In this document: one piece after another, positions 1 through 64,000 of the stretch | Numbering within the stretch: the stretch's first letter is position 1 | Layout: each line of letters begins with the position of its first letter | Assembly (NCBI GenBank): GCA_964551295.1 | Contig: CAZKDJ010000002.1 | Span: 1,096-65,095, forward strand | Direction of reading: 5' to 3' | DNA: 64,000 bases | Source: an uncultured Anaerolineales bacterium | Lineage (GTDB): Bacteria; Chloroflexota; Anaerolineae; B4-G1 | Made by a program: the position numbers and the translations under genes | Notes under the pieces: generated by a model | Told to the model about the DNA's origin: nothing | Database searches by the model: none | The model's input: the letters and a program-made list of their open reading frames with translations, nothing else

Positions 1-1000
1 AGTGGATTTTGAACACCGTCAGATCATACGTAGGTCTCTCGACCACGACCTCCAATCGGGGCGGCTTCTCGCCTTTGCGCCCCTGGGGACGTTTCTTGGC
101 TCCAAAGATGGTTTTCAGCCTTTTGACGTCCAACCGGCTGCGGGTGCGATCAACGATGCCCTGTAAAATCTCCTCCATTACACTCCCACGTGTGAACACC
201 AGATTGCGACTGTACTCCGCCTGATAGATCGAGTAGTCGTAGTGGAAGCCCGTTCTTTCCTGATCCTCCAAGCTCAACCCAAAGCACAGGCACGCCGAGT
301 AAATCCAACGCTCGCACATCTGGATCAATCGCCCTATCGTCTCCGGAGAGTACAAGGTATCTGCGATTTCGGCCAACTGCGCAGCGTCGGGAACTTCTGT
401 GAAGCAGTTGCCTTCCTTTGTGAACTCAACACCTTCCTTCTTTGCCTGGCGGGCAACGAACTCGTGGCCATTCACCGCGATCTGGGCACTAAACGGAGGG
501 TGCCCACACAGCTTGATCATGACGTGCCCCCATTCAGGGTCCATGATGTGGAACGAGTAGTGGTTCACGTAGGGATATGGTTTCTTCCTTCTGATGTCCA
601 GAGTCTTGCCGTTCTTGGAACGTTCGACCTCCCAAACCGGCGCCGGCGCTCGGCCCACCAGGATCAGAAACACTCCAGCAAAGTCAGGGTCTTCTGGCAA
701 GTACCGCTCGGCTATCTCGTGCTTCCGCTGCCCTTGCTTGCAGTGGATAATGGGAATGCCGTGCTTCTTCGCGTGAGCGTGAACACGCCGGCTGAATCGC
801 CCTGCCATGCGCATCAGGTGAGTCTTGTCCAGATTCTCGTCAGAGCCTTCCAGCCGCCGCTACCATGTGCGGAACCCTCCCGGAGAGCAACCAAGCCGGA
901 AGTAGCCATTGAGCACGATCCGATCTGCACAGTCATAGGTGCCGTCCAGATAATCCGAGTAATACTCGCTGAATTCGTCCGTCGTATTTATCACTCCCAT
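1..1000 (-). pseudogene. IS-associated / transposase-like ORF, 5' part; runs off the left window edge and is interrupted by an in-frame TAG at 860-862
   Basis: My own reverse-strand translation from ATG 1000-998 gives MGVINTTDEFSEYYSDYLDGTYDCADRIVLNGYFRLGCSPGGFRTW*RRLEGSDENLDKTHLMRMAGRFSRRVHAHAKKHGIPIIHCKQGQRKHEIAERYL...HYSFHIMDPEWGHVMIKLCGHPPFSAQIAVNGHEF.... The stop sits where W-W is expected (TGG TAG). The frame stays open to position 1. It abuts and truncates an RHS-repeat remnant. I could not assign a family by eye. Confidence 0.45.
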
Positions 1001-1124
1001 CGCCCCCTCTGGTCGGATGATGGGAGCTTAGGAGAAATCGTGTTTCTTGTCAACTGCCCCGAAGGGGCCCTGTCTTCCGGGCGCAGTCCCGGACGACGCG
1101 TAGTCCCTTTTACTCCCCACGGGT

Positions 1125-1458
1125 TGCCATCTGGATGATATGCATAGTCGCGCAGCTCGAGCAGGTCGCTGACCACACTCGCGGCCTGAATGGATTGCAA
1201 TGCGAACGGGGGCTCTGCGCTGACCTCGCCGGCGGTGTAATATTGGATCGTGGTGCTGATCACCCCCGCCCCCAGCGCCAGCGACGTCGGCTGCCCCAGC
1301 GCGTCGTACCCCGCGTCCTGCAAGTAGACCGCCGCGCCCTCGTCGGCGGTGAGGCCATTGACCCGCCCGGCCCTGTCGTAGGTATAGGTCACCACCTCGC
1401 CGTCGGGGTAGGTCAGGGTCTCCGGGCGGTTCAGCGGATCGTAGGTGAAGGCGGTTTT
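1125..1458 (-). pseudogene. RHS / YD-repeat protein remnant, truncated at both ends
   Basis: Minus-strand ORF 991..1509 contains consecutive YD-type repeats (FTYDPLNRPETLTYPDGEVVTYTYDRAGRVNGL...LQDAGYDALGQP...LRDYAYHPDGN). It has no plausible N-terminus, and the repeat signal is lost next to the transposase-like gene. Confidence 0.55.
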
Positions 1459-1644
1459 GGAGCAAAAGCCCAGACAACAAGTGACCGGCACCCGTAAGGT
1501 ACCGGTCACTTCCGGGACGTGAATCCCAGGTGAGATGTGTGGAACGATGGGCTAGCAGCTACTGGAGCCGATTACACAATGACAAGAAAAACGAGACGGT
1601 GTTGCTGTACCCTAGCCCAATCCTTCAACCGCCGCTAAACTCCC

Positions 1645-1926
1645 CTACGAACTGTGAACCGTCTCGAGGCCCCGGTTGCTCAAGCTCAGGGCAAAGAAAT
1701 CCGGCTGCCAGAAGGCGGACAGGGGTGACTCTTTCAGCAGGTAGAACAGGCTGGCAAAGTAGATGGTCTTGCCGTGCCCGCGCAGGCCGACGGCGCTGAC
1801 GACCAGAGGCGGGTACTCTTTGTAGCCCCGCACGTACATGGGGGGCACCTGCTCGTTACATTCGGGGCAGAAATAGCCTTTCTCCAGGATGAACTGGACG
1901 TCGTCAAGGCAGTATGGACACAGCAT
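1645..1926 (-). CDS. Short ORF with an N-terminal zinc ribbon plus Walker-A P-loop; probably a 3'-truncated NTPase
   Basis: Sequence MLCPYCLDDVQFILEKGYFCPECNEQ (CxxC...CxxC) is followed by VVSAVGLRGHGKTIYFASL (GxxGxGKT). A good SD (GGAGGT) precedes ATG 1926. The ORF stops only about 40 aa after the P-loop, too short for a complete NTPase. Confidence 0.45.
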   Translation of the reverse strand: MLCPYCLDDVQFILEKGYFCPECNEQVPPMYVRGYKEYPPLVVSAVGLRGHGKTIYFASLFYLLKESPLSAFWQPDFFALSLSNRGLETVHSS

Positions 1927-2087
1927 GAGCTACCTCCGTAGCGCCTCTTCCGGCCGCTGCTCCCTGGGCTTGAGAGGGGGTTCCACGCCGCAGGATCGAG
2001 GTGATGGAAGGGAGCAGTCCCTCCCACAGACCTGGCAGGGATTGTAACACAGTTCGACATGGGGGGCAAACGGGCGCCAAATGCCAG

Positions 2088-2116
2088 TTGCAACACCATA
2101 TCGGAAGTGATATAAT
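2088..2116 (+). promoter_or_regulatory. Sigma70-type promoter for the mazEF-like pair: TTGCAA-17-TATAAT
   Basis: TTGCAA at 2088-2093, a 17-nt spacer, TATAAT at 2111-2116. AAGGAGG SD and ATG 2146 lie downstream. Confidence 0.55.
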
Positions 2117-2145
2117 CAAGCTGAGGCTTTTGAAGGAGGCGCAAA

Positions 2146-2424
2146 ATGAGTAGTGTACCAGAGGTCGTCGAAAAGCGCATCCGGTTGTCGGCAGAATGCG
2201 CGGACCGTCTTGATCGCCTAGCCCAGACTCATCGTCTGCGCGAAGATCAGGTCATCGAGAAGGCTCTGGACATTCTCTTCAGTTTGACCGATCTGCTGGA
2301 CGAGGACGCCGAACGGCGAGGATGGTCGTTCCTCTCTGAATCCGCCTTGCAGTGCGTGTGGGATAACGAAAAAGACGCCGTCTACGATAACTGGAGGGAA
2401 TTGTATGCCGTTCCAGCGCAGTAG
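2146..2424 (+). CDS. Type II antitoxin, RHH/MazE-like
   Basis: 92-aa ORF with an N-terminal RHH-like segment (KRIRLSAECADRLDRLAQTH). It overlaps the downstream PemK/MazF-like toxin by 20 nt and has a strong SD. Confidence 0.65.
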   Translation: MSSVPEVVEKRIRLSAECADRLDRLAQTHRLREDQVIEKALDILFSLTDLLDEDAERRGWSFLSESALQCVWDNEKDAVYDNWRELYAVPAQ

Positions 2425-2752
2425 CGTGGTCCTGGTTCCCTTCCCGTTCAGCGATCTCAGCACAACCAAGGTGAGACCGGCAGTCGTCGTGAGTAGCGCT
2501 CTGTATCACACAACCGAGCCCGACCTTCTCCTGGCTGCGCTCACTTCCAAGGTTGCAGCGGCCACAGGCCCTCTGGACTATGTATTAGGCGACTGGCAGT
2601 CGGCCGGGTTGCGCTATCTCTCGGCGCTCAAGCCCGTTTTGTTCACGCTCGACCCCGCCCGTGTGCTTCACTGCATTGGCACGTTGACACCGGCGGATAT
2701 GGCGCAAATAGACCTACGGCTGCTTCGTGCCCTGGGTTTGAAAACGCCCTAA
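2405..2752 (+). CDS. mazF: Type II toxin, PemK/MazF-family mRNA interferase
   Basis: N-terminus SSVVLVPFPFSDLSTTKVRPAVVVS plus ...LAALTSKV... matches the canonical PemK/MazF pattern (VxFPFSDxSxxKxRPAlVlS). Confidence 0.85.
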   Translation: MPFQRSSVVLVPFPFSDLSTTKVRPAVVVSSALYHTTEPDLLLAALTSKVAAATGPLDYVLGDWQSAGLRYLSALKPVLFTLDPARVLHCIGTLTPADMAQIDLRLLRALGLKTP

Positions 2753-2795
2753 AGCCGCAAAAGATGGGTTAGCGGCTTCCGAGGCCGGTTGCGAG

Positions 2796-3464
2796 GTGGC
2801 AAGGGAAACAAGGCGCACGCACAAGCCCTGGCTCTACCCTCCGGCCCGCCTCTACCCATTCTACGGCATCAAACAGGTGCTCAACATCAATCCCGGCACG
2901 GTGCTGCTGGGCCACTTTTTGCACAAGATCGTCGTCGATAACGAGTTCAAGATCAGCGTCTATATGGGCAACGACAATGCCTACGCCGCGCTGTGGACGC
3001 TGATCGGGGCCAAGCTCTTCTCCCGCGAGGATGGCACCAGTCCCCTCATCGGCTTCAATTGGTCCAACTCGGTGAATAACGAGACCATGGAGATCACAGC
3101 CCAGTTTCGCCGCCGGTTGGGCTTTGAGGACGTCGTGCGCTTCGAGCATCACATCACCGAGACGTACAAATCCATCGTGCGCCAGCCCTATGATCGGTTG
3201 GACGAATTGGTCGAGATCGCGGATCACGTGGCCAACATCTCGGCCAAGCACGAGGGCGCGCCCCCGGCGAACGAGACGAGACGCGAGCACCCGTCTGACA
3301 TCCTCGACTATTTCCGCGACAAGGACGAGGTGGAGGACGCGGGCGATATGCCGTTCCTGCTGCGCAACTATCTTGATAAGCACGACGCGGTGAATCGCAC
3401 CGCGCGGGCGCTGACGGAGAATGGGCTGGCGTTCGTGGCGGCACAGGAGTTGCACCGAGCGTGA
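2796..3464 (+). CDS. Hypothetical protein, no family recognised
   Basis: 222-aa ORF (GTG start) with protein-like composition. The overlapping minus-strand ORF 2769..3575 has typical antisense R/L/V/G/H-rich composition. The start codon is uncertain. Confidence 0.5.
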   Translation: MARETRRTHKPWLYPPARLYPFYGIKQVLNINPGTVLLGHFLHKIVVDNEFKISVYMGNDNAYAALWTLIGAKLFSREDGTSPLIGFNWSNSVNNETMEITAQFRRRLGFEDVVRFEHHITETYKSIVRQPYDRLDELVEIADHVANISAKHEGAPPANETRREHPSDILDYFRDKDEVEDAGDMPFLLRNYLDKHDAVNRTARALTENGLAFVAAQELHRA

Positions 3465-3561
3465 TGCGTGAAACGTAAATGCAGTTGGGTGGCCCGACGA
3501 TCTAGTCCCAGAGTACAATCCCAATCTCATTCTCAAGGCCAATGAGAGATTTGGCAAAGTG

Positions 3562-3570
3562 TGGTATACT
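3562..3570 (+). promoter_or_regulatory. Possible extended -10 element (TGGTATACT) upstream of the vWA gene
   Basis: TGnTATACT at 3562-3570. No convincing -35. About 105 nt upstream of ATG 3676. Confidence 0.3.
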
Positions 3571-3587
3571 CTCACTATCTGAAACTT

Positions 3588-3645
3588 TAGCCGTGGTTTC
3601 TGTCCGCGCTTGCACGGCCCGCGCGATTTGGAAATCGCGGCTACA
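3588..3645. repeat. REP/REPIN-like inverted doublet (TAGCCGTGGTTTC ... GAAATCGCGGCTA) with central palindrome CGCGATTTGGAAATCGCG
   Basis: Palindrome at 3622-3639. The 33-nt block 3613-3645 recurs at 4418-4450 with 4 differences (3 substitutions plus a 1-nt indel). Confidence 0.55.
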
Positions 3646-3675
3646 CATCATTATCATCATCACAAGGAGGATGTA

Positions 3676-4380
3676 ATGGAAAGCAGACTTGAAGACGTAG
3701 TCGAGTTCGAGGATAATCCCGAACCCCGTTGTCCCGTGGTGTTGCTCCTCGATACCTCGGGGTCGATGACGGGGCAGCCCGTCGCTGAGTTGAACCAGGC
3801 GCTGTTAGAGTTCGATGAGGCGATGAAGGCGGATGCGCTGGCCGCGCTGCGCGTCGAGGTGTCCATCGTCACCTTTGGCGGGCGCGTGGAGGTGGCCGAC
3901 GTCGCGGGGACCGGCACGTCGCTGGATGCCAGCGATGCCTTTATCACCGCCGATGGCTTTCAGCCGCCCACGCTGACGGCGAATGGCGATACGCCGATGG
4001 GTGAGGCGGTACGCAAAGCGCTGACGCTGATCCGGGAGCGCAAGGAAATCTACAAGCGGAACGGCCTCGACTACTTTCGCCCGTGGATCTTTCTCATCAC
4101 CGATGGGGAGCCGACCGATTTCGGCTGGGAGTCGGCCGCCGACCAGGTCAAGCAGGAGGAGGCGCGCAAGGGGGTGCTGTTCTACGCCGTGGGCGTTGAG
4201 GGTGCCGACATCCAGAACCTATCGCGCTTCTCCGACCAGCGCCAGCCGCTCAAGCTGAAGGGGCTGGCGTTCCGCGAGCTGTTCCAGTGGCTCTCCAGCA
4301 GCCTGTCGGCGGTGGCCAAGTCGCGCCCCGGCGACCAGGTGCCGCTGCCGGCCGTCGGCTGGGCCTCGATAGACACCTAG
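3676..4380 (+). CDS. vWA-domain protein, TerY-like; first gene of the TerY-P-type triad
   Basis: MIDAS motif in VVLLLDTSGSMTGQPV, then ...VSIVTFGG...TPMGEA...IFLITDGEPTD. AAGGAGGA SD precedes ATG 3676. The ORF-track start at 3610 lies inside the REP element. Confidence 0.85.
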   Translation: MESRLEDVVEFEDNPEPRCPVVLLLDTSGSMTGQPVAELNQALLEFDEAMKADALAALRVEVSIVTFGGRVEVADVAGTGTSLDASDAFITADGFQPPTLTANGDTPMGEAVRKALTLIRERKEIYKRNGLDYFRPWIFLITDGEPTDFGWESAADQVKQEEARKGVLFYAVGVEGADIQNLSRFSDQRQPLKLKGLAFRELFQWLSSSLSAVAKSRPGDQVPLPAVGWASIDT

Positions 4381-4393
4381 CGCGCCAGATAGA

Positions 4394-4450
4394 GTAGCCG
4401 CGACTTTGGCCGTGCTTCACGGCGCGCGCGATTGCGAAATCGCGGCTACA
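4394..4450. repeat. REP/REPIN-like inverted doublet (GTAGCCGCGA ... TCGCGGCTAC) with central palindrome CGCGATTGCGAAATCGCG
   Basis: 10-bp outer inverted repeat at 4394-4403 / 4440-4449. Palindrome at 4427-4444. Second copy of the 3588-3645 element, same orientation, again just upstream of a gene start. Confidence 0.55.
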
Positions 4451-4466
4451 AGGCGGGGTAAGGCAG

Positions 4467-5240
4467 ATGAACGACAAGTGGCGCGTATTTGGAGCGTCGG
4501 TGCGGGGGACGTCCCACCAGGCAAACGACGTGCCCTGCCAGGACGCTCACGCATATCGGGTGTTCCCCCGGGGCGAGCTGGTCGTCGCCGTGGCCGATGG
4601 CGCCGGGTCGAGCGAGCGCTCGGACGAGGGAGCACAAGTGGCCGTGCGAGAGGCTGTGGCCTCGTTGGCCTCGGTGATCGAGGGTCGCTTTGACTGGAGC
4701 CAGTCATCGTGGCAAGAGGCGATGCAGGAGGCGTTCCGCCAGGCGCGTGCGGCACTCGATGAGCTGGCCGCGCGCGAGGAGGTGGATCTGCGCGCCTTTG
4801 CCGCGACGCTGACGTGCGCAGTCGCCACCGACGACCGGTTGGTCGTGGGCCAGATCGGCGACTGTGTCGCCATCGCCGCCGACACGTTCGGTGATCTGTC
4901 CACTGTGGTCCAACCCCAGAAGGGCGAGTACGCCAGCGAGACCTATTTCCTCACCGGGCCCGACGCGCTGGACACTGTCGAGGTTGAGATCGTCTCCCGC
5001 CAGGTCAAGTCGCTGGCCGTGATCAGCGACGGACTGACGCGGCTGGCGGTCAAGCTGCCCGATTACGCGCCTGCCGCCCGGTTCTTTGATCCCCTGTGGG
5101 CCTTTGCCGTCGAGGCGGAGGATGAGGCGCAGGCCAAAGCGGAGATGGCCGCCTTCCTGGCCTCCGAGCGGGTGTGCGCCCGCAGCGACGACGACAAGAC
5201 CCTCGTGCTGGCTGTCCGGCCGAAAGGGCCCTTTGCGTAA
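4467..5240 (+). CDS. PP2C-family Ser/Thr phosphatase; second gene of the triad
   Basis: FGASVRGTSHQANDVPCQDAHAY...VAVADGAGSSERSDEGAQVA...VGQIGDC...VISDGL is the typical PP2C_2-type pattern. Confidence 0.85.
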   Translation: MNDKWRVFGASVRGTSHQANDVPCQDAHAYRVFPRGELVVAVADGAGSSERSDEGAQVAVREAVASLASVIEGRFDWSQSSWQEAMQEAFRQARAALDELAAREEVDLRAFAATLTCAVATDDRLVVGQIGDCVAIAADTFGDLSTVVQPQKGEYASETYFLTGPDALDTVEVEIVSRQVKSLAVISDGLTRLAVKLPDYAPAARFFDPLWAFAVEAEDEAQAKAEMAAFLASERVCARSDDDKTLVLAVRPKGPFA

Positions 5241-5252
5241 AAGAGATCATCG

Positions 5253-8165
5253 ATGATCGTCGTCTATGACTCCGCAAAGCGCCGCATCCTCCTCGGCAGG
5301 GAGGTAGGCCACGGGGGTGAGGCTGCCATCTACCGTGTGCAGGGGCAGGAGACCCTCCTGGCCAAGGTCTATATGCCTCCCATCCACCCGCACTATGCGC
5401 CCAAGGTGGCGTGGATGAGGGACCATCCCCCCGAGGAGCCGGATTACTCTGTAGATATCGACGAGCACAAGGCGCTGGCCTGGCCCATCGAGCTGCTCTA
5501 CGATCGCAAGGGCAGGTTTACCGGCTATCTGATGCCCCGCATCCGGGGGGGCGTGACCCTTTTAAAGGTCTTTAACCCGCGCCTGCGGGCCCAGTCCCTG
5601 CCCTTCGACCACAAGTACCTGCACCGCACGGCGCGCAACCTGGCGGCGGCGGTGGCCTCGCTGCACGCCAAGGGGTACGTGGTAGGGGATCTGCACGAGA
5701 GCAACGCGATCGTGACGCCGCAGGCGTTGGTGACGATGATCGACACCGACTCGTTCCAGGTGCGGGCGAAGGTACGGGGCGAGGAGGTGTGCTACCGCTG
5801 CGTGGTGGGCAAGCCGGAGTACACGGCGCCGGAGCTGCAGGGCAAGCACCTGGCGGACGTGACGCGCGGGCCGGAGCAGGACAACTTTGCTTTGGCGGTG
5901 CTGATCTTCCAGTTGTTGATGTGGGGGAACCACCCGTTCCGCTCGCTGTGGAAGCGGGCGGGGGAACCGCCGCCGCTGGAGGTCAAGATCGCGCGCGGGC
6001 TGTTCCCGCACGTCAAGCCGCCGCCGGACCCGGTGGAGCTGCCGCCCAACGTCCCTTCTCTGGGCACGCTGCATCCCGGGCTTTCGGCCCTGATGCAGCG
6101 CTGCTTCGTGGACGGACACAATGATCCGCACCTGCGCCCCACGGCGGCGGAGTGGCGGGGCGGGCTGGAGGAGGCGGAGGCGGCGCTGATGCAGTGCGCC
6201 AAGGGGCACTACCACTCGAACCTCCTGGTCAAGTGTCCCCAGTGCGAGGCGGATAAACGCACGGCCAAGCGGGCCAAGCATATTGCCGCGGCTCGACGCC
6301 GGCGGGCTGCCGCTGCGCGTCAGCAGCGGAGAATAACCTTTTCGTCTTGGCTTCAGCATGGGCAACGGCAGACGGCGAGGCCTGCACAGCCGAGGGTGGC
6401 CCGGACGCGGGTTCGTCCTACGACCCGCGCTCCGGTGCTGAAGCAGGCCTTGCGACCGAGGTTGGTCGTAATGGGGTTCTTATTGCTGGCTGTGATATGC
6501 TTGATATACTCCTTTGCGAATATCTCGCCACCTGAACGTTCGAGGCCGGCGATGGGGGTGCCGACTGCGACGCTAAGGCCAACTCCAACCCTGTCTCCTC
6601 CACTGTCGGGCGCATCTTTGTCGCAATCTATGGTTGCTATATCGCCTGAAAATTGCGAACAAGTTACACAGCTAGATAATTGGGCCTATACTTCTGATGT
6701 GTTAAATGTAGTGTTCTCTCCAGATGGGACTTTGTTGGCCTTAAGGGGACGGGACGGAGAGGTGAGGATACAGGAAGTAGCAAGCGGGCGTGGAGTGCGC
6801 ACTTTTTCTGGGAGTACGATTGACGGCGATATAGCCTTCTCGTCTGATGGGGTGTTTTTGGCTTTTAAAGGTTCTAATGATACAGTGGAAGTATGGGAGG
6901 TCTCAACTCAACGCAGGGTTTATAGCCTGAAGGGTATTGGCAAAGTGACGAGTTTAGCCTTTTCCCCCAATGGAACGTTGCTAGCTGTGGGAGGAGAGTA
7001 TAGGAGTAACGCTGGAGTAGACTTATGGGATGTTGCCACCGGGGATAAGGTGTATACGTTGTCTGGTGATAGTGACAGCGTTAATAGCGTTGCTTTTTCT
7101 CCTGATGGGTCGCTGTTAGCCGGGTCAGGTGGCGGTGTAGTGGAATTGTGGAGGGTAACAAGCGGCGATTACTTTAATCGCCGTGTCCGTATCTTTTTTC
7201 ATGAGGATGTGAAGGGGATGGCTTTTTCTCCGGATGGAGCGCTGTTGATGACATGGGCGAGGGATGGCAAGGTAAGAATGTGGCGAGTGCTGGGTGAGGG
7301 TGAGGAGTTCACGCTGGTCCATGATTTCCCTGTGTATGCTGTCGCTTTCTCTCCTACTGGAGCGTTACTGGTCACGGCATCGCAGGACAGGGTGCTAAGT
7401 CTGTGGGAAGTGTCAACCAAGTCAAGGATACATGCATTTTCTGGGGATTCTAAAGTGTATAGCTTGGCCTTTTCTCCTGATGGGACGCTGCTGGCTTCGG
7501 GGCACTCGGGCGGAACGGTAACTTTGTGGGGAATCCCCCCTGGGGCAATGTCTCCCCTGCCCGACACAACCCTGGGCGCGATCAGCGGTGTCGTCACCTA
7601 TTTTGGCACCGGCCTGCCTGTAATCGGGGCCAGCGTCACCACGGACCCGCCTACTGCCTCGATCACGACCGACGCCGAGGGCGAGTTCTCGATCCCCAAC
7701 GTGCCGCCTGGGAGTTACACCGTTACAGTCACAAAGTCCGGCTATGCGATCGATAGCATGCGCGTCAGCGTCCAGGCAGATGGGATGGTGGATGACGTCA
7801 TCTTGCTGGTCTTCCCGCAGCCGTTGGTGACGCTCACGTCACCCCCGATGTTTCCGGGCGCCACATCTGACGCCACATCGGGCGTGATCAGTGGCGTTGT
7901 CTTCGACATGAAGACCGAACTGCCTATGTTGGGGGTCAACGTCACCACCGATCTGCCCACCAGTTCGGTCATGACCGACGCCGAGGGCAGGTTCACGATC
8001 CCCGCCGTGCCACCTGGCTCCTACCTGGTCGAGGCTGCGAAGCACGGCTTGACCATCGGCAAGGAGGCGGCCGTTGTGGCGTGCAAACAGACGGTGGTCG
8101 ATTTTGGAATGTTGGATGTTTCGGGGCTATCGGTGACGTCGATGCCGGCTCCTGGAGTGCCGTGA
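5253..8165 (+). CDS. Ser/Thr protein kinase (TerY-P type) fused to a Zn-ribbon, basic linker, TM helix, 7 WD40 repeats and 2 CarboxypepD_reg-like domains
   Basis: Kinase motifs GGEAAIYRV, LLAKVY, VVGDLHESN, MIDTDSF and KPEYTAPEL. C-x2-H...CPQC ribbon. KRTAKRAKHIAAARRRRAAAARQQRR linker. TM helix LVVMGFLLLAVICLIYSFANI. Seven FSPDG...LW blades. Two copies of ISGVV...TTD..G.F.IP.VPPGSY.V. Confidence 0.85.
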   Translation: MIVVYDSAKRRILLGREVGHGGEAAIYRVQGQETLLAKVYMPPIHPHYAPKVAWMRDHPPEEPDYSVDIDEHKALAWPIELLYDRKGRFTGYLMPRIRGGVTLLKVFNPRLRAQSLPFDHKYLHRTARNLAAAVASLHAKGYVVGDLHESNAIVTPQALVTMIDTDSFQVRAKVRGEEVCYRCVVGKPEYTAPELQGKHLADVTRGPEQDNFALAVLIFQLLMWGNHPFRSLWKRAGEPPPLEVKIARGLFPHVKPPPDPVELPPNVPSLGTLHPGLSALMQRCFVDGHNDPHLRPTAAEWRGGLEEAEAALMQCAKGHYHSNLLVKCPQCEADKRTAKRAKHIAAARRRRAAAARQQRRITFSSWLQHGQRQTARPAQPRVARTRVRPTTRAPVLKQALRPRLVVMGFLLLAVICLIYSFANISPPERSRPAMGVPTATLRPTPTLSPPLSGASLSQSMVAISPENCEQVTQLDNWAYTSDVLNVVFSPDGTLLALRGRDGEVRIQEVASGRGVRTFSGSTIDGDIAFSSDGVFLAFKGSNDTVEVWEVSTQRRVYSLKGIGKVTSLAFSPNGTLLAVGGEYRSNAGVDLWDVATGDKVYTLSGDSDSVNSVAFSPDGSLLAGSGGGVVELWRVTSGDYFNRRVRIFFHEDVKGMAFSPDGALLMTWARDGKVRMWRVLGEGEEFTLVHDFPVYAVAFSPTGALLVTASQDRVLSLWEVSTKSRIHAFSGDSKVYSLAFSPDGTLLASGHSGGTVTLWGIPPGAMSPLPDTTLGAISGVVTYFGTGLPVIGASVTTDPPTASITTDAEGEFSIPNVPPGSYTVTVTKSGYAIDSMRVSVQADGMVDDVILLVFPQPLVTLTSPPMFPGATSDATSGVISGVVFDMKTELPMLGVNVTTDLPTSSVMTDAEGRFTIPAVPPGSYLVEAAKHGLTIGKEAAVVACKQTVVDFGMLDVSGLSVTSMPAPGVP

Positions 8166-8885
8166 GCGCTGGCGAATGAGTCCGCCAGCTAAAACGCCTG
8201 GGGCTAAAGCCCCCAGGCCCAGGAATGGAAGGACGCTTTAGCGTCCTCGATTCCTTTCAAAATGAGGAGATGGTTTGTTTTAGCAAGTTTGGTAGCACGC
8301 TTCAGCGTGCTTTGGTTTTCAGCCCGAGGATTTATCCTCGGGCAAATGGAGGTAGATGCAATGCCTTATTGGCGGCTGCACTATCATCTTGTGTGGGCCA
8401 CCAAGAATCGCATGCCCCTCATCACACCTGACCTCGAGTCAGGGCTGCACGGCTACCTGATCGGCAAAGCCGACGAGCTTGGAGCTATCGTGCACGAGGT
8501 GGAGAGCGTTGAAGATCACATTCATCTGGTTGCCTCCGTGCCACCCAAGGTCAGCATCTCCGATTTTGTCGGCCAGCTCAAGGGGGCCAGCGCCCATCAC
8601 GTCAACCACTTGCCTGGTGCTCTTGGAAGCTTTGGCTGGCAGCGTGGCTACGGGGTCGTATTGGTTAGTCCGTCGGGCCTTGACAAGGCAATCGAATACG
8701 TCCGCGATCAAAGGACGCATCATAGGGAGAACACGGCTGTCAGAGCATTGGAGTGTATTGAGGTTGAATCGTTGCCCAGGGCTGGCGAATGAATCCGCCA
8801 GCTAAAAGCTCAACCCTGCTAAAGCAGGCTGGGCAGCACGCTTTAGCGTGCTTTAGCTCTCAGCCTGAGGATTTATCCTCGGGCC
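8166..8885 (+). mobile_element. IS200/IS605-family element (~0.72 kb) or RAYT locus: Y1 transposase flanked by directly repeated hairpin blocks
   Basis: A 27-nt block at 8168-8194 repeats at 8781-8807 (1 mismatch). A 50-nt two-hairpin block at 8294-8343 repeats at 8835-8884 (5 mismatches). tnpA lies between them. The overall size is typical of IS200. Confidence 0.6.
8361..8792 (+). CDS. tnpA: IS200/IS605-family Y1 (HUH) transposase TnpA / REP-associated tyrosine transposase-like
   Basis: MPYWRLHYHLVWATKNRMPLI..., HUH motif in EDHIHLVASVPPKVSISDFVGQLKGASAH, W-x-x-GY, and the C-terminal Tyr helix AIEYVRDQ. GGAGG SD precedes ATG 8361. Confidence 0.8.
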   Translation: MPYWRLHYHLVWATKNRMPLITPDLESGLHGYLIGKADELGAIVHEVESVEDHIHLVASVPPKVSISDFVGQLKGASAHHVNHLPGALGSFGWQRGYGVVLVSPSGLDKAIEYVRDQRTHHRENTAVRALECIEVESLPRAGE

Positions 8886-8901
8886 GGCTAGGAGGTGCAC
8901 A

Positions 8902-10776
8902 ATGATCCCCAAACGTATGAGCGAATTCCTGCACGACGCGCTCCCCGAGCGCACCTGGCGCAACCGGCTGCGCCGGGAGGATGGGCTGGCCTTTATCGAG
9001 TTCGGCCCGCTCGATGTGGACCGCTTGCAGCGGCTGGGCATCACCGCCGACCGGCTGGGGCCGCGGTTGGTGGTCTGCATGTGGGACGAGGAGGCGGCAC
9101 TCGAGACCGGCGGCTATCTCGTCGTCGATAACCTGGCCATGGGACGCCCGTCGATGGGCGGCATCCGCATGCTGCCCGACGTGACGCCTCTGGCGATCCA
9201 CAACCTGGCCCGCGGCATGACGCTCAAGAATGCCGCGGCGGACCTGCCCTACGGCGGCGGCAAGGCGGGCATCGTCGCGCCGGAGCGCGATCTCACTCCA
9301 GAGGAGCACACCGAGATCGTGCGCCGCTTTGCCCACCTGATCTACCGCTACCGCGACATCTACCTCCCCGGCCCGGACGTGGGCACCAACGACGCCGACA
9401 TGAAGACGGTGGCCATCGAGAATGGCCTCGATTGCGCGCTCTCCAAGCCGGCCGACATGGGGGGCAACCGCATCGACCTGTTGGGCGCCGCCGGTGGCAG
9501 CGTGGTCATCGCCATCGACGCCTTGCTGGATGAGGTCGAACGTCTGCGCGCCCTGCCGCAGTTCGCCAATCTGCAGGTCCCCTCCCGCGCCGAGATGACC
9601 GTCTTGATCCAGGGCTTTGGCGCGGTGGGCGCAAATGCCGCCAAAATTCTGCAGGCGCGCGATCCCGCCACACGCATCGTCGGCATCAGCGACGCCACGG
9701 GCTATCTCTACGACGAGGTCGGGCTGCCCGTCTCGGAGCTGTTCGACGCGCGGGACGCGCACGGCGTGGTGACCTTTCCCTATTTTCTCGAGCATCTTAT
9801 CGACGTGCGCTCGCCTGATCCCCAGTGTAAGTTCTCCAACGCGCCCAACGACCTGCTGCGCGAGTCGGCCTTTTGCTTCGTGCCGGCCGCGCCGGTGGCC
9901 AATTACCTGGACGTGGACGCGGGCTCCAATCCCTCAATGACGGTGGATCGTATGGGGCGCTGGGGGATGATCGTCGAGGGGGCCAACACCTACTCGCCCG
10001 ACCCGGCCCGCAAGGCCGCCCGCGCCCGGATGGAGCGCGCCGTCTACTGGCAGGCGGGGGTACTCATCGCCACCGACTATCTGGTCAACTCTGGCGGTGT
10101 GATCTATGCCGCGCAGGAGCGCATGATCAAGACGCCCGATCACCTGCGCATCCCTGACGAGATGCTGGGCGACGGGGAGGCGGTGGAGCAGTGGCTGGTC
10201 GACCACCAGGCCGACCTGGAGGCGCTGGCCGAACAGCGGCAGGTCGCCGGGGAGGCCAAGCGGGACGAGGTGATTCGGCGCAATATGAAGGAGTTGGTGG
10301 ATCGCCTGGTGGCCGATCCCGACATGCTGCCCTGCGAGGCCGCCGAGCAGATCAGCGTCAGCCGCATCGCCTCCAGCGAGCGCTACCGCACCGTGGCCGA
10401 CGTCATGTCGCCCATTCCTACCATCGCCGATGACCTTACCGTGCGCGACGCGGCGCAGATGCTGGTCGACGAGGGATGCGACCTGCTGGTCGTCGTCTCG
10501 GCGGGCGGCGAGTTGGTGGGCGTCGTCACCGACTGGGACGTCACCCGCGCCTCGGCCATAGCCTGCGCCGAGGACTTGGGACTGGCCGAGATCATGACCC
10601 GCCAGGTGGTCACCGCCCGCCCCGACGAACCCGTCCTCGATGTGGTGCGCCGGTTGGAGCATCACGAGATATCCGCTATGCCGGTGGTGGATGATGGCGG
10701 CGTGCGCGGTATCATCAGCGGCGATCTGCTGGCCCGGCGGACGCTCTACCGGCTGTTGCAGGCGGAGGGGGATTGA
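8902..10776 (+). CDS. Glu/Leu/Phe/Val-family amino-acid dehydrogenase fused to a C-terminal CBS pair
   Basis: GGYLVVDNLAMGRPSMGGIRM...MTLKNAAADLPYGGGKAGIV (catalytic Lys box). Rossmann motif IQGFGAVGANAA. The C-terminus has two CBS-like units (VADVMSP...LLVVVSAGGELVGVVTDWDV and LAEIMTRQVV...AMPVVDDGGVRGIISGDLL). AGGAGG SD. Confidence 0.88.
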   Translation: MIPKRMSEFLHDALPERTWRNRLRREDGLAFIEFGPLDVDRLQRLGITADRLGPRLVVCMWDEEAALETGGYLVVDNLAMGRPSMGGIRMLPDVTPLAIHNLARGMTLKNAAADLPYGGGKAGIVAPERDLTPEEHTEIVRRFAHLIYRYRDIYLPGPDVGTNDADMKTVAIENGLDCALSKPADMGGNRIDLLGAAGGSVVIAIDALLDEVERLRALPQFANLQVPSRAEMTVLIQGFGAVGANAAKILQARDPATRIVGISDATGYLYDEVGLPVSELFDARDAHGVVTFPYFLEHLIDVRSPDPQCKFSNAPNDLLRESAFCFVPAAPVANYLDVDAGSNPSMTVDRMGRWGMIVEGANTYSPDPARKAARARMERAVYWQAGVLIATDYLVNSGGVIYAAQERMIKTPDHLRIPDEMLGDGEAVEQWLVDHQADLEALAEQRQVAGEAKRDEVIRRNMKELVDRLVADPDMLPCEAAEQISVSRIASSERYRTVADVMSPIPTIADDLTVRDAAQMLVDEGCDLLVVVSAGGELVGVVTDWDVTRASAIACAEDLGLAEIMTRQVVTARPDEPVLDVVRRLEHHEISAMPVVDDGGVRGIISGDLLARRTLYRLLQAEGD

Positions 10777-10840
10777 GATGCCCAAAAATTGATGGCAGTT
10801 GAACATCTTATCGTGGGCATAAAATATTGCAGAAACAAAC

Positions 10841-10869
10841 TTGACTGTCTAGTAAATTTGCGGTATACT
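10841..10869 (+). promoter_or_regulatory. Sigma70-type promoter TTGACT-17-TATACT
   Basis: TTGACT at 10841-10846, 17-nt spacer, TATACT at 10864-10869. AGGAGG and ATG 10905 lie downstream. Confidence 0.55.
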
Positions 10870-10904
10870 GGGAGCGATCATGGTGAATTCAGGAGGAAAA
10901 GATT

Positions 10905-11207
10905 ATGCTCTCAGATGTACTTAGTCAGGTGTTGCTCAACGTTGTCAGTTTTGCTCGGGAGAGTGAGACAAGAACAATCTCTTATGCTTGTGATCCAGGG
11001 GATCAAGTAGGCGCTTTTGATTGTAAGGTCAAGCATCCCGTAACAGGAGAAGATGTTATGATTGGTGAAGGGTTGCAGGAGGATCCGATCATGCTGTTGG
11101 AAGAATATGGCTATGTAAAACGCACTGGTCTAAACAGCCTGATTGTTCTTTCCACTGCTTTCGACTTTGCTGCGAAACATCAACTACCATTTGAGCCCGG
11201 TTCCTAG
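10905..11207 (+). CDS. Hypothetical protein (100 aa) in a low-GC islet
   Basis: ORF with a canonical promoter and SD. No family recognised. Confidence 0.5.
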   Translation: MLSDVLSQVLLNVVSFARESETRTISYACDPGDQVGAFDCKVKHPVTGEDVMIGEGLQEDPIMLLEEYGYVKRTGLNSLIVLSTAFDFAAKHQLPFEPGS

Positions 11208-11231
11208 TTCATACAATCGAAAATACGTTCT

Positions 11232-11260
11232 TTGACTTCCCCGTGGAGTTGCATTATACT
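11232..11260 (+). promoter_or_regulatory. Sigma70-type promoter TTGACT-17-TATACT for hicBA
   Basis: TTGACT at 11232-11237, 17-nt spacer, TATACT at 11255-11260. These are the same hexamers as the promoter at 10841. Confidence 0.55.
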
Positions 11261-11301
11261 GACTACAGATCAGGTGTTGAGCAAGACCACACGAGGGAAC
11301 T

Positions 11302-11529
11302 ATGAGACAGTTCAAAATTATCGTTGAAAAACACCCGGATGGGTACGTCGCTTACCCACTTGGGCTGAAAGGCGTCGTCGTTGGGGAAGGGGACACCTAC
11401 GAAGAGGCTCTTGCCGACGTCGGGTCAGCGATCCAGTTCCACGTTGAAACCTTCGGCCCCGAGGTCATCCTTGATATGGAAGACTCCGTGATCGAAGCGT
11501 TCGTAGCAGAAGCTGGAGTACCTGTCTAG
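11302..11529 (+). CDS. hicB: HicB-family antitoxin (UPF0150-like)
   Basis: MRQFKIIVEKHPDGYVAYPLGLKGVVVGEGDTYEEALADVGSAIQFHVE is the typical HicB N-domain pattern. Its stop overlaps the hicA start. Confidence 0.8.
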   Translation: MRQFKIIVEKHPDGYVAYPLGLKGVVVGEGDTYEEALADVGSAIQFHVETFGPEVILDMEDSVIEAFVAEAGVPV

Positions 11530-11768
11530 TGCCAAAATTCCCCGTTGACGCGCCTCGCGCCAAGGTGATCAAAGCGTTTGAGCGACTGGGATTCCGAACA
11601 GTGCGAGAAGGAACGCACATCGCTATGGCACGGGAAAATCCTGATGGAACACTGACACCGCTCACAATGCCCAACCATCGGCGCATCAAAGCCTCTACCC
11701 TGCGAACCATTTGCACCCAGGCAGGGATTCCACGCCAGGACTTTTTGGAAGCTTACCAGGAAGCATAG
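11529..11768 (+). CDS. hicA: HicA-family mRNA-interferase toxin
   Basis: KVIKAFERLGFRTVREGTHIAMAR...MPNHRRIKASTLRTICTQAGIPRQDF is the typical HicA/YcfA pattern. GTG start shares one base with the hicB TAG. Confidence 0.8.
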   Translation: MPKFPVDAPRAKVIKAFERLGFRTVREGTHIAMARENPDGTLTPLTMPNHRRIKASTLRTICTQAGIPRQDFLEAYQEA

Positions 11769-11776
11769 CCTTCCTC

Positions 11777-11805
11777 TTGCCCAATTCGCTTGCCTGGGTT
11801 ACAAT
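11777..11805 (+). promoter_or_regulatory. Array promoter P1: TTGCCC-17-TACAAT
   Basis: TTGCCC at 11777-11782, 17-nt spacer, TACAAT at 11800-11805. ATG 11815 follows 9 nt later. Confidence 0.6.
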
Positions 11806-11814
11806 GCTGGCTCG

Positions 11815-13962
11815 ATGGGGCGCGCTGCCTTGCGGCAGCGCCCTTTATTAGAGGATTCTATGGGCAACCGGCAACGACTTGGGCGATGGGCGCTCGTGGC
11901 TCTCTTTCTGCTGGCCTTCGTGCCACGGGCCATACACCCCGTCTCCCGCCCCCTCCAGTGGTACTTTCGCTCGGCGCAGTTCTTCCAGGCCGTTCTGCAC
12001 GGCGATCTGGCGGGCACGCTTTTCTCCGAGCATCCCGGCGTGACGGTGATGTGGCTTTCGGGGGCGGCGCTGTGGGGTTGGTACGGCCTGCAGTCCCTCT
12101 TGGGCCTGAACCTGCCCCCGCCGCTGGAGACGGAGGGGTACGCCTTCGCCGACCGGGTTGCGGTGGGCGTGGTACCGCTGGCGCTGGTGGTTTCTTTGGG
12201 CATCGTCTGGGGGTGGTTCCTCCTGCGCCGCCTGTTTGGGCGGCGGGTGGCTTGGGTAGCGGCGCTCCTGTGGGCGATCGATCCCTTCTTCCTGGCGAAC
12301 TCCAAGGCGCTTCACCTGGACGCCACGCTTTCCACACTGATGACGCTCTCCGCCCTGTGGATGCTGATCTACCTGCGGGAGCGCCGCTGGCGGCAGTTGG
12401 TCCTCTCCGCCATCCTGGGCGGCCTGGCCATCTCGACCAAGATATCGGCGGTCTTTATGTTCCCCTTCTGGGGCCTCTGCCTCCTGGTGGATTGGCTTCT
12501 ATCGCTCCGCAACTCTCAATCTCCAATCTCCAATCTCTACCCCCTGATCTTGAATCTTGTGCTCTGGGCTCTCATTGCCGTCTTTGTTTTCACTGCCCTC
12601 TGGCCCGCCCTGTGGGTACGTCCAGGGGATAGCTTTGGCTGGCTGATCGACGAGGGGGTGCTTTTGCACAAGGACGACGTCCGCAACCAGCCCCTGTTCT
12701 ACCGGGGGACGCTGGCCGTGCAGGATCCCGGCGTCCGATTTTACGCGGACACGCTGCTCTTTCGCACCACGTTTCTGACACTGCCCTTCTCTTTGGTCGG
12801 CCTGCTGGCGTTGTGGCGGCGGGAGGAACGCCTGCCGCTGCTGCTGTTGGTCGGTTTTGCCCTGTTCTTTTTCGTGCAGATGTCGCTGGGAGGATGGAAG
12901 GACACGCGTTACATGCTGCCTGTGCTGCTGGCTCTCGATGTGCTGGCCGCGTGCGGCTTAGTCTGGTGGGTGGGACGCTTGCCGATAAGGGGCTGTGGGC
13001 AGATCGTCGTCATCGTGGGATTGCTGGCGGTTCAGGCCGTCGTCGTGCTCTCCCGTCATCCTTACTACGGTACCCATTACAACGCGCTGATGGGCGGCGC
13101 GCGCGCGGCGGCACGGGTCTTTCCCCTGGCCGAGTGGGGGGAGGGGTTGGATCGGGCCGGGCAGTACGTGGACGGCCAGCCCGGCGTGGAGGATTTCGTC
13201 GTCGGCACCCAGTTCCTGGCCAACGAGATGCTGGCCCAACACATCCGCGCGCCGGTCTACGAAACGGGCCAGGTGGAGGACGAGGCGGACTATTTGGTGT
13301 TCGGCGTGCAGTACACGATGCGCGGAAAAAACTATGGCCGTTGGGGCGAGGAGTGGGAGCAGACCTACAAGTTCCGCCAGCCGGAGTTCGTCGCGTCCTT
13401 CGGCGGCATTCCTTACGCCTGGGTTCATCGACCTGGCGCGGAGCCCGCTGTCCCTCACAAGCTAGATGCCGGGTTAGGGGGGGCGATTCGGCTGGTGGGC
13501 TACCGCCTGGCCCAGGAGGCGGTCTCGGCGGGAGATACGCTGGTGTTGACCCTCTATTGGCAGGCGGAGCAGCCTGTCAAAGGTGACTATACCGTTTTCG
13601 TTCACCTGCAAGGGCCGGACGGCAGCCTGATGGCGCAGCAGGATAACCCGCCCGTGCGCGGCACGCGGCCCACGAGCGGTTGGGCGCCCGGCGCGCTGGT
13701 CGAGGACCCCTACGAGGTTCAGGTACCCGCCGACGCCGCTTTCGGCCGGTATACGCTCAACGCGGGGATGTACGATCCGGCGACGGTGGAGCGATTGGAG
13801 GCGGTCGACGCTGATGGTAGGCGGTTGTCTGAGAATCGCGTCGTGCTGACCGGCGTGATGGTGCGGCCGGCGGTGCCCTGGTGGCGATGGGTGCTCTCTG
13901 GGGCGTGGCTAGTGGTCGTGGCGGCTGGTGTTTTGCAGGCTTGGTTCGGGAGGCGGGAGTGA
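11815..13962 (+). CDS. GT-C-like (GT39/ArnT-like) polytopic membrane protein, class A-short, with 1 C-terminal module and a terminal TM anchor
   Basis: Loop motif PVSRPLQWY...HPGVTVMW and IDPFFLANSKALHLDA, shared with the genes at 39218, 43024 and 56854. Module LTLYWQAEQPVKGDYTVFVHL...RPTSGW...GRYTL. Final helix WVLSGAWLVVVAAGVLQAW. Alternative start ATG 11860 with a GAGGA SD. Confidence 0.8.
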   Translation: MGRAALRQRPLLEDSMGNRQRLGRWALVALFLLAFVPRAIHPVSRPLQWYFRSAQFFQAVLHGDLAGTLFSEHPGVTVMWLSGAALWGWYGLQSLLGLNLPPPLETEGYAFADRVAVGVVPLALVVSLGIVWGWFLLRRLFGRRVAWVAALLWAIDPFFLANSKALHLDATLSTLMTLSALWMLIYLRERRWRQLVLSAILGGLAISTKISAVFMFPFWGLCLLVDWLLSLRNSQSPISNLYPLILNLVLWALIAVFVFTALWPALWVRPGDSFGWLIDEGVLLHKDDVRNQPLFYRGTLAVQDPGVRFYADTLLFRTTFLTLPFSLVGLLALWRREERLPLLLLVGFALFFFVQMSLGGWKDTRYMLPVLLALDVLAACGLVWWVGRLPIRGCGQIVVIVGLLAVQAVVVLSRHPYYGTHYNALMGGARAAARVFPLAEWGEGLDRAGQYVDGQPGVEDFVVGTQFLANEMLAQHIRAPVYETGQVEDEADYLVFGVQYTMRGKNYGRWGEEWEQTYKFRQPEFVASFGGIPYAWVHRPGAEPAVPHKLDAGLGGAIRLVGYRLAQEAVSAGDTLVLTLYWQAEQPVKGDYTVFVHLQGPDGSLMAQQDNPPVRGTRPTSGWAPGALVEDPYEVQVPADAAFGRYTLNAGMYDPATVERLEAVDADGRRLSENRVVLTGVMVRPAVPWWRWVLSGAWLVVVAAGVLQAWFGRRE
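12515..12538 (+). repeat. Heptanucleotide tandem repeat (TCTCCAA)n inside a CDS
   Basis: tctcaa tctccaa tctccaa tctc, encoding SQSPISNL. Confidence 0.7.
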
Positions 13963-16478
13963 GTCAGCAGGCAGAGTCACTGCATCGAGGACGTAGGCTC
14001 ATACCCCTGGCCGTGTTGGTCCTGTACGCCGTTGCGACCGTCGCGATGACCTGGCCGCTGGCAGCCCAGTTGAGCACCCACGCAGCCGGCAGCGGGAACG
14101 ACATGTGGATCTACCACTGGGGCAACTGGTGGACCCGCAAGGTGCTGACCGAAGGGGGTAGGCTGTATTGGACGTCGTATATGTTCTATCCCCAGGGCAT
14201 CAGCCTCACGTGGTACGCGTTTAGCTGGCTCAACACGGCCATCTGGCTGCCGCTGCAGGCCCTGATAGGCGCTCTGGCGGCCTATAACGTCGTGGTGCTG
14301 CTTTCCTACCTGATCAGCGCCTTCACGGCGTACCTGTTGGCGAGAGAGTTGACCGGCGCGTACCTTGCCGCTTTTATCGGCGGGCTGGTCTTTGCGTTCT
14401 ATCCGGCGCGCAACTCGTACCACAGTCATCTCAGTTTCTTGAGTGTACAGTGGATTCCGCTCTGCGCGCTGTTCCTGGTTCGGATCACCCGTCAAGGTCG
14501 CTTACGGGATGGCTTGGGGGCGGGGGTCTCCTTCGCGCTGTGCGGTTTGAGCGGGGAGCGCTTGCTCCTGCTCACACTGTTTTGGGCTGCCTTGTGGCTG
14601 GGCTATAGCCTCCTGTTCGAGCGGCGTCATTGGGGCCACAAAACGATCAGGACGTTACTGCTGGCTGTCGTTACGTGTGCCCTGATCGCGGGACCGCTGC
14701 TCGCACCGCTGGCCGTGGGGTTTTTTGACCCCGATACGTCGCAGGATTTGACCGCTTCGACCCCTGCTGAGAAAAGGACCGATCTGTTGGCTTATTTCAT
14801 ACCCAGCCGGTACCATCCGCTCCTGAGCCAAAAGACTGCCTTCAAGAAGCTCTACAAGAGCGTGGTGAACTTTTGGGAGCGCTCGGCTGCTGTTGGATAT
14901 GGCGCGCTGGCACTGGTTGGGTGGGCCGTGTGGAAGCGCTGGCGCGAGGCGCGGCCTTGGGTCTTTGCCGCCTTGATCTCTGCTCTGTTGGCGCTGGGAT
15001 CGACGCTCGAGTTCAACGGGCACGAGCTCATCCCACTGCCCTACAGATTGCTGGCTTTTACACCGCTCAGCACGGCGGTTCGAAACCCGGAGCGGTTCAA
15101 CATCATCTTGGCCCTGCCGATAGCGGTCCTGGTGGCCATCGGAGTTTCCGATCTGCTCGGCCGCCTGCGTGCCGGCATTGTCCCACGAGGTCTGTTAATC
15201 GTCGGTATCACCTGCCTGGTACTTTTCGAGTACCTGGTTGTGCCGTTCCCTACGACGCGGCCCGTTCAATCTGCTTTCTACGAGCAGTTGCGCGAGGAGC
15301 CGGGTGAGTTTGCCGTTGTCGATTTTCCGATTGGCTTTCACTCCCACAACAAGTGGTACGTGTACGCCCAGACCCTCCACGGCCGGCCGACGGTGGAGGG
15401 GAACCTGGCGCGAGTTCCTGCCGGCGCCCACAGTTTCATCGAGAGCGTGCCTGTTCTGAGTGCGGCGCGCGTTTCTCCGCCGCAGGAGGGGGCGTTGGAC
15501 GACGTCACCCGCCAGTTGAGTCCCCTGGCCCAGGTCGGTGTGCGCTATGTGCTGATTCACAAATACCGCGCCAGCAAGGACGAGGTCTCGCGCTGGCGGA
15601 GGTGGTTCGCCTTTGCGCCTTGTTATGAGGATGAGTATCTGCTCGTCTTTCGTACCACGCCGCGCTATGGGGAGGGTTTCGAGTTCACGACCGAGTTAGG
15701 AGATGGCATCGGGGTGATAGATACAAGCGTTTCGCCGCGTGAAGTGGGGCAGGGAGGATCGGTGGGCGTGAAGGCGGTGTGGGTCTCTCGGGACGCACCA
15801 CGCCAGGACTGGATGGTACGTCTGGCCCTGGTGGATCCGACGGGCCAGGAGGCGCAAGGTGAGGATTTCGAGCTCTTTCCGGATTGGCCGACGTCGCAGT
15901 GGGGCCCAAGCGCCGTGGTACGTGGGCAATGGACGTTGCAGGTAGATCCGTACATACCGGGCGGTACGTATTCGATGACCCTGGGCTTGGTGGATTCGGT
16001 GACGGGCGAGCGATCGGATGAATCGATCGCGTTGGGTCGGTTGAATGTGCAGGCGATTGAGCGGGTATTTGAGGCGCCCGAAGTGGAAACGGAGAGCGAA
16101 GCGGTCTTTGGACAACTGCGGCTGCTGGGGTACGATCTGCATCAGGGGAACGATCAGGTGAGGATAACGCTCCACTGGCAGGCATTGCAGCGAATGGACG
16201 AGGCCTACAAGTTCTTTGTACACCTGGTCGATCCGGTCAGTGGGCGGTTGGTCGCCCAGGCCGACGTGATGCCCTACGATTGGACCTATCCGACTTTTTG
16301 GTGGGAGGCAGGGGAGTTCGTCTCCGATGAGATTACGTTGTCGTTGGAAGGCGTTCCACCAGGCGTGTATAACCTGTACGTGGGCGTCTACCGTGCTGAT
16401 GGTGAGCGATTGCCGGTTAGTTTGGGAGGAGATCGGTACGAGCTTGAGGATGAGATAACGGTCCCGAAAGGACTTTGA
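13959..16478 (+). CDS. GT-C-like polytopic membrane protein, class B, with 2 C-terminal modules
   Basis: N-terminus VAMTWPLAAQLSTHAAGSGNDMWIYHWGNWW (class-B signature). GTG 13959 overlaps the upstream TGA (GTGA). Modules contain VWVSRDAPRQDWMVRLALVD...WPTSQW and ITLHWQALQRMDEAYKFFVHLVD...YPTFWWEAGE. Confidence 0.8.
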   Translation: MSQQAESLHRGRRLIPLAVLVLYAVATVAMTWPLAAQLSTHAAGSGNDMWIYHWGNWWTRKVLTEGGRLYWTSYMFYPQGISLTWYAFSWLNTAIWLPLQALIGALAAYNVVVLLSYLISAFTAYLLARELTGAYLAAFIGGLVFAFYPARNSYHSHLSFLSVQWIPLCALFLVRITRQGRLRDGLGAGVSFALCGLSGERLLLLTLFWAALWLGYSLLFERRHWGHKTIRTLLLAVVTCALIAGPLLAPLAVGFFDPDTSQDLTASTPAEKRTDLLAYFIPSRYHPLLSQKTAFKKLYKSVVNFWERSAAVGYGALALVGWAVWKRWREARPWVFAALISALLALGSTLEFNGHELIPLPYRLLAFTPLSTAVRNPERFNIILALPIAVLVAIGVSDLLGRLRAGIVPRGLLIVGITCLVLFEYLVVPFPTTRPVQSAFYEQLREEPGEFAVVDFPIGFHSHNKWYVYAQTLHGRPTVEGNLARVPAGAHSFIESVPVLSAARVSPPQEGALDDVTRQLSPLAQVGVRYVLIHKYRASKDEVSRWRRWFAFAPCYEDEYLLVFRTTPRYGEGFEFTTELGDGIGVIDTSVSPREVGQGGSVGVKAVWVSRDAPRQDWMVRLALVDPTGQEAQGEDFELFPDWPTSQWGPSAVVRGQWTLQVDPYIPGGTYSMTLGLVDSVTGERSDESIALGRLNVQAIERVFEAPEVETESEAVFGQLRLLGYDLHQGNDQVRITLHWQALQRMDEAYKFFVHLVDPVSGRLVAQADVMPYDWTYPTFWWEAGEFVSDEITLSLEGVPPGVYNLYVGVYRADGERLPVSLGGDRYELEDEITVPKGL

Positions 16479-16570
16479 ATGGCGGGCTGCCTCTGGCTGA
16501 CGACCGGTACTCGCAAGCTAGAATTTGCAAATTCTTTGAAGTCGAATACAATAGCAAACTTGAGCGCGAA

Positions 16571-16672
16571 GTATCATCTCAATAATCCGGGGGGCGGGGG
16601 GGGGGGGGGGGGGGGGGGGCCCCCCCCCCCCCCCCCCCACCCCCCATCTTCCCCTATTTATTGAGAAGATAC
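16571..16672. mobile_element. MITE copy 1 (102 bp) with an 8-bp target-site duplication AGCGCGAA
   Basis: TIRs GTATCATCTCAATAA (16571-) and the reverse complement GTATCTTCTCAATAA (-16672). Identical AGCGCGAA at 16563-16570 and 16673-16680. The core is a G/C homopolymer palindrome. Confidence 0.75.
16589..16645. repeat. Homopolymer palindrome G6-C-G24 / C19-A-C6
   Basis: Direct count: G 16589-16594, C 16595, G 16596-16619, C 16620-16638, A 16639, C 16640-16645. Confidence 0.9.
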
Positions 16673-16690
16673 AGCGCGAATTTAATCTGA

Positions 16691-18667
16691 ATGGAGGAAA
16701 ACATGTTGCCAGTAATAACATCTTTCAATGCAAGAAGGCTGGGTGTTTTGTTTTTAACTATGTGCATAGCGGGCTTTGGGCTGACGACGTTCAGTCGGGC
16801 TTCTGCGCCAGAGCGCGCAGCCGCGCCGGCAGGGACGACGATTGGATCCGATATCACGGTCGACACGACCTGGACACTGGCCGGGAGTCCTTACTACGTG
16901 ACAAAGAAAGAGATTCAGATCAACCCTGGGGTCACCCTGACGATAGATCCGGGTGTACAAGTCCTCCTCAGAGATCAGGGCAAGATACACATTGCCGGTG
17001 GTGCATCCTTGATCGCCAGAGGGACCCCCAGTCAACACATTGCTTTCACGCAGATTGACGCTTACAGTCGCTGGAAGACGATCAACCACTACGCTGGATC
17101 GACCTCCTATTATCGTTACGTTGATTTCACCATAGGCGGTAAGGATATGGCGATGTTGCACTACGAGGGGTCGGGAACGCACACGCTGAATAACTGTACG
17201 CTCGATCATTCTTCGAAACACGGTATCTATGCCCATGGCAGTGGATTGAATCTGAGAATCGCCGGGGTCAGTATTACCCACTTTGGGCTTTACGCGCTGG
17301 CAGTTGACGAAGGTGCTGCGGTCCACATGACCGGATCCAACGTCTTTCATACGGGGCCGAAAAACGGAGTGAGTCTGAACGGTGCAACGTCGGCGCTTAC
17401 GATCACGCATTCGAACGTCTTCGTTCCCAACTTGGGCATCTACAACCAAGTCCCCGGCAGTTTCTGCGTTAACGCCCAGTACAATTGGTGGAATGACGCC
17501 AGTGGGCCCGCCGGCGGTGGCGGAGGAGTCTGTGGGGTGGGAGGTAATGGCGGCAGTGGTACGATTCTGAGTACCGGCGTGGACTGGCGCAACTATCTTG
17601 CCTCCCCTGCTCCCATCGTCGGCATCGAGACCACCCCCGTTCCATCCTTTACCGTCTCTCCCGATCCTAGCGTTGCGCAGCCTCCGGGTACCACTTACAC
17701 TTTCAACGCCTCCATCAGCACCGACGCTGAGGATTATCTCTCTTCCCTCGATTTCTGCTGGGATTGGGAGGATGACGGAGGCGGGTGCGACGCCACGACC
17801 GTCGTCGCGACCCACAGCTATGCCTCCGGTGGTCTACACACAGCGCGCCTGACCGTCACGGATACCGATGGCATGGTCGGCACGCTGACGCAGGATATCC
17901 AGGCCGGGTATGTGCCCACCGCGACCTTCACACTCACTAAAACGTCCTGGGCACAGATCGAGGTCGATCCTTCCGCCTCGAGTGACGTCGAGGATGCCCC
18001 GGGGGATCTGCTGGTCCGCTGGGACTGGGAGGGGGATGGCGTGTGGGATACAGGCGCGTACAGCGTCACCGATATTCTCACCCACGCATACGATCACATT
18101 GGACGTTACTGGCCCACTCTCAGTGTAGAGGATACAGATGGACTGGTCGACACATCGAGCATGGCGGTGGACATCATTCCGCCAGCGGCGACGAAAGTCA
18201 TCAGCGGCAGTGGAGGCACGCTGACCTCGGTGGATGGCACCGTTTGGGTCAATGTGTACACCGATACGGTGGCAGGCACCGTCATTAGCGATGGGTTGGT
18301 GATCACCCATACGCCCTGGATCACTGTGCCCATCGGCTGTAGCGCCGTGCCGGGAGATTTCACTTACCAGGGGTTCACACTGGCCGCCGAGTCGCAAGCC
18401 GATGGACAACCCATTGAACAGATCAGCGGCACTTATACGATCACGATTGCGTATGATCTCGATTACTATCGCGACGTGCTTGGCCTGCTGGTGGCCGAGA
18501 ATGTGCTCAAACTGTACCGTTGGTCGGATGCCGATGGCGAGTGGGTGCTGGTGTCGTTCACGGTCGACTCCGGGCAGCTCGTGGCAACGACGAACAGCTT
18601 TGGCGACTTTGCTTTGGTTCTGGAGCCGCATAAGGTTTACTTGCCGCTAGTCTGCAGGTCATACTAG
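16691..18667 (+). CDS. Secreted/anchored right-handed beta-helix protein with two PKD domains
   Basis: N-terminal hydrophobic signal/anchor (LGVLFLTMCIAGFGLTTF). Parallel beta-helix-like repeats (TIGSDITVDTTWTLAGSPYYV...INPGVTLTIDPGVQV...). Two PKD units (FNASISTDAEDY...HSYASGGLHTARLTVTDTDG and VDPSASSDVEDAPGDLLVRWDWEGDG...HAYDHIGRYWPTLSVEDTDG). Alternative start ATG 16703 after GGAGGA. Confidence 0.8.
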   Translation: MEENMLPVITSFNARRLGVLFLTMCIAGFGLTTFSRASAPERAAAPAGTTIGSDITVDTTWTLAGSPYYVTKKEIQINPGVTLTIDPGVQVLLRDQGKIHIAGGASLIARGTPSQHIAFTQIDAYSRWKTINHYAGSTSYYRYVDFTIGGKDMAMLHYEGSGTHTLNNCTLDHSSKHGIYAHGSGLNLRIAGVSITHFGLYALAVDEGAAVHMTGSNVFHTGPKNGVSLNGATSALTITHSNVFVPNLGIYNQVPGSFCVNAQYNWWNDASGPAGGGGGVCGVGGNGGSGTILSTGVDWRNYLASPAPIVGIETTPVPSFTVSPDPSVAQPPGTTYTFNASISTDAEDYLSSLDFCWDWEDDGGGCDATTVVATHSYASGGLHTARLTVTDTDGMVGTLTQDIQAGYVPTATFTLTKTSWAQIEVDPSASSDVEDAPGDLLVRWDWEGDGVWDTGAYSVTDILTHAYDHIGRYWPTLSVEDTDGLVDTSSMAVDIIPPAATKVISGSGGTLTSVDGTVWVNVYTDTVAGTVISDGLVITHTPWITVPIGCSAVPGDFTYQGFTLAAESQADGQPIEQISGTYTITIAYDLDYYRDVLGLLVAENVLKLYRWSDADGEWVLVSFTVDSGQLVATTNSFGDFALVLEPHKVYLPLVCRSY

Positions 18668-18683
18668 TTTTGATCGCTGTTTC

Positions 18684-18731
18684 AAAGGTGCCAGGCGCTG
18701 CTCGGGCGAGCGCTTGGCACCTTTATTTCTT
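18684..18731 (+). terminator. Rho-independent terminator
   Basis: 15-bp stem AAAGGTGCCAGGCGC / GCGCTTGGCACCTTT (one G-U pair), 11-nt loop, followed by ATTTCTT. Confidence 0.65.
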
Positions 18732-18741
18732 GATCATGGCC

Positions 18742-18770
18742 TTGCCTCAAACGGTTACTTGCATTACAAT
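18742..18770 (+). promoter_or_regulatory. Array promoter P2: TTGCCT-17-TACAAT
   Basis: TTGCCT at 18742-18747, 17-nt spacer, TACAAT at 18765-18770. ATG 18779 follows 8 nt later (leaderless-type spacing). Confidence 0.6.
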
Positions 18771-18778
18771 GCCTGCCG

Positions 18779-21289
18779 ATGAGATGGCTCAAGACGAATC
18801 TCTGTAAACCCATTTGGTTAATTGACATAGGGGTTTTTCTACTCTATTGCTCGCTTGCAGTGGTCATGACCTGGCCCGTGGCCGAGTATCTGACCACACG
18901 TCTCATCGGACATGGCGGTGATACTTACGTCCACTACTGGAACAACTGGTGGATCGGCCAGGCCCTGGCGCGGGGAACCAGTCCATATCATACCGACCTG
19001 TTGTTTCACCCTAACGGAGCCAGCCTCGTCTATCACAACTTTGGCTGGCTGAACATCGCCGGGGCGTTGGCCTTAAAGCCTCTGGCAGGCCCGGTGGGTG
19101 CCTACAACATTGTCTTTTTGCTCAACATCGCGCTGTGTGGATACGCGATGTACAATCTGGCAGGGTGTCTTTTGCACAGTCGTTCCGCTGCCTTTGTGGC
19201 CGGGCTGGTCCACGCCTTTTGGCCCTATCGTTTCATCCACGTCGATCACCCCAATCTGGTCTGCACGCAATGGCTCGTCTGGCTTCTGCTGTTTCTGATA
19301 CGGGCGGTGCGCGAGGGCGGGCGGCGCCACGTCTTGCTCGCTGCTCTATTCCTCATCCTGACGGCTTTTGCTCGCTTGCAGCTTTTCGTCCTGGCGCTCT
19401 TTCCGGCCGCGATCTGTCTTCTATACAGCCTGTTTGCCGAACGCGAGTGTTGGAATCGGCGAACCTGGTGCCGATTGGTTCTGATCGGCGCGTTGACCAT
19501 GGTTGTGCTGGCCTATCCACTTTTCCCATTAGTGCGCGAACAACTCGCAGGCGATTATCCCGATGACGTCTTTATCGACGAGCAGTCTGAGAATCAAACG
19601 GACTTGCTTGCTTACATCTTGCCCAACACCAACCACGCCCTACGCAAGCGGTATCTTCCGGATATCCTGGAAACCCACGTGGCGTTTGTCGGTTACACCG
19701 TTCTGGCGGTGGGGGTCTATGGCGCCTTTCGCGCCGGTCGGGGCGCTCGCTTGTGGGTGCTGATTGCCGCATTTAGTCTTGGCATGGCCTTGGGGCCCTA
19801 TCTCAAGGTGGGCGGAAAGGTCTACCCCGGAATACCCACGCCCTACCGGCTCATCGGCTGGAGCTTTCCCGTGCGCATCCTGCGCAACCCGCATCGCTTC
19901 AATATTCTGCTGGCTGTGCCGGTGGCTGTTCTCGTGGGCTATGGAGTTCATTATCTATCGCAATCAAAGTGGCGCGCCCGCCTGGTTCCCTTGCTGATGG
20001 CCGGGCTGGTCCTGTTCGAGTACCTGCGCACGCCCGTGCCCACGGCGAGACTGCAATACTCTCCCTTTTACGACCAACTGGCTGCTGAATCAGAGTCGTT
20101 CGGTCTGTATGACCTGCCGATGGGGTTCAGCGGCCCGGCCAAGTTCTACATGTATCTCCAGACGGTCCACGGCAAGTCCATCGTTCAGGGCAAAATGGCG
20201 CGGCCAACCCGGTGGATCAATGACTTTATCGACGGAGATCCCTTTACAGAGGGTATGCGGCTGAACGACAACAAAATAGATCCCGAACTGACGGCCGTGT
20301 CGCGCCACCTGGCCTATCTGGCCGATGCCGACGTGCGCTACCTGATCATGCACCGCGAGCCGGCGTTTCGCAAGTACCCGGAATATCCGTTCACCGAGCA
20401 ATGGGCCGAGTGGCAGGATTGGCTGACGATGGCGCCACTCTATCAGGACGATTTGATCGCCGTCTACAACACGCGTCCTCGCTACGGGCATGACTTTGAG
20501 TTCGATTTCGACTTGGGTGCCGACGTGGGCATCATTCAGGTTGGTTCTATGCCCACCTCCTTGGGTCAAGGTGACGTCATGGATTTGGATGTGCATTGGG
20601 GCAACCGAGGGGCGCCGGAGCGAGATTTGCTGGCTCGTCTGTCGCTGGTGGACGAGGCCAGCGAGGTTCAGCAGTCGCTGGAGTCGCCGCCCTGCGCCGA
20701 TTGGCCGACCGGCGATTGGCCGGATGGCGCGATCGCTATCGGCCGTTATCAGTTCCAGGTAGACCCTCACTTGCCGCCGGGTCGGTACGCTCTGACGGCC
20801 GAGTTGGTCGATGTCGGTCAACCGGCTGTTTTGGCTTACCTCGATATCGCTGCGTTGACGCGGGTGTTCGAGCCGCCCAGCCAGATGGAGCACACTGCTG
20901 GCGCTCGTTTCGGGGACGACCTGCGGCTGCTGGGGTACGACCTGACTCAAGAAGGCGATACGTTGGAATTGACCCTGCACTGGCAGGCCCTTCGACGGCC
21001 GACCGCTTACTACAAGGTATTCGTGCACCTGTTCGATCCGCAGACGGATGCCGTCGTCGCTCAAGATGATGCGGTCCCCCGCCGCTGGACGTACCCGACG
21101 ACGTGGTGGGAGGCCGGCGAGGTGGTGAGCGATGGGATACCACTGTCAGTGGAGAAAGTGCCCGCCGGGCGGTATCGCTTGGCGGTTGGGGTGTACCATC
21201 CCGAAATTGGCGATAGACTCCCGGTTTCTGGCGCGACGCTGGCTGTGCTCTCCGATGCCCTCGTCTTGCAGGAGGTCATAGTGCCGTGA
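18779..21289 (+). CDS. GT-C-like polytopic membrane protein, class B, with 2 C-terminal modules
   Basis: VVMTWPVAEYLTTRLIGHGGDTYVHYWNNWW. Modules contain VHWGNRGAPERDLLARLSLVD and LTLHWQALRRPTAYYKVFVHLFD...YPTTWWEAGE. Confidence 0.82.
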   Translation: MRWLKTNLCKPIWLIDIGVFLLYCSLAVVMTWPVAEYLTTRLIGHGGDTYVHYWNNWWIGQALARGTSPYHTDLLFHPNGASLVYHNFGWLNIAGALALKPLAGPVGAYNIVFLLNIALCGYAMYNLAGCLLHSRSAAFVAGLVHAFWPYRFIHVDHPNLVCTQWLVWLLLFLIRAVREGGRRHVLLAALFLILTAFARLQLFVLALFPAAICLLYSLFAERECWNRRTWCRLVLIGALTMVVLAYPLFPLVREQLAGDYPDDVFIDEQSENQTDLLAYILPNTNHALRKRYLPDILETHVAFVGYTVLAVGVYGAFRAGRGARLWVLIAAFSLGMALGPYLKVGGKVYPGIPTPYRLIGWSFPVRILRNPHRFNILLAVPVAVLVGYGVHYLSQSKWRARLVPLLMAGLVLFEYLRTPVPTARLQYSPFYDQLAAESESFGLYDLPMGFSGPAKFYMYLQTVHGKSIVQGKMARPTRWINDFIDGDPFTEGMRLNDNKIDPELTAVSRHLAYLADADVRYLIMHREPAFRKYPEYPFTEQWAEWQDWLTMAPLYQDDLIAVYNTRPRYGHDFEFDFDLGADVGIIQVGSMPTSLGQGDVMDLDVHWGNRGAPERDLLARLSLVDEASEVQQSLESPPCADWPTGDWPDGAIAIGRYQFQVDPHLPPGRYALTAELVDVGQPAVLAYLDIAALTRVFEPPSQMEHTAGARFGDDLRLLGYDLTQEGDTLELTLHWQALRRPTAYYKVFVHLFDPQTDAVVAQDDAVPRRWTYPTTWWEAGEVVSDGIPLSVEKVPAGRYRLAVGVYHPEIGDRLPVSGATLAVLSDALVLQEVIVP

Positions 21290-23784
21290 AAGACCGGCGA
21301 CGGGTTTTGTGGACGTGTGGGGGAGTTCTCCTCATATACACGCTACTGTCGTTAGTGATGACGTATCCTGCGATTACCCAACTGTCCACGCACCTGCTTG
21401 GGGATACGACAGACGTGTATATCAACCCTTGGGCCAACTGGTGGACGATGAAAGCCCTGAGGGAAGGGCTTGATCTCTACGAGATGAACTATTTGTTCTA
21501 TCCACGCGGTGTACACCTTCACTTTCACAGCTTCAGCCACGTCAACACTCTTTTGTGGATACCGCTGGCACCTTTGCTGGGCGACATCGCGGCCTATAAT
21601 CTGACCGTATTGATCTCGTACCCATTGGCTGCTTTCGCGATGTATCTGTTGGCCAAAGACCTGGAGCTGTCCGGTCCTGCCGCTTTTCTTGCGGGTCTGG
21701 TGTATGGCTTTTCGCCTTACCACTTGGCCAAGGCGGATAATCCTGTGCTCTGTAGCACTCAATGGATTCCATTGTTTGTCCTCTTTTTCTTGCGCGGGAT
21801 ACGCGAGAAGGATTTACGCAGCAGCGCACTCGCTGCCATTTTTATGGCTCTTACGGCGTTGACGAGTTGGCATCTGATGACACTGACCAGTATGTGGGTG
21901 GGGGTGTATTTACTTTACAGTGTCGCATTCGAAAGAAACATGTGGGATCGCCGAGCTCTGCACGCACTCCTGTTGACTGTTGCGCTTAGCGGCTTGATCC
22001 TGGTGCCGTTCCTGTATCCATTGGTGCGAGAGGTGCTGACGGTGGATCAACCATATATAGCGCGCCCCGATATGGCAGGCAACGACCTCCTCGCGTTTTT
22101 CGTGCCGGGGCCGGGCCATCCATTTCTGGGCGCTCTCCTGCGCCCAATTCACTCGAATCTGAGGATGCTGCCTGGGGCTGGGCGCACTCCACCGGTGTAC
22201 GTGGGCACGGTCGTTTACCTGTTGGCCCTGTGGGCTGCAATAAAGAGATGGCGCAAAAGCCTTTTCTGGTTGATGGCCGCGACTGTGTTTGCCTTTTTCT
22301 CCCTTAATTCTCCGCTGACGATCAATGGTGTCAGGTTAGAGCGGCTGCGTCTACCGCGGCCCGGTTCGATTATGGGGATAATCTCTTATCCTTTTCGATT
22401 CAACGATCTCTTTGCATTCAACCTTGCCATTCTTGGAGCCATAGGGTGGGATACGCTGCAAGTGCAGTTGCAGGCCAAGTGGTCAAGGGTTTCTCCAGCT
22501 TGGACCACGGGTGCGCTCGCTGTGTTGCTGCTATTTGTTTATGCAAAAATTCCGTTTCCAGCAGTTGAGCTTCAGACCCCTGCATTCTACGATCGATTGA
22601 GTGACGAGGAGGGGGATTTTGGCATCATCGAGGTACCGATGGGCCGTGCCAGGGAAAAGCGATACATGTTCTTTCAGATGTATCATGGCAAGAAGCTTGT
22701 AGGGGGGACTATATCTCGTCCCCCTCGTGACGCCTGGGATTTCATGGACACGGTGCCGATACTTCGTGCCATAAACCATACCGGCAAACCGCCGGATCGT
22801 GCCACCTTTGGCGTACGAGAGCAACTGGGAGAACTCGCGGCCCAGGATATTCGGTATTTGATTTTCCATGCGGATCAGCTTTCGGACGAGCGGTTGACTC
22901 TCTGGAAGGCGTACCTGGCTGTTCCTCCCATCTGTGAGGATCCTGTGGTGTATGATACGGCGTCTGACTTTGCGCCGCGCTGGCAGGCCAGCGACGATTT
23001 AGTGATACTGGACGCTGAGTGGATACCTGGCGATATCTCCCAAGCCGGGTGGGGAGAGCTATCGGTGACCTGGCTGGCGGATCGGCCACCAGAGAGGGAT
23101 CTAGACGTACGTGCGTCGTTTGTGGATGATGAAGGGCGGGTGGCTCAACGCGAGTTGTTTCGAATAGGCGATGAGGATTGGCCGACTTCGAAATGGCCTG
23201 TGGGGGCAGCGGCGACGTACGTGTATCCCATGCAGATTGGGCCGTTCGTCCGGCCAGGTGAGTATGCACTCGTGTTGGAGTTGGTCGATTCGGTTTCCGG
23301 GCGGATGCATGGAGATCCGGTGACCATCGGAAGGATTGAGGTTGCTGCGCTGCCACGGGTGTTTGCTCCTCCCACTGTGATGCACGCGCTATCTGTAGAC
23401 TTTGGAGACGATATTGCCCTGTTGGGATACGATGTCGAGCAAGGCGATGAAGTGTTACGATTGACGCTCCACTGGCAGGCCAGAAGAAAGATGGACGTCT
23501 TTTACAAATTCTTTGTGCATTTGTACGACGTGGATAGCGGCGCTTTGGTGGCGCAAACGGACGTGGTCCCGCGTGACTGGACCTATCCCACGACGTGGTG
23601 GGAGGCCGGCGAGGTGGTGAGCGACGAGATAATCCTATCGCTGAAGGATGTGCCGCCCGGACAATACCAACTGGCGGTTGGGATGTACGACCCGGAAAGG
23701 GGTGAGCGTCTGCTCGTCGTGGACGCTGCGGGAGAGGAGTTGCCCGGCGGGCGGTTGGTGCTGCCAGAGGAGATCGTGCGGTGA
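21286..23784 (+). CDS. GT-C-like polytopic membrane protein, class B (lower-GC subclade), with 2 C-terminal modules
   Basis: GTG 21286 overlaps TGA (GTGA). LVMTYPAITQLSTHLLGDTTDVYINPWANWW. Second module contains LTLHWQARRKMDVFYKFFVHLYD...YPTTWWEAGE. Confidence 0.82.
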   Translation: MKDRRRVLWTCGGVLLIYTLLSLVMTYPAITQLSTHLLGDTTDVYINPWANWWTMKALREGLDLYEMNYLFYPRGVHLHFHSFSHVNTLLWIPLAPLLGDIAAYNLTVLISYPLAAFAMYLLAKDLELSGPAAFLAGLVYGFSPYHLAKADNPVLCSTQWIPLFVLFFLRGIREKDLRSSALAAIFMALTALTSWHLMTLTSMWVGVYLLYSVAFERNMWDRRALHALLLTVALSGLILVPFLYPLVREVLTVDQPYIARPDMAGNDLLAFFVPGPGHPFLGALLRPIHSNLRMLPGAGRTPPVYVGTVVYLLALWAAIKRWRKSLFWLMAATVFAFFSLNSPLTINGVRLERLRLPRPGSIMGIISYPFRFNDLFAFNLAILGAIGWDTLQVQLQAKWSRVSPAWTTGALAVLLLFVYAKIPFPAVELQTPAFYDRLSDEEGDFGIIEVPMGRAREKRYMFFQMYHGKKLVGGTISRPPRDAWDFMDTVPILRAINHTGKPPDRATFGVREQLGELAAQDIRYLIFHADQLSDERLTLWKAYLAVPPICEDPVVYDTASDFAPRWQASDDLVILDAEWIPGDISQAGWGELSVTWLADRPPERDLDVRASFVDDEGRVAQRELFRIGDEDWPTSKWPVGAAATYVYPMQIGPFVRPGEYALVLELVDSVSGRMHGDPVTIGRIEVAALPRVFAPPTVMHALSVDFGDDIALLGYDVEQGDEVLRLTLHWQARRKMDVFYKFFVHLYDVDSGALVAQTDVVPRDWTYPTTWWEAGEVVSDEIILSLKDVPPGQYQLAVGMYDPERGERLLVVDAAGEELPGGRLVLPEEIVR

Positions 23785-26555
23785 GAAAAGCGCTTGATTC
23801 GTATCCTCTCAATATTCTGGGGAAAATGGCGAATGTAGGTCGGATTTGCTATCCGACCAGGCAGCGGTTAGCAAAACCGCCCTACATCTGCCCCGATTTA
23901 TTGAGAAGATACCTTGATTCCATCCTGCGCTTTGTCCGCCGTTCGGGCGTCCGGGACTCGCTGGTGGCTCTGCTCATCTATGTGCTGATCGCGATCGTGG
24001 TATTCTATCCGGTCGCATTTCACTTGAACTCGGTTATCGCCGGGTTCACCGGCCGTGACGGCTGGGAGCACGCCTGGTGGCTCTGGTTCGCTCGGCGGTT
24101 GTTCTTGCAAGGGCGTGGCCTGGGTGACCTGTATCTGCTCAACCATCCCGTTGGCTTGCAGCACCCTTACCAGTGGTCGCTTGTGAGTTACAGTCTGATC
24201 GCCTCTTCTTTGTCGAGCCTTTTTCCGCCCGCAGCGACGTACAACTTGATGGTGTTGAGTTCCTTCGTCCTGGGCGGCTTGGCTGCCTATCATCTGTGCC
24301 GGGAGCTGACGGGAGAGCACTGGCCTGCCGTGGTGGGCGGCGCGATCTTTGCCTTTTGTCCCAATCGGTTGGGCCATGCCTTGGCCGGCTGGCTGCCTCA
24401 GATGACGGTCTACCTATTCCCGTGGTACGCTTTGCTCCTGATCCGCACGCTGCGCCGCCCGACGTGGCGACGTAGCCTCGGACTGGGGATACTGGCGGGG
24501 ATGGCGGCCTTGATTTGGCCCATTCATCTGGTTTTCTTCATGGTGCCTGTCACGCTTGTCGTCGTTGGAGAGAATCTGGTGCGCCGCAGACGCGCTTTCT
24601 TCGAGGACCGCCGGGTTCTTTACCTGGGGTTGGCGTTTGGCATTGCGCTGTTGATGGCATTGCCATTTCTGCTGCCTGTGGTTTTAGGACGATTCGAGGG
24701 AGAGACCGACTACCTGGCGATGTCGGGTTTCGTAGAGCATTCCACCGACCTACTGGCCTTTTTCACACCTTCTCCTTACCATCCCGTCTTGGCCTCTCTC
24801 GGGCTCGTCCCCTCATTTGCCCAGCGCGTGTTTGCCGATCCAGGGGCTCTGAGAGCCGGGTTGGCTTATCCCGGCCTGATCGCCGTGCTGCTGGGGGCGT
24901 GGGGTATTCTGAAGGCTCGACCAAGACCTTGGTCGTGGCTCGTGCTGGCGGTGGGCGCTGCTGTCTTATCCCTGGGCCCGATCCTCGTCGCAGGCGGAGC
25001 GCCGGTTCAGTACACGGTCGACGGCTACCGCACCTACGTCTCGATGCCCTACGCGCTCGCGCAGTTTGTGCCTTTCCTCGATTGGGTCCGCACGCCCGGG
25101 CGCATCAACACCACCGGGATGCTGGGTCTCGGCGTGCTGGCCGCTTTTGGCGTGAAGGCGCTCGTAGCTCGCTTTTCGGCCCGGCGCTGGTTCGTCGTTT
25201 CGTTCGCTCTGGTCATTGTGGCCCTCGTCGTCTTTGAATACCTGCCGATGTGGCCTTTTCCGGCCGGCGACGCCTCTATCCCTGCCGCGATTCAGTACAT
25301 TGCCGGTAGCCCCGGTGACGGTGGACTGCTGCACATCCCTATGCGCCGCCGCAGCGTCAACAACCGGGCACTGTACTTTCAGACGGCCGCTGCCCGGCCC
25401 ATCGTCGGCGGCATCGTGCTCCGTACACTGCCGGATGTCCCGCCTTGGCAGGAGACGATCGAGGGGCTGGCAAAGGCCGACCCCTCGCCTGATGTGGTTT
25501 CGCGCCCTTCTGTGGCCCAGCGACGGACTTGGTTGAATCACTTTGATGTTGATTGGGTTTTGCTTCACCGTTTATATCCAGGCGATGAAGAGCGGTATCG
25601 TCCCTTTGTGGAGGAACTGCTGGGGCCTGCGGTGGTGGAGGACGAGACGTTGATCGCTTTTTCTGTGCCCGCCGACGGTCCGGCTCCGGGAGATTCGCGC
25701 CTCTATACCTTTAGCCAGTACGGATGGCACGCGCCGGAGCAGGATGGGGACGTGTGGCGGCGATGGATGTACAACGATGGCCGGTTGTACGTCTACTCTG
25801 CAGTTGAGGAGACAGGCAGCCTGCGTCTCACGGTGGATTCCCACCTGGCGTTCCCCGTGTTGGAGGTGTACTTGGGAGAGCGGTTGGTGGACACCTTTGT
25901 AGTGGGCGAGCGCACCGCGTACACCACGCGCCCGTTCACCCTCACACAGGGGATGAACGTCTTGCGCTTCCACGCGCCCGGCGGGTGCCCCGACGTGTTG
26001 GACGATCCCCGCTGCTGGGGCGACGCGCTGCTCGATCCACCCGCGGGCGATGGTACGCCTCCCTGCGACACGCCGGTGACTTGCCGCACGTTTGTGTTCG
26101 ACGACGTGTCCTTCATCTCGCAGAGTGATCTGCCTGCGGGTGCGGCGCTCGACGTCAACTTTGGCGGCCAGGTGCGCCTGCGCGGCTGGGAGCTGGAGAA
26201 CGAACGAGTGCGTCCGGGCGACACGCTGACGATGACGTTGGCCTGGGAGCCGGTGGTCGAATTGAACGATACGTACGTCGCGTTTGTGCACGTGATGGCC
26301 GCCGATGGCTCATTAGTGGCTCAGCACGACGGGGCGCTGGTGGGGGAACGCATCCTTCCATCGGCCTGGCCGGCGGGAGCTGTCTTTCGCTATCCGGTGC
26401 CCCTCGAACTCCCCGCTGACTTGCCAGCGGGTGACTATCGACTCCTGGCCGGCGTCTATCTATGGCCGGGCCTGGAGCGGCTGCCGGTGCTCGCGGGCGT
26501 GCCGGGGGCCGAGGACGACGTGATCGAACTGGGAACAGTGAGGGTCGCGCCGTGA
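23781..26555 (+). CDS. Divergent class-B GT-C-like membrane protein with a distinct Cys-containing beta-sandwich-like region and 1 C-terminal module; N-terminus carries a 40-codon MITE-derived insert
   Basis: GTG 23781 overlaps the upstream TGA. FTGRDGWEHAWWLWF first loop. Module LTMTLAWEPVVELNDTYVAFVHVMAADGS. An internal restart (for example ATG 23826 or TTG 23901) cannot be excluded. Confidence 0.75.
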   Translation: MRKALDSYPLNILGKMANVGRICYPTRQRLAKPPYICPDLLRRYLDSILRFVRRSGVRDSLVALLIYVLIAIVVFYPVAFHLNSVIAGFTGRDGWEHAWWLWFARRLFLQGRGLGDLYLLNHPVGLQHPYQWSLVSYSLIASSLSSLFPPAATYNLMVLSSFVLGGLAAYHLCRELTGEHWPAVVGGAIFAFCPNRLGHALAGWLPQMTVYLFPWYALLLIRTLRRPTWRRSLGLGILAGMAALIWPIHLVFFMVPVTLVVVGENLVRRRRAFFEDRRVLYLGLAFGIALLMALPFLLPVVLGRFEGETDYLAMSGFVEHSTDLLAFFTPSPYHPVLASLGLVPSFAQRVFADPGALRAGLAYPGLIAVLLGAWGILKARPRPWSWLVLAVGAAVLSLGPILVAGGAPVQYTVDGYRTYVSMPYALAQFVPFLDWVRTPGRINTTGMLGLGVLAAFGVKALVARFSARRWFVVSFALVIVALVVFEYLPMWPFPAGDASIPAAIQYIAGSPGDGGLLHIPMRRRSVNNRALYFQTAAARPIVGGIVLRTLPDVPPWQETIEGLAKADPSPDVVSRPSVAQRRTWLNHFDVDWVLLHRLYPGDEERYRPFVEELLGPAVVEDETLIAFSVPADGPAPGDSRLYTFSQYGWHAPEQDGDVWRRWMYNDGRLYVYSAVEETGSLRLTVDSHLAFPVLEVYLGERLVDTFVVGERTAYTTRPFTLTQGMNVLRFHAPGGCPDVLDDPRCWGDALLDPPAGDGTPPCDTPVTCRTFVFDDVSFISQSDLPAGAALDVNFGGQVRLRGWELENERVRPGDTLTMTLAWEPVVELNDTYVAFVHVMAADGSLVAQHDGALVGERILPSAWPAGAVFRYPVPLELPADLPAGDYRLLAGVYLWPGLERLPVLAGVPGAEDDVIELGTVRVAP
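23801..23912. mobile_element. MITE copy 2 (112 bp) with an 8-bp target-site duplication CTTGATTC, inserted in frame in the 5' end of the next gene
   Basis: TIRs GTATCCTCTCAATAT (23801-) and the reverse complement GTATCTTCTCAATAA (-23912). CTTGATTC at 23793-23800 and 23913-23920. The core holds two REP-like hairpins (TCGGATTTGCTATCCGA and GCGGTTAGCAAAACCGC) inside an ATGTAGG/CCTACAT stem. Confidence 0.8.
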
Positions 26556-28240
26556 CGGAGAAGCGACGCGGGCGACGGTGGGATCTCCTGGCGCTGGGAG
26601 GATATGCGCTTGTGGCGTTGGCCTACGCTTGGCCACTGGTGCGCCAGTTCGGCACGGCGCTGGCGGGCGATGGCTACGACCGGTATGTCTTTCTGTGGAC
26701 CAACTGGTGGGCCACTCACGCTATCAGCCGGGGCAAGCCGCTCTACCAAACAGCGATGATCTTTTACCCTCAGGGAACCAACCTGCATTTTCTCAGCTTC
26801 TCCTGGCTGAACACGTTTGTGTGGTGGGTGCTGCGGCCCGTCGTCGGCAGCGTGGCGGCCTACAACTTTACCGTGTGGTGGAGTTGGCCACTGGCCGGGT
26901 TCGGGGCGTACTTGCTGGCGCGGAAGGTAACGGGCAACCGGTGGGCGGCCTTTGTCGCCGGTTTGATCTATGCCTTCTACCCCTATCACTTTGCCCAGCG
27001 CAACCATCTGAACCTGCTCAGCGTGCAATGGACGCCCTTTGCGCTCCTTTTCCTGATGCGGGCGACACGGCGCGGGCGGGTGGTCGATGGCCTCCTGGCC
27101 GGGTTTTTCTTTGCCTGCGCCGGTCTCTCCAGTTGGCACCAGTTGACGCTGGCCGGGCTGCTGGGCGGGCTGTGGCTGCTCTACGCTTGGCTGACGGAGC
27201 GGGGCGAGTGGCTGCGCGGGAACTGGCGCGCCCTGGCGGTGGTGGCGGTGACGGTGGCGGTGCTCGTCGGTCCGCTCCTCGCCCCCCTGGTCTGGGAACA
27301 GTTCGTGAGTCCAGAGGGGCAAGATCCTTACCTCGGTAAGGAGGGAGAGACGCAGACCGACCTGGTCGCCTACGTCCTGCCTAATCTGTACCATCCATTG
27401 TGGGGCCACGTCGCTGCCCCGGTCCATCAGCGTTTCCTGCGCAACAAGGATCATGTCGTCGCCCTGGGTTACGTGCCTCTGGCTCTGACGGGGTACGGCT
27501 TGCTGCGCTGGCGGGCTGTCAAGCAGGTGCGATTCTGGCTTCTGGCGCTGTTGACTTTCTTCATGTTGGCCATCGGGCCGTTCCCGCGCATCAACGGCGT
27601 CGCTTACCCTCGGGTGCCGCTGCCTTACCGCTTGGTCGGATGGACGTTTTCCGTGAGTTCCCTGCGCAACCCGGAGCGGTTCAATATCGCGGTGGGGTTG
27701 TGCCTGGCGCTGGTGGTGGGGGTTGCAGTGAGCGACCTGCTGCGCCGCCTGTCCGCTCGCCGGATGGCTGCCATCATCGCCATCGCTGTGGCGGCGCTGG
27801 TGCTTTTGGAGTACTGGTCTTGGCCCTTCCCCACGCGCCCACCCGATGTGCCCGAGTTCTACCACCAATTGGCCCGCGAACCCGGCGACTTTGTCATCGT
27901 CGATCTGCCGATCACCAACGATCTATCCAAGCGCTACATGTACTATCAGACCGTGCACGGCAAGGCGACCGTCACCGGGCACGTCTCTCGGCCGCCGGAG
28001 GGAGCGTACGACTTTATCGTGGGCAACGGCCTGTTGCGGGCGTTGTGGCAGGGCCGCCGGCCCGATCCAGCGGGTGACCCAGCGGCGGAGATGGCGGCGC
28101 TGGCCGATGCCGGCGTGCGCTACGTCGTCGTCCACAGGGAGCACCTGGACGAGGATGAATTGTCTGCCCTGAGTGCTTACCTGTCCATACCCCCCACTTT
28201 CGCCGACGACGAGGTGCTGGTCTATCGTACCGTGCCGTGA
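26552..28240 (+). CDS. Class-B GT-C-like membrane protein, module-less short form
   Basis: GTG 26552 overlaps TGA (GTGA). LAYAWPLVRQFGTALAGDGYDRYVFLWTNWW. Ends ...FADDEVLVYRTVP, directly where the paralogues continue into their modules. Confidence 0.78.
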   Translation: MTEKRRGRRWDLLALGGYALVALAYAWPLVRQFGTALAGDGYDRYVFLWTNWWATHAISRGKPLYQTAMIFYPQGTNLHFLSFSWLNTFVWWVLRPVVGSVAAYNFTVWWSWPLAGFGAYLLARKVTGNRWAAFVAGLIYAFYPYHFAQRNHLNLLSVQWTPFALLFLMRATRRGRVVDGLLAGFFFACAGLSSWHQLTLAGLLGGLWLLYAWLTERGEWLRGNWRALAVVAVTVAVLVGPLLAPLVWEQFVSPEGQDPYLGKEGETQTDLVAYVLPNLYHPLWGHVAAPVHQRFLRNKDHVVALGYVPLALTGYGLLRWRAVKQVRFWLLALLTFFMLAIGPFPRINGVAYPRVPLPYRLVGWTFSVSSLRNPERFNIAVGLCLALVVGVAVSDLLRRLSARRMAAIIAIAVAALVLLEYWSWPFPTRPPDVPEFYHQLAREPGDFVIVDLPITNDLSKRYMYYQTVHGKATVTGHVSRPPEGAYDFIVGNGLLRALWQGRRPDPAGDPAAEMAALADAGVRYVVVHREHLDEDELSALSAYLSIPPTFADDEVLVYRTVP

Positions 28241-28241
28241 G

Positions 28242-30788
28242 ATGATGATGAAGACGAATGTGAAAAAGTGGCTGCAATTTCACTGGAAGAGCCTGGTCGT
28301 CATCGGCGCTTACGTCGTCCTGACGCTGGTGATGACGTGGCCGCTGGCGAAACAGCTCGGCACGCACCTACCCGGCCGCGGCGACGACTTGCTGGTCCGC
28401 TACTGGAACCGCTGGTGGATCAAGCGGGTGCTGACCCAAGGGGGCGACCTGTTCTACACCGACATGATCTTTTACCCCACCGGCGTGAACCTGCTCTATC
28501 ACAACATCGCCTGGGCCAACATTGCGCTGTGGCTGCCGCTGCAATTCCTGGTCGGCGGGATCGTGGCCTTCAATCTGATCTATTTGCTCAACCTCTTCCT
28601 GAGCGCCGTGGGGATGTACGTCCTGGCGCGTTACCTCACGCGCTCGACGGGCGCGGCCTTTGTCGCCGGCTTGGTGTACGCTTTCTTTCCCTATCGCCTG
28701 TTCGAGATCGACCACTCCAACCTGATCGCCGTGCAGTGGCTGCCCCTTTTCCTGCTGTACCTGATGCGCGTCGTGCGTGAAGAAAAGTTCCGGCATGCCA
28801 CACTGGCGGCCCTTTTCCTAGCCCTCACCGGCTATACGCGCTGGCAGTTGCTGGTTTTCGTGGCCATCGTCGCCGGGCTGTATGTCGTGTATAGCCTGGT
28901 GTTTGAGCGCCGGCATTGGAGCTTGCACGTCGTCCTCGCACTTGGCATGATGGGCGTCATTTCCCTGGCATTGATGACTCCCGCGCTCTACCCGCTGGTT
29001 CGAGCGCAGCTCACGCGGCAGCATCCCGAGGACCTGTTCGTCCCCAGCCTCATATCCAAGCAGACCGACCTGCTGGCCTACGTGGTGGTGCCGCACAATC
29101 ACCTGCTCGATGGCCTCTTTGACGGGCTGCTGTACGCCGATTCCTACACCCGGGCCTGGTACAGCAACGCCTACCTGGGGTATTTCGTGATTCTCCTCGT
29201 CATTCTCGGCGTCGGTCGAGCGCGCCGGATGCGGTGGTTCTGGGCGGGGCTGGGGCTCGTGGCCTGGCTGCTGGCCATGGGGCCGTCGGTGCGGTTCAAC
29301 AAGCAGATATACGATAGCCTCCCCTTGCCATACGTGCTGGTGAAGGACTTTTTGCCGGTCAAGATCATGCGCGAGGAGCGCCGCTTCAATATCCTGCTGG
29401 CGCTGCCCGTCGCCGCGATGGCGGCCTACGGCGTCGTGTTCCTGCGGGATTGGGCACGCAGGAACAACGTCGCGCCTCGCTACAAGTCGACCCTGTTCGC
29501 GGCGCTGGTGCTGCTGCTCAGTCTGGATTACCTACAGATCCCCGTGCAGACGTTCGATACCGAGATTTCACCTTTCTATCAGTCGCTGGCCGAGGAGCCG
29601 GGTCGCTTTGCCCTGCTCAACCTGCCCACCGGGCGCGACAGGAGCCCTTTCTTGATGCTGTGCCAGACGACGCACGGCAAGCCCATCGTCGAGGGCAGCA
29701 TCGCCCGCCCGCCGCGCGAGGCGCGAGCGTTCGTGGAAGATAACCCGTTCCTCCTTCACCTGCGCGACACCCGCAAGATGAACCCCGATCTGCCGGACGT
29801 GTCGCGCCAGTTGGCCGTCCTTGCGGAGGCCGGTGTCCGGTACGTGATTCTCAACGAGCAGTACGCCTTCCCCTGGGATAAGGAAAACTGGCACGCGTAC
29901 CTGGCCTTTCGTCCCTTCTATGAAGACGAATTCATCGAGGTCTACCACACGGACCTAAAGGCCGGGCGGGACTTTGACGTGAGCCGTGAGTTGCTCGATG
30001 GCATCGGCCTGACGCAGGTCGTTTCCGTAACCGACTCCATTGCCCCGGAGAGCACGATGGAGGTGGCGGTCGTGTGGGGGACGACGGCGGCGCAGCGCGA
30101 GGATTTCGCGGTCGAGCTGGCGCTGGTGGACGAGGCGAGCCAGGCCCAGCAGCGCGCCATCTTTCCCCCGGTTGCAGGCTGGCCCACCAGCGAGTGGCCG
30201 GCCAGCGCGCTGAGCCACGGACGCTACGTCTTCAAGGTCGATCCTCGGCTCCCCAGCGGCACCTACGTGCTGACCCTATCGCTGGTCGAAGAGGACACGC
30301 TCGAGCGGGTGGGCGAAACGGTCGTGATCCAGGAGGGGCTGGAGATGCCCATTCCCCCGCGCGTCTTTACACCGCCCGCCATGCAGACCGAGGTGGATGC
30401 CACGTTCGGCGAGGATCTGAGCTTGCTGGGATACGATCTGGAGCCGGCGGGCGACGCATTGAGCGTGATGCTACACTGGCAAGCTTTGCGCCGCATGGAC
30501 AAGAGCTACAAGTTCTTCCTGCACCTGTACGACGCCGAGAGCAACGAGTTGGCGGCCCAGGTGGACGTCGTGCCGCGCAATTGGACCTATATCACGACCT
30601 GGTGGGAGGCGGGAGAGATCGTCTCCGACGAGATACAGTTGCCCCTAGAGGGGGAGGTGTCGCCGGGGACGTACCGGCTGGCCGTGGGGGTGTATCATCC
30701 CGAGACTGGCGACCGGCTCACGGTCTCCAGTGAGACGTTGCCCGTGCTCTCGGATGCACTGATCCTGCAAGAGGTGACGGTGCCGTGA
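28242..30788 (+). CDS. GT-C-like polytopic membrane protein, class B, with 2 C-terminal modules
   Basis: MMMKTNVKKW...LVMTWPLAKQLGTHLPGRGDDLLVRYWNRWW. Modules contain VVWGTTAAQREDFAVELALVD and VMLHWQALRRMDKSYKFFLHLYD. Confidence 0.82.
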   Translation: MMMKTNVKKWLQFHWKSLVVIGAYVVLTLVMTWPLAKQLGTHLPGRGDDLLVRYWNRWWIKRVLTQGGDLFYTDMIFYPTGVNLLYHNIAWANIALWLPLQFLVGGIVAFNLIYLLNLFLSAVGMYVLARYLTRSTGAAFVAGLVYAFFPYRLFEIDHSNLIAVQWLPLFLLYLMRVVREEKFRHATLAALFLALTGYTRWQLLVFVAIVAGLYVVYSLVFERRHWSLHVVLALGMMGVISLALMTPALYPLVRAQLTRQHPEDLFVPSLISKQTDLLAYVVVPHNHLLDGLFDGLLYADSYTRAWYSNAYLGYFVILLVILGVGRARRMRWFWAGLGLVAWLLAMGPSVRFNKQIYDSLPLPYVLVKDFLPVKIMREERRFNILLALPVAAMAAYGVVFLRDWARRNNVAPRYKSTLFAALVLLLSLDYLQIPVQTFDTEISPFYQSLAEEPGRFALLNLPTGRDRSPFLMLCQTTHGKPIVEGSIARPPREARAFVEDNPFLLHLRDTRKMNPDLPDVSRQLAVLAEAGVRYVILNEQYAFPWDKENWHAYLAFRPFYEDEFIEVYHTDLKAGRDFDVSRELLDGIGLTQVVSVTDSIAPESTMEVAVVWGTTAAQREDFAVELALVDEASQAQQRAIFPPVAGWPTSEWPASALSHGRYVFKVDPRLPSGTYVLTLSLVEEDTLERVGETVVIQEGLEMPIPPRVFTPPAMQTEVDATFGEDLSLLGYDLEPAGDALSVMLHWQALRRMDKSYKFFLHLYDAESNELAAQVDVVPRNWTYITTWWEAGEIVSDEIQLPLEGEVSPGTYRLAVGVYHPETGDRLTVSSETLPVLSDALILQEVTVP

Positions 30789-33271
30789 AAGGGCGCTATC
30801 GGCACCTGGCTATCCTGGGAGCCTATCTGCTCCTGACGCTGGTGATGACGTACCCGTTCAGCGTCAGGCTGAACACGCATCTGCTGAGCAGCACCAACGA
30901 CTTTTGGATCTATCCCTGGAACAACTGGTGGGTCAAAAAGGCGCTGACCGAGGGTCACAGTGTATATAGGACACCCTGCCTTTTCTACCCCCGGGGCGTC
31001 GAGCTGTACTGGCACGGGTTCAACTGGTTCAGTACCCTGGTGTGGCTGCCTCTCCAAGCCGTGTTCGGCGCGCTGGCGGGGCACAACGTCACCATCCTGC
31101 TCACCTACGTCGTGGGCGCCTACACGACCTATCTGCTGGCCTACGAGGTCACGCGCTCCCATCCAGCGGCTTTTGTGGCAGGGCTGATCTATGCTTTCTA
31201 TCCGCATCGCTTCTCCCACCGCGGCCAGCTCAAGTTGCTCAGCAACCAGTGGAATCCACTGTTCGCCTTTTTCCTCGTCCGGCTGACGCGGCGCGGACGG
31301 CTGCGTGACGGCGTGGGGGCCGGTGTGGGGCTGGCGCTCGCCGCGTTGTGCGGCTGGCACCAGATGCTGCTTTCGGGCCTGTGGGGCGCGATGTGGCTGG
31401 CGTGGAGCCTGCTGAGCGAGCGCCGGCGGTGGAATCGGCGTACGCTCATGGCGTTGGCGCTTGGCGGGTTGCTGTGCGTCGCGTTGATCGCGCCGTTCCT
31501 GGTACCCATGCTCGCGGCGCTAGGGCGGGCCCAGGAAGCGGACCTGGTGCCTTCGGGGTCGAATGAGAAGAGCACGGACCTGTTGGCTTACATGCTCCCC
31601 AACCGGGAGCATTCACTCTTCCTGCTCGACGGACTCGGCGGCCTGTACGACCGTTACTTTCACTTTGGTGGACCCGCTGCGGCGGTGGGGTGGGTGACCC
31701 TGCTGCTGGCAGGATGGGGGGCGCTCAAGCGGTGCAGGGAGGCGCTGCCCTGGCTCCTCTCCGCCGCGATCCTCGCCGTCCTGGCGCTGGGCCCCGAGCT
31801 GCAAGTGAACGGACGCGTGGTGCCGGGTTTCCCTCTGCCGTATGCGCTGATCAAGCCCACCATCGTCGGCGATTTTATCCGTCACCCCAATCGGTTCAAC
31901 ATCGTCCTGCCGCTGCCCATCTCCGTGCTGGCGGCGATGGGGGTGCAGGCGATCCTGGAGCGCTGGCGAACGCGCGGTACAGCCCTCGGTCTGGCCCTGC
32001 TGATCCTGTTCGAGTACAGCGTCGCGCCGGTGCCCACCGTGCGCCCGCCCGACTCGGCCTTTTACCAGCGCCTGCGGGAGGAGGCGGGGACGTTCGCCGT
32101 GGCTGATTTCCCCATCGACCTCTCCGAGGACAAGATCTATTTGTTCGTGCAGACTCTTCACGAGCGTCCCATCGTCGGCGGGCACGTATCGCGGCCGCCG
32201 ACGGACGCGCACGCCTTCGTCGAGAGCGTGCCGCTTCTGGCCGCGGCCCGGGAGGGGCCGCCCGCGCCGGGCGATCTCGCGGACGTCTCGCGGCAGTTGG
32301 AGCCGCTGACCGAGGCGGGGGTGCGCTATGTGATCGTCCACAAAGATCGCACCGAGGCCGAGGCGGTGGCGGGCTGGCGGCGCTGGTTTGGCTTCCGCCC
32401 GGCGTATGAGGACGATTTGCTCCTGGCCTACCACACCGAGCCCGCCCACGGACGGGAGTTCGATCTGGCGCGGGAGCTTGTCCCCGGGCTGGGGTTCGTG
32501 CAGGCGACCGTGTCAACGGATACGGATGTGGAACGCGCGCCGGGCCAGGTGGAGGTTTCGGTGCTATGGGGCGCGGTGGAGCCGCAGCGCGAGGATTGGA
32601 TGGTAGAGCTGGCCCTGGTGGACAAGGCCGGGCGGCGGCTGCAGACCGCCGTTTTCCCCCTGGTGGATGGCTGGCCCACCGACGAGTGGTCGTCCGGCGC
32701 GCTGGGCCGCGGGCGCTACGCGCTGCAGGTCGATCCGCAACTGCCCAGCGGTTCCTACGCGTTGACCCTGGCGCTGGTCCGGGCCGATACGGGCGAGCGG
32801 GTGGAGGAGTCGGTCGTGACCATCGCCGCGCTGGACGTGCCGTGGCAGCTTCGTACCTTTGTCCGGCCACCCGTGCAGATTGAGACAGGGGCCGCGTTCG
32901 GCGACGCGCTCGAATTGCTGGGGTATGACCTGCGGCCAGAGGGCGACGCGTTGATGGTGACGCTTCACTGGCAGGCGTTGCGCAGTATGGAAGAGAGCTA
33001 CAAGTTCTTCCTGCACCTGTACGACGCGGAGAGCGGCGCGCTGGCGGCCCAGGTGGACGTGGTGCCGCGCGACTGGACCTATCCCACCACGTCGTGGCAG
33101 GCGGGGGAGACGGTCTCCGATGAATTGCACCTGCCCTTGAGTGAGGTGCCGGCGGGGAGGTATGATCTGGCGGTCGGCGTGTACGACCCTGATGCCGGCG
33201 AGCGGTTGCCCGTGCGTGGCGCGGAGGCCTCCTCCGGCGCCTTGATCCTGCAGGAGATAGTGCTGCCGTGA
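30785..33271 (+). CDS. GT-C-like polytopic membrane protein, class B, with 2 C-terminal modules
   Basis: GTGA overlap. LVMTYPFSVRLNTHLLSSTNDFWIYPWNNWW. Modules contain VLWGAVEPQREDWMVELALVD and VTLHWQALRSMEESYKFFLHLYD. Confidence 0.82.
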   Translation: MKGRYRHLAILGAYLLLTLVMTYPFSVRLNTHLLSSTNDFWIYPWNNWWVKKALTEGHSVYRTPCLFYPRGVELYWHGFNWFSTLVWLPLQAVFGALAGHNVTILLTYVVGAYTTYLLAYEVTRSHPAAFVAGLIYAFYPHRFSHRGQLKLLSNQWNPLFAFFLVRLTRRGRLRDGVGAGVGLALAALCGWHQMLLSGLWGAMWLAWSLLSERRRWNRRTLMALALGGLLCVALIAPFLVPMLAALGRAQEADLVPSGSNEKSTDLLAYMLPNREHSLFLLDGLGGLYDRYFHFGGPAAAVGWVTLLLAGWGALKRCREALPWLLSAAILAVLALGPELQVNGRVVPGFPLPYALIKPTIVGDFIRHPNRFNIVLPLPISVLAAMGVQAILERWRTRGTALGLALLILFEYSVAPVPTVRPPDSAFYQRLREEAGTFAVADFPIDLSEDKIYLFVQTLHERPIVGGHVSRPPTDAHAFVESVPLLAAAREGPPAPGDLADVSRQLEPLTEAGVRYVIVHKDRTEAEAVAGWRRWFGFRPAYEDDLLLAYHTEPAHGREFDLARELVPGLGFVQATVSTDTDVERAPGQVEVSVLWGAVEPQREDWMVELALVDKAGRRLQTAVFPLVDGWPTDEWSSGALGRGRYALQVDPQLPSGSYALTLALVRADTGERVEESVVTIAALDVPWQLRTFVRPPVQIETGAAFGDALELLGYDLRPEGDALMVTLHWQALRSMEESYKFFLHLYDAESGALAAQVDVVPRDWTYPTTSWQAGETVSDELHLPLSEVPAGRYDLAVGVYDPDAGERLPVRGAEASSGALILQEIVLP

Positions 33272-35814
33272 AGGATTGGAGACGGGCGCCGTGGATCTAT
33301 GGGGGCGTGTTCCTGGCCTATATCCTCCTTACCCTGGCGATGACGTGGCCGGCGGCTGGCCAACTGGGCACGCATCTGCTGGGCAGCGGCGACGACATGT
33401 GGGTGCACTATTGGAACAACTGGTGGGTCAAGCGCGTGTTGCAGCATGGGGGAAACGTCTACTACACGCCGCTGCTGTTTCACCCCACCGGCGTCAGCCT
33501 GGTGTACCACAACTTTGCCTGGGTCAACATCGCCCTGTGGTTGGTGCTGGAGCCGCTCACGGGTGGCGTCGCCGCGTACAACCTCGTTCACCTGGTCCAC
33601 GTTCCCCTGTGTGGCCTGGCGATGTTCGCGTTGGCACACCGCCTGACCGGGTCGCACGCCGCGGCCTTTATCGCCGGTTTGGTGTATGCCTTCTGGCCCT
33701 ACCGCATGCTGGACACCAATCATCCCAACATGGTCTCTACCGAGGGGTTCCCGCTGCTCATGCTGGCCCTGTGGAACCTGTTCCGCAGCGGGAGGCCGGT
33801 TCGGGACGGCCTGATCGCCGGCGTGCTTCTGGCGCTGATTGGATACATGCGCTGGCAGTTGTTGATCCTGGCCAGTTTCTTGATCGTCCTTTACTTGCTC
33901 TACTCCCTCATCGGCGAGCGGCGGCGGTGGAACCGGCGTGTGATGGGCGGGCTGGCCCTGATGGCTGTGGTTGCCCTGGCGCTGATGACGCCTGCCTTAC
34001 TGCCCATGGCGCGCGAGGCGCTGGCGGGCGATTCCGCCGAAGAGCTGTACGTCGTGAGTACGTCGGACCCTGAGCAGGACCTCTTGGCGTGGATCATCCC
34101 CCAGCATCAGCACCTCTTGGGCGGGCTGTACACGCGGGTTTTTCCGGGATACGGTCAGGACGAGGCGCGTGCGCATCATTCGGCTTTCTTGGGCTACGTC
34201 GCCGTCGGGTTGAGCGTGGTGGGGATCGTCAAGCAGCGCGGTCACCGAGAGACCTGGTTCTGGGTGGGGCTGGCGATCGTGTGCTTTGTATTCGCCCTGG
34301 GACCTTACCTGCGGTTCGACGGCGTCGAGTATCCCCACATCCCTTTGCCATACCGGTTGATCGGCTGGCTGCCGCCCGTCCAGATGTTGCGGCATCCACA
34401 TCGCTTTACCGCTCTCCTCGGCCTGCCCGTCGCGGTCTTGGCCGGGTGTGGGGCATCGGCCCTCAAAACGTGGCTGGTGTGCCGTCGGCGTAGGGCAAAT
34501 TGGCAATTTGCCCTACATATTTTCGGAGCAGCAGTCACGGTTCTCCTGGGAGCGCTGATTCTGGTGGACTATCTTAGCATTCCCACCGACATGGTCTCGG
34601 CCCGCGTGCCGGCCTTTTACGCTGCGCTGGCCGAGGAACCGGGCGACTTTGCCATCGTGGGGCTGCCGGGCAAGCGGCAGATCACCGAGCGCTACATGTT
34701 CTACCAGACGGTCCACGGCCGGCCTCTCCTCAGCGGCCACGTCTCCCGCCTCCCTCCTCAGGCGATGGCATTCTCCGATTCGGTGCCGCTGATAGCGGGC
34801 GCGTACAGGAGCTCAACGGGGGGGATAAACACGGAGCTTTCCGATATCTCGCGCCAATTGGCCGCGCTATCTGAGGCCGGTTTTCGGTACATTGTCATAC
34901 ACAAGGAACTGACCCAGGCGGCGCTCGTCGAGGAGTGGCGGTCCTATCTGGTGATAGCGCCCCACTACGAAGATAGCGAGGTGGCCGTCTACTCGACGGC
35001 CCCTGTCGCGGGTGGGGATTTCACCCTGGCGCACGACCTGGGGGCGGGGGTGGGCATTGTCCGGATCGACTTGAAGCGGCTCGGCTCGGCCCTGGCATTG
35101 GAGATCGTCTGGGGCACGACGGCCGCGCCGGGAATGGACCACCAGGTCGACATCGCCCTGGTGGATGAAGCGGGTCACGTGAGTCAGGTCCGGCGATTCA
35201 AGATTTCGCCCGCCTGGCCCTCACGGGAGTGGCCGGCCAACGCCGTCGTGCGGGACGAGTTTCCCATCCAGCCCGCGCCGGACTTGGACGAAGGGGTCTA
35301 TGCCATCGTCTTGAATCTGGTGCGCGATGGTCAAGCGGTGGGCCGGGAGGCGACGGTCGGGGACTTGGTCGTGGCGGGGGCCGACGAGGGGCGCGGCGTG
35401 TTCCCATTGGCGCGTAGGATGGACGCACGCTTTGGCGACGCGATGCGCCTCCTGGGATACGGTGTGGAGGTGGCGGGTGACGAGGCGCGTGTCACCCTGC
35501 ACTGGCAAGCGCTGGGGCGGATGGAAGACTTCAAGTTCTTTGTGCACCTCGATGACGCCGAGAGCGGCGCGCTTGCAGCGCAGGCGGACGTGATGCCCCG
35601 TGGGTGGGCGTATCCTACCTCCCAGTGGCGGGTGGGGGAGATCGTGCCCGACGAGATCACCCTCTCGCTGGAGGGAGTGCCTGCGGGCGAGTACACGCTG
35701 TGGGTGGGCGTCTACCGGCCCGATACCGGAGAGCGCCTGTCCATTGAGATCATTTCTCCCGCCCTCACTACACGCGATGGCCGGTTGATGCTGCCGGGGA
35801 GGGTTGTCAGGTGA
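33268..35814 (+). CDS. GT-C-like polytopic membrane protein, class B, with 2 C-terminal modules
   Basis: GTGA overlap. LAMTWPAAGQLGTHLLGSGDDMWVHYWNNWW. Modules contain IVWGTTAAPGMDHQVDIALVD and VTLHWQALGRMEDFKFFVHLDD. Confidence 0.82.
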   Translation: MKDWRRAPWIYGGVFLAYILLTLAMTWPAAGQLGTHLLGSGDDMWVHYWNNWWVKRVLQHGGNVYYTPLLFHPTGVSLVYHNFAWVNIALWLVLEPLTGGVAAYNLVHLVHVPLCGLAMFALAHRLTGSHAAAFIAGLVYAFWPYRMLDTNHPNMVSTEGFPLLMLALWNLFRSGRPVRDGLIAGVLLALIGYMRWQLLILASFLIVLYLLYSLIGERRRWNRRVMGGLALMAVVALALMTPALLPMAREALAGDSAEELYVVSTSDPEQDLLAWIIPQHQHLLGGLYTRVFPGYGQDEARAHHSAFLGYVAVGLSVVGIVKQRGHRETWFWVGLAIVCFVFALGPYLRFDGVEYPHIPLPYRLIGWLPPVQMLRHPHRFTALLGLPVAVLAGCGASALKTWLVCRRRRANWQFALHIFGAAVTVLLGALILVDYLSIPTDMVSARVPAFYAALAEEPGDFAIVGLPGKRQITERYMFYQTVHGRPLLSGHVSRLPPQAMAFSDSVPLIAGAYRSSTGGINTELSDISRQLAALSEAGFRYIVIHKELTQAALVEEWRSYLVIAPHYEDSEVAVYSTAPVAGGDFTLAHDLGAGVGIVRIDLKRLGSALALEIVWGTTAAPGMDHQVDIALVDEAGHVSQVRRFKISPAWPSREWPANAVVRDEFPIQPAPDLDEGVYAIVLNLVRDGQAVGREATVGDLVVAGADEGRGVFPLARRMDARFGDAMRLLGYGVEVAGDEARVTLHWQALGRMEDFKFFVHLDDAESGALAAQADVMPRGWAYPTSQWRVGEIVPDEITLSLEGVPAGEYTLWVGVYRPDTGERLSIEIISPALTTRDGRLMLPGRVVR

Positions 35815-35854
35815 GCCCAGGGATTTTCACCCCAAAGACGCAAATTCTTACTCC

Positions 35855-35883
35855 TTGTCAGCCCCAACTGGACACGGTATAAT
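35855..35883 (+). promoter_or_regulatory. Array promoter P3: TTGTCA-17-TATAAT
   Basis: TTGTCA at 35855-35860, 17-nt spacer, TATAAT at 35878-35883. Confidence 0.6.
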
Positions 35884-35918
35884 GCTGTCCCGTTCGATGC
35901 GATGGAGACCCCCTGGCG

Positions 35919-38900
35919 GTGACGGCTGACGCGACTATGAAACGATTCTCACGCTTGGAAATTGCGATAGTTGCCCTCGTGTTGCTGGCGAGCCTCGCGG
36001 CGCGCCTCATCGGCCTGGACGCCTTTCGGGTCGCCGATGAGGCGCGCTGGACGTGTCGCGTCGTCGGGTTCCGGCATGCCCTGCTGCGAGGGGATTGGGC
36101 GAACACCTTCCGCGTCGGCCATCCCGGCGTGGTGACCACCTGGTTGGGCGCCATCTTCGCCCCAGCCGAAAGCGACGGCCTCCGCGCCATGTGCCGGGAC
36201 AGCCTGGATGGCAGGCAGCTCGAAAAAGCCGGCGGCTCTCAGGCAGAGCGGCACCGGCTTCTGGGCGAGTTGAACCACCTGCTGCTCGAGGCGCGGGTCG
36301 GTGTGGCTTTGTTCAGTTGGGTGTGCATCGTGGGTATCTACGTCCTGGCGCGGCTGCTGTGGGGCTCGAAGGTCGCCGTGGTGGGCCTGGCGCTGGTGGC
36401 CCTGGACCCGTTCTACCTGGCCATGTCGCGCTTTCTACATCTGGATGCCGTGCTGACCGGCGCGATGACGGTGTCGGTGTTGAGCCTGCTGGTCTCTCTC
36501 GGCCGCTCGCGGTCGTCCCTCTGGCGGCTGGCTTTTCTGGCGCTATCGGGCGTGTTGGGTGGGCTGGCCATCCTGCAAAAGTCGCCGGCGATGTTCCTGG
36601 CTCCTTTTGTGGCGTTGGTGGAGGGATGGGACGCGCTGCGCGGGACCGCGCGGCGAGAGCGGCTGTTGCAGGCTGCGCGAGGCGTGGCGATCTGGGGGCT
36701 GGTGGCGGCGGCGGTGTACGTGGCGCTGTGGCCGGCGGCGTGGGTGGACCCGGTGGGCACGATGCAGGGGGTGTTGGGCCAGGCCATCGGGTATGCGGAA
36801 GAGGGCCACTCGTCGGGGAGCTATTTCTTTGGCCGCCCGGTGGACGATCCCGGCTGGCTGTTCTACCCGGTAGCGCTGGCGTTCCGCCTGAGCCCTCTGG
36901 CGCTCGTGGGCTTGGTCGCGGGCGTCGTGTGGATGGTGAGTTCAAGGAACGATGCCGGGCGGCGTTTTGGGATGGGCGTGCTCTTGGCCTACAGCTTGCT
37001 CTTTGGCATATTCATGAGCCTGGGCGCCAAAAAGTTCGACCGGTACCTACTGCCCGTGTTTCCCGCGCTGGATATCGTGGCGGGGGTAGGGTTGCTGTGG
37101 GCAGCGGAGGCCGTGTGGCAGCGGCTAGAGGGCCTTAAGCGCTCCCTGCCATCTTACCTGGCCGTCACTGTGGTGGTGCTGGTTGTCCAGATCGCGTTGG
37201 TTGTGCTCCACTATCCGTACTATCTGACGTATTACAACCCGCTGCTGGGCGGGATTCGGCAGGCCGAGCGGGTGCTCTTGATGGGCTGGGGCGAGGGATA
37301 CGAGCGGGCGGCGGCGTATCTGAACGCCAAACCCGGCGTCGAACGACTGCAGGTCAGCGAGGCGGTCTTTCCCGTCTTTGCGCCGCAGTTTGACGGTGAG
37401 ACCCGCCGTCTGCAGCGGTACTGCGTTTGGGACAACGACTATGTGATCTTTTACCTCTCCTACGTGCAGCGCCAGCGGTTTGACGACCTGCTGGCAGAGT
37501 ACGTGGTCAATCCCCAGGTTGAGCCCGAGTACGTGGTCAATCTGCACGGCGTGGACTACTTGTGGATCTATCGTAACGACCGGCATTACGTCGAGCCGAT
37601 GGCGTACATCGAGGCGCGCGCGCGGCCCGGCGAGGGGGAGTGCCTCCTGGTCAATGGCGATTCCCTGTTCGCCGAGAATTACAAGGGGCGACTCTCCGTG
37701 TACGCGTTCCAGGCCGACTGGATCTCCGAGGACGAGTCCTATGCCTACTGGAGCGCCGAACGGGTGGCGGGAATGTTGGAGGATATGTCGTCCGAGTGCG
37801 AGCGGGTGTGGTACGCGCGCTACTCGGAGTGGGAACCGGGGGCATATCTGGATGTGCTCGACATGCACGGCGCGCTGCTGGAGCGGGCGAGCTTCCCACA
37901 CATGGAGGTGACGCTGCACCGGTTGGTGGGTGCTGGCGTGGCGACCCGGCCGTTGGACGTGCAGTTCGGCGGATTGCGGTTGACGGGCTACGGAGCGACA
38001 CAGCCGCTGCCGGCGTGGGGACGGGATGGGGGCGTGGTTCTGGCGTGGGAGGCGATGGAAGAGATGGGGAAGGACTATGCAGTGTTCCTGCACCTGTACG
38101 ACGCGCGCGGGGAGCGCGTGGCGCAGGAGGACGAGCCGGTACTGGATCGGGCGCTACGCCCGACGTCGCAGTGGCAGGCGGGGACATCGAGCGTGGTGCT
38201 GTACCATCTGCCGATCGGGCCGGGCACGCCGCCCGGTGAGTACGATCTGGAGCTAGGGGTGTACGACCAGGAAACGGGGAAACGGCTGCCGCTGGAGGGT
38301 CCGCAGGGTGAAACGGCAGTACGGGTGAAAGCCGGGGTAGGCGTCGCAGAGGGGGCGCCGACGGTAGAGGAACTGGACGTGCCGTACGTGATGGAGCGGG
38401 AGGTGGTCCCGGAGCTAAGCTTGGTGGGCTATGGCATCGATCGGGAGGCTGTGCTGGCGGGGCAGACGGTGACGCTGCGCGTGGTCTGGGAGGCGCTGGG
38501 AAAGATGGCGCAGTCGTACCGGCTGGTGGTGGACCTGCGGGGCGCGGATGGTGAGGTGTACGGGAGCGGCGAGTACGGGTTGGTGAACACAGCGTATGCG
38601 ACGACAGAGTGGCGGGAGGGCGAGGTGTTGCGCGGTGTGTACGACGTGGCGGTTAGCGAGGGAGCGCCGACGGGCGAGATGGCTCTGGTAGTGGATTTGG
38701 TGGGTGAGGAAGACGAGCGGGTACTGGACGAGCCGGTGATGGTGGGCGTCGTGTGGATACAGTCGACCGAGCCGAATTTCGGCAAGCCCCAGGAAATGGA
38801 GACAGCGTCCGGGGTCACGCTGGGCGACAAAGTGAAACTGTTGGGCTATGATTTAGCCCCCGGGCCGGCGAGGGCGGGCGGGAATCTCTACGTGACGCTG

Positions 38901-39218
38901 TACTGGCAGGGACAGCGCGAGATGGCGCAGAGCTACAAGGTGTTCGTGCACGTGTACGATGACGCGGGGAACATCGTGGCACAGCGGGACTGGCTGCCGG
39001 GGTTGGGTGTAAAGCCGACATCGGGGTGGGCAGCGGGCGAGGTGGTGGCGGATCGGCACATCGTGCCGGTGGGAGAGGACGTGGCGGCGGGTGAGTACCG
39101 GGTGGCGGTGGGGATGTACGACGAGGGGAGCGGAGATCGGTTAGCCGCGTATGGGCCGGATGGGGACCGCTTGGCTCAGGACCGGATCATCCTGGGCCGC
39201 GTGGAGGTCGGGCCCTGA
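35919..39218 (+). CDS. GT-C-like (GT39/ArnT-like) membrane protein, class A-long, with 3 C-terminal modules
   Basis: RVADEARWTCRVVGF...HPGVVTTW first loop, LDPFYLAMSRFLHLDA. Three modules (VLAWEAMEEMGKDYAVFLHLYD, LRVVWEALGKMAQSYRLVVDL, VTLYWQGQREMAQSYKVFVHVYD). Start is GTG 35919 or ATG 35937. Confidence 0.82.
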   Translation: MTADATMKRFSRLEIAIVALVLLASLAARLIGLDAFRVADEARWTCRVVGFRHALLRGDWANTFRVGHPGVVTTWLGAIFAPAESDGLRAMCRDSLDGRQLEKAGGSQAERHRLLGELNHLLLEARVGVALFSWVCIVGIYVLARLLWGSKVAVVGLALVALDPFYLAMSRFLHLDAVLTGAMTVSVLSLLVSLGRSRSSLWRLAFLALSGVLGGLAILQKSPAMFLAPFVALVEGWDALRGTARRERLLQAARGVAIWGLVAAAVYVALWPAAWVDPVGTMQGVLGQAIGYAEEGHSSGSYFFGRPVDDPGWLFYPVALAFRLSPLALVGLVAGVVWMVSSRNDAGRRFGMGVLLAYSLLFGIFMSLGAKKFDRYLLPVFPALDIVAGVGLLWAAEAVWQRLEGLKRSLPSYLAVTVVVLVVQIALVVLHYPYYLTYYNPLLGGIRQAERVLLMGWGEGYERAAAYLNAKPGVERLQVSEAVFPVFAPQFDGETRRLQRYCVWDNDYVIFYLSYVQRQRFDDLLAEYVVNPQVEPEYVVNLHGVDYLWIYRNDRHYVEPMAYIEARARPGEGECLLVNGDSLFAENYKGRLSVYAFQADWISEDESYAYWSAERVAGMLEDMSSECERVWYARYSEWEPGAYLDVLDMHGALLERASFPHMEVTLHRLVGAGVATRPLDVQFGGLRLTGYGATQPLPAWGRDGGVVLAWEAMEEMGKDYAVFLHLYDARGERVAQEDEPVLDRALRPTSQWQAGTSSVVLYHLPIGPGTPPGEYDLELGVYDQETGKRLPLEGPQGETAVRVKAGVGVAEGAPTVEELDVPYVMEREVVPELSLVGYGIDREAVLAGQTVTLRVVWEALGKMAQSYRLVVDLRGADGEVYGSGEYGLVNTAYATTEWREGEVLRGVYDVAVSEGAPTGEMALVVDLVGEEDERVLDEPVMVGVVWIQSTEPNFGKPQEMETASGVTLGDKVKLLGYDLAPGPARAGGNLYVTLYWQGQREMAQSYKVFVHVYDDAGNIVAQRDWLPGLGVKPTSGWAAGEVVADRHIVPVGEDVAAGEYRVAVGMYDEGSGDRLAAYGPDGDRLAQDRIILGRVEVGP

Positions 39219-41263
39219 TGTGTAGCGATAAAAACGCGCGCCTGTTCTGGTACGGCCTGGTGGTCGTATTCCTCCTGGCGCTGATCCTGCGCGTGATCTA
39301 TCCCGTCTCGCGGCCCCTGGAGTGGTACGAGCGCTCGGTGCGCTTCTGGGATGCGCTGCTGGCGGGGGACCCCGCCGGTACCTATCAGCGATACCATCCC
39401 GGCGTCACCACGATGTGGGTGGCGGGCCTGGGGCTGCGGGTTTACGCGGCGGCGCACGGTTTGTCGGGAGATGATCTATTGGACCCGCCTCAGTCGTCCG
39501 CGGACTATCGGCCTTACCCCATCGGGGCGGGCGTGGCGGCGCTGGGCGTGGCCATTGCCCTGTGCATCGGTCTGGCTTATGTGCTGTTGGTTCGGTTGTG
39601 GAATTGGCGGGTCGGCGTCGTCGGTGGATGCTTGCTGGCATTGGATCCTTTCTACCTGGAAGAGAGCAAGGTCCTTCACATAGACGCGATGCTGGCGACG
39701 TTGATGCTGGTGAGCGTGCTGTTCCTGCTCGACTACGTACAGCGGGAGCGCCGGGTGTCCCTCGTCCTCAGCGGGATTTTCGCCGGGCTGGCTTTCCTGA
39801 CCAAGAGCCCGGCCGGTGTCCTGATTCCTCTGTTGGCTCTGGCTGTGTCCTATCGCCATCTGGCGGACACTCGTATCTCTTGGCCGGGTAGAATCGGCGA
39901 GATCGCTCGTGATCTCGTGATTTGGGGGTCTACGGCGGCGTGTATATTCGTGCTGTTGTGGCCTGCCATGTGGGTCATGCCGGGGGAAGCGCTGTCCAAG
40001 TTGGTGCAGCGGGTCGAGTTTCACATGGAGACGGTGCACCGTAACCCCAACTTTTTCGCCGGGCAAGTGATCACCGACGACCCCGGGCCTCTCTTTTACC
40101 TGGCCACGCTCGGCTGGAAGACGACCGCGATCACGCTGCCGTCAGTTTTGCTGGCGGCTGCGCTCCTGATACGACGCTTGAGACGTTGGCGGGACAATGT
40201 ATCGGTGTGGGGGATGCTAGTGTATGCCTGCGGGTTTACGGCGGCGATGATGCTCGCGGCCAGAAAGGAGCTGCGCTACCTGATTCCTGTCTTTCCCGCC
40301 CTGGATGTGCTGGCGGCCTGGGGGCTGGTGCAAGTGGCGAGCGCGGTCGGGAAACTGGGGTGGCTTCGGAAGCGTGGGTGGATTCCAGCGGCGATCATCG
40401 TGGCCGCGCTAACCTTTCAGGCCGTCGCGGTTCTCAGGCTCCATCCCTACTATGGCACCCATCACAACCTGCTGTTGGGCGGCTCGCGAGTGGCGCAGCA
40501 CGTTCTTCCCTTGGGCGATCAAGGGGAGGGTGCGGATCTGGCCGCGCGCTTCCTTAACGGCTATCCGGGGGCGGAGCGCAGATTGGCCGGCGTGCACCGG
40601 CGGTTGGAGGAACTGTCGGAGCGCATCTTTGTCGGGCGCAGCGACGGCATAGAGCTGCCCGAGGCGGATTATTACGTCTTTACCATCAATTCTATCCAGC
40701 GTCGGAACCGCGTCGAGTACTGGGGCGAGGCCTGGGATGCCTGCCAGGAGAAGGAGCCCCTGTGGACGATCTCCTTCGATGGGGTGCCTTATGTGTGGGT
40801 CTACCCGGCGTACCAGACCGATCCGGAGGTGTTCGACGTTGACCACCGCCTGGACGTGCAACTGGGCGATCACGTGCGCCTGCTGGGTTACGACTTGGCT
40901 TCGGACGACTTCTCGGCGGGAGATACGCTGACGGCGACGCTCTTCTGGCAGTCGGATGGCCGAGTGACCGAGGACTATCACGTCTTTGTGCACCTGCAAG
41001 ACGCCGATGGGCAGATGGTGGCGCAGGACGACGGCGTGCCGATGCAGGGCGCGCGACCGACCTGGGACTGGCGGGATAGGGAGGTGTTGGAGGACGAGCA
41101 CAACCTCATTACCGACATAAGTTTGCCCGGCGGTGCGTACACGCTCTCTGTCGGAATGTACGATCATGCGACCGGCGTGCGGCTGTCGGCGATTGGGCCG
41201 GCTGGCGAGCGTTTTCCCGATGGCCGCATCGTGCTTCGGACTGTTCGCAAGACGTCGCCTTGA
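39218..41263 (+). CDS. GT-C-like membrane protein, class A-short, with 1 C-terminal module
   Basis: TGATG junction with the upstream gene. PVSRPLEWYERSVRFWDALLAGDPAGTYQRYHPGVTTMW. Module TATLFWQSDGRVTEDYHVFVHLQD. Confidence 0.82.
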   Translation: MCSDKNARLFWYGLVVVFLLALILRVIYPVSRPLEWYERSVRFWDALLAGDPAGTYQRYHPGVTTMWVAGLGLRVYAAAHGLSGDDLLDPPQSSADYRPYPIGAGVAALGVAIALCIGLAYVLLVRLWNWRVGVVGGCLLALDPFYLEESKVLHIDAMLATLMLVSVLFLLDYVQRERRVSLVLSGIFAGLAFLTKSPAGVLIPLLALAVSYRHLADTRISWPGRIGEIARDLVIWGSTAACIFVLLWPAMWVMPGEALSKLVQRVEFHMETVHRNPNFFAGQVITDDPGPLFYLATLGWKTTAITLPSVLLAAALLIRRLRRWRDNVSVWGMLVYACGFTAAMMLAARKELRYLIPVFPALDVLAAWGLVQVASAVGKLGWLRKRGWIPAAIIVAALTFQAVAVLRLHPYYGTHHNLLLGGSRVAQHVLPLGDQGEGADLAARFLNGYPGAERRLAGVHRRLEELSERIFVGRSDGIELPEADYYVFTINSIQRRNRVEYWGEAWDACQEKEPLWTISFDGVPYVWVYPAYQTDPEVFDVDHRLDVQLGDHVRLLGYDLASDDFSAGDTLTATLFWQSDGRVTEDYHVFVHLQDADGQMVAQDDGVPMQGARPTWDWRDREVLEDEHNLITDISLPGGAYTLSVGMYDHATGVRLSAIGPAGERFPDGRIVLRTVRKTSP

Positions 41264-41300
41264 GGCTATGATTGTGCGGAAAGCTAGTGGAGCATTCGGG

Positions 41301-42989
41301 ATGAAGCAATATGATTGGGCAGTCTTGGGACTGTATGGCCTGTTGACTTTGATATTAACCTCATCGTTGGCTTCGAACTTGAACACGGTGCTGGCTGGAC
41401 AGAGCAGCGACGTCTACATCAATCCCTGGGCCGACTGGTGGACGAAAAAAGCCCTGACGGAAGGCCTGGACTTTTACTACACCGACTATGTGTTCTACCC
41501 ACAGGGTACCAGCCTTGCTTTCCATAGCTTTACCCATATCAACACCTTCATCATATTGTTTTTGGCTCCGTTGGTGGGTTATTTCGCTGCTTACAACCTG
41601 ACCATATTGCTTGCATATGTATTGAGCGGTTTTAGTATGTACTTGCTCGTGACCTATCTCACGGGCTGCCGTTCTGCTGCCTTTGTCGCTGGCCTCGTTT
41701 TTGCCTTTTACCCCTATCACATCTTTGAGAGTGCCCACCCAGTTTTGGTGACCACTCAATGGATGCCCCTTTTTGCGCTGGCTCTTATGCGGTCGCTTCG
41801 CAGTACCGGTTCAAGTCGAGTCAAGCAGGTACTGCTGGCTGCCCTGTGGTTTCTGGTTACAGCGTTATCGAGTTGGCATCTCATGATCATGCTGTCTATG
41901 TGGACATTTCTCTATCTGCTCTATAAAATCATCTTTGAGCGCTCCGAGTGGGCGCCGCGGGCGTTTCGTGCCCTGGCTTTGCTCGCCGTCGTCGTTGGTC
42001 TGGTGCTGATCCCCTTCTTGTGGCCGATGATGCGTGAACTGATGACTTCGGATGCGGGTTATGTGACCAAGAGTAGCGGCCATGGATGTGATTTGCTCTC
42101 TTTCATTGTTCCCAATCAGCATAATCCATTGCTTGGTTCTCTGGTGTACACGTTAGGCCTTGAGGACAAAAGCGGGTTTACCAGAAAGCACTCGGCTTAC
42201 CTGAGTTATGTTGCCCTAGGGCTTGCTGTTATTGGAGTTGTCCAGGCTCGTCGAAAGCCACGTTTCTGGCTGTTGGCGGGAGTGATATTTTTCGTGCTCT
42301 CGCTAGGCTCGCAGATCAATCTTAATGAGGTTCCCCTGCACTCCTTCTCGTTGCCTTGGGCGGTTCCCATTATCGGCATCTTGCGGCACCCTCGCCGTCT
42401 CCACGTACTCGTTTTCTTTTGTTTCGCTGTTTTGGTCGGCTACGGTGGTCGTTGGCTGCATAACAGGATTGTATTGCGAAACCGGGCGCTGGCTCACATA
42501 GCCCTGGCTTCTGTTGCAGCGTTTATCCTGTTGGAATATCTGATCTGCCCTTTTCCCACTACCCCGGTGACTCTCTCTTCTTTCTGGCACCAACTGGCTC
42601 AGGAAGAGGGAGATTTTGCCGTGGCTGATTTTCCCAAGGATAATAAGAGTGAAAAGTATGCCATGTTTTGTCAGATATTTCACGGAAAAAAGATCGTCAG
42701 TGGCCGTGTATCGCGTACTCCCCAGGATGCCGAGGCTTTTTTGGAGGCCAATCCCTTGTTGGAGCGGCTGAACGAAGGGACCGCGCCCGATCCAGATTGG
42801 GATATGGAAGTCGAGTTCGCCCGGTTGGCTGCTCAAGATATTCGATACATTGTCGTGCACAAACATCTTCTCAAATCCGACGAGGTGGAGAATTGGCGGG
42901 GATGGCTTGGCGACTCTCATCTTTTCTACGAGGACGAGAGGCTAATGGTCTACTGCACCGAATCTATATCGGAAAAAGGAACACCGTAA
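41301..42989 (+). CDS. Class-B GT-C-like membrane protein (lower-GC subclade), module-less short form
   Basis: MKQYDWAVLGLYGLL...LAGQSSDVYINPWADWW. Ends ...FYEDERLMVYCTESISEKGTP with no module. The ORF-track start 41133 overlaps the upstream gene and lacks support. Confidence 0.78.
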   Translation: MKQYDWAVLGLYGLLTLILTSSLASNLNTVLAGQSSDVYINPWADWWTKKALTEGLDFYYTDYVFYPQGTSLAFHSFTHINTFIILFLAPLVGYFAAYNLTILLAYVLSGFSMYLLVTYLTGCRSAAFVAGLVFAFYPYHIFESAHPVLVTTQWMPLFALALMRSLRSTGSSRVKQVLLAALWFLVTALSSWHLMIMLSMWTFLYLLYKIIFERSEWAPRAFRALALLAVVVGLVLIPFLWPMMRELMTSDAGYVTKSSGHGCDLLSFIVPNQHNPLLGSLVYTLGLEDKSGFTRKHSAYLSYVALGLAVIGVVQARRKPRFWLLAGVIFFVLSLGSQINLNEVPLHSFSLPWAVPIIGILRHPRRLHVLVFFCFAVLVGYGGRWLHNRIVLRNRALAHIALASVAAFILLEYLICPFPTTPVTLSSFWHQLAQEEGDFAVADFPKDNKSEKYAMFCQIFHGKKIVSGRVSRTPQDAEAFLEANPLLERLNEGTAPDPDWDMEVEFARLAAQDIRYIVVHKHLLKSDEVENWRGWLGDSHLFYEDERLMVYCTESISEKGTP

Positions 42990-43023
42990 AAGATCATTTT
43001 AGCGAGGAAGGATATATCGAAAA

Positions 43024-45123
43024 GTGGATTCCCATTTGTCTGCGACCAGGGTGGCTAGAAGCCAAAGGTTTTTTTGGGCGGGCTTGGTCTTTGTTTTTCT
43101 TTTGGCGCTCCTGCTACGCTTAATCTATCCGGTAACGCGGCCTATGCTGTGGTACAAACGCTCTGTGCGCTTTTGGGATGCTTTGCAGGAGGGAGACCTG
43201 AGCGGCACCTACCAGCGATATCATCCGGGTGTTAGTGTGATGTGGATCGCAGGTCTGGGATTGCGCATATATGCAGTCGCGCACGGCTGGTCGGGTGATG
43301 AACTCTTGAATCCACCGCCGGGTCCTCTGGGCCGCCGGGATTATCCAGATGAGGCAGGCGTGGCTGCGTTGAGTATTGTCATCGCCGCCTGTGTTGGATT
43401 GGCCTACGTCTTGTTGACCCGCCTGACAGATTGGCCGGTGGCGTTTAGCTCCGGATGTCTACTGGCATTGGATCCGTTTTACATATACTTGAGCAAGATG
43501 ATTCATTTGGATGCTATATTGGCGAGTTTTATGCTGATCAGCGTGCTGTTTCTTATATGTTATTTGCAACACAAGATGAGGTCGGACTTGATTCTTGGCG
43601 GGGCATTTGCCGGGTTGGCCTTTTTGACCAAGAGCCCCTCCGGTTTTCTATTGCCTTACACCCTAATGGTGATTGGGTATTTCTCTCTCTCTCATTCGTT
43701 GACCTTACGGGACAGCTCAGTCAAGAGTTCAGAGAAAGGACATCGGTGTGTCCAGTTACTATGGGGCGTAGTTCGCACGATGGGCGGGTGGGGGATTGTC
43801 GCTGGCCTCGTTTTCTTTCTTGTATGGCCTGCGGCGTGGTTTGCCCCCTTGGACACGCTCTCCAAAGTGGTTCAAGAGGCACTTTTCCGCGCCGAGGTGC
43901 CTCATCACGATGTGTTCTTTGCCGGTCGAGTGTTTGATGACCCGGGTTGGCTCTTTTATGGAGCGACCATAGCGTGGAAGACGACCGTCATTACACTACC
44001 GGCAATCTGCATAGCCCTGGTCTTTTTGGTTCTGCAGTGGAGAGGGGGGAGGGACGTCCGGCATATGTGGTGGCTGTTGATTTATGCCGGGGGATTTCTT
44101 TTGATGATGACTCTAGCGGCCAAGAAAGGAGAACGCTATGTCTTGCCCGCTTTTCTACCATTGGATATACTGGCCGCCTGGGGATTGAACCGGATGGCGA
44201 GGACCGTTGGACGATGCAATCGACTGCGAAACCAGAGCTGGGTTCCGGCGGCGATGATTGCGACGGCGTTTGTTGTCCAATCTGGCGTGGTGCTTGAGCA
44301 TTACCCTTACTACAGTACGCACCATAATTCCCTGTTGGGTGGTTCGCGAGTGGCGCAGAGGGTTCTCTCTCTGGGCGATCAGGGAGAGGGTTTGGATTTA
44401 GCCGCGCGTTTCCTCAACAGCTATCCGGGGGCGGAGCGGAGGACAGTCGGTTTGCAGAAAAGATTCATCGATTCATTTGAGCGCGACTTTGTCGGGCGTA
44501 CTCGGCGCATCAACGAGCCTGGCGTAGATTACAGGGTCTTTGCCGTCAACGTCAACCAACGCGGACTGAACGCTGAGGAATGGGAGCGGATGTGGGAAGC
44601 TTGCCAGCAAGAGGGATCGCTGTGGTCGGTAGCCTTTGATAGCGTGCCTTATGTCTGGATTTGTCCGGCTTACCCGCACGATCCGGCGGTGTTCACCATC
44701 GACCATCGCTTGGATGTACAGTTAGGCGATCACATCGGTCTGCTGGGATATCGACTGAACTCCACTCAGCTTTCGGCGCGAGATGCGCTGACCGTGACGC
44801 TGTTTTGGCAGTCGGACGGGCGATTGGTCGAGGACTGTCACGTCTTTGTACATCTTGTAGCCCCGGATGGACGGATAGCCGCTCAGCACGATGGCGTTCC
44901 GGTGGAGGGCGAGCGGCCTACCTGGGATTGGCGAGACGGGGAGGTTTTCCAAGATGAGCACATACTGAGCATTGACCCGAGTCTGCCCGGCGGCGTTTAC
45001 ACGCTTTCTACTGGGATGTATGATCATTTGACCGGAGTTCGGCTGCCGGCGGTCAGTCCATTCGGCGATCGCCAGCCCGAGGATCGCATCGTGCTTCAGG
45101 GAGTTTGGGTGATAGCGCCATGA
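43024..45123 (+). CDS. GT-C-like membrane protein, class A-short, with 1 C-terminal module; close paralogue of 39218..41263
   Basis: PVTRPMLWYKRSVRFWDALQEGDLSGTYQRYHPGVSVMW. Module TVTLFWQSDGRLVEDCHVFVHLVAPDG. The exact start is uncertain (GTG 43024). Confidence 0.8.
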   Translation: MDSHLSATRVARSQRFFWAGLVFVFLLALLLRLIYPVTRPMLWYKRSVRFWDALQEGDLSGTYQRYHPGVSVMWIAGLGLRIYAVAHGWSGDELLNPPPGPLGRRDYPDEAGVAALSIVIAACVGLAYVLLTRLTDWPVAFSSGCLLALDPFYIYLSKMIHLDAILASFMLISVLFLICYLQHKMRSDLILGGAFAGLAFLTKSPSGFLLPYTLMVIGYFSLSHSLTLRDSSVKSSEKGHRCVQLLWGVVRTMGGWGIVAGLVFFLVWPAAWFAPLDTLSKVVQEALFRAEVPHHDVFFAGRVFDDPGWLFYGATIAWKTTVITLPAICIALVFLVLQWRGGRDVRHMWWLLIYAGGFLLMMTLAAKKGERYVLPAFLPLDILAAWGLNRMARTVGRCNRLRNQSWVPAAMIATAFVVQSGVVLEHYPYYSTHHNSLLGGSRVAQRVLSLGDQGEGLDLAARFLNSYPGAERRTVGLQKRFIDSFERDFVGRTRRINEPGVDYRVFAVNVNQRGLNAEEWERMWEACQQEGSLWSVAFDSVPYVWICPAYPHDPAVFTIDHRLDVQLGDHIGLLGYRLNSTQLSARDALTVTLFWQSDGRLVEDCHVFVHLVAPDGRIAAQHDGVPVEGERPTWDWRDGEVFQDEHILSIDPSLPGGVYTLSTGMYDHLTGVRLPAVSPFGDRQPEDRIVLQGVWVIAP

Positions 45124-45187
45124 CCGGTTGAGGAGACGACCGGTGACGGAGGGCATAGGGCGTAATCGGGGAATGAGAGGAGACAGC

Positions 45188-47683
45188 ATGAAACGATACA
45201 ATGTCGCAGTCTTTGGTCTTTACGGGTTAGTGACCATCGTGCTGGCATTACCTTTGGTCTTGAATCTGAACGCCATGCTGATTGGGAAAAGCAGTGACGT
45301 CTACATCAATCCCTGGGCCGACTGGTGGACGAAAAAGGCGTTTACAGAAGGATTGGATTTTTATCGTACTGACTATTTGTTTTATCCGCCGGGTGCGAGC
45401 CTCGTTTTTCACAGCTTTAGCCACACGAACGCCTTCGTCTCGCTACTTCTAACTCCGTTGATTGGGCATCTCGCTGCCTTCAATGTCGCTATCCTGCTTA
45501 TCTATGTCTTGAGCGGCTTTAACATGTACCTGCTGGTCAGCTATCTCACGGACTGCCGCCCGGCGGCCTTTGTCGCCGGTCTCATCTTTGCTTTCTTTCC
45601 CTACCACGTCTTTGAGAGCGCTCACCCTAACTTGACGTCAACCCATTGGATTCCCCTCTTTGTGCTGGCGCTTATACGTGCGCTCCGCGAAACCGGCGTG
45701 AGTCGGATCAAGCAGACGTTGCTGGCTGTCCTGTGGTTCCTGTTGACGGCGCTGTCGAGTTGGCTCGTTATGATCATGCTGGGCATATGGACGGCCCTCT
45801 ACCTGCTCTATGGGTTGTTTTTCGAGCGCTCCGAGTGGGCGCCGCAGGCGTTTCACTCCCTGGTTTTGTTGGCCATTGTGATCAGTTTGATCGTGACTCC
45901 GCTGTTGTGGCCTATCATTCGTGCGCTGGTGACGTCCAATACTGGATATGTCATTAGCTCCAGCGGCACGTCGAACGATTTGCTCTCTTTCGTCACCCCC
46001 AATCGGGGGCATCCGGTGGTTGGTTCCTTCGTGGAGATTCTGGATTTCGACGACGAACTGAGATTGACCAGAAAAGACACGGGATATCTTGGCTTCGTCG
46101 CTTTGGGACTCGCCATTGCTGGAGCGATCACCGCCGGTCGGCGGGCCCGTTTCTGGTGGGTGGGAGGACTGGTGCTCCTTGTCCTTACACTAGGTCCGCA
46201 AATCAGCTTCAATGGGGTTCCCCTGCACGCGTTCAAGTTGCCCTGGGCGATTCCCATCATCGGTGTCTTGAAGAATCCCCTCCGTCTCAATCTGGTTCTC
46301 TTCATTTGCCTGGCCGTCCTGTCTGGCTACGGCAGCCTGTGGTTGTACCAGAGGATTGCCGCGTTGCAGAGCCGAACGCTGGCCCTCGTGGCTCTGACCC
46401 TGGTTGCGGTGCTTGTGCTTCTAGAGTATTTGATCTGGCCGTTTCCTACCACCTCGTTGTCCCTCTCTCCTTTTTGGGACCAACTGGCTCGTGAAGAGGG
46501 AAACTTTGCCGTGGCTAACTATCCTCGGGGCAATCGACCCGAAAAGTACTACATGTTCTGTCAGATTTCTCATAATAAAAAGATTGTTGGCGGTCACGTG
46601 TCGCGTTCTGTCGCCGACGCTGATAATTTGAGTATCCCTTTGCTGGAGCGCTTGGGCGAAAATCCGGCCCCCAATCCAGCCTGGGCCATTGGCGAGGAAT
46701 TCGCCCAGTTGGCCGGTCAAGGCATTCGACACATCATCTTGCACAAGCGTTTCCTAGAGTCTGACGAGGTGGATGATTGGCGGGCGTGGTTTCCTTTCCA
46801 ACCATACTACGAGGACGAGCATCTGCTCGTCTTTCGCACTGCGCCTCGCTATGGGGAGGATTTCCAATTCGCGACCGAGTTAGGGGATGGCATCGGGGTA
46901 TTGGACGCCGGCGTCTCGACGCACAGCGTGGTGCAGGGCGAGTCGTTGGACGTAACGGTTGTGTGGGGCTCCCGGAAAGCGCCGTGCCAGGACTGGACGG
47001 CTTTTCTGAAGCTGGTGAGCCCGACCGGTCAGGAGGTGCAGCGAGCGTACTTTGATCTCTTTCCCGATTGGCCAACCTCAGAGTGGGGCGATAGCGCTGT
47101 GCTGCGTGGGCAGTGGACGCTGCAGGTGGATCCGTATATTGCGCAGGGTGGCACATACGCTATGGCCCTGGGCCTGGTGGATTTGGAGGCGGGCGAGCAG
47201 TTAGACACGTCGATCGAGTTGGGTCAGTTGGACGTACAGGTTGTCGAGCGGACGTTTGAGATACCTCGGGTAGAGATAGAAAGCGATGCCGTTTTTGGCA
47301 GTCAGTTGCGACTGCTGGGGTACGATACACGTCAGGCGGACGGTCAGATGAAGATAACGCTCCACTGGCAAGCGCTGCAGCGGACGGACACAGCGTACCA
47401 GTTCTTTGTACACATGATCGATCCAACGAGTGAAAAACTGGTCACTCAGGCCGACGTGATGCCCTATCATTGGACCTATCCGACCTTCTGGTGGGAGGCC
47501 GGCGAGATCGTCAGCGACGAGATCGCGCTTTCGCTGGCGGATGTGCCTCAAGGGAACTATCGCCTGGAGATAGGCGTCTATGATCCCGACTCTGGGGAGC
47601 GGTTGCTCCTCGTCTCAGGGCGTGACCATCAACAACCAGCGGATCGGCTCGTTCTGCCTGAGATGGTCGAGATTGTTGGATGA
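45188..47683 (+). CDS. Class-B GT-C-like membrane protein, mosaic: membrane part closest to 41301..42989, 2 C-terminal modules closest to 13959..16478
   Basis: MKRYNVAVFGLYGLV...LIGKSSDVYINPWADWW. C-terminus PRYGEDFQFATELGDGIGV...ITLHWQALQRTDTAYQFFVHMID...YPTFWWEAGE. GAGAGGA SD precedes ATG 45188. Confidence 0.82.
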   Translation: MKRYNVAVFGLYGLVTIVLALPLVLNLNAMLIGKSSDVYINPWADWWTKKAFTEGLDFYRTDYLFYPPGASLVFHSFSHTNAFVSLLLTPLIGHLAAFNVAILLIYVLSGFNMYLLVSYLTDCRPAAFVAGLIFAFFPYHVFESAHPNLTSTHWIPLFVLALIRALRETGVSRIKQTLLAVLWFLLTALSSWLVMIMLGIWTALYLLYGLFFERSEWAPQAFHSLVLLAIVISLIVTPLLWPIIRALVTSNTGYVISSSGTSNDLLSFVTPNRGHPVVGSFVEILDFDDELRLTRKDTGYLGFVALGLAIAGAITAGRRARFWWVGGLVLLVLTLGPQISFNGVPLHAFKLPWAIPIIGVLKNPLRLNLVLFICLAVLSGYGSLWLYQRIAALQSRTLALVALTLVAVLVLLEYLIWPFPTTSLSLSPFWDQLAREEGNFAVANYPRGNRPEKYYMFCQISHNKKIVGGHVSRSVADADNLSIPLLERLGENPAPNPAWAIGEEFAQLAGQGIRHIILHKRFLESDEVDDWRAWFPFQPYYEDEHLLVFRTAPRYGEDFQFATELGDGIGVLDAGVSTHSVVQGESLDVTVVWGSRKAPCQDWTAFLKLVSPTGQEVQRAYFDLFPDWPTSEWGDSAVLRGQWTLQVDPYIAQGGTYAMALGLVDLEAGEQLDTSIELGQLDVQVVERTFEIPRVEIESDAVFGSQLRLLGYDTRQADGQMKITLHWQALQRTDTAYQFFVHMIDPTSEKLVTQADVMPYHWTYPTFWWEAGEIVSDEIALSLADVPQGNYRLEIGVYDPDSGERLLLVSGRDHQQPADRLVLPEMVEIVG

Positions 47684-47725
47684 GCCGATTCCCCAATCCG
47701 TGATTTGGTGTATTGGATGAATTGC

Positions 47726-47753
47726 TTGTCAGCCAGCAGGGGGAGGCTATAAT
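47726..47753 (+). promoter_or_regulatory. Array promoter P4: TTGTCA-16-TATAAT
   Basis: TTGTCA at 47726-47731, 16-nt spacer, TATAAT at 47748-47753. A leader of about 100 nt follows, containing two hairpins. Confidence 0.55.
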
Positions 47754-47858
47754 GCCATGGTCTGCCACCATGGCCCGTGAGACCCGTTTTCTGCCAGGGG
47801 AGCACTTGGACTTCTCCCCATGCGTTGTTGGGGTGTAGAAATAAAAGGTGCAAGATAG

Positions 47859-50429
47859 TTGCCAGTAGACGCGCTGAAACAGATTAGATCGAAAGGCTTG
47901 GTGGGAGTGATCCTCTTGGCCCTCCTGAGCAATGTGGTCATCCTCTGGGGGCCTTCCCGCCTGCTGATCTTTGCGGCTGGGCTTGTTCTCGTCTGTCTGT
48001 TGCCTGGCTATCTGCTGGCCCGCGTTATCTTGCCCGGAGTCGGCTCGCTGAAGCGGTCGGAGTGGGCGGTGCTGACCATCGGACTGGGATATGCCGCCCT
48101 GATTCTGGGGACCTTGGTGCTCCACTACCTGCCTGGCCCGTTGATCCGCCCGTCTATCCTGGCACTGTACGATGGGCTGATCCTTCTGCTCGTGGTCGTT
48201 CTCTTCTGGCGTCGCCGGGATGACGCAACTCCTTCGGTCGGTCGCTCTTCGACGTACCACGATCTGCTCCTCTTGGCCGTGCTGCTGGTGGCTGCCTTTT
48301 TGCGATTCGGCAATCTCGGCTACTCCGAGTTCCAGGGGGACGAGTCGCGTGCTGCGCTGATGGCCGCTGCAGTCGTTCGGGGCCAGGAAGAGATTCTGTT
48401 CCTGCACAAGAAGGGCCCGGTCGAGATTTTGATCCCGGCCGTGTTCTATGCGCTGGATGGCACGCTCACCGAGCTTACGGCGCGCCTCCCTTTCGCCCTG
48501 GCAAACGTGACCGCTATCGCGACCATGTATCTCCTGGTCCGGCGGCTGTTCCCCCGCCAGGCGCTTGCCGCCCCGATAGCCGCCGGCCTGTTGGCCGTCG
48601 ACGGCTACCTGACGGCCTTTGGACGACTCCTGCAGTACCAAAGCGTGGTGTTCCTCATGATTGCGCTGGCGGCGTGGAGCGCGTGCGTCTGGCGTCGCCG
48701 GAAGCATCCGGCACTGATCCTGCTCGCGGCTTTGTTCCTGGCCGTGGGCGCGCTGGCCCATTACGAGGCTCTCCTGGCGGCCCCCTTCGTCGCCTGGATG
48801 TTTCTGGATCGCGGGCGGCGTGAGGGGTGGTCCGTCCGCCAGTGGCTCCGGCGCGCCTGGCGGCCCGTCGCCGTCGCAGTCCTCATCCTGGGCATGTTCT
48901 ACGTGCCCTTTGTCCGCCACCCCCACTTTGCCGAGACCGCCGAGTACATCACCGAGCGGCGCATCGGGGGCGGGTTGCTGTACAACCAACTGCACGAGTT
49001 CTTTTTCCGGGCCACCTTTTACAACTCGGTGTATTACATCCTATTTCTGCTGTTGGGGATGCTGTTGTTCGTGATGGACCAGCTTCGGATGGCGCTGCGC
49101 GCCTTTGGTTTGGCTGTGGGGATCGTGCTGCTTGCTGCTATGGCGGCCGTGGCAGCCTTTCCCCAAGCGGTCGTCGTCGGTGAACTGAACTTGGCCGTGG
49201 TGCCCTTTGCAGCGACGCTGCTTCTATTGATTGCCCTGCCGCGCGTCGAGACCAAGGTCCGGGCCACGCTCCTGTGGTTCAGTGTGCCGTGCTTGATCGC
49301 GCTCTTCCTGATGCAGAAACCCAAGACCCACGTGTATACGATGTTCCCGGCGGGGGCCGCTTTGATCGGCGTGACCATCAGCCGCATCGTCACCGGCCTC
49401 GATCGGCGCGTCGAGCGGGTGCTGAGGTCAGCGCGGGTCCGCCGGTTGGGACTGCTTCTGATCGGCGCGGCTGTGCTGGCGGTGTTTGGCTATTACACCT
49501 ATATCGTGTTCGTGCGGCACGAGCCGGACTTTCGACGTGGCTATCCCGAGACGCGGCCGGCCTTTTACCCCACGTTCTACGGCGACGAGTCCCCCAAGGG
49601 GGGTGGCTTTGGGTTCCCCCACCGTGGCGGCTGGAAGGCCGTCGGCGCGCTCTACGCCCAGGGCGTGCTGCAGGGCAGCTACAGCGCCAACGAGGAGACG
49701 ATCACCACGTCCTGGTACGTGCGCGGGGTGCCGTGGTGCCGCGAAGAGGCGGACTATTACTTCATCACCAGCGTCGTCCACGATCGCGACAAGATCCCCG
49801 AGGACCGCATTCTCCGGGAGAAACACCTGTTAGGCCGCGTCTGGTCTGAGGGCCAACGGGTGCTCGAGATCTATAGCGATCAGCCCGTGGATGAGTCGGC
49901 CGACTATGACCTGGCCGAGCTGGAGGGTGTGTTTGACGACGCGGCCCGACCCGACGTGTGGCTGTGGGCGCTGGAGCCTACGGCCCCTCGGCGCCGCGTG
50001 GACGCGCGCGTGGGGAAGTGGGCTGTCTTGGTGGGCGCTGACTTGCCCGATCAGGTGGTCGCCGGTGAGACGATGGTGCTGGCGCTGCACTGGCAGCCCA
50101 TCACTGCCTTCGATAGCGACTATATCGTCTTTGCGCACGTCGAGTTCGAAGGTCAGGCGCTGTGGGGCCAGCACGATGGGACTCCGGTGTGCGGCTCTAT
50201 GCCGACGACCGATTGGGAGCCCGGCGAGATGGTCATCGATGGCCGCTTCCTGCACATAGACCCGACCACGCCGCCGGGGGAGTATCCCGTGATCGTAGGT
50301 ATGTACGATTACCGGACGGGGGAGCGGCTGCCGGTGTCGGGCCGCGACGCCAACGTGTGGGGTAACGCGATACGTGTGGGAACAGTGCAGGTCTTGCCTT
50401 CAGCCGATGTTCAGGAGGGCACACCATGA
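47859..50429 (+). CDS. GT39/ArnT-like GT-C membrane glycosyltransferase homologue, class C, with 1 C-terminal module
   Basis: Extra N-terminal TM bundle, then LRFGNLGYSEFQGDESRAALMA...FLHKKGP (PMT_2/ArnT-type first loop). Module LALHWQPITAFDSDYIVFAHVEF...PTTDWEPGE. TTG start is uncertain. Confidence 0.8.
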   Translation: MPVDALKQIRSKGLVGVILLALLSNVVILWGPSRLLIFAAGLVLVCLLPGYLLARVILPGVGSLKRSEWAVLTIGLGYAALILGTLVLHYLPGPLIRPSILALYDGLILLLVVVLFWRRRDDATPSVGRSSTYHDLLLLAVLLVAAFLRFGNLGYSEFQGDESRAALMAAAVVRGQEEILFLHKKGPVEILIPAVFYALDGTLTELTARLPFALANVTAIATMYLLVRRLFPRQALAAPIAAGLLAVDGYLTAFGRLLQYQSVVFLMIALAAWSACVWRRRKHPALILLAALFLAVGALAHYEALLAAPFVAWMFLDRGRREGWSVRQWLRRAWRPVAVAVLILGMFYVPFVRHPHFAETAEYITERRIGGGLLYNQLHEFFFRATFYNSVYYILFLLLGMLLFVMDQLRMALRAFGLAVGIVLLAAMAAVAAFPQAVVVGELNLAVVPFAATLLLLIALPRVETKVRATLLWFSVPCLIALFLMQKPKTHVYTMFPAGAALIGVTISRIVTGLDRRVERVLRSARVRRLGLLLIGAAVLAVFGYYTYIVFVRHEPDFRRGYPETRPAFYPTFYGDESPKGGGFGFPHRGGWKAVGALYAQGVLQGSYSANEETITTSWYVRGVPWCREEADYYFITSVVHDRDKIPEDRILREKHLLGRVWSEGQRVLEIYSDQPVDESADYDLAELEGVFDDAARPDVWLWALEPTAPRRRVDARVGKWAVLVGADLPDQVVAGETMVLALHWQPITAFDSDYIVFAHVEFEGQALWGQHDGTPVCGSMPTTDWEPGEMVIDGRFLHIDPTTPPGEYPVIVGMYDYRTGERLPVSGRDANVWGNAIRVGTVQVLPSADVQEGTP

Positions 50430-53400
50430 GCCAAGCGCTCCGCCTGGAGGTCGCAGCCGTCCTCCTGATATTGGCCGCGAGCTTGGTCCTGCGCCTGCTG
50501 GATCTGGATGCCTTTGTCGCCTCCGATGAACTCCGTTGGACCTGCCGCTCGATCGCGTTTCGCCAGGCCCTGCGGCAAAGGGATTGGCCCGGCACTTTTC
50601 GTGTCGGTCATCCCGGTGTGGTCACGACCTGGCTGGGTGCCCTGTTCATCCCCCGCAATGATGTGCGTGCCTTGGAAACCTGCCGCGCCACGGGCGACGC
50701 CAAGAACCCCGAGACGGCCGGCGATACCCCCGCCGAGCAGACGGAGCGCCTGCGCGAGTTGGGCCGGCTGCTCTTTGCCGGCCGCGTCGGCATAGCCTTG
50801 GCGACGTGGCTGTGCATCGGCGTGCTCTATCTGCTGACGCGGTTGATATGGGGTCCAAAGGTCGCCCTGGTGGGCCTGATCCTGGTGGCGTTGAATCCCT
50901 TTTACCTGGCCCACTCGCGTTTCATTCACCTGGACGCTGTGCTGGCTGGCCTGATGGTTGTTTCCTTGCTCAACTTTCTGGTCTCGCGCCAGTCCGCGAG
51001 GCCGGGCCGGTGGCGCCTGGCTTTTGTGGCGCTCTCCGGCGGCGTGGGCGGGCTGGCGTGCCTGCAAAAGTCGCCGGCCCTGTTCCTGGCTCTCTTCGTG
51101 GGACTCGTTCTGGTCGCTGATGTCCTGCGAAACGGCGTCAGCCGCCGCAGGATCCTGGAGGCCTCCCGCGACCTGGCGCTGTGGGGCCTGGCGGCCGGGG
51201 TCGTCTACGTGGCCCTGTGGCCGGCCATGTGGATTGATCCGCTGGGCACGGTCGGGCGGGTGTTGGATACCGCCATCGGCTACGCCGAGGAGGGCCACGA
51301 GCCGGGTAACTTCTTTTTGGGCCGTCCCGTTCACGACCCCGGTTGGGCGTTTTATCCGACGGCGGTGCTGTTTCGCACGACGCCCTTGGCCCTCCTGGGC
51401 CTGATCGGCGGGCTGATTGGGATGGCGAGGGTTGGGAAGGGAGAGCGTCGATTGGGCCTGGCGCTCCTCTTGCTCTACAGCCTGCTGTTCGGCATCTTTA
51501 TGGGCTTGGGAAAAAAGATGTTCGATCGCTATCTGCTGCCCATCTTTCCGCCCCTGGAGATCGTGGCCGCTGCCGGGCTTGTGTGGATGGGCGAGGCCCT
51601 GTGGGCTCGTCTGCCGGGCAGGCTGCGCCCTCTGCTATTGACCGGACTGCCCGTCTACCTGATCGTTTTGATCGTCCGCCTCGTCCTGGTGTTGCCCCAC
51701 CATCCCCATTACCTGACGTATTACAACCCCTTGCTGGGCGGAGCGCCCCGGGCGCGCCAGGTGTTGCTGATGGGTTGGGGAGAGGGGTACGGAGAGGCGG
51801 CGTCCTATCTGAACGCCCAACCCGGCGCGCAGGATTTGCAGGCCACGGTGCCCGGCTTTCCCGTGTTTGCCGCCCTGTTCCGTGGCGAGACGCGCGACAT
51901 GAGGTGGTACAGCGTCTGGGAAAGCGACTATGTCCTGGCCTACGTCTCTCAGGTGCAGCGGGAACGGGACAAGGTCTCGACCACTGAATACTACGACGAT
52001 CCGCAAGTGCAACCAGAGCACGTCGTCACCTTGCACGGCGTCGATTACGTCTGGATCTATCGCAACGAGCACCATCTCAAGCCGCTCAGGTATCTGGAGG
52101 AACACGGCCGACCTGCTCAGGGGGAGTGCCTGTTGGTCAACGGTGGCTCGCTCATCGCCGAGAACTACGGGGGTGGGCTTCCGGTGTATGCGTTCCGCGC
52201 CCAGTGGGTTCCATCCCAAAAGGCGTACGTCTACTGGAGCGCCGAGCAGGTGGCGGCGCTGGTCGACGATATGAGCGGCGACTGCCGGCGGGTGTGGTAC
52301 GTCCGTTATCCCGAACACGAGGAGGAGGCGTATCTCGACGTGCTGCGAACGCGCGCCGTGCAGTTGGAGCGAGCGACCTTTCCGCACGTAGAGATCGGGC
52401 TCTATCAGTTTGTCGAGCAATTGGTTGAGCCTCGGCAATTCGACCTGCAGTTTGAGTCTCTACGCCTGCGCAGTTATGCCCTCACTAACCCGCCGCCGGC
52501 GTGGGGGCGGGACGGCGGCGTGATCCTGGAGTGGGAGGCCGTGCAGCCGCTGCAACGCGATTACAGCCTCTTTCTCCATCTCTACGATGGCCACGGCCAG
52601 CGCATCGCCCAGACCGATAGCCTGTTGATCGACCGGCGCCTGCGCCCGACCTCCCAGTGGGAGCCGGGGACACCGAATCGGGTCCTGTATCACGTGTCCA
52701 TCCCGCCGGGGATACCGCCCGGCAGGTACGAGCTGGAGTTGGGGGTCTATCTGCTCGAGACGGGTGAGCGGCTGGATTTGAGCGACACGGGCGAAAGCTC
52801 GTTCCGGCTGGCACTGGAGGTGGGTGTCCCGGACGTGCAGCCGGATGCATCGGACCTGGCGATTCCGCATCCGGCGGCGCGCGACGTTCTCCCCGAGTTG
52901 AGGTTGCTGGGCTACGATCTGGAGCGGGACGCGGTGTTGGCGGGAGAGGGGGTCACGCTGCGCCTCTACTGGCAGGCATTGGCCGAGATGGCGCAGGCGT
53001 ACCGGCTCCAACTGGCGTTGCAAGGCGCCGACGGGCAGGTCCACTGGCAGGCCGAGTCCGACCTGGTGCACACGGATCACCCGACGACGGAATGGCAGCC
53101 GGGTGAGCTGCTTCACGATCTCTACCCGCTCCCCACCGACGCGATAACGGCCACGGGCGAGGTGACCATCGCGCTCAACCTGTTGGATGCGCAGGGTGGC
53201 CCTCTGCTGGATCGTCCTGTCGAACTGGCGCAGTTGTGGGTTCAATCGCTGGAACCCAGTTTCGACGTGCCGCCGGAGATCGATCTCACGCATCAAGTCA
53301 ACTTTGGCGATAGCATCATTTTCCTGGGCTATGAATTGGACTCGGAATCGGTCAGGCCGGGGGAGAGCTTTAGCGTCAAGCTGTACTGGCAGGCCCGCCG

Positions 53401-53698
53401 GGAGATGGAGGAGGGCTACAAGGTGTTCGTGCACCTGTACGACGAGGAGGGGAACATCCTGGCACAGCGGGACCGCATGCCCGGGCTGGGCGCGCGGCCG
53501 ACCAGCGGGTGGCAGGCGGGCGAGGTAGTCGCCGATCGCCTCACCGTGCCGGTCGACTCCGAGGTGCCGGTGGGCAGATACCGCCTGGCCGTGGGGCTGT
53601 ACGACGGGGGAACGGGAGATCGTTTGCCGGTCTATGGCCCGGATGGAGAGCAATTGCAGGAGGGCCGGGTCTTTATTGGCCATGTGGGGGTGGAATGA
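50426..53698 (+). CDS. GT-C-like membrane protein, class A-long, with 3 C-terminal modules; paralogue of 35919..39218
   Basis: ATGA overlap with the upstream gene. VASDELRWTCRSIAF...HPGVVTTW. Modules contain ILEWEAVQPLQRDYSLFLHLYD, LRLYWQALAEMAQAYRLQLAL and VKLYWQARREMEEGYKVFVHLYD. Confidence 0.82.
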   Translation: MSQALRLEVAAVLLILAASLVLRLLDLDAFVASDELRWTCRSIAFRQALRQRDWPGTFRVGHPGVVTTWLGALFIPRNDVRALETCRATGDAKNPETAGDTPAEQTERLRELGRLLFAGRVGIALATWLCIGVLYLLTRLIWGPKVALVGLILVALNPFYLAHSRFIHLDAVLAGLMVVSLLNFLVSRQSARPGRWRLAFVALSGGVGGLACLQKSPALFLALFVGLVLVADVLRNGVSRRRILEASRDLALWGLAAGVVYVALWPAMWIDPLGTVGRVLDTAIGYAEEGHEPGNFFLGRPVHDPGWAFYPTAVLFRTTPLALLGLIGGLIGMARVGKGERRLGLALLLLYSLLFGIFMGLGKKMFDRYLLPIFPPLEIVAAAGLVWMGEALWARLPGRLRPLLLTGLPVYLIVLIVRLVLVLPHHPHYLTYYNPLLGGAPRARQVLLMGWGEGYGEAASYLNAQPGAQDLQATVPGFPVFAALFRGETRDMRWYSVWESDYVLAYVSQVQRERDKVSTTEYYDDPQVQPEHVVTLHGVDYVWIYRNEHHLKPLRYLEEHGRPAQGECLLVNGGSLIAENYGGGLPVYAFRAQWVPSQKAYVYWSAEQVAALVDDMSGDCRRVWYVRYPEHEEEAYLDVLRTRAVQLERATFPHVEIGLYQFVEQLVEPRQFDLQFESLRLRSYALTNPPPAWGRDGGVILEWEAVQPLQRDYSLFLHLYDGHGQRIAQTDSLLIDRRLRPTSQWEPGTPNRVLYHVSIPPGIPPGRYELELGVYLLETGERLDLSDTGESSFRLALEVGVPDVQPDASDLAIPHPAARDVLPELRLLGYDLERDAVLAGEGVTLRLYWQALAEMAQAYRLQLALQGADGQVHWQAESDLVHTDHPTTEWQPGELLHDLYPLPTDAITATGEVTIALNLLDAQGGPLLDRPVELAQLWVQSLEPSFDVPPEIDLTHQVNFGDSIIFLGYELDSESVRPGESFSVKLYWQARREMEEGYKVFVHLYDEEGNILAQRDRMPGLGARPTSGWQAGEVVADRLTVPVDSEVPVGRYRLAVGLYDGGTGDRLPVYGPDGEQLQEGRVFIGHVGVE

Positions 53699-53715
53699 CG
53701 AGAACGGCACACCTG

Positions 53716-53747
53716 TCCGTTTATCCGTTCATTCCGTTCAATCCGTT
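53716..53747 (+). repeat. Four TCCGTT motifs at 8-9-bp spacing in the intergenic region
   Basis: TCCGTT at 53716, 53724, 53733 and 53742, in gtccgtt tatccgtt cattccgtt caatccgtt. Confidence 0.7.
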
Positions 53748-53786
53748 GAATATCTTTGGGGCAGCCGATTGGACAAAGGAGCAAAC

Positions 53787-56700
53787 GTGACGGGAAACAC
53801 ATACGTTTGGCGCATTCTGGGGGTCTTTGTGGCCCTGTTCGCCGTCTACCTTGCCGTGGCCCTCGTCGTCCTGGAGCCGGTAGGGTACTATGGCACGGCG
53901 GAGAAATCCGGCTTTACCGATCCGTGGATCGAGCGGGTGGAGACGATCCTCAGCGGCGGGCTGCTGTACCGCGACGTGTTCACCACCACGCCGCCCTTGA
54001 TCAACTTTCTGCTGATACCGCCGGTCTTGGTATCCGGGCTGTTCGATCACCAGTATCTGTGGGCCACTGTATCCTTCATGGCTTACTATTCGATCTTCAA
54101 CCTGTTCGCCGCCTACGCCCTTCTGTACACGCCCGATGATCGCAAAGAGGGATATCGCTCCGCGCTCATCTTTCTTCTGAATCCGCTGACGTTCGGGAAC
54201 TCCCTCCTGCGCCGCCAGGACGAGTCGATCCTGGTCTTTTTTCTCGCGCTGGCGGTGCTGTTTTTCGCGCACCGCCGGCCGGCGATGACGGGTGTAGCCA
54301 TGGGGTTGGGCTCGCTGGTCAAGTTGACGGGAGCGCCCGTCATCCCTGTGGCGTTCCTGCAGACGCGAGATTGGAGGTATCTGGTCATCCCGGCGCTGGT
54401 CTTTGCGCTGGTCTTTGCGCCGTTCTTGATCGCAGCGGGGCGGTCGGCCGTCTTTTGGGACGTGACGCAGCGTGATACCGAGCATCCCTTCCAGTTTGCC
54501 GGCATCAGCCTGGGCCATCTCTGGTCGCGCGCCCACGATGGCGAGCTGTTGGTCGGCCTGACGACTTACTCGGCCATGTTCGTGGTGGGCGTCCTCGTGG
54601 TTCTGGCGATTATCGCCTGGCGTCCCCTGGGCCTGTTGGAGGATTTGGCCCTCCTGCTGACGACGATCTTTTTGTTGACGGCCAAGCTGCACTGCGGGTA
54701 TTTCTCGCTCCTGGTGCTGGCGCTGGCTCCCCTGGTGCGCAAGTACCGCGTCGGGGACCTCTATTTTCTTTCTGGCCTGGTGATCCTGTTGGCGGATATG
54801 CACAAGTCTCCGCTGGACGACTATGCGACTGCTTTCAATTTGATGGTGGTGGGGTTCTTGCTTCTGGTCGCGGCGATGGTCTTGATCCGCCGGTCGCGCA
54901 GGGCGGATGAATCTGGCTCCGGGGAGGTCATTTTCCGCTTGCCGGGCCGTGGTTGGATGCGGGCGGCCTATTGGGTGGTGTGGGGCGTGGTTATCGCGCT
55001 TTACCTGGCCTGGCCTCTGGCTCACCTTAACGACTATCTGTGGACCAACGACGAAGGACTGTACATGCAGCGGGCGGCCCTTGCCAACGCGGGATATCCT
55101 CTATACGCAGAGATCTATTTGAACAAGCCGCCGCTGTTGGTCTGGATATTGCAGTTGGCTTTTCAGCTTGCTGGCCCGACAGTTGCCACGGCCCGCTTCA
55201 CCGTTCTGTGCCTGACGCTGGTGGGATTTGTCGCCACGGCGATTGTGGCGAGGCAATTGTGGTCCAGGTGGGCCGGGCTGGCCGCCGCTGGTGTGTTGCT
55301 GGCATTGCCCGAGGTGCCCGCTAGAGCAAACGTCGTGATGGCCGACCTGCCGGCGCTGGCCTTGGCCCTGGTCGCTATGGCGGCAGCTCTGTGCTTTCGG
55401 CGCAGTGGGCGACGCGACTGGATGGTGCTCTCGGGAGCGACTTTCGCCGGGGCGTTGTTGATCCATCCGGTGCTGGTTTACATGGCGTTGCCGTTGGCAA
55501 TGATCCTCTTTTGGCCTGCAGACAAATCCTGGTGCAGGATCGCCCCGCTTGATGTACTCATCTTTGTAGGCACGGCGGCTGTCGCCGGCTTGCTCGTGCT
55601 TATAGCGGTCGATCGGCGCGCCTTCTTTCGTTGGGTTTTCCAGTTCAACTATGGGGCGGGCGCGGACTTGTTGGAGCCACAAAAGAACTGGGAGCGGATC
55701 ACGGGCTACTTGAAAGACATCTGGCCTTTGGTAGGGTTATCCGCGCTTTCGGCAGCGGCGTTGAGTCTTTCGCCGGAGAAACGACGTCCGTTGTTGATTG
55801 CGGTCGTCTGGTGGCTTGCCACCGTGGCCATCCTGATGGCCAGCTCGCCGCTGCAGAAACAATACCTGTTGTTCCTGGCATTTCCATTGGTGGTTATAGC
55901 CGGCGGTGGGTTGATCGCCGTAGGTAAATGGGTCATCGGGCACGTTCAAGGAGGGCGGTTCCTGCGAGGCTGGCGCGCGGTGCTGGCCCTGCTGATGCTT
56001 ATCAGCGCGGTCTTACTGGCAGTGGACAGGTGGGAGGAGACCAAGCCATATTTTGCGCTGGCGGCGGAGTGGTCCGCGGATCACCTGGCGGCCCGTGCGT
56101 TTCTTGAGCAGCAGGTCTCTCCGGGTGGATTTGTGGCTACCGATGATCCTTTTCTCGCTTTCGCCGCCGGGCGGCTGGTGCCCCCGTCATTGACGGAGCT
56201 CTCGACCAAGCAGATCAAGGTGGGCAACCTGATGGCGAACGACGTAAAGGGAACCGTTTTGTGGTACGAGGCGCAGGTGGTACTGTTCAGCACCAATCGC
56301 CTGGAGCGCTTGCCCGGCTTGGAGGATTGGGTCGCCTCCGTGGCTGCCGAGCGGCGCGATTTCGGCGAGCTGCGGGCCTATCGGCTGGAATTGCCGCCCT
56401 CGGTTTCCCTCTCCGATCCTGTGCGCCTGGGAAGCGAGATCGAACCGCGCGGGTATGCACTTTCTGGTAATGAGCTGCACCCTGGCGAGATGTTGGCGGT
56501 GATGTTGCTCTGGCGATGCGAGACGCCGCCGTCAGCGGACTATCACGTCTTTGTGCACCTGGTGGATGGAGAGGGTCGTGTTTGGGGGCAGCACGATGGG
56601 CCGCCGGCTATGGGCAGTCGCCCAACCAGCCAGTGGATGGCGGGGCAACGAGTGTTCGACGTACACCCTATTGAGGTTGAGCAAATCCCGCCGGGAAGGT

Positions 56701-56825
56701 ATCATCTGCGTGTGGGTATGTACGGTTGGCCGTCCCTTGAACGGCTGCCCGCTTTTCGTCCCGATGGGAGCCGCTGGCCCGACGATCAGGTCCTTTTGGG
56801 CGATGTTCGCGTTGTCTTGCCCTAA
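53787..56825 (+). CDS. Double GT-C fusion, class D: DUF2029/GT87-like N-terminal half plus GT39/ArnT-like second half plus 1 C-terminal module
   Basis: GTG 53787 after an AAAGGAG SD. First half has LLYRDVFTTTPPLINFLLIP. Second half has YLWTNDEGLYMQRAALANAGYPLYAEIYLNKPPLLVWIL (classic DE...KPPL ArnT/PMT_2 loop). Module VMLLWRCETPPSADYHVFVHLVD...RPTSQW. Confidence 0.78.
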   Translation: MTGNTYVWRILGVFVALFAVYLAVALVVLEPVGYYGTAEKSGFTDPWIERVETILSGGLLYRDVFTTTPPLINFLLIPPVLVSGLFDHQYLWATVSFMAYYSIFNLFAAYALLYTPDDRKEGYRSALIFLLNPLTFGNSLLRRQDESILVFFLALAVLFFAHRRPAMTGVAMGLGSLVKLTGAPVIPVAFLQTRDWRYLVIPALVFALVFAPFLIAAGRSAVFWDVTQRDTEHPFQFAGISLGHLWSRAHDGELLVGLTTYSAMFVVGVLVVLAIIAWRPLGLLEDLALLLTTIFLLTAKLHCGYFSLLVLALAPLVRKYRVGDLYFLSGLVILLADMHKSPLDDYATAFNLMVVGFLLLVAAMVLIRRSRRADESGSGEVIFRLPGRGWMRAAYWVVWGVVIALYLAWPLAHLNDYLWTNDEGLYMQRAALANAGYPLYAEIYLNKPPLLVWILQLAFQLAGPTVATARFTVLCLTLVGFVATAIVARQLWSRWAGLAAAGVLLALPEVPARANVVMADLPALALALVAMAAALCFRRSGRRDWMVLSGATFAGALLIHPVLVYMALPLAMILFWPADKSWCRIAPLDVLIFVGTAAVAGLLVLIAVDRRAFFRWVFQFNYGAGADLLEPQKNWERITGYLKDIWPLVGLSALSAAALSLSPEKRRPLLIAVVWWLATVAILMASSPLQKQYLLFLAFPLVVIAGGGLIAVGKWVIGHVQGGRFLRGWRAVLALLMLISAVLLAVDRWEETKPYFALAAEWSADHLAARAFLEQQVSPGGFVATDDPFLAFAAGRLVPPSLTELSTKQIKVGNLMANDVKGTVLWYEAQVVLFSTNRLERLPGLEDWVASVAAERRDFGELRAYRLELPPSVSLSDPVRLGSEIEPRGYALSGNELHPGEMLAVMLLWRCETPPSADYHVFVHLVDGEGRVWGQHDGPPAMGSRPTSQWMAGQRVFDVHPIEVEQIPPGRYHLRVGMYGWPSLERLPAFRPDGSRWPDDQVLLGDVRVVLP

Positions 56826-56845
56826 ACGGCCTCTTACGTTACAAT
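56818..56845 (+). promoter_or_regulatory. Array promoter P5: TTGCCT-16-TACAAT
   Basis: TTGCCT at 56818-56823 (overlapping the upstream TAA), 16-nt spacer, TACAAT at 56840-56845. ATG 56854 follows 8 nt later (leaderless-type spacing). Confidence 0.6.
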
Positions 56846-56853
56846 CTCTGCCA

Positions 56854-58986
56854 ATGAAACGGCTCAAGTCCTTCGTTTCTCACATCTTTCCAATTGCGCT
56901 CTTCGTCGTCGCCTTCCTCCCCCGCGCCATCCGACCGGTCTCCCGGCCCCTGGTCTGGTATCTGCGCTCTGCCCACTTCATCGACGCGGTGCTGGCGGGC
57001 GATTGGGCGAACACGGTCTACTCGGAGCATCCAGGCGTGGCGCTGATGTGGCCAGCGAGCCTAGGCCTCAAGCTCTACTGGGCGCTCTTCGACATCACTC
57101 CGGCGGCCCAAAGCGTGCCGCCCGACTTTGAGCCGATCAAGTTCTTTGGCCCCGTGCCCGTGAACGAGATCGCCGCCGCGCTGCTGCCGTTGGCGCTGCT
57201 GATCTCGCTGGGCGTCGTGGGAGCCTATTTCTTGCTGCGCCGCCTCTTTGGCGCGCGAGTCGCCGCGGTCGCCGCCCTGCTCCTGGCCCTCGATCCCTAC
57301 TACCTGGCCCAATCCAAGATCCTCCATCTGGATGCGTGGCTGGCGACGTTGATGCTGCTCTCGGCGCTGGTATTGCTCCTGTACTGCCGTGAGCGCCGCG
57401 CGCGCTGGCTAATCCTTTCGGCTGCGTTAGGCGGGCTGGCCCTCCTGACCAAACCTACTGCCTTGTTTCTAGTTCCCTTTGGTGGCCTCGTTCTCCTGGT
57501 CAACGCGGCACGCAGCACGCAGCCGAGTTGGACTCTGCGCAATCTCCAATCTCTAATCTCCAGTCTCTTTGTCTGGCTCCTCATCGCCGCCCTCATCTAT
57601 TTCGCCCTCTGGCCCGCCATGTGGGTGGACCCGGTGCGGGCACTGAAGGCAATTGAGGGGGGACTGTCTCGCCACGTGAGCAGCGCCCACGACTCGCCGA
57701 CCTTTTTCCTAGAGCAGGTCACGTACGAGGATCCCGGGCCGGTGTTCTACCCTGTTTCGATGCTCTTTCGCACCGGCGAGGTGGCGCTGCTCTTTTCGCT
57801 CGTCGCGGGGGTTTTGGGCGTGGTCTATCTACTCCGCCGCCGCCGGCTTTCGCAAGCCGGGGTTGATTATCTGCTTCTCCTGGCTTACATCATCTTCTTC
57901 CTGGCTCAGATGAGCCTGGGGGCGAAAAAGATGCCGCGCTACGTCCTGCCGGCCGTCTTGGCGCTGGACGTGCTGGCGGCAGCGGGAATCGTCGTCTGGG
58001 CGCGCGCGCTGGCAGGCAGGTGGCGCGCCTTGACACTGGTCTTGATGGCGCTCCCTGTGCTGGTTCAGGCTGCGCTGGTTTTGCCGCGCCATCCCTATTA
58101 CGGCACGGCCGCCAACTGGCTGGCCGGCGGCCCTCAGGCAGCCGCGCGCGCCATCCTCACCGGCGAGGAGGGCGAAGGACTGGCAGAGCTGGCCGCGACG
58201 CTCAACGCCCGCTCCGATGCGGAGGAGTTAACTGTCGCAGCGCAGCTCAAGCACGTGTTCAACCAGTGTTTTCGCGGCGCTACGTTGGATATTCACGAGC
58301 GCCCGGCCGACTATTTTGTCTTTCACCGCAACTATACCGTGCGCGATTACAAGATCGAGCAGTGGGATGCATTGTGGGAGCGGCACGCTGCTCGCACGCC
58401 GGAGCGGCAGATCGACTTTGATGGCGTGCCCTACGCCTGGCTCTATGCGGCGGTGCCCGCCGAGGCGGAACCCGAGCACGCACTGGAGGTTCACCTGGGC
58501 GACCGGCGGCGCTTCCTGGGACACGACCTACGCTCGACGGAAGTGGCCCCCGGCGACCGCGTTCCGCTCGTGCTGTATTGGCAGGCGGTGGAAGCGAGTG
58601 AGGATGACCTGAGCATCTTCCTTCACTTGATGGGACCAAGCGGTGAGTTGATCTGGCAGGACGACGGGGCGGCTGCCCACGGCACGCGCCCCACGTGGAG
58701 CTGGGAGATCGGTGAGGTGGTCGTCGATCCTCATACGTTGATGCTGCCACGGGATCTGCCCGAAGGGGACTATCGGCTGGTGACCGGCCTCTACAACTGG
58801 CAGACGGGCGAACGGCTGCCTGCGACCACGCCAGGGGGCGAGGGGCTCGCCGACGATCAGATCGCCGTGGCCACGCTCGTCGTCCGGCGGCCGCGCGTCC
58901 ATCCGGCAGCTTGGGTCGCATGGGGGCTTGGCGGGTTGGTGCTGCTCTCTGCATTGGTGATGCCGGTTCGGAGGTCCGATGGCTGA
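56854..58986 (+). CDS. GT-C-like membrane protein, class A-short, with 1 C-terminal module and a terminal TM anchor; paralogue of 11815..13962
   Basis: MKRLKSFVSHIFPIALFVVAFLPRAIRPVSRPLVWY...HPGVALMW. Module LVLYWQAVEASEDDLSIFLHLMG...RPTWSW. Final helix WVAWGLGGLVLLSALVM. The ORF-track start 56551 overlaps the previous gene. Confidence 0.82.
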   Translation: MKRLKSFVSHIFPIALFVVAFLPRAIRPVSRPLVWYLRSAHFIDAVLAGDWANTVYSEHPGVALMWPASLGLKLYWALFDITPAAQSVPPDFEPIKFFGPVPVNEIAAALLPLALLISLGVVGAYFLLRRLFGARVAAVAALLLALDPYYLAQSKILHLDAWLATLMLLSALVLLLYCRERRARWLILSAALGGLALLTKPTALFLVPFGGLVLLVNAARSTQPSWTLRNLQSLISSLFVWLLIAALIYFALWPAMWVDPVRALKAIEGGLSRHVSSAHDSPTFFLEQVTYEDPGPVFYPVSMLFRTGEVALLFSLVAGVLGVVYLLRRRRLSQAGVDYLLLLAYIIFFLAQMSLGAKKMPRYVLPAVLALDVLAAAGIVVWARALAGRWRALTLVLMALPVLVQAALVLPRHPYYGTAANWLAGGPQAAARAILTGEEGEGLAELAATLNARSDAEELTVAAQLKHVFNQCFRGATLDIHERPADYFVFHRNYTVRDYKIEQWDALWERHAARTPERQIDFDGVPYAWLYAAVPAEAEPEHALEVHLGDRRRFLGHDLRSTEVAPGDRVPLVLYWQAVEASEDDLSIFLHLMGPSGELIWQDDGAAAHGTRPTWSWEIGEVVVDPHTLMLPRDLPEGDYRLVTGLYNWQTGERLPATTPGGEGLADDQIAVATLVVRRPRVHPAAWVAWGLGGLVLLSALVMPVRRSDG
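57543..57570 (+). repeat. Degenerate heptanucleotide repeat (TCTCCAA-like x4) inside a CDS
   Basis: tctccaa tctctaa tctccag tctcttt, at the loop position homologous to 12515-12538. Confidence 0.6.
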
Positions 58987-61228
58987 GCGAATGGCCCAGT
59001 GGATACTGGCGGTGATCCTCGCGCTCTTTGTAGGCTTGGGGGTGGCGTATGCCTTTACCACACCCACGCTGGAGGCCCCCGACGAGATTCATCACTATGA
59101 TTACATCCGCAGCCTGGTCAACACCGGCAGTCCACCGGGGGCAAAAGAGGGCCAGAAGAGCTTTAGCAATCACGCGCCGCTTTACTATGTGATAGGCGCG
59201 CTGGGTTCTGCCTGGGTGGGTGAGGACGACCTGGATACCTGGCGTACGCGCTACAACCCGTACTTTGGTTATCGCTTCGGCGACATGGGGCGGGATAACA
59301 AGAACATCTACTTTCATCCCGACGAGGATCGTTTCGGCGCCAGCGATACCTGGCTGGGCGTCCGAGTTGTGCGCGTAATGTCCGTTCTGATGAGTGCGGC
59401 TACCATCTGGGTTATCTATCGCGTCGGGCGGGAGGTGTTCCCCGATAGGCCCGAGATGGCGGTCGGAGCGGCCGGGTTAGCGGCTTTTATCCCCGAGTTC
59501 CTTTTCATCTCGGGCGCGGTCAACGATGACAATGGCGCGGCCCTCTTTGGCGCGCTGTCTCTGTGGACGATGGTGCGCATCGTGCGCCGGGGGTTTAGCC
59601 CGCGCCGCTGCGTTGGGCTGGGGGTGGCCTTGGGGTTGGGATGGCTCTCCAAGCTGACGACGGCAGCGTTGATACCGGCGGCGGGCCTGGTGATGGCGCT
59701 GGTCGCGTGGCGCAATCGATCCTGGCGAGATCTGCTTATTTGGGGTTTGGTGGTCTTTGGGGTGGCGGCGCTGCTCATCGCGCCCTGGGCTGCCCGCCAG
59801 TATGTGCTTCACGGCGACCCTATCGGCCTGGCACAGGAAATGGAGGGGTTTGGAGAGCCGGAACGTGCGCCCTCCCTGGCCGATCTGTGGCCCGACCTCT
59901 ACTGGCTGCGCACCTCCTTCTGGGGCCGTTTGGGCGCCAACCAAGTTCCTCTCGCTGGCTGGATATACATCGTGCTGGACGCGGTGACCCTGTTGGCCCT
60001 TGCCGGTCTCGTGCGGTCCCTAATCCGCTGCCACAGCCTCCTCCAATCTCCAATCTCCAATCTCCATTCCCCATTTGCCGAGCGCTTCCAGCAGTTCGCT
60101 ATCCTTGCGGCAGCTTTTCTCCTTACCTTCGGCCCCATGGTCGCGCGGCGCTTCCTGCGTCCCATGCCCAACTTTGGACGTTATTTGTTCCCGGTGCTGC
60201 CGGCTATGGCGTTGCTGCTGTTCACCGGCCTGGCGGCCTGGCTGCCCCGCCGCCGTCACGCGCTGCTGGCCTTGGGTGTCACAGTGGCGATGCTGGTGCT
60301 GGGGATCGCTGCGCTGGTCTTTTTCCTGGCGCCCGCCTATGCCCGCCCGCCTATCTATGACGCCGCTTCTGCGCCGGAGCCCAAATATCGGCTGGACTGG
60401 GTCTACCTGGAGGATGACTGTCCTATCGCTCGCCTGCTCGGTTACGATCTCGGCAAGAAGCGGGTCGAGCCGGGGGGGACGCTGCGAGTGGTGCTGTACT
60501 GGGAGGTGCTGGGCGAGACCGAGACGAATTACACGCTCTTTGCGCAGTTGTTCGGGCGCCAGGCGGCGACGGTGGGCCAGCGGGATACCCACACCGGGCT
60601 GGGTCATTATCCAACCTCCTTCTGGCAGACCGGGCAGGTGATCGCCGGCGAGGTGTTTATCCCCGTTGCCTCAGACGCCCTTGGTCCCACCAAGCTGCGG
60701 CTCGACGTGGGCCTTTACCGGCGCGGCGGTGGAGAACGCTTGGCGGTCGTGGACGCTGCAGGCGACCCGGTGGGCGCGGCGACGATCGGCTGGCTGAAGT
60801 TGAACGCTGTGAAAGAACTCCCCCCGCCCGAGGTCGCCACCGATTATCGCTTTGGAGAGTGCATTGCTCTCGTCGGCTATGATTTGGAAAGAGATGCCGA
60901 GGGAGCGCAACTCATTCTCCATTGGGCCTCCCTGGGGTCGGTGGATCAGGACTATACCGTGTTCGTGCACCTGGTCGGTCCCGACGGCGAGCTGGCTGCC
61001 CAGGCGGACGGCCCACCCACGGGCGGCGATTATCCCACGTCGATGTGGGAGTTCGGCGAGATCATCTTTGACGAGCGGCTCGTCGCGACGCAGAACCTGC
61101 CCGCGGGTACCTATCACCTGCGCCTGGGGATGTACCTGCTGGAGACCGGCGCGCGGTTGCCCGCCCTGGATGCCAGCGGCGAGCGTCTGCCGGATGACGT
61201 GGTGGAGCTGACGGAGGTGGAGCTGTGA
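58979..61228 (+). CDS. GT39-like GT-C membrane protein, class E (PDExxH first loop), with 2 C-terminal modules
   Basis: TPTLEAPDEIHHYDYIRSL...HAPLYYV. Modules contain VVLYWEVLGETETNYTLFAQLF and LILHWASLGSVDQDYTVFVHLVG...YPTSMWEFGE. 8-nt overlap with the upstream gene. Confidence 0.82.
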   Translation: MAERMAQWILAVILALFVGLGVAYAFTTPTLEAPDEIHHYDYIRSLVNTGSPPGAKEGQKSFSNHAPLYYVIGALGSAWVGEDDLDTWRTRYNPYFGYRFGDMGRDNKNIYFHPDEDRFGASDTWLGVRVVRVMSVLMSAATIWVIYRVGREVFPDRPEMAVGAAGLAAFIPEFLFISGAVNDDNGAALFGALSLWTMVRIVRRGFSPRRCVGLGVALGLGWLSKLTTAALIPAAGLVMALVAWRNRSWRDLLIWGLVVFGVAALLIAPWAARQYVLHGDPIGLAQEMEGFGEPERAPSLADLWPDLYWLRTSFWGRLGANQVPLAGWIYIVLDAVTLLALAGLVRSLIRCHSLLQSPISNLHSPFAERFQQFAILAAAFLLTFGPMVARRFLRPMPNFGRYLFPVLPAMALLLFTGLAAWLPRRRHALLALGVTVAMLVLGIAALVFFLAPAYARPPIYDAASAPEPKYRLDWVYLEDDCPIARLLGYDLGKKRVEPGGTLRVVLYWEVLGETETNYTLFAQLFGRQAATVGQRDTHTGLGHYPTSFWQTGQVIAGEVFIPVASDALGPTKLRLDVGLYRRGGGERLAVVDAAGDPVGAATIGWLKLNAVKELPPPEVATDYRFGECIALVGYDLERDAEGAQLILHWASLGSVDQDYTVFVHLVGPDGELAAQADGPPTGGDYPTSMWEFGEIIFDERLVATQNLPAGTYHLRLGMYLLETGARLPALDASGERLPDDVVELTEVEL
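60040..60067 (+). repeat. Heptanucleotide tandem repeat (TCTCCAA)n, 4 units, inside a CDS
   Basis: cctccaa tctccaa tctccaa tctccat, encoding LLQSPISNLHS. Absent from the sister gene at the aligned position. Confidence 0.7.
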
Positions 61229-63540
61229 TGAGCGAGCGGGTGGCGCGGTGGACGCTGTCCCTCATCGTGGGAAGTTACCTGATTCTGGGGCTGGCCTACA
61301 GCCTGGTCAATCCCGTTTTCGAAAGTCCCGACGAGGCGCTGAACTATGCCAACATCCGCTTCTTTGTCGAGCAGCGCAGCCTACCGGTGCTGGAGCCGGA
61401 CGAGGTGAGCAAGGCCCATCACCCGCCGCTCTACTACGCGCTGGGGGCGTTCGTTACCTTCTGGGTGCCAGACGACAATTTTGATGCCATCGTCGCGCGG
61501 GAGAATCCCTTCTGGGCATACAAGTTGGAACCCGGAGTGGATAACAAAAGCCTGTACCTACACGATCCAGAGTTGGAGGGCTTTCGGGATGCGGCCCTGG
61601 GTGTGCTGCTGGTGCGCTGGTTATCGCTGCTGATGGGGGCGGGGACGGTCCTGTGCGTGTACGGTACGGCGCGGGAGTTGTTCCCCCGCCGGATGGGACT
61701 GGCGGTAGGCGCGGCGGCGCTGGTGGCCTTTAACCCCATGTTTCTGTTCATCAACGCATCCGTTCACGACGATCCGCTGGCGAACCTGGTGGCGGCGGGT
61801 GTGCTTTACGTGACCACGAGAATCCTCGTGCGCGGCGTGACGGTACGGCGGGGGGCGGTCCTGGGTCTGCTGGTCGGATTGGCCATCCTGACCAAGTTGA
61901 CCTGCCTGCTGGTGCTGCCCACGGTTGGACTGGCCCTGCTGTACGGCTCCCTGGTTGGACATGGTGCCGTAGCCGCGATTTCCGATCTCGCGCGGTTGGG
62001 AAACCGCGCCTACGGCGTGCGCGATGGGTGGCGGCAGCTTCTACAAGTCGGAGCCACCGTCGCCCTGGTGGCGCTCCTGGTCGGCGGGTGGTGGTTCGTG
62101 CGCAACCAGATTCTCTACGGCGACCCAACCAGTATGAGTCGCCAGATGGAGGCGTGGGAGGACGAACGGCCGGGCGGCCCGGATATCGTGGCGGCGGTAC
62201 GCGAACTGGGTTTTTTGCACGACTCGGCCTGGGGCGCCTTTGGCTACGGGCAAATCCCGCTGCCGGGCTGGACCTATGGGCTGGCGCGGCTGCTGGGGTT
62301 GGTGGCTTTGGGCGGGCTGGTTCTCTTTTGGATTCGCCGCCACTCTGGACGGGTTCCCTGGGAGCGGCCGTCGCTCGCGCTGCTGATCGTGTTCAGCGGC
62401 CCGCTGGTGGTCTTGGCGACCATTTTTGTCCGCATGGTCTTCATCGACACGGCCAACTTTGGCCGCTACCTGTTCGTCTCGTTGGCGTTTCTGTCGCCGC
62501 TCTATGTGCTGGGGTTGAGCGAGTGGCTGCGGCCACGCGCCCGCCGCTGGTTGCCGATTGGGCTGGCGCTCGCCACGCTGGCCCTGGCGCTCTTTGCCCT
62601 CTTTGGCGTCTTGCGGCCCGCCTACGCGTCCCTGGCGATGCGCTCTGTCGAAGAGATTCAGGCCCGCACCCAACCTGCCGATTTGCGCTTTGGCGATTCG
62701 ATTCGCCTGGTGGGTTACGCCATCGACCGCGGCTGCGTTCTGCCCGGTGGTGAGGTGACCATCACCCTGTGCTGGCAGGCGCTCGCGCCGACGGAGGAGG
62801 ACTATGTCTACTTTGTCCACATCCTCGGGCCGGAGGAGAGCAAGGCGGGAGCGCGCGATACCCACCCCGGCCTAGGCCGCTACCCCACGGGGCGCTGGTC
62901 GCCTGGCGATGCCTTTTGCGACGACGTGCGTGTCACGGTGGGGAAGGATGCCCCTGCCCCGGCAGTCTATGACGTTGCGGTGGGGTGGTACTTGTACGAG
63001 GACGCCCGGTTGAAAGAGCACCTGCCCGCCTACGATGCGAGCGGCGCACCACTGGAGCTGGTGACGCTGGGCAAGGTCAAGGTCCGGCCTGAGGCGTATG
63101 CCACCGTCGAGGTGCCCCATCGGCTCGACGCCAACCTGGGCGGACGGGTCATGTTGCTCGGCTACGACATAGACCGGCGGGCGGTCGCGCCTGGTGGAGA
63201 GATCAACGTCACCCTCTACTGGGCGGCCCAGGTCCCCGTGCCCGTCGACTACAGCGTCTTCCTGCACCTCGCCGCTCCCGAGGGGGCGCCGTATGCCCAG
63301 GCCGATGGTCATCCCCAGCACGGCGCTTACCCAACCTCCTTCTTGGACGTGGGCGAGGTCGTGGCCGATCCCCGTACCGTCGTCGTCCCCGCTGATCTAC
63401 CGCCGGGCGAGTATCCGCTGGTGGCGGGGATGTATTTTCTAGAGACGGGGGAGCGTCTGTCGTGGCTAGCGCCTGATGGAAGCGCTCGGGGCGATGCCGT
63501 GCCGCTGCTGACGCTCGCGGTTAGCGTCGACGCCCCTTGA
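61225..63540 (+). CDS. GT39-like GT-C membrane protein, class E, with 2 C-terminal modules
   Basis: GTGATG junction (start GTG 61225 or ATG 61228). NPVFESPDEALNYANIRFF...HHPPLYYA. Modules contain ITLCWQALAPTEEDYVYFVHILG and VTLYWAAQVPVPVDYSVFLHLAA...YPTSFLDVGE. Confidence 0.82.
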   Translation: MMSERVARWTLSLIVGSYLILGLAYSLVNPVFESPDEALNYANIRFFVEQRSLPVLEPDEVSKAHHPPLYYALGAFVTFWVPDDNFDAIVARENPFWAYKLEPGVDNKSLYLHDPELEGFRDAALGVLLVRWLSLLMGAGTVLCVYGTARELFPRRMGLAVGAAALVAFNPMFLFINASVHDDPLANLVAAGVLYVTTRILVRGVTVRRGAVLGLLVGLAILTKLTCLLVLPTVGLALLYGSLVGHGAVAAISDLARLGNRAYGVRDGWRQLLQVGATVALVALLVGGWWFVRNQILYGDPTSMSRQMEAWEDERPGGPDIVAAVRELGFLHDSAWGAFGYGQIPLPGWTYGLARLLGLVALGGLVLFWIRRHSGRVPWERPSLALLIVFSGPLVVLATIFVRMVFIDTANFGRYLFVSLAFLSPLYVLGLSEWLRPRARRWLPIGLALATLALALFALFGVLRPAYASLAMRSVEEIQARTQPADLRFGDSIRLVGYAIDRGCVLPGGEVTITLCWQALAPTEEDYVYFVHILGPEESKAGARDTHPGLGRYPTGRWSPGDAFCDDVRVTVGKDAPAPAVYDVAVGWYLYEDARLKEHLPAYDASGAPLELVTLGKVKVRPEAYATVEVPHRLDANLGGRVMLLGYDIDRRAVAPGGEINVTLYWAAQVPVPVDYSVFLHLAAPEGAPYAQADGHPQHGAYPTSFLDVGEVVADPRTVVVPADLPPGEYPLVAGMYFLETGERLSWLAPDGSARGDAVPLLTLAVSVDAP

Positions 63541-63555
63541 GTGTATCACGAAAAA

Positions 63556-63613
63556 TCTCTTGCTGGATTGCCAAATCCAGCAGAATGTGGCGGATTTGGC
63601 AATCCGCCAAGAG
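63556..63613. repeat. REPIN-like doublet of inverted REP hairpins
   Basis: TGCTGGATTGCCAAATCCAGCA (63561-63582) and TGGCGGATTTGGCAATCCGCCA (63588-63609). The loops GCCA and TGGC are reverse complements. The pair is bracketed by CTCTTG / CAAGAG. Confidence 0.6.
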
Positions 63614-63633
63614 CATTGCGTGGATTGCTGCTC

Positions 63634-63662
63634 TTGAGGTTTTTGGTGGTATAGGGTAGAAT
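63634..63662 (+). promoter_or_regulatory. Sigma70-type promoter TTGAGG-17-TAGAAT for the ZIP transporter gene
   Basis: TTGAGG at 63634-63639, 17-nt spacer, TAGAAT at 63657-63662. AGGAGGGA SD and ATG 63690 lie downstream. Confidence 0.45.
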
Positions 63663-63689
63663 CCCGAGGACTACAATCAGGAGGGACGC

Positions 63690-64000
63690 ATGACGATCGT
63701 TGAATGGTTGCGGGGACTGAATCCCATTGTACAGGCGCTGATAGGCACGGGCTTTACCTGGTTTTTGACCGCCCTGGGAGCGGGATTGGTCTTTTTTTTC
63801 AAGAGTATCAATCGCAAGGTTCTGGATGGCATGCTGGGCTTTGCCGCGGGCGTCATGATTGCCGCGAGCTACTGGTCGCTTTTGGCACCCGCCATCGAGA
63901 TGGCGGAGGAATCAGGCGGATTGCCTGCCTGGGTTCCGGCCGTCGCCGGGTTTCTGCTAGGCGGCGCGTTCCTCTGGCTGGTGGACAAGCTGCTGCCTCA
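63690..64000 (+). CDS. ZIP-family (ZupT/GufA-like) divalent metal transporter, 5' part; runs off the right window edge
   Basis: My own translation gives MTIVEWLRGLNPIVQALIGTGFTWFLTALGAGLVFFFKSINRKVLDGMLGFAAGVMIAASYWSLLAPAIEMAEESGGLPAWVPAVAGFLLGGAFLWLVDKLLP. The GFAAGVM...SLL.PAIE...D..LPH pattern is typical of ZIP transporters. Confidence 0.75.
   Translation, partial: MTIVEWLRGLNPIVQALIGTGFTWFLTALGAGLVFFFKSINRKVLDGMLGFAAGVMIAASYWSLLAPAIEMAEESGGLPAWVPAVAGFLLGGAFLWLVDKLLP

Follow-up and report, generated by a model that had tools for sequence, protein, structure and literature searches.

Gene Order and Flanking Elements

The window analysed here is a 64,000-nucleotide stretch of DNA from an uncultured Anaerolineales bacterium. 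It contains three co-directional open reading frames on the + strand, which encode a vWA protein, a PP2C-type phosphatase, and a kinase of 970 amino acids (5253-8165; Table 1). The vWA gene starts with an ATG at 3676, and the PP2C gene begins 87 nt past its stop codon. A preliminary description of this DNA proposed the order vWA, PP2C, and atypical Ser/Thr kinase; the open reading frames match it, with a DTSGSM motif in the vWA protein and GDLHESN, DTDSF, and TAPE motifs in the kinase.

Two promoter-like sites (3542-3570 and 3628-3657) and a 33-nt REP-like element of repeat family D7 (3613-3645) lie upstream of the vWA gene. The REP-like copy in the vWA-PP2C spacer is 91% identical to the upstream element, and metagenome contigs end at this second copy, continuing in many different ways.

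Table 1. Features of the triad and its borders, in window coordinates.
Feature	Position	Strand	Evidence
Left edge of accessory segment (intergenic/promoter region 5′ of vWA)	3465..3675	+	Congener homology end, junction sequences
vWA, YegL/TerY-like partner, cytoplasmic, MIDAS	3676..4380	+	Pfam VWA, YegL homology
REP-like element, copy 2, vWA-PP2C spacer	4418..4450	+	Repeat search
PP2C-type Ser/Thr phosphatase, PphC/YegK-like	4467..5240	+	Pfam PP2C_2, PphC homology
Atypical Hanks-type kinase domain, aa 1-306	5253..6170	+	Pkinase, YegI homology, AF2
Zinc ribbon, aa 311-333	6183..6251	+	Invariant ligands, AF2, YegI alignment
Arg/Lys-rich juxtamembrane linker, cytoplasmic side, aa 334-401	6252..6455	+	Charge counts, AF2
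Single transmembrane helix, aa 402-421	6456..6515	+	Hydropathy, AF2
Pro/Ser/Thr-rich stalk, aa 422-464, predicted extracytoplasmic	6516..6644	+	Composition, AF2 disorder
Seven-bladed WD40 propeller, aa 465-762, hypervariable low-GC3 cassette	6645..7538	+	Pfam, AF2, Foldseek
CarboxypepD_reg-like β-sandwich 1, aa 775-856	7575..7820	+	Pfam, AF2
CarboxypepD_reg-like β-sandwich 2, about aa 875-950	7875..8102	+	Second Pfam stretch, DNA repeat, AF2
IS200-type (Y1 transposase) element, flanking hairpin repeats	8166..8885	+	Y1_Tnp, repeat families D4/D5/D8

The vWA and PP2C Partners

The vWA protein matches Pfam VWA (49 bits) and is 51% identical to E. coli YegL (E 1e-68). It contains no hydrophobic segment (maximum KD 1.13), and its match to the PADLOC TerY model is weak, at 20.8 bits over a partial stretch. 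The phosphatase matches Pfam PP2C_2 (169 bits) and is 34% identical to E. coli PphC (E 5e-39). It retains the VADGAGS motif, which is the site of the aspartate altered in PphC-D46N.

Kinase Domain and Zinc Ribbon

The kinase has a Pkinase match of 32.4 bits at residues 111-231 (cut-off 31.7) and is 30% identical to E. coli YegI over 348 residues (E 8e-39). Together with the identities of the two partners, this bears out the kinship with E. coli yegL/yegK/yegI suggested previously. An AF2 model of the kinase alone reaches a pLDDT of 95.4, and among PDB folds Foldseek matches it best to the kinase domain of M. tuberculosis PknB (E 2.8e-12); in the full-length model, pLDDT exceeds 90 for both the kinase and the ribbon. 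The catalytic loop reads VGDLHESN, and D164-T165-D166-S167 occupies the DFG position. A possible loss of catalytic residues had been raised, yet K38, D146, N151, and D164 are all present and, together with D166 and S167, are invariant among kinase homologues.

The zinc-ribbon ligands C315/H319/C328/C331 are invariant in 57 homologues. AF2 models place a β-hairpin at 312-322, and the segment aligns with the C-x-H...CPWC of YegI.

Predicted Membrane Topology and Ectodomain

The sole strong hydrophobic segment of the kinase spans residues 404-422 (KD19 maximum 2.72; next best in the whole protein, 1.46), and AF2 places a transmembrane helix at 402-421. The 66 residues before this segment contain 20 Lys and Arg and no Asp or Glu, in a linker modelled by AF2 as a helix (329-361) followed by disorder. 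The 48 residues after the helix (423-470) instead contain 3 Lys and Arg and 21 Pro, Ser, or Thr, and the stalk is likewise modelled as disordered. Because the transmembrane helix is single and the positive-inside bias strong, the WD40/CarboxypepD_reg part is predicted to lie outside, as the preliminary description presumed. Hydropathy, charge bias, AF2, and analogy with other receptor kinases thus predict that the kinase is most likely a single-pass, N-in/C-out protein that displays its propeller outside. The predicted outside portion comprises approximately 550 residues and consists of the stalk, the seven-bladed WD40 propeller, and two CarboxypepD_reg β-sandwiches. A hydrophobic segment also lies between the ribbon and the propeller in 21 of 22 WD40-type loci. 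Of the top WD40 hits in other proteins (n = 39), 22 begin with a hydrophobic stretch resembling a signal peptide or an anchor, and export of WD40 propellers may therefore be common.

The WD40 region scores 135 bits in Pfam. In the full-length AF2 model, the propeller (465-762) contains 28 strands at a pLDDT of about 90, with its blades marked by seven FSPDG-type motifs, and its best PDB match is the WD40 domain of PkwA (5yzv; TM 0.91, 36% identity). The CarboxypepD_reg match (90 bits) falls in two stretches. The first domain (775-856) matches PF13620/PF13715 at residues 777-846 and has a pLDDT of about 80, while the second is modelled at about 896-950 with a pLDDT of about 60-70. An internal 149-nt DNA repeat (7563-7711 vs 7869-8017) is 72% identical, and the domains match S-layer and SusC-type surface proteins. 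Pfam, AF2, and hydropathy agree on the fusion originally outlined, in which the kinase continues into a zinc ribbon, basic linker, transmembrane helix, seven-bladed WD40 propeller, and two CarboxypepD_reg domains.

Distribution and Accessory Status

Of the 72 loci in named genomes that include sufficient DNA upstream, 59 have genes for vWA and PP2C directly before the kinase gene and on the same strand; the order vWA, PP2C, kinase is also kept in metagenomic loci. C-terminal tails are the rule in the YegI-like kinase family, and WD40 tails occur in 14 of its 68 cluster representatives. WD40-type loci in named genomes (n = 22) are found in Chloroflexota, Cyanobacteria, Acidobacteriota, Armatimonadota, and Poribacteria. 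A common fusion had been named as counting against the preliminary reading, and this largely applies: WD40 fusion is not rare, and only the CarboxypepD_reg addition is clade-specific.

At E <= 1e-30, the kinase is found in 0 of 40 relatives and in 12 of 401 phylum genomes (~3%). The triad cassette is accessory in its lineage. Together with the IS200-type element, it forms a presence/absence indel of ~5.4 kb whose empty site is found in two same-genus genomes (G001 and G003). Congener homology ends at about 3442-3479; congeners without the cassette still have the genes on either side of it, GDH-CBS and PMT among them. The IS200-type element, whose Y1 transposase (8262-8792) matches Y1_Tnp at 84.7 bits, is present in L100 and missing from L099 and L002; as a secondary insertion, it separates the kinase gene from GDH-CBS. 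MazF (2405-2752) and HicA (11529-11768) genes lie nearby. The surroundings had been called defence-island-like, and MazF, IS200, and HicA are indeed there, but these toxin-antitoxin and IS neighbours are indels separate from the triad.

WD40 Hypervariability

Identity to syntenic relatives is 92-95% for GDH-CBS, 94-98% for vWA, 86-88% for PP2C, and 85-86% for the kinase domain; it is 62-74% for the CarboxypepD_reg part and 34-50% for the WD40 propeller, a hypervariability that rests on five alleles. Three alleles (P0004, P0006, and P0007) come from one metagenome. In other clades, WD40 domains are 62-90% identical where the kinase is 89-96% identical. The sharp WD40 difference between otherwise near-identical strains hints that a variable external target is recognised.

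GC3 along the kinase gene passes from 0.89 in the kinase domain to 0.49 in WD40 and back to 0.79. Four of the five alleles share this trough, and L101, the fifth, has a weaker one. Other WD40 genes of the same genome also have lowered GC3 (0.50-0.74), so the trough may partly reflect a general trait of this genome's WD40 genes. A search for a donor of the WD40 cassette found none, and the divergence could equally stem from fast change in place, from exchange of the cassette, or from relaxed constraint. The indel, the WD40 divergence, and the GC3 trough are three new points on this locus.

Comparison with Known Systems

All three proteins are homologous to E. coli YegL/PphC/YegI, and the gene order is identical. 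YegI, whose non-canonical loops are of the same kind as those found here, has kinase activity and is dephosphorylated by PphC (bioRxiv 10.1101/819920, 10.1101/303594); it has a non-canonical catalytic loop and D-S-D-S in place of DFG (10.1101/819920). The two kinases share a VGDxx[E/Q]x[N/S] loop, a D-[S/T]-D-S motif, a zinc ribbon, and membrane association. VGDLHESN aligns with VGDVNQNS of YegI, and D164-T165-D166-S167 with its D-S-D-S, although the catalytic-loop Asn kept here is lost in YegI. YegI is a two-pass protein with both termini intracellular and no extracytoplasmic domain, whereas the present kinase has one transmembrane helix, a predicted C-out orientation, and ~550 residues of WD40 and two CarboxypepD_reg domains.

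TerY-P (Anantharaman, Iyer and Aravind 2012) is described in PMC10542128 as a TerY-like vWA, a PP2C, and a Ser/Thr kinase with a C-terminal zinc ribbon. The assignment to this comparative-genomics triad in the preliminary description agrees with that text; both are vWA, PP2C, and kinase-zinc ribbon operons of patchy, accessory distribution. Protection by TerY-P against T7-like phages has been reported (PMC7699616). According to PMC10542128, an OB fold replaces the zinc ribbon in the experimentally validated defence version. The present kinase differs from the TerY-P of Gao et al. 2020 in carrying a zinc ribbon, transmembrane helix, WD40 propeller, and CarboxypepD_reg domains, rather than an OB fold, after the kinase domain. 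Unlike TerY-P, it carries a predicted external sensor, and its locus has no link to ter or CoCoNuT/McrBC-type genes. PADLOC TerY-P kinase and phosphatase models found no match in the triad at E <= 0.01, and TerY-P-related models likewise left E. coli YegLKI unmatched. Because PADLOC finds no kinase or PP2C match and the validated version reportedly has an OB fold, the anti-phage membership suggested earlier is not established.

PknB/PrkC, with their PASTA ectodomains, and PknD each combine a cytoplasmic Hanks kinase, one transmembrane helix, a C-terminal ectodomain, and a PP2C partner, as predicted here. This receptor topology is typical of PknB/PrkC, whose single-pass N-in/C-out arrangement the present kinase is predicted to share, and the PknD ectodomain is an extracellular NHL β-propeller. 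The present kinase differs from all three in belonging to the divergent YegI family, with a zinc ribbon and an obligatory vWA partner, and from PknD in having a true WD40 propeller that is hypervariable.

PkwA of Thermomonospora curvata and cyanobacterial STK-WD40(7) proteins also consist of a Ser/Thr kinase followed by a seven-bladed WD40 propeller. A 2007 catalogue (PMC2176072) lists the architectures STK-WD40(7), STK-DUF323, and STK-TPR. Such surveys describe no vWA/PP2C triad, no zinc ribbon, no transmembrane helix ahead of the propeller, and no hypervariability among alleles. DUF323 is presumably the FGE-sulfatase domain.

Proposed Function

On balance, the locus is best read as an accessory YegL/PphC/YegI-type receptor kinase operon with a hypervariable extracytoplasmic sensor. 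The propeller would bind an external or envelope ligand, and ligand-driven clustering would lead to kinase autophosphorylation in the D-T-D-S loop; YegI autophosphorylates in its D-S-D-S loop. The active kinase would then phosphorylate other cytoplasmic targets or the vWA protein, a purely conjectural substrate, and PP2C would reset the switch by dephosphorylating the kinase, as PphC does with YegI. An accessory cassette with a hypervariable WD40 domain favours a variable, probably non-self ligand over a housekeeping signal, such as a phage, a competitor, or a variable surface polymer as the ligand.

A housekeeping-type envelope sensor is a less likely reading that still merits weight. Here, the WD40/CarboxypepD_reg part would sense a structure of the cell itself (wall, S-layer, or surface glycan), much as PknB/PrkC monitor muropeptides, and would vary with differences in surface chemistry among strains, while the triad would tune envelope physiology rather than conflict. 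The PknB/PrkC-like receptor topology, the best fold match to PknB, and CarboxypepD_reg domains typical of surface proteins are in keeping with this role, as are the PMT-type glycosyltransferase genes just downstream within the window. Homologous triads elsewhere adjoin rhomboid, M28 peptidase, LysM, MFS, and sugar-metabolism genes, all housekeeping in type. A self-ligand sensor fits poorly, however, with a cassette that is missing from congeners with the same flanks and present in so few phylum genomes, and the contrast between a WD40 identity of 34-50% and a kinase identity of 85-92% would be extreme for it.

Membership in a cytoplasmic, anti-phage TerY-P system (Gao et al. 2020), with WD40 sensing a phage protein inside the cell and the hydrophobic segment serving as a tether, is improbable. 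Although the three-domain logic, the protection reported against T7-like phages, the patchy distribution, the nearby toxin-antitoxin and IS elements, and the frequency of WD40 sensors in NACHT/NB-ARC proteins would suit it, the kinase and PP2C lack PADLOC matches, TerY matches only weakly, and the validated version is described with an OB fold (PMC10542128). The 20 versus 3 Lys and Arg across the transmembrane helix, the Pro/Ser/Thr stalk, and the surface-type CarboxypepD_reg domains argue for export.

GC3, GC skew, and AT skew all change abruptly here, and the genome is a 368-contig MAG that is 85% complete. Even so, it is very improbable that the low-GC3 WD40 region is a chimeric assembly join or a functionless, degenerating insert: the 970-codon frame is intact, the propeller is modelled at high confidence, an identical 5.9-kb unitig spans 2987-8919 in a public run (which may be the source sample), and four more alleles from other samples have the same architecture, with the GC3 trough clear in three and weaker in L101.

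Domain Architecture and Family Membership

The triad is encoded by three open reading frames that run in one direction across 3676-8165. Within the N-terminal 345 residues of the kinase, the Pkinase match scores 32.4 bits, barely over the Pfam cut-off of 31.7, while the remainder of the protein matches WD40 (135 bits) and CarboxypepD_reg (CPD; 90 bits over two stretches). The AlphaFold2 model of residues 1-346 has a pLDDT of 95.4 and a pTM of 0.93, and its top match among solved structures is the kinase domain of M. tuberculosis PknB (E 2.8e-12).

Coordinates of features in the window
Feature	Position	Strand	Remarks
RHS-repeat fragment	991-1509	minus
MazF	2405-2752		putative RHH partner
Conserved ORF	2796-3464		222 aa; no Pfam match
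33-nt element, two copies	3613-3645, 4418-4450		91% identical; one copy shortly before the vWA start codon, the other shortly before that of PP2C
vWA protein	3676-4380		ATG start; MIDAS motif DTSGSM; Pfam VWA 49 bits
PP2C_2 phosphatase	4467-5240		Pfam 169 bits
Kinase	5253-8165		970 aa; starts 12 nt past the PP2C stop
Direct-repeat hairpin blocks	8165-8343, 8778-8884		bracket the transposase
IS200-type Y1 transposase	8262-8792
GDH-CBS gene	8902 (start)
HicA toxin gene	11529-11768		small upstream partner ORF; 11302-11768 is an insertion relative to L099

In alignments spanning 14 to 57 homologs, the invariant or nearly invariant positions include G21/G22 in the glycine loop, K38, two catalytic residues within VGDLHESN (D146 and N151), D164, D166, and S167 at the DFG position, E194 of TAPE, and the zinc-ribbon ligands C315, H319, C328, and C331. 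The catalytic residues are thus present on alignment rather than missing, and the ORFs, Pfam matches, and AlphaFold2 folds bear out the anatomy drawn in the preliminary description: vWA, PP2C, and a kinase continuing into a ribbon, a transmembrane (TM) segment, a WD40 propeller, and CPD domains.

By homology, the triad is a member of the YegLKI/TerY-P-like family, and its earlier assignment to the TerY-P or yegL-yegK-yegI type was largely right. The E. coli K-12 genes yegL, yegK, and yegI lie in the same order as their window counterparts; the vWA protein is 51% identical to YegL (E 1e-68), the phosphatase 34% identical to PphC/YegK (E 5e-39), and the kinase 30% identical to YegI over 348 residues, ribbon included (E 8e-39). 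Experiments have shown YegI to be an active Ser/Thr kinase; its loop reads VGDxxQxS, and DSD stands where DFG would be expected. It autophosphorylates serines within and beside the DSD loop and is dephosphorylated by PphC, and the pair is without an established physiological role (bioRxiv 10.1101/819920, 10.1101/303594; PMC13232886). The window kinase shares with YegI its oddities in the catalytic loop and at the DFG position.

Topology of the Kinase

The kinase contains a single strong hydrophobic segment at residues 404-422 (Kyte-Doolittle 19-mer mean 2.72; runner-up 1.46), and neither the vWA nor the PP2C protein has one. The 66 residues N-terminal of this segment include 20 Lys+Arg and no acidic residue, and the 48 residues C-terminal of it include 3 Lys+Arg and 21 Pro/Ser/Thr. 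With the kinase domain necessarily in the cytoplasm, an N-in/C-out orientation like that of PknB or PrkC is the simplest prediction.

The full-length model (pLDDT 79.7; above 90 in the kinase and ribbon part) has a basic helix at 329-361 followed by disorder, then a helix at 402-421 followed by a disordered stalk. The propeller spans 465-762 with 28 strands and a pLDDT of about 90, its blades marked by seven FSPDG-type motifs, and its top PDB match is 5yzv, the WD40 domain from PkwA, a Thermomonospora curvata kinase (TM 0.91). Two beta-sandwiches follow at 775-856 (pLDDT about 80) and about 896-950 (60-70).

Export of the C-terminal part is supported by the CarboxypepD_reg matches, which include S-layer and SusC-type surface proteins, and by a hydrophobic segment between ribbon and propeller in 21 of 22 WD40-type relatives. 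Such propellers may often be exported, since 22 of the 39 top WD40 matches from other proteins have a hydrophobic, signal-peptide- or anchor-like N-terminus.

Distribution of the Kinase-WD40 Fusion

The kinase core retrieves 9,496 cluster representatives at E <= 1e-3, of which the stricter cut-off of E <= 1e-30 leaves 3,292. Almost every one of the top 150 is 450-1,480 residues long, and at least one hydrophobic segment lies past the kinase in 231 of 258 homologs. For the 120 closest, precomputed Pfam annotation identifies FGE-sulfatase, WD40, TPR, LRR, and PPIase tails. In Chloroflexota and several other phyla, this kinase core routinely carries large C-terminal parts past a hydrophobic segment, and these parts are probably external.

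The preliminary description had presented the fusion of kinase and WD40 as unusual, a claim that the survey of C-terminal extensions overturns: WD40 occurs in 14 of 68 representatives (an every-second sample of the best 150). Named genomes with such fusions belong to Chloroflexaceae, Roseofilum, Pseudanabaena, Prochloron, Zarconia, Gloeobacteraceae, Acidobacteriota/Blastocatellia, Chthonomonadaceae, and Poribacteria. STK-WD40(7) and STK-DUF323 architectures had already been catalogued for cyanobacteria in 2007 (PMC2176072) and were mentioned anew in 2017 (PMC5587647). The two CarboxypepD_reg domains are restricted, among the loci and proteins examined, to the immediate clade of the window.

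The order vWA, PP2C, kinase is retained in 59 of 72 loci with enough upstream DNA, but in only 9 of 19 WD40-type loci. In cyanobacterial, Chthonomonadaceae, and some acidobacterial loci with WD40-type kinases (L019, L049, L065, L067, L073, L079), vWA and PP2C are not directly upstream; they lie elsewhere, on the opposite strand, or were not found within the locus DNA examined, which indicates looser triad linkage in these lineages. Six further homologs (P0008, P0011, P0024, P0039, P0123, P0238) join the kinase core to other tails, namely LRR, TPR, FGE-sulfatase (SUMF1/EgtB-like), cyclophilin-type PPIase, and a double zinc ribbon. In P0238, the YegI-like kinase is preceded by a canonical Pkinase domain and accompanied by a long WD40 array.

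The Triad as an Accessory Cassette

The source genome is a 4.5 Mb metagenome-assembled genome in 368 contigs, in which the triad is single-copy. It shares its class with genome L007, which is identical to a named Ardenticatenales contig; under GTDB taxonomy this indicates Chloroflexota, class Anaerolineae. At E <= 1e-30, the kinase is found in none of 40 relatives (3 congeners, 21 members of its family, and 16 of its order), and among 401 genomes of the phylum just 12 contain it. In two congeneric genomes, G001 and G003, the GDH-CBS gene begins roughly 30-80 bp past the conserved ORF, which identifies about 3465 to 8850 of the window as a presence/absence polymorphism. The conserved ORF, whose DNA is 81-88% identical in congeners without the triad, is a resident gene outside the cassette. 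The triad also occurs at this locus in three metagenomic relatives (L099, L002, L100). Gain or loss affects the cassette as a whole.

Hypervariability of the WD40 Propeller

Amino-acid identity between the window and its three syntenic relatives (L099, L002, L100), or the narrower set named
Region	Compared with	Identity
GDH-CBS	all three	92-95%
PMT	L099	86%
vWA	L099, L002	94-98%
PP2C	all three	86-88%
Kinase domain	all three	85-86%
Linker/TM	L099, L002	37-68%
WD40	all three	34-50%
CPD domains	all three	62-74%

The WD40 sensor of the window lineage turns over far faster than the remainder of the operon, and its identity of 34-50% is the floor between unrelated WD40 propellers. DNA similarity ends at pair-dependent positions: the left limit is 6306, 6327, or 6814, and the right limit is 7331, 7515, or 7607. 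WD40 outpaces the kinase in other clades also, but far less: kinase and WD40 identities are 96 versus 86-90% and 89 versus 62% there, and 92 versus 39% in the window lineage. Three of the kinase alleles (P0004, P0006, P0007) come from one metagenome. A scan of metagenome contigs for further close alleles returned only relatives of at most 55% identity.

Along the kinase gene, GC3 falls from 0.89 in the kinase domain to 0.62 in the linker/TM and 0.49 in WD40, then rises again to 0.79 in CPD; neighboring genes have 0.81-0.88. This trough is present in four of five alleles and weaker in the fifth, L101. The three other WD40 loci of the source genome (on contigs C70, C85, and C148) have a GC3 of 0.50-0.74 against about 0.8-0.88 for typical genes, which hints that WD40 genes of this genome are compositionally atypical in general.

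The variability may reflect repeated cassette import from a lower-GC pool or very fast divergence in situ. A search for a WD40 donor found none within the source genome, where the three other WD40 loci are all at most 39% identical, and none among 5.8 billion proteins, with nothing above about 50% identity. Homogenization of a highly repetitive WD40 was set aside as the cause because the blades are only 27% identical to each other. A diversity-generating retroelement was also set aside, as no reverse transcriptase was found among the neighboring ORFs scanned against Pfam. What is new here is the clean indel together with a hypervariable, low-GC3, predicted external propeller on a conserved kinase.

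Proposed Signaling and Alternative Explanations

Homology and anatomy suggest a course of signaling in which the unliganded external propeller and CPD module would keep the cytoplasmic kinase domains apart. Ligand binding would then cause clustering and autophosphorylation within the D-T-D-S loop, the active kinase would pass phosphate to its MIDAS vWA partner or other targets, and PP2C would reset the system.

The main rival is a sensor of the cell's own envelope. That the cassette is rare, comes or goes whole, and has a fast-changing sensor argues for a propeller ligand that is variable and probably non-self; a kinase core wired to probably external parts, whole-cassette gain or loss, and fast WD40 turnover together match the expectation for a receptor whose external target varies. 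A cytoplasmic TerY-P defense system is less likely. In a passage of the CoCoNuT paper (PMC10542128), "TerY-P" denotes a TerY-like vWA, PP2C, and a kinase with a C-terminal zinc ribbon, which the window triad fits, and the stand-alone anti-phage TerY-P has an OB fold in place of the ribbon. PADLOC did not uphold the anti-phage label of the preliminary description: its models leave the kinase and PP2C unmatched, score the vWA protein at only 20.8 bits, and give no system-level match for the three triad proteins, nor for the E. coli YegLKI control. An NCBIfam scan of the triad proteins returned no informative family, and a literature search for TerY with WD40 or YegI with phage returned only unrelated papers. 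An assembly artefact is likewise less likely. Logan contigs from four salt-marsh runs, which drop variants and hence give no readout of within-sample WD40 polymorphism, confirm the window allele.

The broadest form of the receptor-kinase reading, to which we attach a low probability, is that cell-surface pattern-recognition receptor kinases would have a bacterial counterpart in this triad. Its exported hypervariable WD40, swapped or diversified among co-existing strains, would sense an external phage or competitor structure and, before or at attack, engage a vWA/PP2C-gated cytoplasmic phospho-switch. If this were true, the YegI-like family with its WD40, FGE-sulfatase, LRR, TPR, and PPIase tails would form a large, unrecognized receptor repertoire, and a route would open to the function of E. 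coli YegL/PphC/YegI, a TerY-P-like module that is widespread yet lacks a known physiological role in any host, E. coli included. A phage or competitor ligand would define an extracellular-sensing branch of bacterial immunity.

Flanking Insertions and Repeat Elements

The toxin-antitoxin and IS neighbors of the triad had suggested a defense-island-like context. The IS200-type element is absent in L099 and L002 and present in L100, the HicAB pair (between GDH-CBS and PMT in the window) is missing in L099, and the sequence left of 2861, with MazEF and the RHS fragment, has a counterpart in none of the relatives examined. These patterns indicate separate insertions in a variable region, not one island, and 1-2860 is a second variable segment adjoining the triad. 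Triads in more distant relatives have housekeeping-type neighbors. In L099, GDH-CBS directly adjoins PMT.

The IS200-type element and its hairpins (8166-8885) are possibly a RAYT/REP system. L100 has a transposase 85% identical to that of the window in the same place (4656-5126 of that locus), and L099 and L002 have only REP-like hairpins at this position. Metagenome contigs accumulate and end at positions 3645 and 4450, each of which is followed by many alternative sequences, so the 33-nt element resembles a REP/MITE-like repeat spread across the genome more than a signal specific to this operon.

Follow-up and report, generated by a model that had tools for sequence, protein, structure and literature searches.

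What would an uncultured member of the Anaerolineae (Chloroflexota) do with at least 23 genes for GT-C-type membrane proteins, 20 of which stand together in the 64,000-nt stretch of DNA analysed here (the window) and 3 on an overlapping contig? In sediments, soils and wastewater sludge the Chloroflexota, above all the Anaerolineae, rank among the most abundant bacteria. The chemistry of their multilayered envelope is undefined, and how that envelope is organised has been a matter of long debate (PMC7332563). The array suggests that a large pathway, so far unstudied, assembles or decorates a glycan or glycoprotein of the cell surface outside the cytoplasm, and it marks where to seek the envelope-making enzymes of Anaerolineae: more than 60 kb of DNA with 23 or more GT-C enzymes, kept by purifying selection, amount to a large genomic commitment to extracytoplasmic glycosylation.

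A co-directional array of GT-C membrane proteins

Between positions 11815 and 63540 the ORF listing of the window gives 21 genes, all co-directional on the + strand. All but g03 encode polytopic membrane proteins, in whose first ~450 aa a hydropathy scan detects 4-16 hydrophobic segments, and these data bear out the initial annotation, which had described 20 polytopic paralogues and one other gene over the same interval; its start coordinates for g18 (53787) and g19 (56854) both coincide with start codons. Most adjacent ORFs share 1-8 nt or lie at most 212 nt apart, every ORF of the array is intact, and GC3 ranges from 0.59 to 0.85 along it. The array does not end at 63540, as had been supposed: contig L006, identical to the window over positions 61756-64000 (0 mismatches in a 2245-nt overlap), continues with a ZIP transporter gene and then 3 additional genes of the array type. 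An Rfam scan of the window returned no matches, and terminators are not enriched in it (20 found versus 19.9 expected). Some intergenic gaps contain promoter-like sites, which are consensus matches only.

All-vs-all BLASTP reproduces the grouping of the membrane domains that had been made by eye, and the motifs noted at that stage are confirmed, namely WxNWW after Asp in class B, HPGV..MW in class A, PDE in class E and F-Q-G-D-E in g16; between classes, no BLAST similarity is detectable in the membrane domain. Class A consists of four short proteins, g01 (11815-13962), g12 (39218-41263), g14 (43024-45123; GC3 0.61) and g19 (56854-58986), each of PMT_2/PMT type with one copy of a C-terminal domain discussed below (the C-domain), followed in g01 and g19 by an additional C-terminal TM helix, and of two long ones, g11 (35919-39218; PMT_2/PMT) and g17 (50426-53698; PMT/PMT_2), which have three C-domains each and are 54% identical. 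The sole member of class C, g16 (47859-50429), is a PMT_2 protein with extra TM helices in an N-terminal extension, its F-Q-G-D-E loop at aa 156-160 and one C-domain. Class D, g18 (53787-56825), had been taken for a double fusion, and its 1012 aa indeed comprise a GT87 module, then a PMT_2 module, both above cut-off (the N-terminal module scores 41.7 bits against Pfam GT87, PF09594, where the gathering cut-off is 25), and one C-domain. Class E contains g20 (58979-61228) and g21 (61225-63540), PMT_2 proteins with two C-domains each; the first loop of g20 carries the P-D-E motif, and E33, D36 and E37 of g21 are conserved in 92 homologues.

The largest group, class B, has ten members. Two C-domains are present in g02 (13881-16478; likely start GTG at 13959, overlapping the g01 stop codon), g04 (18779-21289), g05 (21286-23784; GC3 0.63), g08 (28173-30788; likely start ATG at 28242), g09 (30785-33271), g10 (33268-35814) and g15 (45128-47683), and one in the divergent g06 (23781-26555; 24-30% identity to other class B proteins), whose likely start is TTG at 23901 by comparison with its orthologue on L001. 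The remaining two, g07 (26462-28240; likely start GTG at 26552) and g13 (41133-42989; likely start ATG at 41268; GC3 0.59; 59% identical to g15), consist of the membrane domain only. Sub-threshold matches to PTPS_related, DUF2079 and DUF6044 were recorded for g05. The one gene outside the GT-C set, g03 (16691-18667), encodes a secreted or anchored protein with Beta_helix and PKD domains and an N-terminal signal or anchor only; its orthologues, 40-54% identical, lie within related arrays, and a PDB sequence search with it came back empty.

The membrane proteins of the array belong to the GT-C family or adopt its fold, as initially proposed, and the assignment draws on HMM matches for classes A, C, D and E and on AlphaFold and Foldseek for class B. 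Ten genes (g01, g11, g12, g14 and g16-g21) encode proteins that score above the curated Pfam cut-off for PMT_2, PMT or GT87. None of the ten class B genes in the window reaches the cut-off for PMT_2 (PF13231) or PMT (PF02366), no Pfam model fits them, and just 5 of 55 members of the wider family show weak PMT_2 matches. The AlphaFold model of g09, their representative (pLDDT 91, pTM 0.80), has a large periplasmic alpha/beta domain and beta-sandwiches beyond the last TM helix; its Foldseek matches include AglB, STT3 and PglB (E 1e-10 to 2e-6), ArnT and AftA (TM-scores by target of 0.48-0.53 and 0.49, respectively), and also DPY19 and EmbB. Class B is thereby a GT-C family outside the Pfam models searched, now with a confident structural model. 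PDB sequence searches with classes A, B and E were empty. In NCBI, relatives are named "glycosyltransferase family 39 protein".

It had further been claimed that an acidic residue occupies the first loop in all classes. In wide alignments this holds for class B, where D39 (in the first loop of g09) is invariant among 55 sequences, as are D265 and R370, and for class E, where E33 and D36 are conserved in 100% and E37 in 97% of 92 sequences; it is weaker for class A, in which only 85% of 20 sequences keep the loop acid, D51, while W, R, F, T, H, P and W are the loop positions without variation. Acidic loop motifs also occur in g16 (GDE) and in the second module of g18 (NDE). D39, D265 and R370 of class B are candidate catalytic residues.

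Conservation and turnover of the array

Within classes, paralogues share 24-59% aa identity (the 30-70% first estimated by eye is about 25-59% when computed) and at most 74% nt identity over any stretch. The array thus lacks near-identical repeats of the kind that mis-assembly could create, and a synteny survey of relatives, which the initial annotation had suggested, finds the same gene order in at least 5 contigs of independent origin, from metagenomes of other samples (L001, L087, L002-L004 and L088); both results uphold its view that the array is not an assembly duplication. In relatives, every paralogue is matched by an orthologue of its own with 50-92% identity, and one-to-one orthologues were mapped in L001, L087, L002, L005, L007 and L088. 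In eight orthologue pairs dN/dS is 0.15-0.29. The genes are functional, retained one by one and under purifying selection, and the array as a whole is conserved over more than 60 kb, with internal turnover.

It is old but flexible, and close relatives differ by gene gain and loss. L001 and L087, relatives with 89% nt identity, have no g13, their counterpart of g14 is just 71% identical at the nucleotide level, and L087 has no counterpart of g15. The short form of g07 is conserved, with orthologues of 562-565 aa and a dN/dS of 0.15. The GT87-PMT_2 fusion seen in g18 is conserved in 10 clusters; relatives keep it down to 64% identity and are unfused below that. A scan of genome contigs with g09 found one locus only, L005, in an Anaerolineales MAG. 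Comparable but shorter GT-C runs are common in Chloroflexota metagenome contigs; arrays of this kind are typical of the lineage and not unique to the window.

A shared Ig-like C-terminal domain

The element that links the classes in sequence is not the membrane domain but the C-domain, a stretch of ~140 aa at the C-terminus that is present in 31 copies over 18 window proteins and shows 29-45% identity between classes, even though their membrane domains give no mutual BLAST match. The initial description of a polytopic N-terminus and a soluble C-terminal part in all 20 proteins accordingly holds for 18 and fails for g07 and g13, which have no soluble part. The reference copy, g01 aa 544-685 (13444-13869, + strand), is modelled as an Ig-like beta-sandwich (AlphaFold pLDDT 97). 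W39, H54, Q65, D67, W80, D88, Y103, Y110 and R117 make up the conserved face of the domain. Further terminal copies, all on the + strand, lie at 16077-16475, 20876-21286, 23371-23781, 26130-26552, 30375-30785, 32867-33268, 35401-35811, 38787-39215, 40832-41251, 44692-45111, 47264-47677, 49986-50399, 53270-53695, 56394-56816, 58465-58887, 60821-61225 and 63106-63528. A ~130-aa stretch common to all classes was considered as a GT-C core and rejected, since its BLAST coordinates place it at the extreme C-terminus; recent gene conversion between C-domains was likewise rejected because their identities follow the membrane-domain classes.

The closest folds are the Wzt carbohydrate-binding domain, CARDB, RbmA and the Ig-like modules of GH2/GH3 enzymes, with TM-scores of 0.45-0.54, moderate values that are typical of generic Ig-like sandwiches and count against the function proposed below. 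Wzt_C gives the best match (6o14, 8dky and 2r5o; E 1e-5 to 1e-4, TM 0.45-0.52), and two relatives have weak Pfam matches to it; however, no window protein reaches E <= 0.01, Wzt_C is cytoplasmic and joined to an ABC ATPase, and the likeness is that of one generic Ig-like sandwich to another. A C-domain profile run against PDB sequences retrieved RbmA only, at an insignificant E = 0.09, and Pfam matches to the C-domain are absent among the window proteins. Elsewhere the domain occurs in about 31,000 cluster representatives. It is widespread and has no Pfam model. In the ten top matches sampled it accompanies GT-C proteins of several families, forming the C-terminal end of PMT_2, PTPS_related and TMEM260-like members. 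With its help and that of class B, tens of thousands of proteins now called "hypothetical" or loosely named could be annotated. A search of a clustered protein database with the C-domain returned chiefly short fragments with sparse taxonomy. Literature searches found no paper describing the C-domain in Chloroflexota or GT-C arrays there.

The C-domain is a candidate acceptor-binding, CBM-like module, which would lie outside the cytoplasm and contact the acceptor there. GT-C enzymes with C-terminal Ig-like CBMs (GT136 ORF12, EmbC and AftD) bind acceptor polysaccharide, and such a CBM can be dispensable for catalysis (PMC11127046), which fits the conservation of g07 and g13 without a C-domain.

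What the array may build

We think it reasonably probable that the array encodes extracytoplasmic GT-C glycosyltransferases that depend on lipid-linked sugars and act on a shared envelope acceptor. Each enzyme would take a polyprenyl-phosphate-linked sugar donor that is synthesised on the cytoplasmic side and then flipped to the other, and would transfer the sugar at the outer face of the cytoplasmic membrane by means of the conserved first-loop acid or acids, with one to three C-terminal Ig-like beta-sandwiches outside the cell holding it on the common extracellular acceptor. That acceptor would most likely be a cell-envelope polysaccharide, though it may instead consist of surface glycoproteins. 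Classes and paralogues would differ in their specificity for donor, linkage or acceptor position and would jointly build or decorate a complex envelope glycoconjugate, which gene gain and loss between strains would vary. We infer the donor pathway from more distant relatives: the related array L088 includes a gene for a polyprenyl-phosphate glycosyltransferase of 315 aa that resembles ArnC/GtrB/PgfS and has two TM helices at its C-terminus (NF007986, E 1.4e-57), and a flippase-like gene is present in L005. A glycan context is seen for more distant class E homologues, which adjoin GT4, GT2, PGM/PMM, NDP-sugar dehydratase and Wzy_C genes. Several observations count against the proposal. The window and the 9.5 kb downstream of it contain no gene for a polyprenyl-phosphate sugar synthase or a flippase and no nucleotide-sugar gene; the family has no characterised member; class A has no strictly conserved first-loop acid; and g03 and the 4315-aa PKD/Big protein next to the L088 array fit a protein acceptor about equally well.

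Among known systems, the mycobacterial Emb/Aft enzymes (EmbA/B/C, AftA and AftD) provide the nearest architectural precedent: a GT-C domain is followed by one or more extracytoplasmic beta-sandwich CBMs, several paralogues act one after another on a single envelope polymer, with a polyprenyl-phosphate sugar as donor, the embCAB genes are tandem and co-directional, and both AftA (TM-score by target 0.49) and EmbB can be aligned with the class B model. The embCAB locus, however, has 3 genes, as against at least 23 here, and belongs to Actinomycetota and not Chloroflexota, the C-domain is a distinct, uncatalogued family, and no window protein has a Pfam or NCBIfam match (E <= 0.01) or a sequence match to Emb/Aft; the resemblance is therefore functional or at fold level and not one of family membership, so that the earlier analogy with embCAB stands for architecture only. 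In three-component systems (Gtr; ArnC/ArnT; GT136 ORF12) a GT-C enzyme uses a polyprenyl-monophosphate sugar, the product of a GT2 enzyme, after it has been flipped to the outside. The ArnC/GtrB-like GT2 of L088 and the flippase-like gene of L005 recall this arrangement, as does the Ig-like C-terminal CBM that GT136 carries on a GT-C enzyme, but such systems have one GT-C per locus, whereas here there are dozens and the window has no GT2 or flippase. No array protein reaches the cut-off of 567 bits for the ArnT (GT83) equivalog PRK13279/NF009784, the best being g20 with 25.8 bits.

PMT-like and TMEM260-like relatives glycosylate proteins, and the array could instead encode O-mannosyl-type protein glycosyltransferases that decorate Ig-like or PKD-rich surface or secreted proteins, for example g03 or giant adhesin-like proteins, with the C-domain recognising folded protein domains. 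Classes A, C, D and E do exceed the Pfam PMT/PMT_2 cut-offs, class A that of PMT itself, but just positions ~80-245 of the PMT profile are matched, no MIR domain is reported at E <= 0.01 in array proteins, class A has no invariant loop-1 acid, and C-terminal Ig-like domains are not a PMT feature. The C-domain is also found on TMEM260-like proteins, and TMEM260 is a domain-specific protein O-mannosyltransferase (PMC10214176); yet the best folds of the C-domain are carbohydrate-binding or glycosidase accessory modules. Although g03, a secreted beta-helix/PKD protein, is conserved in these arrays, and a 297-aa PKD protein and the 4315-aa PKD/Big protein adjoin that of L088, g03 could equally be a glycan-processing beta-helix enzyme, the more distant class E homologues stand in clusters of polysaccharide type (GT4, GT2, Wzy_C and sugar-nucleotide genes), and 23 different protein glycosyltransferases would be unprecedented. 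On balance we regard protein O-glycosylation as rather unlikely.

More improbable still, in our judgment, is that class B is oligosaccharyltransferase-like and transfers a lipid-linked oligosaccharide en bloc to protein or glycan, in the manner of AglB, PglB or an O-antigen ligase or polymerase, in place of single sugars. The idea comes from the class B model, whose top Foldseek matches are the GT66 enzymes AglB, STT3 and PglB and whose periplasmic alpha/beta domain and beta-sandwiches after the last TM helix resemble the large extracytoplasmic C-terminal domain of AglB; against it, the TM-scores to ArnT and AftA equal or exceed those to oligosaccharyltransferases, none of the 21 proteins contains a WWD, WW[DE][YWF]G or WWD[YWF]G motif, and neither a Pfam STT3 match (among the window proteins or the 55 family members) nor a PDB sequence match was found. 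The notion of an assembly or binning artefact, or of decaying duplicates without joint function, might be prompted by the origin of the DNA in a metagenome-assembled contig and by the spread of GC3; it is effectively refuted by the low nucleotide identity of the paralogues, the recurrence of the same order in independent contigs from different samples, the mismatch-free overlap at the window end, the intact ORFs and the dN/dS values.

A bolder conjecture can be framed, to which we assign a rather small chance: Anaerolineae might possess a major, as yet undescribed envelope heteropolymer assembled almost wholly outside the cytoplasm by more than 20 GT-C enzymes of at least 6 families, with the Ig-like docking domain holding all of them on the product or its scaffold and a fast-evolving cassette diversifying strain surfaces. 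Were this true, it would be a glycan factory outside the cytoplasm that exceeds the arabinan system of mycobacteria in size, and it would show GT-C enzymes organised on a new principle. The distribution of the C-domain is apparently centred on Chloroflexota.

Gene content of the array and the GT-C identity of its membrane domains

The segment at 11815-63540 of the window (G+C ~60%) holds 21 long ORFs (g01-g21), all on the + strand in the ORF listing, with adjacent genes in most cases overlapping by 1-8 nt or separated by gaps of at most 212 nt. A hydropathy scan finds 4-16 hydrophobic segments within the first ~450 residues of 20 of the 21 proteins; the exception, g03 (16691-18667), has only an N-terminal signal or anchor and carries Pfam Beta_helix and PKD domains. 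The longest ORFs of some genes extend 5' beyond the real starts; judged by orthologues and available start codons, g02, g06, g07, g08, g13, g18, and g19 most likely begin on the + strand at 13959, 23901, 26552, 28242, 41268, 53787, and 56854, respectively. The initial annotation had argued that the paralogues are too diverged to be an assembly duplication, and nucleotide self-comparison bears this out: no repeat exceeds 74% nt identity, and therefore the array is real, its assembly neither collapsed nor duplicated. Two adjacent genes form a duplicated unit (40472-42938 versus 44332-46819; 68.6% nt identity) that takes in the 3' portion of an A-short gene (g12, g14) and the class B gene that follows (g13, g15); C-terminal domains are kept in g15 and missing in g13.

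All-vs-all BLASTP reproduces the membrane-domain classes first drawn by eye: A-short (g01, g12, g14, and g19; 36-56% within-class identity), A-long (g11 and g17; 54%), class B (g02, g04-g10, g13, and g15; 24-59%, with g06 an outlier), class E (g20 and g21; 36%), and the single genes g16 (class C) and g18 (class D). Their proposed GT-C identity is upheld. Nine proteins (g01, g11, g12, g14, g16, g17, g19, g20, and g21) score above the curated cut-offs of Pfam PMT_2 and/or PMT, and g18 comprises two Pfam modules, PMT_2 preceded by GT87 (aa 120-344 in long-ORF numbering). Class B has only sub-threshold matches to the GT-C-clan models PTPS_related, DUF2079, and DUF6044; across an alignment of 55 class B sequences each Pfam model matches at most 8 members, and some database relatives bear a precomputed PF19830 (DUF6311) label. 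A Foldseek search of the PDB with an AlphaFold model of g09 (pLDDT 91, pTM 0.80) retrieves the oligosaccharyltransferases AglB, STT3, and PglB (E 1.5e-10 to 2e-6), together with ArnT (TM-score by target 0.48-0.53), AftA (0.49), the C-mannosyltransferase DPY19, and EmbA/B. The modeled fold, combined with Pfam matches that stay below threshold, identifies class B as a GT-C-fold family that current Pfam models miss.

A conserved acidic residue in the first external loop is a hallmark of GT-C enzymes, and the initial annotation ascribed one to every class. The claim stands for class B, in which D39 (motif G-x-x-x-D-x-W-x-x-x-W-N-N-W-W) is invariant in 55/55 sequences, as are D265 and R370, and for class E, with E33 and D36 conserved at 100% and E37 at 97% among 92 sequences of 30-79% identity; an acid motif is also present in g16 (F-Q-G-D-E) and, following a TM helix, in module two of g18 (N-D-E). 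It falls short in class A, where D51, the acid of the loop, is conserved in only 85% of sequences, the invariant loop residues being W36, R39, F43, T55, H60, P61, and W67; D156 in the next loop is conserved at 95% or more. The oligosaccharyltransferase WWDYG motif is absent from all array proteins, none of which has a family-level match to ArnT or Emb/Aft in Pfam or NCBIfam, and PDB sequence searches with classes A, B, and E returned nothing.

A C-terminal domain shared across classes

BLAST coordinates show that what all classes have in common is not the membrane core but the last ~140 residues, hereafter the C-domain. Its 18 terminal copies align at 29-66% identity with 14 invariant columns (G12, G19, L37, W39, F52, H54, Q65, D67, G101, Y103, G108, Y110, R117, and L118) and the consensus LLGYDL..TLHWQA..DY.VFVHL.D..G.L.AQ.D..P..G.YPT..W.AGEVV.D...P.G.Y.L.VGMYD..TGERLP. 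A profile finds 31 copies in 18 array proteins: three in A-long, two in class E and most of class B, one in A-short, C, D, and g06, and none in g07 and g13, which are membrane domain only. Only g01 and g19 continue past the C-domain, into an extra TM helix and basic tail (13870-13962 and 58888-58986) that would return the C-terminus to the membrane as an anchor; no sortase or exosortase motif was recognized at these two termini. We infer that the C-domain is extracytoplasmic because the N-terminus is cytoplasmic and positively charged, and from the homology to AglB/PglB.

The C-domain has no Pfam or NCBIfam match at E <= 0.01. Its AlphaFold model (pLDDT 97) is an Ig-like β-sandwich, and the closest PDB folds are those of the Wzt carbohydrate-binding domain, from an O-antigen transporter; a CARDB domain; RbmA, a protein of the biofilm matrix; and Ig-like domains accessory to GH2/GH3 glycosidases. 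These matches (E 1e-5 to 1e-3, TM-scores 0.45-0.54) are at a level generic for the Ig-like fold, and carbohydrate binding is therefore a hypothesis rather than a result. Among 1.84 billion cluster representatives, 31,056 proteins match the profile at E <= 1e-3 (21,959 at E <= 1e-10), typically of 900-1100 aa with 2-4 tandem C-terminal copies. Those sampled have PMT_2, PTPS_related, or TMEM260-like N-termini; among the sampled top matches, the named examples are all Chloroflexota (Anaerolineae, Caldilineales), and the names are "glycosyltransferase family 39 protein," "DUF2723 domain-containing protein," and "hypothetical protein." C-domain identities track the membrane-domain classes, implying that the domain co-evolved with its partner and ruling out recent gene conversion as a homogenizing force. 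Between classes, whose membrane domains are beyond BLAST alignment, C-domains retain 29-45% identity, which favors a constraint acting on all of them, for instance one ligand or partner.

Conservation and turnover

Of the related metagenome contigs, L001 and L087 (82-92% aa identity; each from a further sample) keep the order g04 to g12 and g16 to g21 followed by a ZIP gene, and dN/dS against L001 is 0.15-0.29 for g05-g12, the truncated g07 included. More distant relatives (L002-L004, L005, L007, and L088; 50-76% identity) have distinct one-to-one orthologues of g01, g03, g06-g11, g16, g19, g20, and g21 in partly conserved order; thus, the paralogues are far older than these lineages and have been individually retained. 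Runs of 4-8 co-directional C-domain genes in 12 fetched loci (each up to ~22 kb) make tandem arrays typical of the group, and that of the window is the largest among the loci seen here. It does not end with g21: the contig L006 (Ga0315550_1000688), which matches window 61756-64000 with 0 mismatches over 2245 nt, runs 9.5 kb further through a ZIP transporter gene and then three GT-C genes with C-domains (937, 765, and 743 aa), and therefore the genome carries at least 23 such genes in ~62 kb. The gene for this ZIP-family metal transporter lies 3' of g21 both in L006 (1935-10187 region), from the same organism, where it breaks the array upstream of the three further GT-C genes, and in the 88% relative L087 (23043 onward).

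Against this conserved background, g13-g15 (41236-47714) is the sole segment not colinear with L001/L087, which match both its flanks at ~89% nt identity. There, a single g14-like gene (71% nt identity) takes its place and g13 and g15 are absent; GC3 in the block is 0.59-0.67, versus ~0.8 in neighboring genes, which points to replacement of a cassette or to its horizontal import. Low GC3 also occurs in g05 (0.63) and g03 (0.67). In place of the single g18 of the window (53787-56825), L087 carries a tandem pair of g18-like double-GT-C genes (10001-16326; 1040 and 1062 aa). The second of these is colinear in its 3' part with the 3' end of g18 and with g19, which indicates that copy number changed by recombination between paralogues. 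The GT87-PMT_2 fusion is confined to relatives down to 64% identity, beyond which the halves are separate genes.

Possible donor, acceptor, and role

GT-C enzymes take sugars from polyprenyl-phosphate carriers and transfer them on the extracytoplasmic face, and the usual maker of their donor is an ArnC-type GT2. The window contains no donor-pathway genes. L088, a 53-57% relative, encodes within its array (9043-9990) a 315-aa GT2 with two C-terminal TM helices that matches ArnC (undecaprenyl-phosphate 4-deoxy-4-formamido-L-arabinose transferase) over its full length (E 1.4e-57, under the equivalog cut-off), as well as PgfS, AglJ, and dolichyl-phosphate hexose transferases; it is a candidate donor synthase. 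In L005, the GT-C genes are interspersed with genes for a flippase-like protein (TIGR00374) and a type I phosphodiesterase. Distant class E homologues (34-36% identity) adjoin GT4 (17 loci), GT2 (12 loci), PGM/PMM, NDP-sugar dehydratase, and Wzy_C genes, by predicted content a polysaccharide-type neighborhood. The acceptor may instead be protein, since secreted g03-like β-helix/PKD proteins recur within related arrays, that of L088 (12036-14027) included, and a 4315-aa PKD/Big/TSP3 surface protein (16052-21917) abuts the L088 array on the opposite strand; both are candidate protein acceptors.

Several GT-C enzymes (EmbC, AftD, and GT136 ORF12) have a C-terminal Ig-like CBM that binds their acceptor polymer, and the GT136 CBM binds O-polysaccharide and is dispensable for catalysis (PMC11127046). 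By analogy, the best-supported reading is that the array supplies a large set of extracytoplasmic glycosyltransferases with differing specificities, which the C-domain would tether to one acceptor and which would jointly assemble or decorate a complex glycoconjugate of the envelope, the variable cassette diversifying the product among strains. The Chloroflexota envelope, multilayered and of long-debated architecture (PMC7332563), is so a plausible target. The GT-C superfamily, the GT-C plus β-sandwich architecture, and the likely chemistry are already known; shorter similar arrays are common in the lineage, and these proteins already carry loose GT39/ArnT-like annotations, with function inferred. 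Our literature search found no description of the features that we consider new: the array's scale and its conservation, a GT-C family (class B) lacking a working Pfam model, an uncatalogued and very widespread C-terminal domain common to several GT-C families, the conserved double-GT-C fusion g18, and strain-level cassette turnover.

Upstream, three co-directional + strand genes (3610-8165) encoding a VWA-domain protein, a PP2C phosphatase, and a 970-aa WD40 β-propeller with CarboxypepD_reg look like a signaling-type cluster with no relation to the array. An IS200-like Y1 transposase gene (8262-8792, +; PF01797, E 7e-24) sits between the WD40 gene and a CBS-domain glutamate dehydrogenase gene, ~3 kb 5' of the array. 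Immediately 5' of g01 lies a HicA toxin gene (11529-11768, +; PF07927, E 2e-12), paired with an overlapping 75-aa ORF (11302-11529, +) that has no significant Pfam match and resembles a HicB-type antitoxin by eye.

Follow-up and report, generated by a model that had tools for sequence, protein, structure and literature searches.

A repeated beta-sandwich module at the C-terminus of Chloroflexota GT-C glycosyltransferases, with a putative binding site in its terminal copy

What is the soluble domain that ends so many membrane glycosyltransferases of a single gene array, and what could it do there? The array under study (Table 1) comes from a Chloroflexota bacterium, and 18 of its 20 GT-C proteins carry one to three copies of the same module at the C-terminus. 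The window, i.e. the whole stretch of 64,000 nucleotides that was analysed, also contains the flanks of the array. The genes there are VWA, PP2C, WD40, IS200, GDH-CBS and Zip, and the array neighbours include neither a synthase of polyprenyl-phosphate sugars nor a flippase, nor any gene that is obviously an acceptor gene. Array ORFs are taken from their maximal starts. The proteins comprise class A (orf00, orf10, orf11, orf13, orf16 and orf18), class B (orf01, orf03, orf04, orf06, orf07, orf08, orf09, orf12 and orf14, with orf05 added), class E (orf19 and orf20) and the singletons orf15 and orf17. The six classes of the original prediction hold if labels are counted (A, B, orf05, orf15, orf17 and E), but BLAST gives five clusters, with orf05 as a distant member of class B and A-long grouping with A-short.

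The 31 module copies that had been counted by eye are recovered by an iterated HMM profile, which finds exactly 31, every one with an i-E of at most 1.4e-22 and with the same number of copies per protein (1, 2, 2, 2, 1, 0, 2, 2, 2, 3, 1, 0, 1, 2, 1, 3, 1, 1, 2, 2). A phmmer search with one seed (the orf01 C-terminus) detects 25 copies at i-E<1e-3 before profile iteration. Independent controls were added, because the profile E-values depend on a model built from the 31 copies themselves. When the whole window is scanned in six frames, these 31 copies are recovered and no others; they lie between 13462 and 63528, all on the + strand. Shuffled or reversed array proteins (n=441) give 0 matches at E<=10. 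The 31 copies are homologous. The segments that served as examples coincide with detected copies (16101-16475 with orf01_m2, 38815-39215 with orf10_m3 and 60830-61225 with orf19_m2), and the by-eye consensus agrees with that of MAFFT: LLGYxL, LxWQA, DYxVFxHLxD, AQxD, PTxxWxxGE, PxGxYxLxxGxY and GERL. In the alignment W33 is invariant and no cysteine is conserved (residue numbers within the module refer to orf16_m3). The proposed length of 125-135 aa fits as well, as a 135-aa segment makes up one complete folded domain with the last strand (127-134) included. Finally, the membrane-proximal copy of class B, described as a degenerate variant, is a true degenerate homologue: its i-E ranges from 0.0012 to 1.6 with the single seed and from 1e-22 to 1e-30 with the profile, and in the full-length orf08 model this copy (residues 563-685) is a beta-sandwich.

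Table 1. Positions of the array, of its module copies and of related features in the window (module numbering runs from the N-terminal to the C-terminal copy).
Gene (class)	Feature	Position	Strand	Details
GT-C array	20 co-directional membrane glycosyltransferase genes and 1 PKD/beta-helix gene (orf02)	11815..63540	+	
orf00 (A-short)	module 1/1, terminal type, then extra TM helix	13462..13869	+	i-E 6.8e-40; signature WHQDPPTWGADGYYR
orf00 (A-short)	C-terminal hydrophobic helix past module, aa 692-712, tail end GRRE	13888..13950	+	hydropathy scan; sequence
orf01 (B)	module 1/2, internal degenerate	15684..16088	+	i-E 5.5e-30; lacks H48, D61, E78, D82, Y104
orf01 (B)	module 2/2, terminal type	16092..16475	+	i-E 1.5e-37; exact signature
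orf02	secreted PKD/beta-helix protein inside array	16691-18667	+	
orf03 (B)	module 1/2, internal degenerate	20501..20905	+	i-E 3.1e-24
orf03 (B)	module 2/2, terminal type	20897..21286	+	i-E 2.3e-38; exact signature
orf04 (B)	module 1/2, internal degenerate	22975..23382	+	i-E 1.1e-22
orf04 (B)	module 2/2, terminal type	23389..23781	+	i-E 3.7e-38; exact signature
orf05 (distant B / PTPS_related-like)	module 1/1, terminal	26148..26552	+	i-E 1.9e-31; signature WHQDLLPWGAYGYYR
orf06 (B)	gene without module	26462-28240	+	
orf07 (B)	module 1/2, internal degenerate	29979..30383	+	i-E 9.1e-27
orf07 (B)	module 2/2, terminal type	30393..30785	+	i-E 4e-38
orf08 (B)	module 1/2, internal degenerate	32471..32875	+	i-E 6e-28; beta-sandwich in full-length AF2 model
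orf08 (B)	module 2/2, terminal type	32885..33268	+	i-E 4e-38; exact signature
orf09 (B)	module 1/2, internal degenerate	35026..35418	+	i-E 1.4e-22
orf09 (B)	module 2/2, terminal type	35419..35811	+	i-E 7.4e-35; exact signature
orf10 (A-long)	module 1/3, internal; H48/Q59/D61 kept, E78/D82 lost	37950..38360	+	i-E 7e-34
orf10 (A-long)	module 2/3, internal degenerate	38391..38795	+	i-E 1.1e-28
orf10 (A-long)	module 3/3, terminal type	38808..39215	+	i-E 7.3e-38; exact signature
orf11 (A-short)	module 1/1, terminal type	40850..41257	+	i-E 1.3e-39
orf12 (B)	gene without module	41133-42989	+	
orf13 (A-short)	module 1/1, terminal type	44710..45117	+	i-E 2e-38; exact signature
orf14 (B)	module 1/2, internal degenerate; 66% identity to orf01_m1	46868..47275	+	i-E 2.3e-29
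orf14 (B)	module 2/2, terminal type	47282..47677	+	i-E 3.6e-37; exact signature
orf15 (singleton PMT_2)	module 1/1, terminal type	49998..50402	+	i-E 1.8e-33; exact signature
orf16 (A-long)	module 1/3, internal	52436..52846	+	i-E 3.5e-32
orf16 (A-long)	module 2/3, internal degenerate	52874..53281	+	i-E 1.4e-31
orf16 (A-long)	module 3/3, terminal type; AF2-modelled copy	53291..53695	+	i-E 1.3e-41; pLDDT 95.2
orf17 (GT87 + PMT_2 double GT-C)	module 1/1, terminal type	56415..56819	+	i-E 4.5e-35
orf18 (A-short)	module 1/1, terminal type, then extra TM helix	58483..58890	+	i-E 3.4e-37
orf18 (A-short)	C-terminal hydrophobic helix past module, aa 785-807	58903..58971	+	hydropathy scan
orf19 (E)	module 1/2, internal; start 25 aa past last TM helix	60404..60814	+	i-E 1.1e-31
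orf19 (E)	module 2/2, terminal type	60839..61225	+	i-E 2e-33; exact signature
orf20 (E)	module 1/2, internal	62677..63084	+	i-E 1.2e-30
orf20 (E)	module 2/2, terminal type; W74 -> L	63124..63531	+	i-E 9e-37

The beta-sandwich that had been expected is borne out by the AF2 model of orf16_m3, which is all-beta and Ig-like (pLDDT 95.2); the module folds alone at pLDDT 95 and is thus a real, autonomous soluble domain. No curated family covers it, in line with the earlier failure to recognise a named domain: no Pfam-A (2025 copy) or NCBIfam 20.0 model extends over the module, and the closest likenesses (Wzt_C, RbmA FnIII, DUF4832 and ML) are all sub-threshold. Whole array proteins match Pfam-A and NCBIfam in the membrane part only. 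When the 31 modules alone are compared with Pfam-A at E<=10, the best matches are CsgH (0.0043), PBP (0.0078), Wzt_C (0.014) and DUF4832 (0.034); all remain well short of their cut-offs. Membership of a family was defined as a score at or above its curated cut-off over the module. Relatives of the module reach 18-23 bits for DUF4832 (cut-off 29.2) and 19-20 bits for Wzt_C (gathering score 30.4; profile positions 25-108 of 143, ~85 residues). Three relatives barely exceed the cut-off of generic beta-sandwich families, each over ~25-45 residues only (TcfC 31.5 against 29.4, MalQ_N 27.5 against 24.1 and NPCBM_assoc 26.4 against 24.4), and one relative (P0269) has a precomputed PF14524 match. Within the array Wzt_C (PF14524) matches two of the 31 copies (best E 0.014), and with scores under the gathering score the module does not qualify as a sequence member of that family. 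RbmA is the only PDB sequence match of the module profile (E 1.2e-3, in two partial stretches); the RbmA-like PF22021 matches four of the 31 copies (best E 0.1), with a fold TMq of 0.53.

Fold matches of the module are of a kind common to Ig-like sandwiches at large (TM 0.5-0.66, 10-18% identity), and lipid binders are among the top. The best Foldseek E-values belong to NPC2, MD-2, MD-1, Der f 2 and RhoGDI (6e-6 to 3e-4 together, 6e-6 to 1e-4 for the ML/RhoGDI sandwiches such as NPC2 and MD-2), at a TMq of 0.42-0.60 and 10-18% identity for the ML/RhoGDI group. All of these bind lipids or prenyl groups, weak ML-domain Pfam matches recur, and the module of orf00 and orf18 is pinned by two membrane anchors, hence near the bilayer. 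It might be argued that the module binds lipids in the manner of the ML/RhoGDI sandwiches; its ligand at the outer face of the membrane would then be either a lipid-linked acceptor or a polyprenyl tail, that of the donor or that of polyprenyl phosphate after release. We regard this as very unlikely: functional copies differ from degenerate ones in polar or charged residues rather than in the lining of a hydrophobic cavity, ML domains are disulfide-stabilised whereas the module is without conserved cysteines, and the terminal copy lies up to ~540 residues from the membrane anchor. As an ML domain proper (PF02221) the module was rejected as well, given the polar conserved residues, the lack of conserved Cys and a Pfam E of 0.054 in one copy.

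The membrane domains that carry the module had been called unrelated. This has to be corrected, as every carrier is of GT-C nature and the classes are divergent families of that one superfamily. Pfam PMT_2/PMT/GT87 matches are found in classes A and E, orf15 and orf17; hhalign relates class B to class A (96.5%, E 8e-10) and class A matches ArnT 5ezm (E 2.6e-5). The full-length AF2 model of orf08 (class B; pLDDT 90.7, pTM 0.78) has STT3, ArnT, DPY19 and Emb as fold matches, with STT3 enzymes best over the full length and a weak whole-protein match to Emb (7bvc_B, TMq 0.25). GT-C-fold glycosyltransferases use polyprenyl-phosphate-sugar donors. Candidates for the acidic catalytic residue(s) of a GT-C first extracytoplasmic loop are PDE in class E, ADE or SDE in A-long and an invariant D39 in class B; in A-short the place of DE is taken by RP (VSRPLEWY, compared with VADEARWT), with an invariant D51 further on. 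Database carriers (n=48) belong to PMT_2 (33), PTPS_related (10), TMEM260-like (4) and DUF2079 (1).

Because all carriers are GT-C, the argument for autonomy from promiscuity over unrelated scaffolds is weaker than first stated. Both mobility and autonomy of the module gain fresh support from the C-terminal part of the proteins. In orf01, orf07 and orf14 the nearest relative of the C-terminal cassette (m1+m2) is not that of the catalytic part (Fisher p 4e-13 to 1e-8), i.e. the cassette is exchanged between paralogs. The tether is variable too: 129 to ~540 aa lie between the last TM helix and the canonical copy, with 0-2 intervening sandwiches and with or without an alpha/beta linker domain.

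Module copies show a clear dichotomy between terminal and internal ones. The last copy of each protein has a 15-position signature, WHQDPPTWGEDGYYR, which is exact in 13 of the 18 terminal copies (all classes), whereas internal array copies show loss of H48, D61, E78, D82, Y104 and R111. Differences are equally pronounced in the databases: the polar signature residues occur at frequencies of at least 0.94 in 150 terminal copies (D61 1.00, R111 1.00, D82 0.99, Q59 0.98) against 0.3-0.6 in 308 internal copies. Within class B the terminal copy is also better conserved than the catalytic domain (56.5% against 37.5%, with the terminal copy ahead in all 21 pairs). One could also take the module for a structural spacer or stalk and nothing else, with no ligand and conserved through folding constraints alone; this would agree with internal copies that tolerate loss of the polar signature and retain the core residues W33, W74, G95 and Y97. 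For the module in general we find this scarcely credible: the polar residues of the terminal copy are near-invariant and yet dispensable for the fold, as internal copies lose them, and sequence evolution is slower in the terminal copy than in the enzyme domain.

The module is located at the extreme C-terminus of polytopic proteins, followed by a tail with a median of 0 aa and a maximum of 19 (150 representatives). Counted over the 20 array proteins, the 15 residues flanking the last TM helix contain 68 K+R before and 21 after the helix. From the positive-inside rule and GT-C precedent we infer that the module is extracytoplasmic; in orf00 and orf18 the chain re-enters the membrane downstream of it. 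Such a position recalls STT3, PglB and AglB, where the C-terminal soluble domain supplies the WWDYG motif and, in STT3, is catalytic. The module could likewise be an integral catalytic part whose conserved residues complete the GT-C acceptor/donor site, with STT3 enzymes as best full-length fold matches, an orf08 model confident overall (leaving room for a defined domain arrangement) and a terminal copy under stronger constraint than the TM domain. We nevertheless give little credence to this option. GT-C families that can hardly be aligned with each other share the one signature, over a tether of ~130 to ~540 aa with 0-2 sandwiches in between and an optional linker domain, and the cassette is swapped among paralogs. 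Moreover, orf06 and orf12 of class B lack the module and keep the conserved GT-C core.

The glycan- or acceptor-binding reading of the original prediction, with its parallel to Emb, seems reasonable in view of the nearest folds, which include the Wzt CBD, and of experimentally documented Ig-like CBMs at GT-C C-termini. According to model and sequence the module has the arrangement of a CBM-type accessory domain, a beta-sandwich C-terminal to the GT-C core on the extracytoplasmic side. The same description applies to GT136 ORF12, a GT-C enzyme with a beta-rich Ig-like domain (~150 aa) at its extreme C-terminus, on the periplasmic side. In this O-antigen ribofuranosyltransferase of Citrobacter youngae the isolated C-terminal Ig-like CBM binds the acceptor O-polysaccharide, but it is dispensable for activity (PMC11127046); a CBM-like role of the module may therefore be modulatory only. 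ORF12 has a single copy in contrast to the 1-4 tandem copies of the module. ORF12 also belongs to a proteobacterial three-component system with adjacent synthase and flippase, whereas the array is without both.

The mycobacterial arabinosyltransferases EmbC, EmbA, EmbB and AftD resemble the array proteins in having an accessory, lectin-like beta domain C-terminal to the GT-C membrane core. The C-terminal CBM of EmbC binds the acceptor and is required for full activity, and its conserved Trp residues bind the acceptor and affect product length (PMC3044687). However, the Emb C-terminal domain consists of two different subdomains while the array modules are repeats of one, and Emb and AftD are not among the 50 PDB fold matches listed for the isolated module. 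The closest glycan-binding fold is the Wzt C-terminal domain (PF14524; TMq 0.59-0.66, with 6o14_B 0.65, 2r5o_A 0.66 and 8dky_A 0.59; E 1e-5 to 2e-4), which recognises a defined glycan terminus (PMC9445017). Wzt_C is cytoplasmic, dimeric and fused to an ABC-transporter ATPase, unlike the module, which would lie outside the cell on GT-C enzymes. Neither a fusion to an ABC-transporter nucleotide-binding domain nor a cytoplasmic site is seen for the module, which is fused to polytopic GT-C proteins and comes after a last TM helix with a predicted inside-to-outside orientation.

Taking these comparisons together, we lean, if only slightly, towards a terminal module that acts as a tethered CBM-like acceptor-binding domain, with internal copies as spacers and the array enzymes working on a shared scaffold. 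The module is an autonomous, probably extracytoplasmic Ig-like beta-sandwich of ~135 aa, fused to the GT-C C-terminus in Chloroflexota, with conserved residues that form a putative polar/aromatic site in the C-terminal-most copy (H48, Q59, D61, T71, W74, E78, D82, Y104 and R111). This copy would most likely bind the acceptor, or else a shared feature of the growing polymer, i.e. a cell-surface glycan or glycoconjugate, and so hold the enzyme on its substrate in the fashion of a CBM. Internal copies, in which the site is lost, would most likely lengthen the reach of the terminal copy; this spacer role is one that we infer, as are ligand class and shared scaffold. The latter is suggested by the presence of the same site on barely alignable catalytic domains: all 18 enzymes might be addressed to one scaffold, each modifying it differently.

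One conserved site across 18 different enzymes would also suit a single common protein partner. The module may then be a protein-protein docking domain, with a terminal site that binds an acceptor glycoprotein, a protein of the S-layer or sheath, or a further module, and so brings the paralogs together in a surface glycosylation complex; we consider this unlikely, though worth weighing. Tandem copies match tandem RbmA FnIII, the tandem C-terminal barrels of transglutaminases, and arrestin. RbmA, the Vibrio cholerae biofilm matrix protein (PF22021; 4kkp, 4be5) that the module profile detects, shares the hairpin GxYxLxxxxxDxxxGERx and the tandem sandwiches. Carriers come mostly from PMT_2/PMT/TMEM260-like families, whose characterised members include protein O-mannosyltransferases; protein O-glycosyltransferases are numerous among PMT-type and TMEM260-type GT-Cs, and the secreted protein orf02 is encoded within the array. 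On the other hand, RbmA is a secreted matrix scaffold and itself a polysaccharide binder, whereas the module is an enzyme appendage. The conserved set, with its many W, Y, H, D, E, Q and R residues, would be typical of sugar/phosphate sites and not of flat protein interfaces. Also, no partner candidate co-occurs consistently, and the context may be that of a single gene, as for L044, which has genes for leucine and arginine biosynthesis on its two sides.

Outside the array, relatives of the module form 32,079 clusters at 50% identity; they are very common in metagenomes, and all named ones are from Chloroflexota. Acceptor binding by the terminal module could be extended to the whole phylum, a step that we regard as tentative and rather doubtful. 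The terminal module would then found a very large new CBM-like family (32,000 or more clusters at 50% identity) and serve as a common address tag for Chloroflexota-wide extracytoplasmic glycosylation, with dozens of GT-C paralogs per genome, which differ in catalytic specificity, docked through one conserved site onto one envelope scaffold and a tag-plus-spacer cassette recombined between paralogs.

If the module proves to be an ordinary CBM, the finding amounts to an incremental annotation. In every domain of life GT-C enzymes make glycoproteins and cell envelopes; their acceptor recognition is poorly understood beyond a few model enzymes. Here one module is common to at least six GT-C subfamilies and to tens of thousands of uncharacterised proteins of the Chloroflexota; little is known of the envelope chemistry of this phylum. 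As a large family with no model at present it is a concrete target for Pfam and CAZy curation. It is also an easily expressed probe for the envelope polymer on which expanded GT-C arrays act, and the array itself offers a natural system for studying the recombination of accessory binding domains onto membrane glycosyltransferases.

A single C-terminal segment of the array proteins, used as phmmer seed, retrieved 25 segments at i-E<1e-3, and after four profile-building rounds exactly 31 segments were significant (i-E 1.4e-22 to 1.3e-41). Since the final profile was trained on these same 31 copies, independent controls were added. A six-frame scan of the whole window returned the same 31 copies of the module, all on the + strand between 13462 and 63528. 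Shuffled or reversed array proteins (n=441) gave 0 module matches at E<=10, which rules out chance similarity or low complexity as the source of the matches. Both the iterated profile and the six-frame scan thus yield the total and the per-protein counts of the original prediction, whose example coordinates all land on copies detected by the profile. Its by-eye consensus is reproduced by a MAFFT alignment of the 31 copies, in which the mean column identity is 37% and W33 is invariant (numbering on the third module of orf16, 53291-53695). The degenerate membrane-proximal variant that it described in class B, one of the classes of membrane part, is a real copy: the profile finds it at 1e-22 to 1e-30, and it forms a beta-sandwich in the full-length orf08 model.

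The AF2 model of this orf16 copy (135 aa; the 31 copies as alignment) is all-beta with eight strands, strands 5 and 6 being joined by a long conserved loop (pLDDT 95.2, pTM 0.87). A beta-sandwich had been expected, and both this high-confidence model and its PDB neighbours agree: every Foldseek match listed is an Ig-like sandwich of a generic type, with 10-18% identity. Neighbours of the module comprise ML domains (NPC2 among others), the carbohydrate-binding domain of Wzt (TMq 0.59-0.66), RhoGDI and RbmA, the last also being the sole match of the module profile against PDB sequences (E 1.2e-3). Over the module, every Pfam-A and NCBIfam model stays below its cut-off, whether whole proteins or the 31 modules alone (at E<=10) are searched, in line with the original prediction, which did not recognise it as a named domain. 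Database relatives mostly show partial, below-cut-off matches to Wzt_C, DUF4832, ML, NPCBM_assoc and MalQ_N. For three of them a generic beta-sandwich family narrowly passes its threshold, along no more than 25-45 residues. Judged from these sequence searches, a dedicated curated model appears to be absent. The literature search turned up EmbC, Wzt and GT136 as comparators but no paper on this module.

The module family is very common. An exhaustive hmmsearch of 1.84 billion representative proteins retrieved 32,079 at E<=1e-3, 22,452 at 1e-10 and 7,579 at 1e-30; a single protein holds as many as four copies. No match came from 72,556 plasmids searched by tblastn with one module. Relatives from a homologue search with the module profile were fragments of at most 240 aa only; a three-module query gave more named matches. 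The named relatives, drawn from that protein query and from a locus search with seven class B terminal copies (which covers close relatives only), are all Chloroflexota (Anaerolineae, Ardenticatenales, Caldilineae, Promineifilaceae and Dehalococcoidia). Their MAGs repeatedly contain arrays in which as many as seven genes within 20 kb carry the module, and lone module-bearing genes also occur among these relatives.

When the regions preceding the first module are compared by BLAST, the carriers fall into five clusters: A (orf00, 11, 13 and 18, with the long forms orf10 and orf16), B (orf01, 03, 04, 06, 07, 08, 09, 12 and 14, with orf05 as a distant member), E (orf19 and orf20), and orf15 and orf17 each by itself. 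The original prediction took these membrane domains to be unrelated, which is wrong. All carriers belong to one superfamily of membrane glycosyltransferases, GT-C, as different GT-C families, because classes A and E, orf15 and orf17 match Pfam PMT_2/PMT (with GT87 in orf17), the class A profile retrieves ArnT (5ezm), hhalign joins class B to class A (96.5% probability, 363 columns), and the full-length orf08 model (AF2, pLDDT 90.7) resembles STT3, ArnT, DPY19 and EmbA/B in Foldseek. Class B has no Pfam match of its own and its profile none among PDB sequences; its relatives show sporadic matches to DUF6311, DUF2079, PTPS_related and PMT_2. In orf17 about 14 hydrophobic segments precede a single terminal module, and public gene calls start this protein later (1012 aa). 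Among 48 database carriers we found PMT_2 (33), PTPS_related (10), PMT (6), TMEM260-like (4) and DUF2079 (1). Database representatives carry the module at the extreme C-terminus (tail median 0, maximum 19 residues), and those with at least 400 residues before the first module are all polytopic in that part.

One side observation concerns the first external loop, where A-short proteins have 'RP' (VSRPLEWY) at the site of the ArnT-like 'DE' of A-long (VADEARWT / VASDELRWT). The canonical GT-C acidic pair seems lost in A-short proteins; an invariant Asp lies about 15 residues beyond the RP site.

Summed over 20 proteins, the 15 residues flanking the last TM helix hold 68 K+R before it and 21 after it. 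Together with the known GT-C architecture, these counts place the part C-terminal of this helix outside the cell, so that the module is predicted to be extracytoplasmic. The distance from the last TM helix to the canonical copy varies from about 130 to about 540 residues and is filled by an alpha/beta linker domain (none in class E) and 0-2 degenerate copies. Sixteen of the module-bearing proteins end 0-8 residues from the module. The other two, orf00 and orf18 of class A-short, have an extra hydrophobic helix after it, and their modules are therefore pinned between two membrane anchors; in orf00 a positively charged tail follows, which fits a module outside the cell.

Modules group by carrier class and by position within the protein. 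Terminal copies, the last in each protein, are 32-41% identical across classes, against 21-32% with internal copies of their own protein; identities of only 32-41% rule out recent gene conversion as the source of this cross-class likeness. At 15 signature positions (33, 48, 59, 61, 64, 70, 71, 74, 77, 78, 82, 95, 97, 104, 111) the residues are exactly WHQDPPTWGEDGYYR in 13 of the 18 terminal copies, irrespective of carrier class. Internal copies retain W33, W74, G95 and Y97 but have lost H48, D61, E78, D82, Y104 and R111. Conservation in database terminal (n=150) versus internal (n=308) copies is 1.00 against 0.52 for D61, 1.00 against 0.31 for R111 and 0.94 against 0.31 for H48. Internal copies lacking these polar residues still fold, so the residues are dispensable for the fold; by this comparison, those of terminal copies mark a putative functional site. 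Conservation in class B is higher for the terminal copy than for the catalytic domain in 21/21 pairs (56.5% vs 37.5%); for the internal copy, at 36.1%, it is not. A pure spacer would leave near-invariant residues that the fold does not need unaccounted for, and is the least likely alternative, with very little probability. An ML-like binder of lipids or polyprenyls is improbable too, as the residues separating terminal from internal copies are polar.

Three class B proteins, orf01, orf07 and orf14, have one nearest relative for the catalytic part and another for the C-terminal cassette (m1+m2, the two modules counted from the membrane side). The N-part of orf01 is nearest to orf08 (49.7%, vs 33.8% with orf14) and its C-part, from about residue 555, to orf14 (64.1%, vs 48.5% with orf08), with Fisher p 3.9e-13 on informative sites in one test for both parts. 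For orf07 the N-part is nearest to orf09 and the C-part to orf08 (p 1e-8), and in orf14 the nearest relatives likewise differ (p 9e-11). These differences indicate that the cassette has been exchanged among class B paralogs; identities of 59-73% rule out recent gene conversion as the form of this exchange. Two further paralogs, orf06 and orf12, are without module, and downstream of them there is neither module remnant nor space, the next genes beginning at 28173 and 43024. Such cassette swaps, the paralogs without module and the variable tether length all argue against a contribution of the module to the catalytic site, as in STT3/PglB, which we regard as quite unlikely.

On balance we lean towards the module being a tethered extracytoplasmic binding domain resembling a carbohydrate-binding module (CBM). 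Its conserved site would recognise either the acceptor itself or some common feature of the polymer under modification, and the degenerate copies would act as spacers. Documented cases fit this reading. The C-terminal CBM of EmbC binds arabinan acceptors and is required for full-length product (PMC3044687). ORF12, a GT-C enzyme of family GT136, ends in an Ig-like CBM that binds the O-polysaccharide serving as its acceptor, although activity does not depend on this CBM (PMC11127046). In Wzt, the CBD has a glycan cap as its target (PMC9445017). Eighteen enzymes whose catalytic domains diverge all bear this identical site, which suggests a single scaffold common to them; we infer this scaffold along with the ligand class and the spacer role. 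The likeliest rival, though a rather doubtful one, is that the module docks proteins, either an acceptor glycoprotein or the partners in an enzyme complex.

The array itself consists of 21 ORFs, all on the + strand (11815-63540), with stop and start codons often overlapping. Twenty are large polytopic membrane proteins; orf02 is the sole non-GT-C gene and possibly a surface protein or acceptor. Array genes are also present on metagenome contigs from JGI 3300031281 and two Logan assemblies, and since a Zip transporter gene directly follows orf20 on a sister contig, the array ends with orf20. Genes upstream are unrelated, and the VWA, PP2C and WD40/CarboxypepD_reg genes may form a separate signalling cluster. 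Two adjacent stretches, orf11-orf12 and orf13-orf14 (39218-47683), look like a duplicated gene pair, each A-short then class B, with BLAST E ~1e-200 for orf11 against orf13 and likewise for orf12 against orf14. G+C is 0.55-0.57 in 16001-24000 and in 40001-48000, the latter block spanning the duplicated pair, against 0.62-0.66 elsewhere in the array, which points to compositional heterogeneity. The AT skew of the + strand is strongly negative (-0.10 to -0.29) all along 12001-64000, probably owing to T-rich codons for hydrophobic residues in 20 successive membrane proteins.

Features of the array and of its upstream flank, in window positions.
Feature	Position	Strand	Description
VWA gene	3610-4380		
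PP2C phosphatase gene	4467-5240		
WD40 gene	5253-8165		970 aa; WD40 beta-propeller + CarboxypepD_reg; after VWA and PP2C genes
Transposase gene	8262-8792		IS200-like Y1 (PF01797, E 7e-24); 3 kb upstream of array
Glutamate-dehydrogenase-like gene	8902-10776		fused to CBS domains; adjoins transposase gene
orf00 loop	~11900-11990		A-short first external loop
orf00 helix	13888-13950		extra hydrophobic helix after module
orf02	16691-18667	+	658 aa; one N-terminal hydrophobic segment, right-handed beta-helix region, PKD domains (E 1e-12)
orf06	26462-28240		class B paralog; ends just after alpha/beta linker domain
orf11 loop	~39290-39380		A-short first external loop
orf12	41133-42989		class B paralog; ends just after alpha/beta linker domain
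orf13 loop	~43100-43190		A-short first external loop
orf17	53634-56825		GT87 (aa 120-344, E 1.5e-10) and PMT_2 (aa 497-646, E 3.5e-8) in tandem, one ORF
orf18 loop	~56870-56960		A-short first external loop
orf18 helix	58903-58971		extra hydrophobic helix after module

Accessory beta-sandwich domains are known from GT-C enzymes, and the module, being of this kind, is not conceptually surprising; its sequence family is absent from the Pfam and NCBIfam copies and from the literature searched. Unusual are the 1-4 tandem copies with the site kept by the last copy only, the occurrence on at least six GT-C subfamilies, the exchange of cassettes between paralogs and the very large family. The module can serve domain curation and offers a way into envelope biosynthesis in Chloroflexota.
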